Positions 1-30,125 of a stretch of DNA of 30,125 bases are shown here, piece after piece. Location: contig JBBDRO010000065.1 of assembly GCA_040905425.1 (NCBI GenBank), positions 1 through 30,125 on the forward strand, read 5' to 3'. The position numbers were made by a program, and so were the translations under genes. This stretch comes from Gemmatimonadota bacterium (lineage in GTDB: Bacteria > Gemmatimonadota > Gemmatimonadetes > Longimicrobiales > RSA9). Positions within the stretch are counted from its first letter, which is position 1, and every line of letters begins with the position of its first letter. Below the pieces are notes generated by a model, which made no database searches, had not been told where the DNA came from, and saw only the letters and a program-made list of their open reading frames with translations.

Positions 1-80
1 GGGCAGCGTTCTGTTGCAGGGGGAGTACACGAGAGTGCGGTTCGTGGGCGGTGCGGGCGGGCTGCATTCCAACCTGGGCG

Positions 81-109
81 TTGACACGGGCGTTTATCGC
101 CACTAATAT
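81..109 (+). promoter_or_regulatory. sigma70-type promoter of the HTH-hipA operon
   Basis: TTGACA (81-86), 17-nt spacer, TAATAT (104-109), about 40 nt upstream of the ATG at 152. Confidence 0.7.
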
Positions 110-151
110 GGTATGTAGCTGAGTTAGGTACCACTATAGCGGACATTAGAA

Positions 152-502
152 ATGGCCGAGCGGAAGCCGAATCTGCCGATCAAGGTCAAGCGAGCGTTGA
201 GCAAGCTCGGCGCGGACATCCGGGACGCTCGAAAGCGGCGCAAGATTCCCGTGCGTGTGATGGCCGAACGAGCGCTGATGTCGCCTACCACCCTGACCAG
301 GATCGAGAAGGGAGATCCTGGCACGGCCATTGGGTTTTATGCGGCTGTTCTGTTCGTGCTGGATCTGTCCCATCGGCTCGGGGAGATCGTGGATGCTTCG
401 ACAGACGAGCTCGGCCTCAGCCTGGAGGCTGAAGAGCTGCCTGAGCGAATCCGATGGCCGCGGCGTTCTACCCGCGGTCCTTCGCCCGACGATCCATCAT
501 GA
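152..502 (+). CDS. XRE-family HTH protein, probable HipB-like antitoxin
   Basis: LGADIRDARKRRKIPVRVMAERALMSPTTLTRIEKGDPG is a typical HTH_XRE; its stop overlaps the hipA start (ATGA, 499-502). Confidence 0.88.
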   Translation: MAERKPNLPIKVKRALSKLGADIRDARKRRKIPVRVMAERALMSPTTLTRIEKGDPGTAIGFYAAVLFVLDLSHRLGEIVDASTDELGLSLEAEELPERIRWPRRSTRGPSPDDPS

Positions 503-1761
503 GTGCACCGGACGCGCTCGTCCACACAGAACTCGACGGAGTAACCTACGAGGTCGGGAATCTTTGGATCAGAGGAAGCCGCAGGGGGACATTCGGCGCC
601 ACCTTCCAGTATCTGGACGCCTGGCTCGAGAAGAAGGATGCCTTTGCTGTTGACCCGCTCCTGCCACTTGTTTCACCCGGGCCATTTCACAAGGAGCGCC
701 TGTTTGGCGCAATAGCTGACTCGGCGCCGGACCGATGGGGCAAGACCCTCATGGCGCGCGCCGAGCGGTTGCGGGCAAGCCAGGAGAACCGTGCCCCAAG
801 GCACCTCAGGGAGATCGACTACGTTCTCGGCGTATCCGACGTTGCCAGGCAGGGGGCCCTGCGATTCTCCCGTGCGGATGGGGGGGTCTTCCTGGCGGAA
901 GATGCGGAGGCCGCAGTGCCGCCGCTGGTGGACCTGCCCAGCCTGCTTGCGGCCGCGCAAGGATTTCTGGACAACCCTGACAGCGTGGAAGATCTCCGCA
1001 TCCTCCTGGCGCCGGGGTCATCGTTGGGCGGAGCCCGTCCAAAGGCGTCCGTCAGGGACAATGAGGGACAGCTCTCCATCGCGAAGTTTCCCAAGAAGGA
1101 CGATCTCTACTCCGTAGGCGCCTGGGAACACCTTGCTCTTACCATGGCACGAGAGGCGGGAATCCGGGCGGCGGAGTCGGCGCTGCTGTCCGTAGAGGGC
1201 CAGGACATCGTCCTTCTCAACCGGTTTGACCGGGATGGCGAGAGGCGAACGCCCTTTCTCTCCGCGATGAGTCTGCTGGACGGGGTAGATCAGGAGCCCC
1301 GCAGTTATCTGGAGATTGCTGAGGTCATCCGCCGGTTCGGCGCGCAGGCCAGGGCGGATCTATCTGAGCTATGGAGACGGATGCTATTCAACGTCCTGGT
1401 TTCGAACACCGATGACCATCTACGGAATCACGGATTCCTGTATGCCGGCCGCGGCGGGTGGACTCTTTCACCAGCCTACGATCTGAATCCAGTTCCGGTC
1501 GAGGTGAAACCCCGCTTCCTCTCCACTGCCATAGGAGAAGACCCGAATGATACGAGTGCCTCGGTGCTGCTCGCGCTCGAGGTTGTCGAATACTTCGACC
1601 TCGCCGAAGAAGAAGCCCGCTCTATGGCCGTTCAGGTTGCTCAGGTAACAAGGCAATGGGCGGATCGCGCCCAGAGCCTCGGCATCCACGCCACTGAGAT
1701 CGACCTCATGTCTTCCGCATTCAACCACGATGACCTGGCCCTTGCCCTCTCTTTTGAATAG
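499..1761 (+). CDS. hipA: HipA-family Ser/Thr kinase toxin
   Basis: N-terminal DSAPDRWG, P-loop-like SSLGGARPK, catalytic NTDDHLRNHGF and LSPAYD; start placed at ATG 499 (ATGA coupling) rather than 454. Confidence 0.92.
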   Translation: MSAPDALVHTELDGVTYEVGNLWIRGSRRGTFGATFQYLDAWLEKKDAFAVDPLLPLVSPGPFHKERLFGAIADSAPDRWGKTLMARAERLRASQENRAPRHLREIDYVLGVSDVARQGALRFSRADGGVFLAEDAEAAVPPLVDLPSLLAAAQGFLDNPDSVEDLRILLAPGSSLGGARPKASVRDNEGQLSIAKFPKKDDLYSVGAWEHLALTMAREAGIRAAESALLSVEGQDIVLLNRFDRDGERRTPFLSAMSLLDGVDQEPRSYLEIAEVIRRFGAQARADLSELWRRMLFNVLVSNTDDHLRNHGFLYAGRGGWTLSPAYDLNPVPVEVKPRFLSTAIGEDPNDTSASVLLALEVVEYFDLAEEEARSMAVQVAQVTRQWADRAQSLGIHATEIDLMSSAFNHDDLALALSFE

Positions 1762-2186
1762 GCAAAGAGAATGAGCAGGCCGCCGCATACGGTGCTGCCC
1801 ACGGTGATGGGGAGCAGGTAGCGCCAGCGCGGGCCGCTGCCGTCGGGCGCGTCCACGGGGCCGCCGGCCGCGCTGCCGACGCGGCCCGTGAGGCGCCAGA
1901 GCTCTGGAGCGGTGGCGGCAAAGGTGGGCTCGCGGAGCGCCACGTCCAGGTCCAGGAAGCCGCCGGGGTGGTCGGCCAGGTCGCGGAGCAGTTCGGGGCT
2001 CAGCTCCAGCTCCGGAGCGGGGAAGCCCGCGCCCGCGGCGGCGCTCTGCTTGACCAGCGTCCGGAAGATGCCGTTCCGCGTGCCCTTGCCGGTGTAGAAG
2101 ACGTATTCTCGCAGGTTGATGCCCTGCTCCTTCTCCTCCAGAATGGCGCGGATCTGCTGCGTGCGGGACGCCTCGTCCGTGGACAC
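1641..2186 (-). CDS. hypothetical protein, probably 3'-truncated (last ~120 nt overlap hipA)
   Basis: Strong GC3-biased, protein-like frame (VSTDEASRTQQIRAILEEKEQGINLREYVFYTG...RYLLPITVGSTVCGGLLILF) from GTG 2186 down to ~1765; beyond that the frame is just antisense to hipA. Confidence 0.55.
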   Translation of the reverse strand: MSTDEASRTQQIRAILEEKEQGINLREYVFYTGKGTRNGIFRTLVKQSAAAGAGFPAPELELSPELLRDLADHPGGFLDLDVALREPTFAATAPELWRLTGRVGSAAGGPVDAPDGSGPRWRYLLPITVGSTVCGGLLILFAYSKERARARSSWLNAEDMRSISVAWMPRLWARSAHCLVT

Positions 2187-2359
2187 GGTGGGCCAAAATG
2201 TCCCTGCAGCGTGCACGAGGTCAAGATTTCCGTGCCCCGGACGGGCAGGTGGCCGAGCGGGATCGGCGGGGCCCGCGCACGGACGATAACCGTCGACCAC
2301 TCGGATCTTCCGGAGCCAGGGTAGCAGCGGCTCTCCACACGTTGCCCCGGGCCGAGCGC

Positions 2360-2539
2360 GTGTCACCAAACCCGCACGCGCCGGCTCCGATCAGTGCGCG
2401 TGCGGGTTTAGTGCGAATAATTGCCACCGGCCGTGCAACCGCGGCGCCTGCACTCGCGCGTGCGGCTCCTGTTGCAATTATCGCCACCAGAGGCACAACC
2501 GCCGCGGAGATCCGCTCTGCGTGCGGCTTTGATGGCACC
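2360..2539. repeat. composite palindromic element, copy A
   Basis: Perfect 14-bp stem AAACCCGCACGCGC/GCGCGTGCGGGTTT (2368-2409); AT cores GTGCGAATAATTGCCAC (2411) and GTTGCAATTATCGCCAC (2471) are 60 bp apart. Confidence 0.8.
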
Positions 2540-2806
2540 CGCGCCCGCCGCGTCCTGCGCCGCATACACCGCGGCGACCCGTGCTCGCATCCCCATGACC
2601 CAGCCACCTATCGCGCGGCGCTGGTTGAGACGCGCAGCGGACCACGCACGGCGCGGGAGCGTGGATGAGGCGGACGTCGCTTGAGAAGAGTACGGCGGCG
2701 GGTGGATGAGTTGGCTCATCCCACCATTCCTGCGCTCGGAAGGGCGGCCGACCTTTCTGGCATGACTGATGTAGCCTGGCGCGATTGGCTCGTCGTTGAT
2801 CTATCC

Positions 2807-2841
2807 TTGACAAAAGGAAGGATAACCACAAATCTTTCCTT
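2807..2841 (+). promoter_or_regulatory. -35 box plus inverted-repeat operator before the AAA ATPase
   Basis: TTGACA at 2807-2812; AAGGAAGGAT-N8-ATCTTTCCTT inverted repeat ending right before ATG 2842. Confidence 0.5.
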
Positions 2842-4173
2842 ATGAAAAGTAAAGTATCACGGGACCTCCTGCGTCTCAAGCTCGACGAGTCGCTCGCGGC
2901 GCCACTGGCAGTAAAGACGCCGCGTGACATCCGCGTGCCGACGATCGGCGGCAAGGTGCTGGCCGTCATCGGTGTGCGCCGGGGCGGCAAGACCTCCTTT
3001 CTGCAGACGCGCATGGCCGAGCGCGTGGCCGGCGGGCTCGCGCGCGAGTCGCAGCTCCTGGTCTCCCTCGAGGACGAGCGCCTGGTCGGGATGAGCGCTA
3101 CGGAGCTCGGCTGGCTCATCGAGGAGCACACCCGCCGAGTGCCCGGTCTCCGACAAAGCGGGACGCTCAGCCTCTATCTGGACGAGGTGCAGCTCGTCCA
3201 GGGCTGGGAAACGCTCGTGCGGCGCCTCGTGGACGAGGGCGGGATCGAAGTGTTCGTGTCCGGTTCGTCGGCCAAGCTGCTGAGCCGGGAGGTGGCCACG
3301 TCGCTACGTGGCCGGGGCATGGAAGTTCTGGTGCATCCGTTTTCCTTCCGGGAGGCGCTGCGCCACGCCGGCAAGGAGCCCAATGTGGCCTGGGAGCGGT
3401 TGAACACCGTGGAGCGGACAGCGTTGGACGGCTGGCTGCGCGTCTATCTCGAGGAAGGCGGCTTTCCCGAGGCGCAACGGACCGAGCGCCGCGACCGGCT
3501 TGCGCTGCTCAAGGGCTATGTGGACGTGATGGTACTGCGGGACGTGATCGAACGGCACGACCTTTCGAATACGCAGGCGCTGCGATGGCTTCAGCGGCAG
3601 CTCCTGGCCACGCCCGGCGGCAACTTCAGCATGAAGAAGCTCTATGACTCCCTGCGCTCCCAGGGCGTGCCGGTGGCCAAGGACACCCTCTACGCCTACC
3701 TGGACCACCTCCAGGATGCCTTCCTCATCCGCACGGTGAGCATGCGCAGCCGATCCGAACGCCAGCGGATGGCCAATCCACGCAAGGCGTATCCCATCGA
3801 CGCGGGGCTCATTCCGCTCTATGCGCGCGCAGGCCGCGAGCACCAGGGACGGGCCCTCGAAACTGCCGTGCTACTCGAACTGGAGCGGCGCGGATACGCG
3901 GCCGATTGGGTCCGTACCGAGGGCGGCTGGGAGGTCGATTTCCTGGCCGAGCGCGCGGGTGATCCTCCGCTGCTGATCCAGGTGAGCCTGGACACGGCGG
4001 AGGACGCCACCTGGCACCGAGAGGTGCGCGCGCTGGAGGACGCGGCGGGGACGCACCCGGACGCCGAGGCCGTGCTGATCACGCTCGATCCGGCGCCCCC
4101 GCCGCACGATCTGCCCCGGGGCTTGCGGTGGAGCCCGGCGGCGCGGTGGTTGCTGGAGGGGGTGGGCGGATGA
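2842..4173 (+). CDS. AAA+ ATPase with C-terminal DUF4143 (COG1373-like)
   Basis: Walker A GVRRGGKT, Walker B LYLDEVQ, SGSS, GGFPE, and C-terminal LETAVLLEL...EVDFL...LIQVS nuclease-like tail. Confidence 0.9.
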   Translation: MKSKVSRDLLRLKLDESLAAPLAVKTPRDIRVPTIGGKVLAVIGVRRGGKTSFLQTRMAERVAGGLARESQLLVSLEDERLVGMSATELGWLIEEHTRRVPGLRQSGTLSLYLDEVQLVQGWETLVRRLVDEGGIEVFVSGSSAKLLSREVATSLRGRGMEVLVHPFSFREALRHAGKEPNVAWERLNTVERTALDGWLRVYLEEGGFPEAQRTERRDRLALLKGYVDVMVLRDVIERHDLSNTQALRWLQRQLLATPGGNFSMKKLYDSLRSQGVPVAKDTLYAYLDHLQDAFLIRTVSMRSRSERQRMANPRKAYPIDAGLIPLYARAGREHQGRALETAVLLELERRGYAADWVRTEGGWEVDFLAERAGDPPLLIQVSLDTAEDATWHREVRALEDAAGTHPDAEAVLITLDPAPPPHDLPRGLRWSPAARWLLEGVGG

Positions 4174-4353
4174 GGGACGTCGGTAGAGACAGGTGCTGCG
4201 CCTGCATCCGCTCGAAGTAGTGGTCCATACGGCCGAAGGCCGCGCGCGTCTCGGCGTCCATGAGCTCCAATCTAATCCTCAGGAGGCGCACGGCCATAGC
4301 AGGATGGGACGGTCACGTTGTGCACGTGACCGGCCGCCCGGTAAATTGCTTTC

Positions 4354-5811
4354 ATGGCCTTTCGCTGGCATACCCCACCCCCATCCATCCGTACCGCCGC
4401 ACGTGCGCTGGCGGGCATCTTCGCGGGGGTTGCCGTGGTCCTCCCGCCGCTCCGGCTCGTCGGTCTGCTGAGCTGGCCCTGGGCGCTGGTCACGGCGCCG
4501 CTGGCGCTGCTCGGCGCGGTGGCGCTGGGGGTGCTGGCCTGGCGCTGGCTGCGCACCGGAGGCGTGGACGCCTGGCGGCGCTTCCTGCAGGTCATCGGCG
4601 TGGCCAATCTGGCGCCGCCCCATGTGATCGAGGTGCCGCGTGACGCCGTGGGCCCCAAGCACGCCATCCTGGCCGAACATCCAGAGCTGCTGGCCGCGCT
4701 CTGCCTGGGGCTCCGCACCCGTAGCCAGACTTCCAAGGTGCTCGGCCAGCGGGTGGCGGACGGCTGGGCCGTCTTCGAGGCGGTGCTGGCGGGCGCGCCG
4801 GAGAGCTTCGACGAGCTGGCGGACGTGGCCGCGCTCCACATGCGTGCCTATGCGCTCGCCGGCAAGCGGAAGAGCGGCGTCCTGCCCTCGGATTCCCGGG
4901 CCCTCAAGAACGCCGCCGATGCCTTCCGCCGCTGCGCCGCCAAGAACGCAAAGGGCCGTTCCCGCCTGAGCTGTACGTTCGAGCATCTGGTCACCATGTA
5001 CGGCGCCGGTGTGTCCAGCCGGGACGCTCAGCTGCGCAAGGTGGCCCCCCGCGTGCGCGCGCTGCTGCACAGGAAGTATCCGCACCTGGCCGAGCCGCCG
5101 CCGGCGGAGGATGCGCCCGCCGTGGAGCTGGAGAAGCTGCGGCGCCAGCTGGTGCGGCGTGAGGACGAGGCGGCGCGGGCGCGGCGCGAGGCGCTTCGGC
5201 TGCAGGGCAAGCTGGAGGAGGCGCAGAAGCAGCTGGCGGAGGCGGAGGCGGGCCGCAAGAAGCTGAAGGCGGCGGCCCGCGCCACCCGCAACCGGGCGCG
5301 CGCCGAGGCGCGCGAAGAGCAGGCGGCGGAGCTGGCGGAGCTTCGTGAGCAGGTGGAGGCGGAGCGCGCCGAGCGGGCGCGGCAGGCCAGTCGCTTCGAG
5401 GCCGAGCGGGAGCGGATGCAGGCCGCCGCCGAGGCGCTGCAGGCCGACCACGACGCGCTGGAGGCCGCCCTCTTCAAGGGGGAGGAGGAGGCGGAGGAGG
5501 CCAGCGTGGCCGACGTCCTCCTGCCCGGCATGCGCATCCTGCTGGTGGGCGGTCACGACGGCCAGCTGCCGCCCCTGCGCGCCTACCTGGCGGACCGCGG
5601 CGTGCAGCTCGTGCACCAGGACGGCGCCAGCGCCGCCGACCTGGTGGCGGGCATGGACCTGGTGGTCCTCTGGACCCTCTGGGTGAGCCATCCCACGATG
5701 TTCGCCGTGAAGCGGGAGTGCGCCATGCGTGAGGTGCCGGTGGGCTACTGGTCGCGGACATCGCCGGAGAGTCTGCTGGCGCTGGTGGCGGGGACGTTGG
5801 CGGGGCGGTAG
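4354..5811 (+). CDS. membrane-anchored coiled-coil protein with C-terminal DUF2325-like domain (paralog 1)
   Basis: Two N-terminal hydrophobic segments, long E/R/A coiled coil, C-terminal RILLVGGH...DLVVLWTLWVSHPTMFAVKREC; collinear with 12100-13548. Confidence 0.8.
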   Translation: MAFRWHTPPPSIRTAARALAGIFAGVAVVLPPLRLVGLLSWPWALVTAPLALLGAVALGVLAWRWLRTGGVDAWRRFLQVIGVANLAPPHVIEVPRDAVGPKHAILAEHPELLAALCLGLRTRSQTSKVLGQRVADGWAVFEAVLAGAPESFDELADVAALHMRAYALAGKRKSGVLPSDSRALKNAADAFRRCAAKNAKGRSRLSCTFEHLVTMYGAGVSSRDAQLRKVAPRVRALLHRKYPHLAEPPPAEDAPAVELEKLRRQLVRREDEAARARREALRLQGKLEEAQKQLAEAEAGRKKLKAAARATRNRARAEAREEQAAELAELREQVEAERAERARQASRFEAERERMQAAAEALQADHDALEAALFKGEEEAEEASVADVLLPGMRILLVGGHDGQLPPLRAYLADRGVQLVHQDGASAADLVAGMDLVVLWTLWVSHPTMFAVKRECAMREVPVGYWSRTSPESLLALVAGTLAGR

Positions 5812-6104
5812 GGGGTGGGAGGGGTATACGGTCTTGAGCGGGATCATGCCCGCCTTCTTCGACAGGGTCGAAGCTGTCATCCGTGAGATCGTCGTGGCAC
5901 TCGACGAGGCCGGCAAGAGCGGCGCGGGCCATGGGGGAGGCGGGACGAGCATGGAAGGTGATGGGCATCGTCGCTTGAAATGAAGACGTGTCGAGTGGAG
6001 AAGAAAGCGTCAGCCGGCGGGCTGGCCCTTCCCGGTGGTGAGTGAACGGCGGCAAGGGAAGGAGCAGCTGGACTGCTCGGCCGCAAGGGATGTTCTGCCG
6101 CATG

Positions 6105-6142
6105 GTTGAGCCAAAATACTTTATAAAGTATTTTGGCTTAAC
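6105..6142. repeat. AT-rich palindrome, copy 1
   Basis: AGCCAAAATACTTTA|TAAAGTATTTTGGCT is a perfect 30-bp palindrome (6109-6138), extendable to 38 bp with one mismatch. Confidence 0.9.
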
Positions 6143-6280
6143 GGCGCGCCGCATGGTGCCCGGTGCCCGACACTCCCGCAACCACGCCCCCCGCTCCAGC
6201 GCGATGTTCGTTCCCCCGCCTGCCGCAGTGCACCATCCCGCGCTGCTTCCCCCCCACATCGTTCCGACTTGCCCCCCCAC

Positions 6281-6388
6281 CGTAACGAAACGTAACGTTC
6301 GGGCCGGCGGCGGCGCCCGCGGCTTCCGCTACATCCCGCTGGCGGGCAACCGCTTTCCCCTGCCGCCTCCCGGCGGCACGACCCTGGC
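6281..6388 (+). promoter_or_regulatory. putative enhancer plus sigma54 -24/-12 promoter of the response regulator
   Basis: CGTAACG-AAA-CGTAACG at 6281-6297; CGGCACG-ACCC-TGGC at 6374-6388 has correct GG-N10-GC spacing. Confidence 0.55.
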
Positions 6389-6401
6389 CGATGGGCCCAC
6401 C

Positions 6402-7736
6402 ATGCTGAGAATTCTGCTCGTCGAGGATGACGAGGCGGTGCGCCGCTCGCTGGCGGATGCGCTGACCGATGAAGGCGCGGAGGTCCATGCCGTGGCCAGC
6501 GCGGAGGAGGCGCTCGGGCGCGTGGCCGAACTGGCGCCCGACGTGGTCGTGTCGGACATCCGCATGCCGGGCATGGACGGGCTGGAGCTGCTCCGGACGC
6601 TGCGCGAGCGCTGCCCCGCGGTGGACGTGGTGCTGGTGACCGCGTACGACGACATGGGCACGGTGGTGAGCGCCATGCGGGAGGGCGCCTTCGAGTTCCT
6701 GGTGAAGCCGCTGCGCGCGGCCGAGCTGCGGGCGGTGCTGGCGCGTCTGGCGGAGGATCGCCGGGTGCGCGAGACGGCGCGGCTCGGGCAGCAAGCCGAG
6801 GCGGAGGCGCACCGCCTCGAGGGGCTGGTGGGGCGCGATCCGGCCATGATCGATGTCTACAAGCGCGTGGGCCAGCTCGCGGCCAGCCGCGTCAACGCGC
6901 TCATCCGTGGTGAGACCGGCACCGGCAAAGGGATGGTGGCCCGCACCATCCACTACAACTCGCCCGATGCGGCGGAGCCGTTCATTGCGGTGAACTGCAC
7001 CGCCCTGCCCGAGGCGCTCCTCGAGTCGGAGCTCTTCGGCCATGTGCGGGGGGCGTTCACGGGCGCGGTGGCGGATCGTCGAGGGCGCTTCGCGCTGGCG
7101 GGGCGGGGGACCGTCTTCCTGGACGAGGTGGGAGACACCACGCCGGCCTTCCAGGCCAAGCTTCTCAAAGTCATCGAGGAGGGCGAATACTATCCGGTGG
7201 GCGCCGACCGCCCGGAGCAGAGTCGGGCACGGGTCCTGGCCGCCACGCACCGGGACCTGGAGGCCAGGGTGGTGGACGGGAGCTTCCGGCAGGACCTCTA
7301 CTATCGGCTGCGGGTGGTGGAGATCCGGCTGCCGCCCCTCCGGGAGCGGCCGGCGGACATCCCCCTGCTGGCGCGGCACCTGGTGACGGTGGCCAGCACC
7401 GAGCTGCACCGCCAGCCGCCGCGCCTGGGTGAGGAGGCGCTGGCCGTCCTCCTCCAGCATGACTGGCCGGGCAACGTCCGGGAGCTGCAGAACTGCCTCA
7501 CCCGCGCGCTCGTGCTGGCCACGGGCGGCGTGATCCAGCCAGAGCACCTCGGGATCGTGCGCCCGGCGGCCGCGGCGGACGCGCCGTTCGCCACCCTGGA
7601 GGCGGTGGAGGCGGAGCACGTGGCCAGGGCGCTCGCGCTCACGGAGGGCAACCGCACACGGGCGGCGGAGATCCTGGGCATATCCAAGCCGCGCCTCTAC
7701 CGCATGATGGAACGCTTCGGACTGCCGCGCGCATGA
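6402..7736 (+). CDS. sigma54-dependent NtrC-family response regulator (REC-AAA-Fis HTH)
   Basis: MLRILLVEDD, DIRMPGMDG, GETGTGK, GAFTGA, FLDEVG, WPGNVREL and GNRTRAAEILGIS; true start at ATG 6402. Confidence 0.95.
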   Translation: MLRILLVEDDEAVRRSLADALTDEGAEVHAVASAEEALGRVAELAPDVVVSDIRMPGMDGLELLRTLRERCPAVDVVLVTAYDDMGTVVSAMREGAFEFLVKPLRAAELRAVLARLAEDRRVRETARLGQQAEAEAHRLEGLVGRDPAMIDVYKRVGQLAASRVNALIRGETGTGKGMVARTIHYNSPDAAEPFIAVNCTALPEALLESELFGHVRGAFTGAVADRRGRFALAGRGTVFLDEVGDTTPAFQAKLLKVIEEGEYYPVGADRPEQSRARVLAATHRDLEARVVDGSFRQDLYYRLRVVEIRLPPLRERPADIPLLARHLVTVASTELHRQPPRLGEEALAVLLQHDWPGNVRELQNCLTRALVLATGGVIQPEHLGIVRPAAAADAPFATLEAVEAEHVARALALTEGNRTRAAEILGISKPRLYRMMERFGLPRA

Positions 7737-9496
7737 GGGAGCGGCGCTGGCGGCCGGGGCTGCGGGGGCGCTTTCTGCTCGTGGTGCTGGTGGCCGTGGT
7801 GCTGCCGCTGGTGGCCACCACCGCGTGGCTCGGCCGCTCGGTGCAGCGGGCCTCATTGGCGGCGGTGGAGCAACGGCTGGACCGTCAGCTCGTGGCCGCC
7901 GCCAACGAGGTGGGGCAGCGCTGGGTGGCGCTCCGTAGCCAGCTGCTGGACGTGGCGGAGGACTCGCTCGCGCGCGCCGTCCTGGCCGGCGACTCGGTGG
8001 CGGCCACGGCCTGGCGCGAGCGCTGGCGCGGCGCCGTGCCCGCCGCGTCCCACGTCGAACTCATCGATGCGGCGGGGCGCCCGCCGTTCACGCTGCGTAC
8101 CACGGGTGGCGCGGGCCGAGCCGCTGCGTCCGCACAGATGGTGCGCGTGGCACTGCCGGTGCACGCGCCCGACGGCCGCCGCGCCGGCACCCTCATCGCG
8201 GCCTTCTGGCCCGGGGCGCTCATCCCCGAGCATTTCGGCTTCGGCGGCGCGGCCGCGCTGCCGGGGGTCCTGGCGCCGGATGGATCGCCGCTGGGTAGCA
8301 TGCCAGAGGGCGTCCGTCTGGACCTGCCGTCGTTCCGCTGGCAGGGGGAGGCGTGGCTCACCCGCACCTTCGTGCTGCACGATCCGCCCCTCACGCTGGC
8401 GCTCGCGGCCCCGGTGACGCCGCCGGAATCCTTCGCGGCCGCGGCGCAGCGCGGCCTGCTGGTCCTCCTGCTGGTGCTGGCGGGCACGCTGGTGCTGGCC
8501 ACGCTGCTGACCCGGAAGGTGACGGCGCCGCTGGAGCGTCTCTCCGCTACGGCGGGTGAGGTGGCCCTCGGTCGCTTTGAAGGAAGTGTGCACGAAGCCG
8601 GGCCGCCGGAGGTGCGTCAGCTGGCGCGAGCCTTCAATACCATGGTGGACAGCCTGCGCGGCCTGGTGCGCCGCCTGGGGCAGCAGGAGGCGGCGGCCGC
8701 GGTTGGGCAGTTCGCCGCCTCCCTGGCGCACGAGGTGCGCAACCCGGTGACGGCCGTGCGCCTGGACCTGGAGCGCGCCGCCGACCGGCTGGCTCGCGGC
8801 GAGCACGCGGACGATCTCCTGCGACGCGCCCTGGAGCAGGTGGACCGCCTGGACGCCACGGTGCAGGGCACCCTGCGCATTGCTCGCAGCGGCAACCTGC
8901 GCTTGCAGCCGATCGATCTCCGCCAGCCGGTGGCCGCCGCCCTGCGTAGTGCCGCCCCGGCGTTCAGGGAGCGCCGCCTCCCGCTCCCGTCCTGGCCACG
9001 TCAGGACCGCAGCGTTCCTGTTCAAGGCGACGTCGCCGCGCTGCAGCAACTGCTCCTCAACCTTCTCCTGAACGCCGCGGAGGCGTCCGCGGCCGCGGCT
9101 GCGCAGACGCGTGTCACGGTGGAGCTGCGCAGCGCGGGCGCCGAGGTGGAGCTCCGCGTTGTGGATGCTGGCGTGGGGATGACGCCCGAGCAGGTGGAGC
9201 GCGCCTGCCAGCCGTTCTACACTACGAGCGCGGATGGCACCGGGCTCGGGCTCACCATCGTGCGGCGCATCGCAGAGGCCCACGGCGCCGAACTGCGCGT
9301 GGACAGCCGGCCGGGGGAGGGGACCACGGTGCGCGTGGTGTTCGAGCGCGCCGGTGAGGTCGGTGCGGCCGCCGCGGCGGATGGGGTGGACGGAGCGGAT
9401 GAAGTGGACGGGGCGGATGCGGTGGATCGGTCTGATGCGGAACCGGCACGAAGCGTAACGCCCGCCGCGCCAGCCGGCGCCCCGCCGAGGCGCTAA
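7733..9496 (+). CDS. membrane sensor histidine kinase (HAMP-HisKA-HATPase)
   Basis: Two TM segments, HAMP (PLERL...EVRQLARAFNTM), H-box AHEVRNP, N-box NLLLNAAEA, DAGVGM, GTGLGL; ATGA-coupled to the regulator. Confidence 0.93.
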   Translation: MRERRWRPGLRGRFLLVVLVAVVLPLVATTAWLGRSVQRASLAAVEQRLDRQLVAAANEVGQRWVALRSQLLDVAEDSLARAVLAGDSVAATAWRERWRGAVPAASHVELIDAAGRPPFTLRTTGGAGRAAASAQMVRVALPVHAPDGRRAGTLIAAFWPGALIPEHFGFGGAAALPGVLAPDGSPLGSMPEGVRLDLPSFRWQGEAWLTRTFVLHDPPLTLALAAPVTPPESFAAAAQRGLLVLLLVLAGTLVLATLLTRKVTAPLERLSATAGEVALGRFEGSVHEAGPPEVRQLARAFNTMVDSLRGLVRRLGQQEAAAAVGQFAASLAHEVRNPVTAVRLDLERAADRLARGEHADDLLRRALEQVDRLDATVQGTLRIARSGNLRLQPIDLRQPVAAALRSAAPAFRERRLPLPSWPRQDRSVPVQGDVAALQQLLLNLLLNAAEASAAAAAQTRVTVELRSAGAEVELRVVDAGVGMTPEQVERACQPFYTTSADGTGLGLTIVRRIAEAHGAELRVDSRPGEGTTVRVVFERAGEVGAAAAADGVDGADEVDGADAVDRSDAEPARSVTPAAPAGAPPRR

Positions 9497-9550
9497 ATGT
9501 TTGCCCTGCAGGCGGTTGGCTGTTCGTGCGCCGCGCGGCACGGGACTGGT
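9448..9550 (+). promoter_or_regulatory. putative enhancer plus sigma54-like promoter of the beta-propeller gene
   Basis: ACGAAGCGTAACG (9448-9460) matches 6285-6297 at 12/13; CGGCACG-GGAC-TGGT at 9536-9550 (imperfect -12). Confidence 0.45.
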
Positions 9551-9597
9551 TGAGAGAGGGCGGCCATGTCACGTGCCCACTCTGATGTGAGGACCTC

Positions 9598-11430
9598 ATG
9601 AAGCGCTCTGCCCTGCTCCTGCTCATCCTGCCACTGCTCATGCCCCTGACCGCCTGCGACGGCGCCCGGGAGCGCCTGGCCGGCGCCCTCAGCGCGCAGG
9701 TGGACACGTCGGCCACCACGCGCCGGTTGCTCGATGCGGAGGCGGTGGCGGGGCTGCGCGGCGCCGTAAGTGAGTTCCGGCTCCTCCCCGACGGCAGCGG
9801 CGCGCTGGCAGCGGACTGGGAGACGGGCGAGCTGGTGCTGGTGGACCTGAAGGCCGGCTCATCCCGCGAGCTCACGCACAATGTGGGTTTCTTCGATCCT
9901 GGGTATGCGTGGAATCCGATCATCAGTCCCGATGGCACGCGAGCTGTCTTCCACTGGGTGGCCAGCGGTGCGCCCGGTCCGGACTCCCTCTTCGTTGTGG
10001 AGCTTCCGGACGGCGAGCCGCGTGCGCTGTTCGAGGTGCCGGAGCGTTTTACGGGTTACGACTGGTCGCCCGACGGCACCGTGCTCGCCGGCTTCCACAC
10101 CACCGAAGCACGCGAGCGCGAGGTGGCGCTGCTGCACCTCGAGGATGGGCGGTTGGAACGGGTGGTGGGCGGTGTCGGATCGTCCGGCGTATACATCGAG
10201 CGGATGGAATTCTCCCCCGATGGCCGCTACCTGGTATTCGACGCGCCGGAGCCGGCCGATTCTTTCCATTTGGACCTCAAGCTCGTGGACATCGCTGCGC
10301 GTGAGCTCCGGCCTTTGGTGGCGCACTCTGGCAATCAGAGGCTGCTCGGCTGGGTGCCCGGCACGGACCGGATCCTCTACCTGAGTGACGCCCTCGGCAC
10401 CCCCGCCGCCTGGCTCCAGCACGTCACGAACGGTCGGACGAGCGGCGAACCCGTACTGGTCAAGCCGGACCTGTGGAACGCGGGCGCCGTGGGGCTCACC
10501 GAATCCGGCAATCTGCTCTACCACGTGAGCAGTCGTTCAAGGAACGTCTTCGCAGTAGACCTGAACGCCCGCACCGGAGAGCTAGGTGAGCCGCGGGCGC
10601 TGCTGCCGCGCGTCGCCATGCCGAAGGGCGGCGCCGCCGCCGTGTCCCCCGACGGACGGGCCATCGCTGTCGGGATCGGCACCGACCCCGGCGCAAAGGT
10701 CCTCATCCGCAGCCTGGAGACGGGGCTGGTGCAGGAGTACCCGCTGCCGGCGTCGTGGACCTGGGTCATGCCGGAGTGGCTGGAGGACGGCAGCGGGCTG
10801 CTGCTCCGTGTCAGTACCTCGGATATCGAGCAGCCCATGTTCCGCCTGGACTTCGGCAGCGGTGAGCTTACCCGTGTCGAATTGGGAGATGTCCAATTCC
10901 GCCCCTACCTGGTGGGGCTGCTCCCGGGCACCGACTCCATGCTCGTCCTCCTCCATTCGGAGGAGGGTGAAAGTCCCCGCTGGAACGAGCTCGTGATGCG
11001 GGACCTGGCCACCGGAGGCGAACGGTCGATCGTGCGCGAAGAGGCGTGCGCGATCATGCGGCCCGCCCTCGGACCCCAGGGACAGGTGGCCTACCGACGC
11101 CGCCGGGTTGGAGAGGATGCCGCGTATCTCGTGGCGCGCGACGCCGGCGGCCGCCTGCTCCTCCAATTGGAGGACAGGGATTACTTCGACCTGCTCTGGC
11201 ACCCCGATGGGACGTTGTTGTGGGCCAAGGACAGCGACCCTCAGGGCAATTCCCGCCTCCATCGCCTACCCATGGACGGCGGCGAGATCACGTCCGTTCC
11301 CATTGAGCATAACAATCCGATCTTTTCGCGGCTCTCCCCCGACGGCACGCGGCTCATCTACACCGCCGGCACGGGCGCCAGCGAGCTCTGGATCCTGGAG
11401 AACCTGCCGCTGGGTGGGGCGGGCGGGTGA
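9598..11430 (+). CDS. TolB-like/PD40 beta-propeller lipoprotein
   Basis: Signal peptide with lipobox-like LTAC; repeated SPDG motifs (ISPDGT, WSPDGT, FSPDGR, VSPDGR, LSPDGT); GAGGA RBS upstream. Confidence 0.8.
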   Translation: MKRSALLLLILPLLMPLTACDGARERLAGALSAQVDTSATTRRLLDAEAVAGLRGAVSEFRLLPDGSGALAADWETGELVLVDLKAGSSRELTHNVGFFDPGYAWNPIISPDGTRAVFHWVASGAPGPDSLFVVELPDGEPRALFEVPERFTGYDWSPDGTVLAGFHTTEAREREVALLHLEDGRLERVVGGVGSSGVYIERMEFSPDGRYLVFDAPEPADSFHLDLKLVDIAARELRPLVAHSGNQRLLGWVPGTDRILYLSDALGTPAAWLQHVTNGRTSGEPVLVKPDLWNAGAVGLTESGNLLYHVSSRSRNVFAVDLNARTGELGEPRALLPRVAMPKGGAAAVSPDGRAIAVGIGTDPGAKVLIRSLETGLVQEYPLPASWTWVMPEWLEDGSGLLLRVSTSDIEQPMFRLDFGSGELTRVELGDVQFRPYLVGLLPGTDSMLVLLHSEEGESPRWNELVMRDLATGGERSIVREEACAIMRPALGPQGQVAYRRRRVGEDAAYLVARDAGGRLLLQLEDRDYFDLLWHPDGTLLWAKDSDPQGNSRLHRLPMDGGEITSVPIEHNNPIFSRLSPDGTRLIYTAGTGASELWILENLPLGGAGG

Positions 11431-11483
11431 GGTGGGCGGGCGGGTGAGGTGCGCGCCCCGCGCCGGCGGCGGCCACCGCCGCC

Positions 11484-11940
11484 CTACGCTGCCCCGGTCG
11501 CCGGGCGGGCCGGCGCCCGGGCCAGCGCCTGCGCCACGTCCACCAGGACCGCTTCGCTGTCGTGCCGCAACCGCCGCGCTGTCAGGCGGATGACCGTCAC
11601 GCGGTGGCGGCCGCGGCCCGAGTCGTCTTCGCGGTCTTCCTCGAAGTTGCGGCGCGATTTGTGGAAGCGGTAGCCGTCGAGTTCCACCACCACGCCCTCA
11701 TGCCGCCAGAGGAAGTCCACCTCCCGACCCATGAACTGGGCGTTCACCTCGGGGGCGGGTAGCCGGGCGCGCCTGACCATGGCAAGGAACGTCTCTTCGA
11801 GTGGCGAGCGGGTGAACGCGGGCCCGGCGGCGGCGTCCAGCAACTCCCGCAGCTGACGCATGCCGGCGCGTGAGGGGTGGCGCGCCGCGAGTGCGCCGAC
11901 GTCCTCCAGGGTCACCAGGTTATGGCGCTCCGCCCGGGCG
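11484..11940 (-). pseudogene. 5'-truncated AbiEi/DUF559 endonuclease gene
   Basis: TRSPLEE...EVDFLWRHEGVVVELDGYRFH...VIRLT aligns to the C-terminal half of 15179-16291; homology stops near 11940 and the N-terminal AbiEi domain is absent. Confidence 0.7.
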
Positions 11941-12099
11941 CGGTGGCCGCGAGCACGTGGGACGGTTGGGCGCGGTCTGCATAAGTGCGCGGCCCCTGGC
12001 ACGACGTGCTCCGCCGTGCCACCTTAGCCAGCGCCATCCTCGACCGCATCTTCCGTCGGCCCCGCCGCCCGAGCCCGAGAGGAGGACCGCCCGCCGGCC

Positions 12100-13548
12100 A
12101 TGCGTATGCGTCTGCTCGCCGCCGCCGCCACCGCCGCCCGTGTCCTGGCGGGCGTCTTCGTGGGGATTGCTGCGCTGCTCCCGCTGCTGCGGGCCGTCGG
12201 CCTGGTGGACTGGACGTGGGTCGTGGTCACGGCTCCGCTCGCGGCGGTGGGCGCGTGCGCCCTCGGCGCCGGGGTATGGCGCCGCCTGGCCCCTGCTGTC
12301 GTGGAGCCGTGGCGCCGGCTGCTGCGCGTTGGCGGGGTGGTGCTCACGCCGGCGCCCGCGCGGCTCGAGCGGCTTCCGGAGGACACCGGCCCCCACGCTA
12401 TCCTGGCCAAGCATCCCGAACTCCTTGCAGCGCTGTGTCTGGGCTTCCGCACGCGGCGGCGGACCAGTCGGGTGCTCGGTCGCCCCGTGAGCGACGGCTG
12501 GGGGATCTATGAGGCGGCCACGGCGGGGGCGCCGGAGTGCTTTGAGGTGCTGTCGGAACTGGCGGCGCTGCACACGCATGCATATGCCGTGAAGGGACAG
12601 CGCGAGGACGGGGCCCTTCCTTCCGAATCCAAGATGCTCAAGCGCGCCAGCCGTGCCTTCCGCAACTGTGCCGTCAAGGCTAAAGCGGGACGCACGAACG
12701 TGAGCTGTACGTTCGAGCATGTGGTGGTGATGTTCGGCACCCAGGTGCCGAGCAGGGACGAGAAGCTGCGCGCGGAGGTGCCGCGCCTGCGCTCGCTGCT
12801 GGAATGGAAGTACCCTCGGCTGGCGGAGGGCCGCGTCGAGGCCGAAACGCCGGCGGCCGAGATCGAGCGGCTTGAACGTGAGCTGGTCCGCGAGCGCAAC
12901 GAGATCACTCGCGCGCGGCGTGACGCGGAGCGCCAGCGGCGCAAACTGGAGGACGCCCGCGGGGCGCTCGCTGAGGCCGAGGCGGACCGGAAGGCGCGCA
13001 AGGCCAGCGCCCGGGCCACGCGCCAGCGGGCACGGGCCGAGGCGCGCGCCGAACAGGAGGAGGCGCTGGCGGAGCTGCGCGCCGCGCTGGAGGAGGAGCG
13101 GGCCGCGCGGCAGCGCCAGACCACGCGCTTCGAAGCGGAACGGGAGCGGCTCGCCGCGGCCTACGAGACGCTCCGCGCGGATCACGACGCGCTCGAGGCG
13201 GCCCTCTTCGAGCAGGACGGGGACGCGGACGAGGAGAGGGAGGTCCCCGACGTCCTCCTGCCCGGCGTGCGCATCCTGCTGGTGGGCGGACACGAGGGCC
13301 AGCTGCCCACCCTGCGGGCCTTCCTGGCGGAGCGCGGCGTGCAGCTCCTCCACCAGGACGGCCCGACCGCGGCCGACCGCGTGGGCGGCATGGACCTGGT
13401 GGTCCTCTGGGTCCGCTGGGTCAGCCACCCCACGGCCGCCGCCGTGAAGCGGGAGTGCAGCGTCCGCGAGGTGCCGATCGCGTACTGGAAGCGTGTGTCG
13501 CCGGAGAGTCTGCTGGCTGTGGTGGCGGGGACGTTGGCGGCGCGGTAG
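12100..13548 (+). CDS. membrane-anchored coiled-coil protein with C-terminal DUF2325-like domain (paralog 2)
   Basis: Same architecture as 4354-5811 with identical blocks (HPELLAALCLG, SCTFEH, ADHDALEAALF, SPESLLA); GAGGAGG upstream. Confidence 0.8.
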   Translation: MRMRLLAAAATAARVLAGVFVGIAALLPLLRAVGLVDWTWVVVTAPLAAVGACALGAGVWRRLAPAVVEPWRRLLRVGGVVLTPAPARLERLPEDTGPHAILAKHPELLAALCLGFRTRRRTSRVLGRPVSDGWGIYEAATAGAPECFEVLSELAALHTHAYAVKGQREDGALPSESKMLKRASRAFRNCAVKAKAGRTNVSCTFEHVVVMFGTQVPSRDEKLRAEVPRLRSLLEWKYPRLAEGRVEAETPAAEIERLERELVRERNEITRARRDAERQRRKLEDARGALAEAEADRKARKASARATRQRARAEARAEQEEALAELRAALEEERAARQRQTTRFEAERERLAAAYETLRADHDALEAALFEQDGDADEEREVPDVLLPGVRILLVGGHEGQLPTLRAFLAERGVQLLHQDGPTAADRVGGMDLVVLWVRWVSHPTAAAVKRECSVREVPIAYWKRVSPESLLAVVAGTLAAR

Positions 13549-13827
13549 GGGGGTGGCGGGGGCGGGGGCGGGGGTGGCGGGGCGCGCTGCATAGGGGTAC
13601 GGCGAGACGGGAGGGCGGCACGGGCTGCCTGAGCGCCCGGTTCGAGGGGCTGGTGGTAGTGCTGCCGGCACATGTGGCCGGAGCGTGCCATGTCGATGTC
13701 CCGGGCGGCTATGGTGGCGAACGGTTGGGAGGACCATCGTTATGGGCACGGTCTTTCAACGCGTCGCGGAGCATCATCTCGAAGCGGTACTGGATACTTC
13801 GAAGAGTTAGCCCTGAGGAGGTGGCCG

Positions 13828-14115
13828 GTGGCCCAGGAACACCTGATCTACAACGGCGTGAGAGTCATCGCAGGCTGGCCGGAGCAGATCGAGGCAGCGC
13901 AGTCTGAAACGGCCGTCGTGGTCAACGGCGTGCTCAGGTCGCGGGTGCCGTATGGTCAGGAGGGCGGCAGGTGGACTGCCGATCGCGCGTGCCACGACTG
14001 TGCGGTGGTGCGGGGGCAGTATCATGTTCCGGGCTGCGACGTCGAGCGTTGTCCCGCCTGCGGGGATCAACTCATCGGCTGTGACTGTGAGTTCGATGGC
14101 CATGACGAGGAGTAG
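13828..14115 (+). CDS. small Cys/His-rich putative metal-binding protein
   Basis: GAGGAGG RBS at 13815-13821, GTG at 13828; CHDC...HVPGCDVERCPACGDQLIGCDC. Confidence 0.7.
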   Translation: MAQEHLIYNGVRVIAGWPEQIEAAQSETAVVVNGVLRSRVPYGQEGGRWTADRACHDCAVVRGQYHVPGCDVERCPACGDQLIGCDCEFDGHDEE

Positions 14116-14140
14116 ACCGTGTGGCGGTGCTGCGGCCGGA

Positions 14141-14349
14141 GTCTGCATAAGTGGGCGGCCTGCGGGCGGTGGTGTGTCAGCGGATGCGCACGCGCGGGGG
14201 TCGGCGGCCGCGGTTGTGGGATTCGTCGGAATTATTGCGATCAGACCCGCACGCGCGAAACCGGCGGAGGAGCGTGCGGCTTTCGTGGGAATTATTGCTG
14301 CTAACGCCGCGAACGTTCGGGGCGGAGCGTGCACGTGTGGGTTTGGTTG
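14141..14349. repeat. composite palindromic element, copy B
   Basis: Begins GTCTGCATAAGT; cores GGAATTATTGC at 14228 and 14288 (60 bp apart) flank AGACCCGCACGCG...GCGTGCGGCTTT; ends GTGGGTTTGGTTG. Confidence 0.85.
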
Positions 14350-14457
14350 GGCGGGCGGCTAGCGGAGCCCGCCAGCGCGCACTTCTCGTCCCTTCCAGGC
14401 ACGGATCCACCCCGTATCAGGCCCAATGGCGGAGTGTTATGCGTCGCGGCTGGCCGC

Positions 14458-14508
14458 TTGACACGCGGCAACGCCCCGGGTTAGCGTTAGTGTGACTATA
14501 GTCTCACT
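14458..14508 (+). promoter_or_regulatory. promoter and palindromic operator of the AbrB-Doc module
   Basis: TTGACA (14458), 18-nt spacer, TAGCGT (14482); AGTGTGACTA|TAGTCTCACT palindrome (9/10) at 14489-14508. Confidence 0.65.
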
Positions 14509-14525
14509 CATACTGGAACCCTATT

Positions 14526-14759
14526 ATGAACACGTTGACGAGCCGGACGCGCGCGCAGGGCGCCTCGGTGGTCACCACGCTTCCGGCTGAGGTCGTTCGC
14601 CGGCTCGGCATCCCGGCTGGCCAGGAACTGGCATGGATCGAGGATGGGCTCGGTGGCTTTCGCGTAGTCCCGCACACCCCGGAGCTTACGGAAGCCCTGG
14701 ACGCGCATGAAGCCATCATGGCGGAGTACGAGAGCGTCTTTCGCGAGTTGGCCAGGTGA
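14526..14759 (+). CDS. AbrB/MazE/SpoVT-family antitoxin
   Basis: RAQGASVVTTLPAEVVRRLGIPAGQEL swapped-hairpin pattern; C-terminal IMAEYESVFRELAR typical of Doc-associated antitoxins; GTGA overlap with the toxin. Confidence 0.85.
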   Translation: MNTLTSRTRAQGASVVTTLPAEVVRRLGIPAGQELAWIEDGLGGFRVVPHTPELTEALDAHEAIMAEYESVFRELAR

Positions 14760-15166
14760 CCTCGGGGGCCTCACCCGACGAGCCACGATGGGTGACGGAA
14801 ACCATGCTGCTGGCCATCCATGCCCGGCAGATCGAGCGCTATGGCGGTGCGCATGGGACACTGGATCCGAACGTCGTGCGGTCCGTGCTGGCGCGCCCGA
14901 TCCATCGATGGGCCTATGAGGAAACGGCGGACCTTGCGGACTTCGCCGCCGCCTACCTCGTGGGATTCGCCCGGTCGCAGGGCTTCAACGACGGCAACAA
15001 GCGCACAGGCTTGGCCTGTGCGCTCGTGTTTCTAGCATTGAACGGGCACGCGCTTCACCGCCCGCCGAAGGAGCTCTACGCGCTCGTGATGCAGGTGGCT
15101 ACCGGCCAAACCGATGATGCCGCAGTGGCTGCGTATTTTCGCGCGGGGATGGTGAGGAAGGTCTGA
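14756..15166 (+). CDS. Doc/Fic-family toxin
   Basis: AIHARQIERYGGAHG, SVLARP, and Fic-like motif QGFNDGNKRTG. Confidence 0.9.
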   Translation: MTSGASPDEPRWVTETMLLAIHARQIERYGGAHGTLDPNVVRSVLARPIHRWAYEETADLADFAAAYLVGFARSQGFNDGNKRTGLACALVFLALNGHALHRPPKELYALVMQVATGQTDDAAVAAYFRAGMVRKV

Positions 15167-15178
15167 CATTGCTCGCAG

Positions 15179-16291
15179 CTAGTGCTGGCTCGTGCGGCCA
15201 TTCAATCCCACGTCATAAAGCGCCAGCGCCCGTGCGATATCCGCCACCACCGCCAGCGGCTCGGCCGTGATGTCCTGCCAGGTCAACCGGATGACGCGCA
15301 GATTGGCCTTCACGAGGTCCCTGTCCCGGCGGCGATCATCCTGGAATTTGGCGCGGCTGCTATGGAAGGCAAAGCCGTCCACCTCCACCACGAGCCGCTC
15401 GCGACGCCAGAGGAAATCCCGCTCCTTCCCCTCGAAGAGCACGTTGGTCTCGAACGTGGTCAGCCCCGCATCCGTCATCAGCCTGCGGAAGCTCGATTCG
15501 GCCTCGGATCTGACAAAGGCCGGGCCTCCCTCGATGGCCAGCACCTGGCACAGGACGCGCGTGCCCGGGCGGCCCTTATGGCGCTCCAGCAGCCGTTTCA
15601 TCTGAGCGACCGTCACCAGGCCCAAGCGCTCGCCGCACGCCACCATCCGTTCCACCTCACGTCCATCCCGCGAGGCCGCCGCCAGATCGAAGATCGTCCG
15701 GGCGGGCGTGGTGATCGGGATGCCGCGCAGTTCCGTCCTCTCATCCTCCTCCATTCCGCGTACTACGTGCACGTGCAGGCTGCCTCCCGACCCCCTGCCC
15801 GCCCGCCGCACGGTCACCTCCACCGGGACGCCGGCCCCCGGGGAGCGCGCCAGCTCCCAGAGCGCCGCCGCACTGCCGCCGCTCAGCATGGCCGTCGGCC
15901 CACACGCCAGCACGGCAGCCATCTCCCGCTCGCAAGGCGCGGACAGCGGGCCCACCCCGTAGACGCCCGAATGCAGCCGCCGCAGCCGCTTCTTCTGGTT
16001 CCGGTAGTTGATCGCATACACCGAGACTCCGGCCTCCAGCAGCTGCTTCCGTGTCACCACGCCATGCTGGCGTGCGGCCAGCCGCCGGATGATGGAGTCG
16101 GGGTCCGTGCGCGCGGGGTCCGTGCGCGCGGGTTGCGTCCGGGCGGGTTCCGGCTGGGCGGGGTCCATCTGGGCGGGTTCCGGCTGGGCGGGGTCCATCC
16201 GGGCGGGTACTGTCCCGGCCGGTGTGGCGTTCATGCCGCCACTTCGTGGTGGGCCGCCAAATGCGGTTCGACGGTCAGTGAGGGTGCTCAT
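15179..16291 (-). CDS. AbiEi-like N-terminal HTH plus DUF559 (Vsr-like) endonuclease; start uncertain
   Basis: LAARQHGVVTRKQLLEAG...LRRLHSGVY; GIPITTPARTIFDLA; RSEAES; DFLWRRERLVVEVDGFAFH...DRRRD...VIRLTW. Confidence 0.85.
   Translation of the reverse strand: MSTLTDRRTAFGGPPRSGGMNATPAGTVPARMDPAQPEPAQMDPAQPEPARTQPARTDPARTDPDSIIRRLAARQHGVVTRKQLLEAGVSVYAINYRNQKKRLRRLHSGVYGVGPLSAPCEREMAAVLACGPTAMLSGGSAAALWELARSPGAGVPVEVTVRRAGRGSGGSLHVHVVRGMEEDERTELRGIPITTPARTIFDLAAASRDGREVERMVACGERLGLVTVAQMKRLLERHKGRPGTRVLCQVLAIEGGPAFVRSEAESSFRRLMTDAGLTTFETNVLFEGKERDFLWRRERLVVEVDGFAFHSSRAKFQDDRRRDRDLVKANLRVIRLTWQDITAEPLAVVADIARALALYDVGLNGRTSQH
16102..16208. repeat. 15-bp in-frame tandem repeat (about 7 degenerate units)
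   Basis: Units such as GGGTCCGTGCGCGCG and GGTTCCGGCTGGGCG encode MDPAQ/PEPAQ/TDPAR pentapeptides. Confidence 0.8.
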
Positions 16292-16430
16292 GGGGTCACC
16301 TCGTGGTAGGCGTCTCGCGGCGATGCGGCATGCCGACGGTTCGGCGGACGGTGGTTCCGGTGTGGACATCCTCAGGGTGGGGGCTGGGCGGGGGCGGCGG
16401 AATGGCGGGATGGGACAGATTGGCGGCGGG

Positions 16431-16586
16431 CACGGGGTCGGCGGCCGCGGTTGCGGGATTCGTGGGGATTATTGCGATCAGACCCGCACGCGCGAAATCG
16501 GCGGCGGCGCGTGCGGCTTTAGTGGCGATTATTGCTACTAGATCTCCAACCGCCTGGGACGGACGCGCCGCGTGCGGGTTTGGTGG
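16431..16586. repeat. composite palindromic element, copy C
   Basis: GGGGTCGGCGGCCGCGGTTGCGGGATTCGTGGGGATTATTGCGATCAGACCCGCACGCGCGAAA is nearly identical to copy B; cores at 16465 and 16525. Confidence 0.85.
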
Positions 16587-16597
16587 GCCGCATCCGT

Positions 16598-16690
16598 CCA
16601 TCGGCCGGGCGGATCGGTCCACCGGCGGGGCGCATCGGCCCACCGGCCGGCGGATCGGCCCACCGGCGGGCGCATCGGTCCACCGGGCGC
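16598..16690. repeat. degenerate 20-21 bp tandem repeat (about 4 units)
   Basis: CCACCGGC(C/G)GG(G)CG(C/G)ATCGG(C/T) repeated downstream of the ppc stop. Confidence 0.7.
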
Positions 16691-16719
16691 CGCAACCGTT
16701 TACCGGCCGGGCGCCTCGG

Positions 16720-19557
16720 TCACCCCGTGCTCTGCATGGCCGCCGCGATGCCGTTGATGCTCAGAAACAGCAGCTCGCGGAGCGCTTCGCGTTCGGCTTC
16801 CTCCTCGGCGGCGCCGTAGCGCTCCAGCAGCTCGAGCTGCAGCAGGTTCAGCACGTCCGTGTAGGGGTTGCGGAGCGCGATGGATTTCTGGATGACGGGG
16901 CTGCCTTCGAGCAGCTCGCGCTGGCCGGTGATGCGGAGGATGGCCTCGCGGGCGGCGGTGAAGTCGGCCTGGATGCCGGCGAAGATGCCGCGGCCTCCGG
17001 GTCCGGCCGCGCCGCCCGCCGCTTGCGCGCCGCCCGCAGCTTGCGCGCCGCCCGCCGCCTCCGCCCGCGCGGCATACCGCTCCGCGATCTCCAGGCGCGC
17101 GCGCGCCATCTCGCGCTGGGCGTTGTCCACTACCGCCCGGAAGAAGGGCCAGTCGCGGTAGAGGTCGGCGGCCAGCGGGCCGTCTTCCTCGAGCGCCTCG
17201 GCCAGGCCGGCGCCCACGCCGTACCAGCCGGGCACGATGGCGCGGATCTGCGTCCAGGAGAAGACCCAGGGGATGGCGCGCAGGCCCTCGAAGTCCACTT
17301 CCGCGGCGGCTTTACGGGATACGGGGCGCGAGGCTATGGGCAGTCGGCTGATCTGCTCGATGGGCGTGGCGGCCACGAACCAGTCCCAGAAATCCGCACG
17401 CTCGATGAGGGCGCGGTACGCGCCCATGGAGGTGGCAGCGGCGCGGTCCATGAGGCGGGCGGCGGGCGCGGCTGCGGGGACGTCGCTTACATGAGTTGTG
17501 ACGCTGGAGAGGAGCACGGCGCTCACCAGTTGCTCGGCGTGGCGGTGCGCGATGCCGGGCAGGGCGTAGCGGAAGCTGATGACCTCCCCCTGCTCGGTCA
17601 GGCGGATGCGACCGTTGTGCGCGGCGGCGGGCATGGCGGCAATGGCCTGGTTGGCGCGGCCGCCGCCCCGGCCCACGGTGCCGCCGCGGCCGTGGAAGAG
17701 GCGGAAGTCCACGCTGTGCTCGCGGCACACGGCGCCGAGGCTGGCCTGCGCCTGGTGGAGCGCCCAGTTGGCCATCCAGTAGCCGCCGTCCTTGTTGCTG
17801 TCCGAGTAGCCGAGCATGATCTCCTGGAAGTTGCCGCGCGCCTCCAGGTGCTGGGCGTAGAGCGGGTCGGCGAAGAGCGTGGCCATCTGCGCGGCGGCGC
17901 CCTCCAGGTCAGCCACGGTCTCGAAGAGCGGCACGAAGTTCAGGGCGCTCTCCACGCGGCCACCGCGCATACGCCAGAGGCCGGCTTCGCGGGCCAGGAG
18001 CATGGGTTCGAGGAGGTCGCTCACGGTGTGGGTCATGCTGACGATGTAGGCGCCCACGCTGTCCGGCTCGGCGGCGGCCATGTCGGCGATCACGGCAAAG
18101 GTGTCGAGGGCGTCGCGGGCGGCCTCGGGCGGCGCGGTGTCCTCGCCGAGCAGGAGGTCGGGCCGCTCCAGCTCGGCGCGCAGCAGGTCCACGCGCGCGC
18201 CCTCGTCCAGGGCGGTGTAGTCCTCCGTGCGGCCGGCGGCGGCGAGCAGCGCGGCCACCGCTTCCTCGTGGACGTCGCTGTGCTGGCGGACGTCCAGGGC
18301 GGCCAGGTGCAGACCGAAGGTGCGCACCAGCACCCGCGCGCGCTGCAGCCGGCCGTGGCGGGCCACGGACTCGAAGCCGCTCTCGGTGAGGGAGCGGGCC
18401 ATGAGATCCAGGTCGGCCAGGAGATCGGCGGCGTTGTAGCTACCGGGCGCGTTGGCGGGTCCGGTGGGCGCAGCGGGTTCGGGGGGTGTTCCGTGGTTCG
18501 TGGGCGCCAGGGCGGCGAGCATGCGGGTCAGGAGGCGTCGATAGCTTTCACCCGCGAAGCGCTCCTCGTCGGGGGCTGCCGCGCCCTCGGCCAGGCGGCG
18601 CTCGAGGGCCTCGGGTGGCTGGGCCAGGCGGTCGGAGATGGCCAGTTCGTCGCGGAGCGCCTCCAGCTCGCGGCGGTGCAGCGCCACGGCGGCGGTGCGC
18701 TGGCGCTGGAAGGTCCAGCGGGTGACCTCGGGGGTGACGTTGGGGTTGCCGTCGCGGTCGCTGCCGATCCACGAGCGCCAGCGCAGGAAGACGGGCACCT
18801 CCACGCCCTCGGCCTCCTCGCCGTAAGCGGCCACCAGGGCGCGCTGCACGTCCCGATGGATGCGCGGCGCGGTGTCCCGGATGGTGGACTCCAGGAAGTA
18901 GAGGCCGTGCTCCACCTCATCGCGCACGCTGGGGCGCTCGCCGCGCACCTCGGCGGTGGCCAGCAGGAGGGCCACCTGGTCGTGCAGGGCGTCGGCGGCG
19001 TCGGCGGCCTCGGCGGGGATGGCATCCGCGCTGCGTAGCTCGGCCAGCAGTTCGGCGATGCGGCGCTGCTCCTCCAGCAGCGTGCGGCGGCGCGCCTCGG
19101 TGGGGTGCGCCGTGAGGGTGGGCTGGATGTCCAGGCGCTCGAGGGCGGCCAGCACCTGGGGCAGCGAGTGGCCGGCCGCCTTCAGCTGCGCCACCGCCTC
19201 CGCGATCGACTCGGGGCGGGGCGGGCCGCCCGCCGCCGCGGCCCGCGAGCGCTCCCGGTTCACACGCAGGATTTCGCGTTTTTCGGCCTGGTTGACCAGG
19301 TGGAAGAAGGCGCTGTAGGCGCGCAGCAGCCACGCCAGTTCGCCACGGTCCATGCCGCGGATGCGCCGGGCGGCCTCCTGGCGCAGCTCCGGCCGGCCGT
19401 CGGCGGCCTCCTTGCAGAGCAGCCGGAGTTCCTCCACCTGCGCGAAGACGGCGCCGCCGGCGCGGCGGCGGACCGCGTCGCCGAGCAGCGTGCCGAGCAG
19501 GTTCACGTCCTCGGAGAGGGGTAGCGAGATGCCGGTGGTGGTGTCGTTTTGGGTCAT
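16720..19557 (-). CDS. ppc: phosphoenolpyruvate carboxylase
   Basis: LTAHPTE, SWIGSDRDGNP, VPLFET, QEIMLGYSDSNKDGG, FHGRGGTVGRGGG, TEQGE, LRAIPWVFSWTQ, GIAAAMQSTG. Confidence 0.97.
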   Translation of the reverse strand: MTQNDTTTGISLPLSEDVNLLGTLLGDAVRRRAGGAVFAQVEELRLLCKEAADGRPELRQEAARRIRGMDRGELAWLLRAYSAFFHLVNQAEKREILRVNRERSRAAAAGGPPRPESIAEAVAQLKAAGHSLPQVLAALERLDIQPTLTAHPTEARRRTLLEEQRRIAELLAELRSADAIPAEAADAADALHDQVALLLATAEVRGERPSVRDEVEHGLYFLESTIRDTAPRIHRDVQRALVAAYGEEAEGVEVPVFLRWRSWIGSDRDGNPNVTPEVTRWTFQRQRTAAVALHRRELEALRDELAISDRLAQPPEALERRLAEGAAAPDEERFAGESYRRLLTRMLAALAPTNHGTPPEPAAPTGPANAPGSYNAADLLADLDLMARSLTESGFESVARHGRLQRARVLVRTFGLHLAALDVRQHSDVHEEAVAALLAAAGRTEDYTALDEGARVDLLRAELERPDLLLGEDTAPPEAARDALDTFAVIADMAAAEPDSVGAYIVSMTHTVSDLLEPMLLAREAGLWRMRGGRVESALNFVPLFETVADLEGAAAQMATLFADPLYAQHLEARGNFQEIMLGYSDSNKDGGYWMANWALHQAQASLGAVCREHSVDFRLFHGRGGTVGRGGGRANQAIAAMPAAAHNGRIRLTEQGEVISFRYALPGIAHRHAEQLVSAVLLSSVTTHVSDVPAAAPAARLMDRAAATSMGAYRALIERADFWDWFVAATPIEQISRLPIASRPVSRKAAAEVDFEGLRAIPWVFSWTQIRAIVPGWYGVGAGLAEALEEDGPLAADLYRDWPFFRAVVDNAQREMARARLEIAERYAARAEAAGGAQAAGGAQAAGGAAGPGGRGIFAGIQADFTAAREAILRITGQRELLEGSPVIQKSIALRNPYTDVLNLLQLELLERYGAAEEEAEREALRELLFLSINGIAAAMQSTG

Positions 19558-19639
19558 GCGCGGGGCGGGGCGCAGGTATCGGGCCGGGGGGTGGGGGAGG
19601 GGGCGGTGGCGGCGGGCTTATGCGGCGTGCGGGCGGTGC

Positions 19640-19770
19640 GGTGTTGTCAAACCCGCACGCGGGGCATCGTGGGCGGACGCTTGCGGGTCTGGTCGGAATA
19701 ATCGTGGCTAATCGTGCAACCGCGGCGGCCTTATGCAGCGCGGGCGCCGCGAGTGGTGGCCTTATGCAGC
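19640..19770. repeat. composite palindromic element, copy D (partial)
   Basis: GGTGTTGTCAAACCCGCACGC...GCTTGCGGGTCTGGTCGGAATAATCGTGGCTAATCGTGCAACCGCGG followed by two CTTATGCAG motifs. Confidence 0.75.
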
Positions 19771-19928
19771 CAGGGCACGCCTCAGGGCGCAGCGCTGCCG
19801 CCAACCGCTCGAATTTGAGAAGGATCGCGCGCGCGATTGCACGCGCGCGTGTCCATTTGTCCAACGTCGGAGGACCGGGCGGGCAGCCCCCGCGCCGCGG
19901 TTAGGCAGCCTGCCCGCCCGCGCGCCGT

Positions 19929-20136
19929 GCAACCAAACCCGCACGCGCACCACCCCGCCCGGACGCTTCCAGCTCTGGTGGCAATTATCGCCACTAGCGC
20001 CGCACGCGCGTCCGGCGAATTCGCGCGTGCGGGTCTGGTCGTGATATTTGCGACTAATCGTGCAACCGCGGTGGCTGCACCTCGCGCGTGCGCTTCCGAT
20101 AGCACCCCACCCCGCGACCTCCGCGGACTTATGCAG
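19929..20136. repeat. composite palindromic element, copy E (inverted relative to B and C)
   Basis: Cores GCAATTATCGCC (19981) and GTGATATTTGCG (20041); reverse complement is collinear with copies B and C, including the terminal CTGCATAAGT. Confidence 0.85.
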
Positions 20137-20183
20137 CGCGCCCCGGACTTATGCAGCGCGCCCCGGACTTATGCAGCGCGCCC
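20124..20183. repeat. 20-bp tandem repeat, 3 copies
   Basis: CGGACTTATGCAGCGCGCCC repeated three times exactly. Confidence 0.9.
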
Positions 20184-20272
20184 CACCCGGCGCGGCCGCC
20201 CACACCCCCCCTACGCGAACGGTTCAGCCACCCCGGTGTACCTACACCCGAAAAGATGCAGCAACGCGCGGC

Positions 20273-20302
20273 TTGCCAATGCCGGAACGCCGCGCCTATG
20301 TT
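20273..20302 (+). promoter_or_regulatory. putative sigma70 promoter of the ybaB operon
   Basis: TTGCCA, 18-nt spacer, TATGTT, 40 nt before ATG 20343. Confidence 0.45.
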
Positions 20303-20342
20303 CACCCCGATTCGACCACGGATGGATGGCCCCCGGTAAAAC

Positions 20343-20669
20343 ATGACGAACATACAGCAGTTGATGCAGCTCGGGCAGCAGATGCAGGCCCGGCTCACGG
20401 AGATCCAGAGTGAGCTGGACGCCAAGACCGTGACCTCGTCGAGCGGGGGCGGCATGGTGACCGTCACGGCCGACGGGAAGGGGAAGGTGCGGTCCATCAA
20501 GATCGACCCCACCGTGGTGGACCCGGGTGACGTGGAGATGCTCGAGGACCTGGTGCAGGCCGCCGTGGCGGAGGCGCAGGCGCGCGCCGAGAAGATCTAT
20601 GAGGAGGAGATGAAGAAGGTGGCCGGAGGCATGCCGCCCCCCTTCAACCTGCCCGGCTTCGGCCCTTGA
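20343..20669 (+). CDS. ybaB: YbaB/EbfC nucleoid-associated protein
   Basis: SSGGGMVTVTADGKGKVRSIKIDP...DVEMLEDLVQAA; directly upstream of recR. Confidence 0.93.
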   Translation: MTNIQQLMQLGQQMQARLTEIQSELDAKTVTSSSGGGMVTVTADGKGKVRSIKIDPTVVDPGDVEMLEDLVQAAVAEAQARAEKIYEEEMKKVAGGMPPPFNLPGFGP

Positions 20670-21256
20670 ACGCCATCGATGATCTGGTGGGCCAGTTCTC
20701 TCGCCTGCCGGGCATCGGTAAGAAGACGGCGCTCCGCCTCACGTACTGGTTGCTGAAGCGCTCGCCGGAGGATGTCCGGCGGCTGGCCCGCGCTCTGGAG
20801 ACCGTGGCCGAGCGGGTGCATCCGTGTGCCGTGTGCGGCAACCTGACGGAGGAGGATCCGTGTGCGCTGTGCGCCAGTCCGCGCCGGGACCGCACGGCCA
20901 TCTGTGTGGTGGAGGACGCCTCGGACGTGGGCGCTATCGAGCGCACGGGTGAATTCCAGGGGCTCTACCACGTGCTGGGCGGCCGCCTTTCCCCGCTGGA
21001 GGGGATCGGGCCCGATGAATTGAACATCGCGGCCCTGCTCGCGCGCCTGGGCAACGGCGCGGACGTGCGGGAGATCATCGTGGCCACCAACGCCAGCGTG
21101 GAGGGAGAGGCCACGGCGCTCTACCTGCAGAAGGTGGTGCAGCCGCTGGGCCTCCGGGTGACGCGCCTGGCGCGCGGGCTGCCCATGGGTGGCGACCTGG
21201 AATACGCCGACGGGGTGACCATTGCCCAGGCCCTCTCGGGCCGCAGGGAGCTGTAG
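20666..21256 (+). CDS. recR: recombination mediator RecR
   Basis: LPGIGKKTALRL HhH, CAVCGN...CALC zinc finger, YHVLGGRLSPLEGIGP, VEGEATA, RLARGLPMGGDLEYAD; TTG start. Confidence 0.97.
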   Translation: MNAIDDLVGQFSRLPGIGKKTALRLTYWLLKRSPEDVRRLARALETVAERVHPCAVCGNLTEEDPCALCASPRRDRTAICVVEDASDVGAIERTGEFQGLYHVLGGRLSPLEGIGPDELNIAALLARLGNGADVREIIVATNASVEGEATALYLQKVVQPLGLRVTRLARGLPMGGDLEYADGVTIAQALSGRREL

Positions 21257-21263
21257 AGGAGAG

Positions 21264-21581
21264 ATGAGCACCAGGATCTTCAGGACCGCGGGACTCGTCG
21301 TACTCACGCTCGGCGCCGCCACGGCCATCGGCGCGCTGATCGTGCGTGACCAGGTGGTGCGCCACCGGCGTGACCTCTTCAGCCGCCGCCGGCTGCAGCG
21401 CTTTGCCGCCCTGGGCTACATTGCCGGTCTGGGTGCGAGCGTGGAATCCGTGCATCTGCTGCGTGACTTCGTGGCCTGGGAGCCCACCACGCTGCTGCGC
21501 CGCAAGGCGGAGCAGATCCTGGGTCGCATGGAGCATCAACTCGAGGGACCGCGCGCCATGCGGAGCGAGCTGGCTGGATGA
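21264..21581 (+). CDS. small membrane-anchored hypothetical protein
   Basis: GAGGAG RBS, ATG 21264; N-terminal hydrophobic helix; fills the recR-mglB gap with an ATGA overlap. Confidence 0.8.
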   Translation: MSTRIFRTAGLVVLTLGAATAIGALIVRDQVVRHRRDLFSRRRLQRFAALGYIAGLGASVESVHLLRDFVAWEPTTLLRRKAEQILGRMEHQLEGPRAMRSELAG

Positions 21582-22081
21582 GCCACGCGGACGCCATCGG
21601 GAGCATTGGTGCTCGCGATCTGGAGCCGTTCGCGCCGCTGCTCGAGCGCTACGTCCAGGAGTCGGGCGCGCTGTGCGTGCTGATCGTGGACCGCACGGGC
21701 CGGCTGCTCACCCTGGCGGGTGATCCCATGGGCATGGACGAGACGTCCTTTGCCTCCCTGGCCGCCGCGGACTTCGCGGCCAGCGACCAGCTGGCCCAGC
21801 TCGTGGGTGAGAAGGAGTTTACGGCGCTCTACCACAACGGGCTGCATCGCTCCATGTACCTGGCCGACCTGGCCGGCTGGGCCGTCCTGGCCGCCCTCTT
21901 CGATTCCCGGACCACGCTCGGCATGGTGCGCATCCGGACGCGGTCCGTGGTGCCGCGCCTGACCGACCTGCTCACCGCGCTGGCCAACCGGACCGAGGGT
22001 CCGGAGGAGGAGCGGGAGGGCATGCAGGCCGACTGGATGAGCGAGGCCGAGGATTCCATCGACCGTCTCTTCGCGGAGTAG
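21578..22081 (+). CDS. mglB: Roadblock/LC7 protein, MglB-like GTPase regulator
   Basis: LIVDRTGRLL, FASLAAADFAASDQLAQLVGEKEF, LFDSRTTLGMVR; adjacent to mglA. Confidence 0.88.
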   Translation: MSHADAIGSIGARDLEPFAPLLERYVQESGALCVLIVDRTGRLLTLAGDPMGMDETSFASLAAADFAASDQLAQLVGEKEFTALYHNGLHRSMYLADLAGWAVLAALFDSRTTLGMVRIRTRSVVPRLTDLLTALANRTEGPEEEREGMQADWMSEAEDSIDRLFAE

Positions 22082-22090
22082 GACGCACCC

Positions 22091-22669
<579 letters not shown>

Positions 22670-22671
22670 GC

Positions 22672-23322
22672 ATGGCGCTCTTCGAGCGGCGGGCCCTCCC
22701 CAACATCATCACCGTGGCCCGCATCCTGGCGGCGCCCGGCGTCTTCTTCCTCATCTTCATCCCCACCTTCACCGCGCGTATGCTGGCCTTCCTGCTCTTC
22801 GTGGTGGCCGCCGTGAGCGACCTCTGGGACGGCTACCTGGCGCGCAAACACGGCTGGATCAGTGACTTCGGCAAGCTCTGGGACCCCATTGCCGACAAGC
22901 TCCTCATGGTGGCCGTCTTCGTGCCCCTCTACATGGTCTCCCGGACGGGGGAGCCGAGCGGGCAGCTGGTGGCCATCGGCTCCTTCCCGGCGTGGATCCT
23001 GATCGTGGTCTTCGGCCGCGAGGTGGCCGTCACCGTGATCCGCTTCTTTGCCGTGGGCCGCGGCCTGGTCATTGCCGCCGGCCAGACGGGCAAGTACAAG
23101 GCGGTCTTCCAGAACATCTTCAGTGGCACGGCCATCTTCTGGCTGGCGCTGCAGGCCGTGGCCGTGCGCCGCGGCTGGGAGGGCCTGGAGGCCTGGACCC
23201 GGTGGAGCGCCTTCCACGGCTTCGTCTTCCTCACCACCCTCGCCGTGGCCGTAGTGCTCACCGTCTTCTCCTTTGCCGTCTATCTCCTGGAGTGGAGGCG
23301 GCAGCTCCGCGAGCTGGTGTAG
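22672..23322 (+). CDS. pgsA: CDP-diacylglycerol--glycerol-3-phosphate 3-phosphatidyltransferase
   Basis: LPNIITVAR; CDP-alcohol phosphotransferase motif DLWDGYLAR...FGKLWDPIADK. Confidence 0.88.
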   Translation: MALFERRALPNIITVARILAAPGVFFLIFIPTFTARMLAFLLFVVAAVSDLWDGYLARKHGWISDFGKLWDPIADKLLMVAVFVPLYMVSRTGEPSGQLVAIGSFPAWILIVVFGREVAVTVIRFFAVGRGLVIAAGQTGKYKAVFQNIFSGTAIFWLALQAVAVRRGWEGLEAWTRWSAFHGFVFLTTLAVAVVLTVFSFAVYLLEWRRQLRELV

Positions 23323-23330
23323 GCCGGCCG

Positions 23331-24593
23331 GTGCAGCTCGAGCTCATCACCATCGGCACCGAGCTCCTGCTCGGCCACGTGCTGGACGGCAACAGCGCGT
23401 GGCTGGGCCGCCGGCTGGCGGAGCGGGGCCTGCGGGTGACGCGTCGCGTCACGGTAAGCGACGATCACGCCGCCATCCGACACGCGCTCGAAGAGGCGCT
23501 CGAGCGCGCCGGCACCGTGCTCTGCACGGGCGGCCTCGGCCCCACGAGCGACGACATCACCCGGGAGGCCGCGGCCGCCGCCTTCGGCCTGCCGCTCGAG
23601 GAGAACGCCGCGGCGCTGGCCTCGGTGGAGGCGCGCTTCGCGGCCCTGGGCCGCGTCATGAATCCCACGAACCGCATCCAGGCGCTGGCGCCCCCCGGCG
23701 CGCGCGTGCTGGCCAACCCGCGCGGCACGGCGCCCGGCCTGGTGCTGGAGGACCGCGCGGGCCGCATGGCCGTCCTCCTGCCCGGCGTGCCGGAGGAGAT
23801 GCGCGGCCTCATGGAGGACCAGGTGATGGCGCTGCTGGAGGCGCGCGCGGGCGGCGCCCGGCCGCCCGTGCGCACGCGCACCGTGCGCACCACGGGCCTG
23901 GCGGAGAGTGAGGTGGGCCGGCGTGTGGACGAGGTGGCGGCGGAGCTGGCGCCGCTGGACGTCGCTTACCTCCCGCATGCGGAGGGGGTGGACGTGCGGC
24001 TGACGGAGTGGGGCACGCTTGCGGAGGCCGAGGCCCTGGCGGCGCTGGACACCGGCGAGGCGCGCGTGCGGGAGGTGCTCGGCGCGCGCGTCTACGGCAT
24101 CGACGAGGATGACCTGGCCGCGGTGATGGGCGGCGTGCTGGAGGCGCGCGGGCTCACGCTGGCCGTGGCCGAGAGCTGCACGGGCGGGCTGCTGGCCCAG
24201 CGGCTGACGGATCGGCCCGGCGCGTCGGCGTGGTTCCACGCCGGCTTCGTGACCTATGACAATCGCGCCAAGGAACAGCTCCTGGGCGTGGCGCACCGGC
24301 TGCTCGCCGAGCACGGCGCCGTGAGTGAGCCGGTGGCCGCCGCCATGGCGCTCGGTGCGGTGCTGCGCGCGCACACGGACGTGGGGCTCTCCATCACCGG
24401 CATTGCCGGGCCGGGCGGCGGCAGCGCGGAGAAACCCGTGGGCACCGTCTGGCTGGCGGCGGCGCTGGGCAGTACTGTGGAGACCCGCCTGGTCCGCCTC
24501 CCGGGGGAGCGGGCCGAGGTGCGCAGGCGCGCTGCTCAGGCGGCGCTGGATCTGCTGAGAGGCGTGCTCACGAAAACGACCGCAGGAGTCTGA
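23331..24593 (+). CDS. cinA: competence/damage-inducible protein A (MoCF domain plus PncC NMN deamidase)
   Basis: ELITIGTELLLG, TGGLGPTSDDIT, GTAPG, LPGVPEEM, AESCTGG, GAVSE, SITGIAGPGGG; GTG start at 23331. Confidence 0.93.
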   Translation: MQLELITIGTELLLGHVLDGNSAWLGRRLAERGLRVTRRVTVSDDHAAIRHALEEALERAGTVLCTGGLGPTSDDITREAAAAAFGLPLEENAAALASVEARFAALGRVMNPTNRIQALAPPGARVLANPRGTAPGLVLEDRAGRMAVLLPGVPEEMRGLMEDQVMALLEARAGGARPPVRTRTVRTTGLAESEVGRRVDEVAAELAPLDVAYLPHAEGVDVRLTEWGTLAEAEALAALDTGEARVREVLGARVYGIDEDDLAAVMGGVLEARGLTLAVAESCTGGLLAQRLTDRPGASAWFHAGFVTYDNRAKEQLLGVAHRLLAEHGAVSEPVAAAMALGAVLRAHTDVGLSITGIAGPGGGSAEKPVGTVWLAAALGSTVETRLVRLPGERAEVRRRAAQAALDLLRGVLTKTTAGV

Positions 24594-24598
24594 CGCAT

Positions 24599-25711
24599 AT
24601 GACGGTACCGCTGCTCGATCTGAAGGCCCAGTACATGCCCATCCGCGCGGAGGTGCGCGCCGCCGTGGACCGCGTCATGGACAGCCAGTACTTCATCCTG
24701 GGCCCCGAGGTGGGCGCGCTCGAGGAGGAGGTGGCCGCCTACGTGGGCGCCGCGCGCGGCATCGGCGTCTCCTCCGGGACGGACGCCCTCCTGGTAGCGC
24801 TGATGGCGCTGGACGTGGGCCCCGGCGATGAGGTCATCACCAGCACCTTCAGCTTCTTCGCCACCGCGGGTGTGATCGCGCGGCTCGGCGCCACGCCCGT
24901 CTTCGTGGACATCGACCCCGCCTCCTACAACCTCGACCCTGTGGAGGTGGGCGAGCGCGTCACGGAGCGCACGAAGGCCGTCATCCCCGTCCATCTGTAC
25001 GGTCGCATGGCCAACCTGGACGCGCTGGCCGTGGCGCTCGGCGAGCGGGACATCCCCGTCATCGAGGACGCCGCGCAGGCCATCGGCGCGCGCGACGAGC
25101 GGGATCGGGCAGCCGGATCCGTGGGCACCATGGGCTGCTTCTCCTTCTTCCCGAGCAAGAACCTGGGCGGCTTCGGGGACGGCGGCATGGTGGTTACCAG
25201 TGACGCCGAACTGGCGGACCGGGTGGCGCGCCTGCGCGTGCACGGCTCCGAGCCCAAATACTACCACGCCGAGGTGGGCGGCAACTTCCGCCTGGACGCC
25301 CTGCAGGCGGCCATCCTGCGCGTCAAGCTGCCGCACCTGGACGCCTGGACCGCCGGCCGGCGCGCCAACGCGGACCGCTACCGCGAACTCTTCGCCGAGA
25401 CGCGCCTGGCGGGCACGGTGATCGTGCCCGAGGACGTGCCCGGCCACATCTACAACCAGTTCGTGGTGCGCGTGCCGCGCCGGGACGTGCTGCGCGCCTT
25501 CCTGAAGGAGCGCGGCGTGGCCACGGAGATCTACTACCCGGTGCCGCTCCACCTGCAGGCGTGCTTCAAGGCGCTGGGCTACGTGCCCGGGGAGCTGCCG
25601 CACGCCGAAAAGGCCGCCCACGAGGTGCTGGCGCTGCCCATCTACCCCGAGCTCACGGACGCGCAGCTGCGCGCCGTGGTGGGCGGCATCGACGCCTTCT
25701 ACGCCGCGTGA
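24599..25711 (+). CDS. DegT/DnrJ/EryC1/StrS PLP-dependent aminotransferase
   Basis: VPLLDLKAQY, SSGTDAL, VHLYG, IEDAAQAIGA, SFFPSKNLGGFGDGG, NFRLDALQAA. Confidence 0.95.
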   Translation: MTVPLLDLKAQYMPIRAEVRAAVDRVMDSQYFILGPEVGALEEEVAAYVGAARGIGVSSGTDALLVALMALDVGPGDEVITSTFSFFATAGVIARLGATPVFVDIDPASYNLDPVEVGERVTERTKAVIPVHLYGRMANLDALAVALGERDIPVIEDAAQAIGARDERDRAAGSVGTMGCFSFFPSKNLGGFGDGGMVVTSDAELADRVARLRVHGSEPKYYHAEVGGNFRLDALQAAILRVKLPHLDAWTAGRRANADRYRELFAETRLAGTVIVPEDVPGHIYNQFVVRVPRRDVLRAFLKERGVATEIYYPVPLHLQACFKALGYVPGELPHAEKAAHEVLALPIYPELTDAQLRAVVGGIDAFYAA

Positions 25712-25805
25712 GGGTGGTGGTGTGAGGGGCGCGGCGTGAGGGGCGCGGTGTGAGGGGCACGGCGTGAGGGGCACGGCGTGAGGGGCACGGCGTGAGGGGC
25801 GCAGC
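25708..25805 (+). repeat. 14-bp tandem repeat, 7 units
   Basis: GTGAGGGGC(A/G)CGGC units start at 25708, 25722, 25736, 25750, 25764, 25778 and 25792. Confidence 0.92.
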
Positions 25806-26658
25806 GCGCGGGGTAGCCGCACTGCGCCGCAGCGACGGCGCCTTCGAGGGCGTGGGGCGCCTGCGTCTGCGCTACCTCACCTGGGAGGTGCCCGAGCCGC
25901 GTGCGGCCATCGTGCTCGTGCACGGGCTGGGGGAGCACAGCGGTCGCTACGAGGAGGCCGCCGTCCGCCTGGGCGGTTACGGATTCTCCACCTATGCCTT
26001 CGACCTGCGCGGCCACGGCGTCTCGGATGGCCGGCGCGGCCACGTCCCCTCCTTCGAGGTCTACCTCCAGGACCTGGACCGCTTCCGGCGCGAGGTGCAG
26101 GGGCTGGCGGACCCGCGCACCACGCTCTTCCTGGTGGGCCATTCCATGGGCGCGCTGATTGCCCTGCGCTACCACGAGGAGTATGACAATCCCTTCCGCG
26201 CGCTCGTGGCGCTCTCACCCTGGCTGGCCACCGTCATGCCCGTGCCGCGCTGGAAGGCCCGGCTGGCCCCGCTCCTGGCGCGCGTGCTGCCCGCGCTGCC
26301 GCTCCGCACCGGCCTGGACCCGCGCCACATCTCGCGGGACCTCGAGGTGGTGGAGGCCTACCGCAACGACCCGCTCGTCCACGACCGCATCACCCCCCGC
26401 CTCTTCGAGGAAGTCTCCACCGCCATGGGCCTGGTGCCGCAGCGCGCCGAGCGCATCCAGGGCCCCGTCCTCTTCATGGTCCCCGGCGCCGACCGCATCG
26501 TGGACCCCAAACGGAGCCTGGCCGTAGCGCGCTCCCTCTCCGGCGTGGACGTCACCGTCAAGCACTACCCCAGCCACTACCACGACCTGCTGAACGAGAC
26601 GGACAGCGCGCTCGTCATTCAGGAGCTGCGGGACTGGCTGGCGGCGCGGATCAGGTAG
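25792..26658 (+). CDS. alpha/beta hydrolase (lysophospholipase/monoglyceride lipase family)
   Basis: LVHGLGEHSGRY, DLRGHGVSDG, nucleophile GHSMG, catalytic D (ADRIV) and H (YHDLLNE). Confidence 0.92.
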   Translation: MRGAARGVAALRRSDGAFEGVGRLRLRYLTWEVPEPRAAIVLVHGLGEHSGRYEEAAVRLGGYGFSTYAFDLRGHGVSDGRRGHVPSFEVYLQDLDRFRREVQGLADPRTTLFLVGHSMGALIALRYHEEYDNPFRALVALSPWLATVMPVPRWKARLAPLLARVLPALPLRTGLDPRHISRDLEVVEAYRNDPLVHDRITPRLFEEVSTAMGLVPQRAERIQGPVLFMVPGADRIVDPKRSLAVARSLSGVDVTVKHYPSHYHDLLNETDSALVIQELRDWLAARIR

Positions 26659-26805
26659 GGGGCCGGCAGCCCGCAGCGCGTGGCTCGCAGCATTACGCGC
26701 GGATCAGGTAAGCTGCCGCTCGCCCGGGCCCGGCCTGCGCCCCCCTGGCCTGAACTGCCATGGTGGCGCCCCGAGGGCGGTTGCATCGTGTGCCATGGTT
26801 AACGC

Positions 26806-26897
26806 CGGAGGCGGGCGGAGGCCGGAGCGGAGGCGGGCGAGGCCGGAGCGGAGGCGGGCGAGGCCGGAGCGGAGGCGGGCGAGGCCGGAGCGGAGGC
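26806..26897. repeat. 21-bp tandem repeat (about 4 copies)
   Basis: GAGGCCGGAGCGGAGGCGGGC at 26818, 26839 and 26860, plus partial flanking copies. Confidence 0.9.
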
Positions 26898-26954
26898 CGA
26901 GCCCACCGACAGGGACGTACCCCCTGAGCTGCTCGACGTGGCGGGATGGTTGGC

Positions 26955-26996
26955 CGCGCCGTTAAGCCAAAATATCTTATAAGATATTTTGGCTCA
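26955..26996. repeat. AT-rich palindrome, copy 2
   Basis: AGCCAAAATATCTTA|TAAGATATTTTGGCT perfect 30-bp palindrome (26965-26994); flank CGCGCCGTTA shared with copy 1 in inverted orientation. Confidence 0.9.
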
Positions 26997-27117
26997 GTGG
27001 TGCGCCGCAGTCTGCCACGGGCTCGAGCGTTTCCCCATAGCGTCCCCCCACCCGTCGGTTCGTCCGCCGCCGCCCTCCCCGCGCGCCACCCGTTATCACT
27101 CCCACGTGAGGCATATC

Positions 27118-27825
27118 ATGCGCCGCAATCTCCCTGGGGAGCTGGCAGAGTGCGTCGGGGACAGGCTGGCGGACGGGCTGTTGGCCCCGGGCTCCCGGAT
27201 CGACATCGCCACCCTGGTCCGCGAACTCGAGGTGAGCGTCACGCCGCTGCGCGAGACGCTGGCGTATCTGGCGGGGCAGGGCCTCGTCGTCCAGCGGGCG
27301 CGCTTCGGCTTCTTCGTGCCGCCACTGGACGAGCGCACCGTGCGCGCCGCGTACGACCTGCGGATGGTCCATCTGACCGCGGCGCTGAGGCTCTCGCCCG
27401 CTCCGTCGCGCGCACGCTGCCGGGCGCTCCGTTCTCACCGGCCTACCCTGTTTCCGCGTTCAGCCGATCCGCAGACGGCGCTGGACATGATGGACGAGTG
27501 GTTTCTCGATCTGGTCGGTGGCTGTGACAACCCCGCTCTGCAGGTCATGGTGCGGGCATCGCTCGTCCGTGTGCGGCCGTTCGAGCGCGGGCGCCTCGCC
27601 ACGGGAGAGACTGAGATCGGCCCGTGGTCCTTCCGATCGACCGTCGAATCACGGCTCGCCGAAGGTTGCGCAGGAGCTGCGGCTGAGGCGCTCTGGGGCC
27701 ATCTGAGCGCGGACGCCACGCGCGCGGCCGACTGGTTTCGGCGCACGCGGCCGGCAGCGGAGGTCGTGAGGCGGGCGGCGCCCCCCGGCCGCAGGCCTCG
27801 GGGCGGGGCCCGACCGGAAAAATAG
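27118..27825 (+). CDS. GntR-family transcriptional regulator (FCD-like C-terminus, divergent)
   Basis: LAPGSRIDIATLVRELEVSVTPLRETLAYLAGQGLV...GFFV winged HTH; ATG at 27118 after GAGG. Confidence 0.8.
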   Translation: MRRNLPGELAECVGDRLADGLLAPGSRIDIATLVRELEVSVTPLRETLAYLAGQGLVVQRARFGFFVPPLDERTVRAAYDLRMVHLTAALRLSPAPSRARCRALRSHRPTLFPRSADPQTALDMMDEWFLDLVGGCDNPALQVMVRASLVRVRPFERGRLATGETEIGPWSFRSTVESRLAEGCAGAAAEALWGHLSADATRAADWFRRTRPAAEVVRRAAPPGRRPRGGARPEK

Positions 27826-27939
27826 GGCAAAGGATCCTACGTGCCCTACGCGTGCCACGCTCTTCCGAATGGCTACCGCGCCCGGGTCTCGGCGTTGCCG
27901 CTCATGGCCGGGAGCGGGTAGTGGTGGTTCCCCAAAGGG

Positions 27940-27968
27940 TTGAGGCATCCGCCGCCTCCCGTTAGCTT
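27940..27968 (+). promoter_or_regulatory. sigma70 promoter of the SRP RNA gene
   Basis: TTGAGG, 17-nt spacer, TAGCTT; predicted +1 near 27975 coincides with the 5' end of the SRP stem. Confidence 0.65.
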
Positions 27969-27974
27969 CACACC

Positions 27975-28084
27975 AGCGTCGCCCCAGGAACCATCGGGCG
28001 CCAGCTCACGAATCCCGTCAGGGCCTCGCCGGCAGCAGCGGTAAGTGAGACGAGCGTCGCGCGTGGCTCTCCTGGGGCGACTCT
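27975..28084 (+). ncRNA. ffs: small bacterial SRP RNA (4.5S)
   Basis: Long hairpin: GTCGCCCCAGGA/TCCTGGGGCGAC closing stem, CTCAC/GTGAG, and the helix-8 signature GTCAGG-GCC-loop-GGC-AGCAGC; followed by a T-run; near dnaX. Confidence 0.85.
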
Positions 28085-28085
28085 T

Positions 28086-28553
28086 TTACACCAACCGGTG
28101 ATCCACCATCGTGCACCGGTCCTGCACCACCTTGATGCCCGCCCGCGCCAGCCGCTCGGCCGCCGCGTCGTTGCGGATGCCAAGCTGGAACCACACCACC
28201 TTCGGCCGGGCCGCGATCAGGTCATCCACGTGCGGCGGGATGTCCTTCGGCTTGCGGAAGACCACCACCATGTCCAGCTCGCCCGGGACGTCCGCCACCT
28301 TGAAGCAGCACGTCTCCTCCAGGATCTCCTCCCGGTCAGGGTAGTAGACCGGCACGGGCACGATCTCGTAGCCCGCCTTCTTCAGGTACTCCGGAACGTA
28401 GTAGGCCGGCTGCCCGGCGCGGTCCTCCGCCTTGATGCCGAGCACCGCGATGCGGCGCGCCTCGCCCAGCAGGCGAACGGCTTCGGCGGCGTCCTCCACG
28501 AGATTGTCCCGCCAGTCCTCCGCGTCCGCGTCCCGCTCCACATCGTCCGTCAT
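28086..28553 (-). CDS. CoA-binding protein (YccU-like)
   Basis: RIAVLGI, AYYVPEYLKKAGYEIVPV, DMVVVFRK, VVWFQLGIRN, VVQDRC; GGAGG RBS before ATG 28553. Confidence 0.9.
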   Translation of the reverse strand: MTDDVERDADAEDWRDNLVEDAAEAVRLLGEARRIAVLGIKAEDRAGQPAYYVPEYLKKAGYEIVPVPVYYPDREEILEETCCFKVADVPGELDMVVVFRKPKDIPPHVDDLIAARPKVVWFQLGIRNDAAAERLARAGIKVVQDRCTMVDHRLV

Positions 28554-28744
28554 GCTACCTCCGCCTGTGCCGCTCCGTGACCCGTCCGGGCCGTTCCCGG
28601 CGGACATTCTGCACGATCCGCTCCGCCCCGCCCGCCCGCGCGGCGGGCCCCCCGCGGCCGAACCACGCTACGGTGGCCCACCCGCCCGCCTGCCGGTAGT
28701 TTACGGGGTATGCCACCGCACCCTCAGTCGAGCACGCGATACCC

Positions 28745-30125
28745 ATGACCTCCGCCTCCCGCACCGCCCTCGCGCGCACCTACCGCCCGCGCCACTTCAG
28801 CGAACTCTCCACGCAGGAGCATGTGGCCGAGACGCTGCGCAGCGCCGTGGCGCGCGGCCGCGTGGCGCACGCCTACCTGTTCAGCGGTCCGCGCGGGGTG
28901 GGGAAGACCAGCGCCGCGCGCGTGCTGGCCATGGCGCTGAACTGCCCCGAGCGCACCGAAGAGGGTGAGCCGTGCGGCGTGTGCGAGAGCTGCGAGCGCA
29001 TCTGGAGCGGCCGCACGAGCCTGGACGTGGTGGAGATCGACGCCGCCAGCAACCGCGGCGTGGATGACGCCCGCGACCTGCGCGAGCGCGCCATGTACGC
29101 GCCCACCAACGAGACCCGCTGGAAGGTCTACATCGTGGACGAGGCGCACATGCTCACGCGCGAGGCGTGGAACGCGCTGCTCAAGATTCTGGAGGAGCCG
29201 CCGCCGCGCGTCATCTTCATATTCGCCACGACCGAGCCGCAGAAGATCCAGCAGGCCGCGCCGCCCATCCTATCGCGCTGCCAGCGCTTCGAGTTCCGTC
29301 GCATTCCGGTGAGCGCCATTACCAGCCGCATCCGCGAGGTGCTGGTGGCCGAGGGCGTGGAGGTGGAGGAGGGCGCGCTGCTGCCCATCGCGCGCCGCGC
29401 CGAGGGCGGCATGCGCGACGCGCTCTCGCTGGTGGACCAGGCGCTGGCCTTCAGCGGCGAGCACCTCACCGCCGCGGACGTGGGCCGCATCCTCGGCCTC
29501 GTGGGCGACGAGCTCTATCTGGAGCTCTTCCACCTCATGGCCGAGCGTGACGCCGCCGCCCTCTTTCGCTACGTCCAGCAGCTGCTCGACGAAGGCTACG
29601 ACCTGGCGGAGTTCTACCGCGGCCTGGCCGACGCGCTGCGCGCCCTGCTCGTGGCCGCCCTGGACGGCCCCGATGCCCTGGAGGTCCGCCCCGATCTGCG
29701 CCAGGCCTACGCCGAGGCCGGCGCCCGCTTCCCGCGCGGCGACCTGCTCCGCATGCTGGCCCTCGTAGCCGACTTCGACGCCGACGGCCGCTTCCGCAAG
29801 AGCGCCACCCCGCGCCTCCTCCTGGAAGCGCTGCTGCTCCGCTTTGCCTACATGGACAGCACCGTGGAGCTGGAAGCGCTCCTGCGCGGCCAGGAACCGC
29901 CCCCCGACAGCGGCGGCAGCCCTCCGCCCCCACGCCCACGCGGTCCCGTTCAAGCGACGTCCCCGCGCCAGCCGCCCGCGCGCTCCGCGCCGCGCGACGC
30001 CGCGCCACGTTCGTCGGCGGCGCCGTCGGCGCCCGCAGGGGACGAGCCGCCCGCGTCGGGTGCGTCGGACGGGTCGGACGGGTCGGACGGGTCGGACGGG
30101 TCGGACGGGTCGGACGGGTCGGACG
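28745..30125 (+). CDS. dnaX: DNA polymerase III gamma/tau subunit (3' end outside the window)
   Basis: Manual translation: ALARTYRP, HAYLFSGPRGVGKT, LNC...PCGVCESC, EIDAASNRGVDD, DEAHML, NALLKILEEPP, ILSRCQRF; missing from the ORF track because no stop occurs in the window. Confidence 0.96.
   Translation, partial: MTSASRTALARTYRPRHFSELSTQEHVAETLRSAVARGRVAHAYLFSGPRGVGKTSAARVLAMALNCPERTEEGEPCGVCESCERIWSGRTSLDVVEIDAASNRGVDDARDLRERAMYAPTNETRWKVYIVDEAHMLTREAWNALLKILEEPPPRVIFIFATTEPQKIQQAAPPILSRCQRFEFRRIPVSAITSRIREVLVAEGVEVEEGALLPIARRAEGGMRDALSLVDQALAFSGEHLTAADVGRILGLVGDELYLELFHLMAERDAAALFRYVQQLLDEGYDLAEFYRGLADALRALLVAALDGPDALEVRPDLRQAYAEAGARFPRGDLLRMLALVADFDADGRFRKSATPRLLLEALLLRFAYMDSTVELEALLRGQEPPPDSGGSPPPPRPRGPVQATSPRQPPARSAPRDAAPRSSAAPSAPAGDEPPASGASDGSDGSDGSDGSDGSDGSD
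30064..30125 (+). repeat. 9-bp in-frame tandem repeat in the dnaX linker
   Basis: (TCGGACGGG)n, about 7 copies to the window edge, encoding Ser-Asp-Gly. Confidence 0.9.

Follow-up and report, generated by a model that had tools for sequence, protein, structure and literature searches.

Dispersed extragenic palindromic repeats are known from the REP/REPIN/BIME-RAYT and TIR-TIRYT systems, in which a low-copy chromosomal gene for an HUH tyrosine transposase lies between its own repeats, is rare on plasmids, and has one repeat population for each paralogue (PMC3733652; bioRxiv 10.1101/2021.07.10.451892). AbiEi binds half-sites of 23 bp in inverted orientation, and the operator of Rv2827c is a tandem array, 23-13-23-4-23-13-23, whose gaps measure 13 and 4 bp (PMC3985639, PMC7319586). 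PMC7319586 also describes AbiEi as a repressor that bends DNA. The nuclease I-Bth0305I is a dimer with a footprint of about 60 bp, made up of two 30-bp half-sites (PMC3239194).

The window analyzed here, that is, the whole stretch of 30,125 nucleotides from a Gemmatimonadota bacterium (contig JBBDRO010000065.1), resembles each of these systems in part. As with RAYT and TIRYT, a low-copy chromosomal enzyme gene lies between repeats that are probably its own, and paralogues have separate repeat populations; however, the predicted enzyme is an AbiEi antitoxin joined to a Vsr-like PD-(D/E)XK nuclease, the repeat arms do not covary, the frame is a rigid 181 bp with six half-sites, and no terminal tetranucleotide tag as in REP-RAYT was seen in the source genome. 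The 23-bp half-sites in inverted pairs, the predicted two-domain AbiEi fold of the partner protein, and one array upstream of its gene are shared with AbiEi and Rv2827c (PMC3985639, PMC7319586). In contrast to those operators, there are six sites instead of two or four, the gaps are 14-1-13-1-14, about 25 copies occur genome-wide, the protein is fused to a nuclease, and no AbiEii toxin gene adjoins it. The nuclease domain, whose acidic and histidine residues are conserved, is like those of I-Bth0305I (EDxHD) and Vsr (PMC3239194, PMC3424549). Unlike I-Bth0305I, which cuts the intron-less allele, the protein has a different DNA-binding part, and its gene is flanked by what are likely its own sites, with no intron or intein. 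In the openly accessible literature, we found no description of a partnership between a repeat and an AbiEi-DUF559 enzyme. The features discussed below are the following:

2359-2539, + strand: element copy c1, complete, six half-sites, gaps 14-1-13-1-14; between hipA and an AAA_14/DUF4143 gene
11484-11939, - strand: second AbiEi-DUF559 gene, a C-terminal remnant covering profile positions 153-292 only
14143-14151, - strand: 9-bp tail motif after the sixth half-site, found in a subfamily of copies
14173-14353, - strand: element copy c2, complete, six half-sites; brackets the AbiEi-DUF559 gene on its downstream side, past the mazE-like/doc pair
14526-14759, + strand: MazE-like antitoxin gene, variable cargo between c2 and the AbiEi-DUF559 gene
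14756-15166, + strand: Doc toxin gene, variable cargo between c2 and the AbiEi-DUF559 gene
15179-16291, - strand: AbiEi-DUF559 gene between c2 and c3; predicted two-domain AbiEi fold plus Vsr-like PD-(D/E)XK nuclease
16447-16590, - strand: element copy c3, with five half-sites; lies upstream of the AbiEi-DUF559 gene as its candidate operator
19640-19723, + strand: element copy c4, partial, with three half-sites and gaps 14-1; tail motifs follow near 19730 and 19761
19926-20106, + strand: element copy c5, complete, six half-sites; upstream of ppc
20128-20176, + strand: three tail motifs in tandem after c5, with a 20-bp period

Geometry and distribution of the element

The full element comprises six 23-bp half-sites of alternating orientation, separated by 14-1-13-1-14 bp. 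An earlier note on this DNA had reported five copies in the window, and a scan with a half-site matrix recovered them: all 26 sites above 9 bits fall within the five copies. The note had also described a strict 60-bp periodicity. This is exact for the cores in all four multi-core copies (centers at 2419/2479, 14233/14293, 16470/16530, and 19986/20046), whereas the outer period is 61 bp. Symmetry centers recur every 30-30.5 bp, and 19 copies gave lags of 60, 61, and 121. Half-sites of at least 15 bits outside the arrays are fewer in the genome (9) than in the reversed genome (20). The 9-bp tail motif, allowing at most one mismatch, occurs at the 3' end of seven of the 27 hits described below and at the 5' end of one, against a background of 0.0014.

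A profile model was built and the genome was scanned, as the note had proposed. Iterated nhmmer returned 27 dispersed hits in the 4.12-Mb genome and none in the reversed genome. Two of these hits are one copy across overlapping contig ends, and another is a 42-bp fragment at a contig end; the number of loci is therefore about 25-26. Mean pairwise identity between copies is 59% (range 48-90%); 12 of the 22 near-full copies carry no indel, and most of the others have 1-bp indels only. The hits lie between ORFs, as in a multi-copy extragenic palindromic repeat, and five of the 27 are on the 30-kb contig that holds the AbiEi-DUF559 gene (P 1.5e-6). The profile scan and lag analysis thus bear out the note's view of a distinct, intergenic, gene-less dispersed family whose spacing is kept genome-wide and in relatives. 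No Rfam model matched the element or any other part of the window, no empty site was found for any copy, and tests for target duplications, which addressed the element flanks only, were negative (p 0.18 and 0.44). The element was also considered as a protein-coding 20-aa repeat. This was rejected, given the outer period of 61 bp and the lack of a codon-position pattern; four of the six frames contain stops in 15-18 of 19 copies, and the other two in 3 and 9.

The note had described GC hairpins; the following results do not support these as the functional unit. None of the five neighboring arm pairs covary (p 0.37-0.96), and complementary arms within one copy are no more similar to each other than arms from different copies. 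In the relative G047, none of seven pairs covary across 24 copies (p 0.09-0.79), with arm pairs 1-2 and 5-6 of its family B excluded as out of register. The consensus folds at only -1.13 kcal/mol. An RNA or hairpin structure was rejected on these grounds, and, lacking arm covariation, the half-sites look like double-stranded protein sites rather than hairpins. Neither GTAG nor CGTC is in the arm consensus of the source genome; CGTC does occur within the arms of some relatives' units, away from the ends, and may be there by chance.

The AbiEi-DUF559 gene and its linkage to the repeat

The note overlooked the likely partner gene between c2 and c3, as well as the match of the element's geometry to AbiEi-type operators; 23-bp inverted half-sites of the AbiEi type account for the 60/61-bp period. 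This AbiEi-DUF559 gene is the sole intact copy found in the source genome, and it is free-standing between doc and ppc. The ORF is open as far as 16369; the start at 16291 was inferred from an 82% identical metagenome orthologue, L266. The region 16200-16760 contained no sigma-70-like promoter and no terminator.

The AlphaFold model of the protein has a pLDDT of 88, while single-sequence prediction reached just 34. In Foldseek searches the predicted model matched AbiEi (6y8q, E 1.6e-5 over 198 columns), Rv2827c (1zel), and the I-Bth0305I nuclease (3r3p, TM 0.81). The protein is thus predicted to join a complete AbiEi antitoxin to a Vsr-like nuclease, and its predicted catalytic residues E204, D231, E242, D244, and H249 are invariant in all 27 homologues. 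Homologues occur in five of 72,556 plasmids and one of 50,697 phages, and the gene seems to be chromosomal and rarely mobile.

In L266, elements flank the gene on both sides, as positional counterparts of c2 and c3. The two L266 copies have a common 10-bp deletion that both window copies lack, and they are 85% identical to each other, compared with 80-81% to their positional counterparts. Compared with its L266 counterpart, c3 is without the sixth half-site and the tail motif. Among 60 relatives, the closest homologue is G002:C609; upstream of it, in the same position as c3, lies an element hit that is among the strongest in that genome. Linkage of gene and repeat thus extends across genera.

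Among same-family genomes, element hits occur in 12 of 24 with the gene and in none of 12 without it (Fisher p 0.002, or 0.015 if a weak match in G010 is counted as absent; these genomes are kin and not independent). One and the same repeat flanks 12 out of 64 homologous genes on either side, but none of 80 ppc controls. These controls are mostly coding DNA from other taxa, and the period test gave p 0.006 for their upstream set, too. Counting against the linkage, the other 52 homologous genes have no repeat common to both sides. Most homologous genes are also without the window's own family: only five of 59 flanks upstream and one of 57 downstream score at least 12 bits. Genes with this family do not group in the protein tree, where the window and G002 proteins lie apart from a weakly supported cluster. 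In Tsukamurella, a single 20-1-20 palindrome brackets the homologue; the array of six sites is therefore not a universal feature.

Blastn with c5 gave four marginal short hits in 40 relatives, and a profile search was needed instead. An exact pattern had no match in 185,579 genomes, which is uninformative, as the same pattern matches its own genome only once. When 150 other genomes of the class were searched with the profile, one gave a match at E 1e-5; only four of the 150 are same-family. Three identical hits in G009 were traced to duplicated contigs and not to an insertion sequence, and a profile hit in G008 (L042) was discarded as spurious, being coding sequence.

The complete genome G047 encodes seven AbiEi-DUF559 paralogues. 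Each of the five tested owns a dispersed repeat family, with about 26, 17, 11, 3, and 2 loci elsewhere in the genome; the remaining two, outside the dispersed-family search, have no two-sided repeat. The four aligned families all show lags of 60-62 and 121-123, though their sequences differ. Copies of the G047 families are young (82-94% identity), and in four other genomes the families have weak matches or none.

Explanations for the repeat family

The element is probably the binding site of the AbiEi-DUF559 protein and has probably been copied chromosome-wide through its nuclease, as REPINs are by RAYT. Our verdict is a REPIN-RAYT-like system with a different enzyme, in which we infer binding, cutting, and spreading by this protein. 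On duplex DNA, an element would carry six AbiEi modules, one at each 23-bp half-site, which would give a period of 23+23+1+13 or 14 bp, and the upstream copy would double as the operator of the gene. Facing subunits would bring their nuclease domains together, to nick or cut either across the 13-14-bp gaps, which vary, or at the 1-bp cores, and recombinational repair by the host would then copy or convert the array. Against this explanation, a nuclease that has 25 targets on the chromosome would have to be kept under control.

The regulatory alternative, which we regard as unlikely, is that the AbiEi module binds the arrays for regulation or chromosome organization, as operators or by bending or wrapping DNA, while ordinary recombination multiplied them and the nuclease does something else. 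The bending ascribed to AbiEi in PMC7319586 would fit, as would the 10-bp deletion tolerated in L266, the A/T content peaks of 10.2-10.3-bp period in two G047 families, and the flanking genes of the 19 copies scored (12 tandem, 5 divergent, 2 convergent). However, the neighbors (enoyl-CoA hydratase, LigD, Omp85, PurD, IF-1, ppc, and others) make up no regulon, convergent genes flank some copies, and in the source genome the 10-bp A/T peak ranks below one at 8.6 bp. The families are genome-specific and, in G047, young, with every paralogue lying between copies of its own family. A separate, improbable reading would have the arrays as integron- or pdif-like recombination sites that swap toxin-antitoxin and defense cassettes, with the nuclease starting the exchange. 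The mazE-like/doc pair between c2 and the gene is missing from the syntenic L266, which has a partial element in its place and a different hipA between two copies, and c1 is flanked by hipBA and AAA_14/DUF4143. Such turnover could be a by-product of copying through the nuclease, though; housekeeping genes surround most of the 21 other hits, and 85 neighboring ORFs contain no recombinase domain. Contigs of six DNA runs held no module- or element-skipping joint among those listed, which says nothing about absence.

Two further origins are very improbable. The palindromic, intergenic copies without target duplication, and a fold z of -2.56 for c5 as single-stranded DNA, recall a classical single-strand REP/BIME/REPIN family mobilized by a transposase of the HUH type (RAYT or TIRYT), since lost or unassembled; at 96.7% completeness the assembly could be missing a gene. 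This origin is already weakened by the hairpin results and by the bracketed gene, which does not encode an HUH enzyme. The note's statement that no RAYT is evident was also upheld: PF01797 has no match in the genome, whereas 6 of 14 control genomes do have one. Equally hard to credit is a MITE, a decayed end of a DDE insertion sequence, or a Tn3-type res site. The terminal two half-sites are mutually inverted and show the highest conservation across copies (0.73 and 0.69, against 0.56-0.67 for the others), as such an origin would have it; yet the ends are fuzzy, no target duplication was detected, the 85 neighboring ORFs lack transposase and resolvase domains, and none of the 72,556 plasmids matches the element.

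If copying through the AbiEi-DUF559 nuclease is correct, it shows how an operator can turn into a repeat that moves, and it hints at a family of compact nucleases whose recognition sites are long and diverse. Many bacterial genomes have dispersed palindromic repeats without RAYT, and we know of no job for the DUF559 fusions annotated as 'AbiEi antitoxin'; the present case ties the two together. Going further, and only tentatively, fusion of a toxin-antitoxin repressor to a Vsr-like nuclease may have made its own operator a selfish, self-spreading element. The protein would be a natural paired-half-site nuclease: as in engineered FokI fusions, two DNA-binding monomers would face each other across a free spacer, here of 13-14 bp. 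Each paralogue would recognize a 23-bp code of its own and, on double-stranded DNA, keep a separate population of 181-bp repeats. This would amount to a second, non-HUH route to REP-like repeats. Binding, cut position, and cross-reactivity of paralogues are now directly testable: the 181-bp array, half-site matrix, and predicted catalytic residues supply exact substrates, and the five paralogue-repeat pairs of G047 are mutual specificity controls.

Canonical AbiE systems were also considered as binders and rejected. AbiEii (DUF1814, PF08843) is not encoded beside the AbiEi-DUF559 gene; its matches are confined to contigs C67, C18, C46, and C21, three of which hold no element. On C18, the AbiEii-match gene lies 1.6 kb from a partial element copy.

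Architecture and conservation of the dispersed element

The five element copies claimed in an earlier note on this DNA are all present in the window sequence. A complete element is 181 bp long and consists of six 23-bp half-sites in alternating orientation, separated by gaps of 14, 1, 13, 1, and 14 bp.

Element copies in the window
2359-2539: c1, complete, six half-sites
14173-14353: c2, complete, six half-sites
16447-16590: c3, five half-sites
19640-19723: c4, three half-sites
19926-20106: c5, complete, six half-sites

An iterated nhmmer search of the 4.12-Mb, 70%-GC genome, the scan that the note had proposed, returned 27 matches; the reversed genome, used as a control, returned none. A single copy spanning contig ends accounts for two of the matches and another match is a fragment; the matches therefore represent ~25-26 loci, not 27. 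We calculated a half-site matrix from 19 aligned full copies (8 of the 27 matches were partial, at contig ends, or degenerate, and were left out). All 26 window sites scoring above 9 bits fell inside c1-c5. Lone half-sites at 15 bits were not above chance (9 outside the arrays versus 20 in the reversed genome). The strict 60-bp periodicity described previously applies to the cores, whose centres are 60 bp apart in all four multi-core copies; for the outer sites, the period is 61 bp. Spacing was indeed maintained despite divergence: the mean identity between the genome's copies is 59% (48-90%), and, of 22 near-full copies, 12 align to the consensus without indels and most others with 1-bp indels only. 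The dispersed element family is a real feature, and its ends are fuzzy. The genome's ppc has its closest relatives (67-72%) among Longimicrobiales and other Gemmatimonadota, to which the host likely belongs.

If the arms paired in hairpins or cruciforms, partner arms would be expected to be more alike within one copy than between copies. The covariation check did not bear out the GC hairpins suggested earlier: no same-copy excess was found for the five neighbouring pairs (p 0.37-0.96) or the terminal pair (p 0.42), and the lowest p among 15 arm pairs (0.03) was between two arms in the same orientation. Arm covariation was also absent from a relative's family (7 pairs, 24 copies). The consensus fold (RNAalifold) was -1.13 kcal/mol; c5 folded singly had a z of -2.56, as expected of palindromic sequence. 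A coding reading was ruled out by the 61-bp outer period and stop codons. Half-site positions were more conserved (0.56-0.73) than gap positions (0.34-0.58). Judged from sequence conservation, this pattern fits duplex sites of a protein that would require fixed spacing.

The element had no match to an Rfam family or to plasmid records. The note had seen no RAYT, the transposase of REP/REPIN repeats, in this stretch; none was found in the genome search either, and the 85 ORFs scanned among 111 called neighbouring ones contained no transposase, integrase, or resolvase domains. Neither an empty site nor the target duplications that the note had suggested looking for were found.

The AbiEi-DUF559 gene and its flanking repeats

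15179-16291, minus strand: AbiEi-DUF559 gene, AbiEi_4 and DUF559 domains, bracketed by c2 and c3

This gene is the sole intact one among the genome's three AbiEi-DUF559 matches, and its 30-kb contig holds 5 of the 27 element matches (P 1.5e-6). The others are a C-terminal fragment at window 11484-11939 and an N-terminal fragment on another contig (G000:C51:37594-37794), ~350 bp past the apparent 3' end of what we take, by resemblance, to be a group II intron. No AbiEii toxin gene lies beside the intact gene. Homologues occur in 5 of 72,556 plasmid records and 1 of 50,697 phage records.

The predicted structure (pLDDT 88, 27 homologues as input) resembles the whole two-domain AbiEi 6y8q (E 1.6e-5, 198 columns), Rv2827c (1zel), and the I-Bth0305I nuclease (3r3p, TM 0.81). 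Residues E204, D231, E242, D244, and H249 (numbering from 16108-15179) do not vary among the 27 homologues. An alanine of 3r3p aligns opposite H249 and is likely the H213A change named in the I-Bth0305I paper (PMC3239194).

In a profile search, related elements were found in 12 of 36 same-family genomes; among 24 genomes representing two further families of the order, there were none. All 12 element-bearing genomes had a protein match, and the 12 same-family genomes lacking such a match all lacked the element (p 0.002, or 0.015 if the weak match in G010 is treated as no match; related genomes are not independent). At the best homologue (G002:C609), an element lies upstream, in the same position as in the window. 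L266, a relative's metagenome contig with 86% DNA identity to the window, retains the order ppc, element, gene, element, and carries a partial element at the site of the window's mazE-like/doc pair. Between L266 and the window, conservation of the gene at codon positions 1, 2, and 3 was 0.87, 0.91, and 0.81. The bracketing copies in L266 share a 10-bp deletion not present in the window and are 85% alike, versus 80-81% to their positional counterparts; the nearest match to c2 is a third L266 copy (88%). Element copies have therefore been replaced or converted. A hipA other than the window's lies between two element copies (L266:4197-5725).

The same repeat was present on both sides of 12 of 64 homologous loci, and not seen at the other 52, versus 0 of 80 ppc loci; with 57 flanks scored on each side, a six-site score of at least 0.5 at periods of 60-62 was obtained for 8 upstream and 7 downstream ones and for none of the 143 controls, the ppc controls being imperfect (mostly coding DNA, other taxa; upstream control p 0.006 in the period test). 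Off periods gave such scores in 5, 1, 2, and 2 flanks. The window's own element family (at least 12 bits) was found at 5 of 59 upstream and 1 of 57 downstream flanks, most homologous genes being without it, and genes with this family are not united in the protein tree, whose deep support is weak. G012 has few copies of this family; a related element there (L265:530-709, G012:C4) and a broken AbiEi-DUF559 gene are 1.8 kb apart, as expected if repeats decay after gene loss.

For the complete genome G047, five of seven paralogues were tested. Each search scored no more than 40 candidates; the flanking repeat was dispersed for all five, with ~26, 17, 11, 3, and 2 further loci. Neither the window's genome nor G051 had matches to these families; two of the families had one weak match each in G042, and one had weak matches in G012. 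The four aligned families (29, 18, 10, and 6 copies) differ in sequence, but each shows lags of 60-62 and 121-123 and a distance of 30-31 bp between symmetry centres. At L034 (G047:C1:867378-867796), ~seven 61-bp repeats of the unit form an open tandem array; G008, G010, and G048 have similar arrays.

Candidate mechanism and known systems

The best explanation, which we consider probable, is that the AbiEi-DUF559 protein binds the element array and that nuclease cutting and repair spread it. Each AbiEi monomer occupies a 23-bp half-site, with 3-bp spacing (PMC3985639); Rv2827c occupies four tandem half-sites, 13 bp apart within each pair and with 4 bp separating the pairs, and neither protein binds the other's sites (PMC7319586). 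I-Bth0305I is a Vsr-like dimer covering ~60 bp (PMC3239194), the Vsr group takes in DUF559, 3hrl, and 3r3p (PMC3424549), and AbiEi also triggers toxin phosphorylation (10.64898/2026.01.19.700257). Six AbiEi modules would load the array, the period being the sum of two half-sites, 1 bp, and a further 13-14 bp, and c3 may be the operator of the gene. Nuclease domains that face each other could cut either at the cores or across the gaps left free, and repair would then copy or convert the array.

REPIN-RAYT systems (10.1101/2021.07.10.451892; PMC3733652) have a low-copy chromosomal enzyme flanked by its own repeats, with one population per paralogue. The element and AbiEi-DUF559 gene are alike in all these respects; however, they have no HUH enzyme or conserved stem-loop and so are not a member. 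Assignment to an AbiE operon, an intron-borne homing endonuclease, or a MITE was rejected on the features that define each. No description of DUF559- or AbiEi-linked palindromic repeats was found among the papers listed from the literature covered, which took in few subscription journals; the accessible text of the RepRanger paper (PMC12306157) mentions neither DUF nor Gemmatimonad.

In Tsukamurella, a cultured actinobacterium, two 41-bp palindromes, inverted relative to each other and each centred on 1 bp (L281:1371-1412 and 2365-2406), bracket a 31%-identical homologue. Each side has only this 20-1-20 palindrome and no six-site array; the locus offers a tractable model.

Other features of the window

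An AT-rich near-perfect palindrome of ~29 bp (6109-6138 and 26955-26996) forms a second dispersed family, with matches at ~20 loci of the 70%-GC genome. One copy lies where a GntR-family gene begins (26989), and the palindrome may serve as an operator for a regulator or in organising the chromosome. Two DUF2325 coiled-coil paralogues (4354-5811 and 12100-13548) lie 7.7 kb apart, with 70-78% DNA identity over the stretches listed.

The mazE-like region (14391-14785) had a contig depth of 33 in sequencing run X4 versus ~2 for the rest of the stretch, and contigs from runs X2 and X3 diverge from the window at 14584 and 15163. The mazE-like/doc toxin-antitoxin pair may therefore be common to another organism.

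Short GC-rich tandem repeats in the window
16084-16233: 15 bp
16595-16707: 20 bp
25692-25813: 14 bp
26818-26897: 21 bp
30040-30125: 9 bp

The AbiEi-DUF559 ORF owes part of its N-terminal length to the 15-bp repeat, which is shorter in L266.
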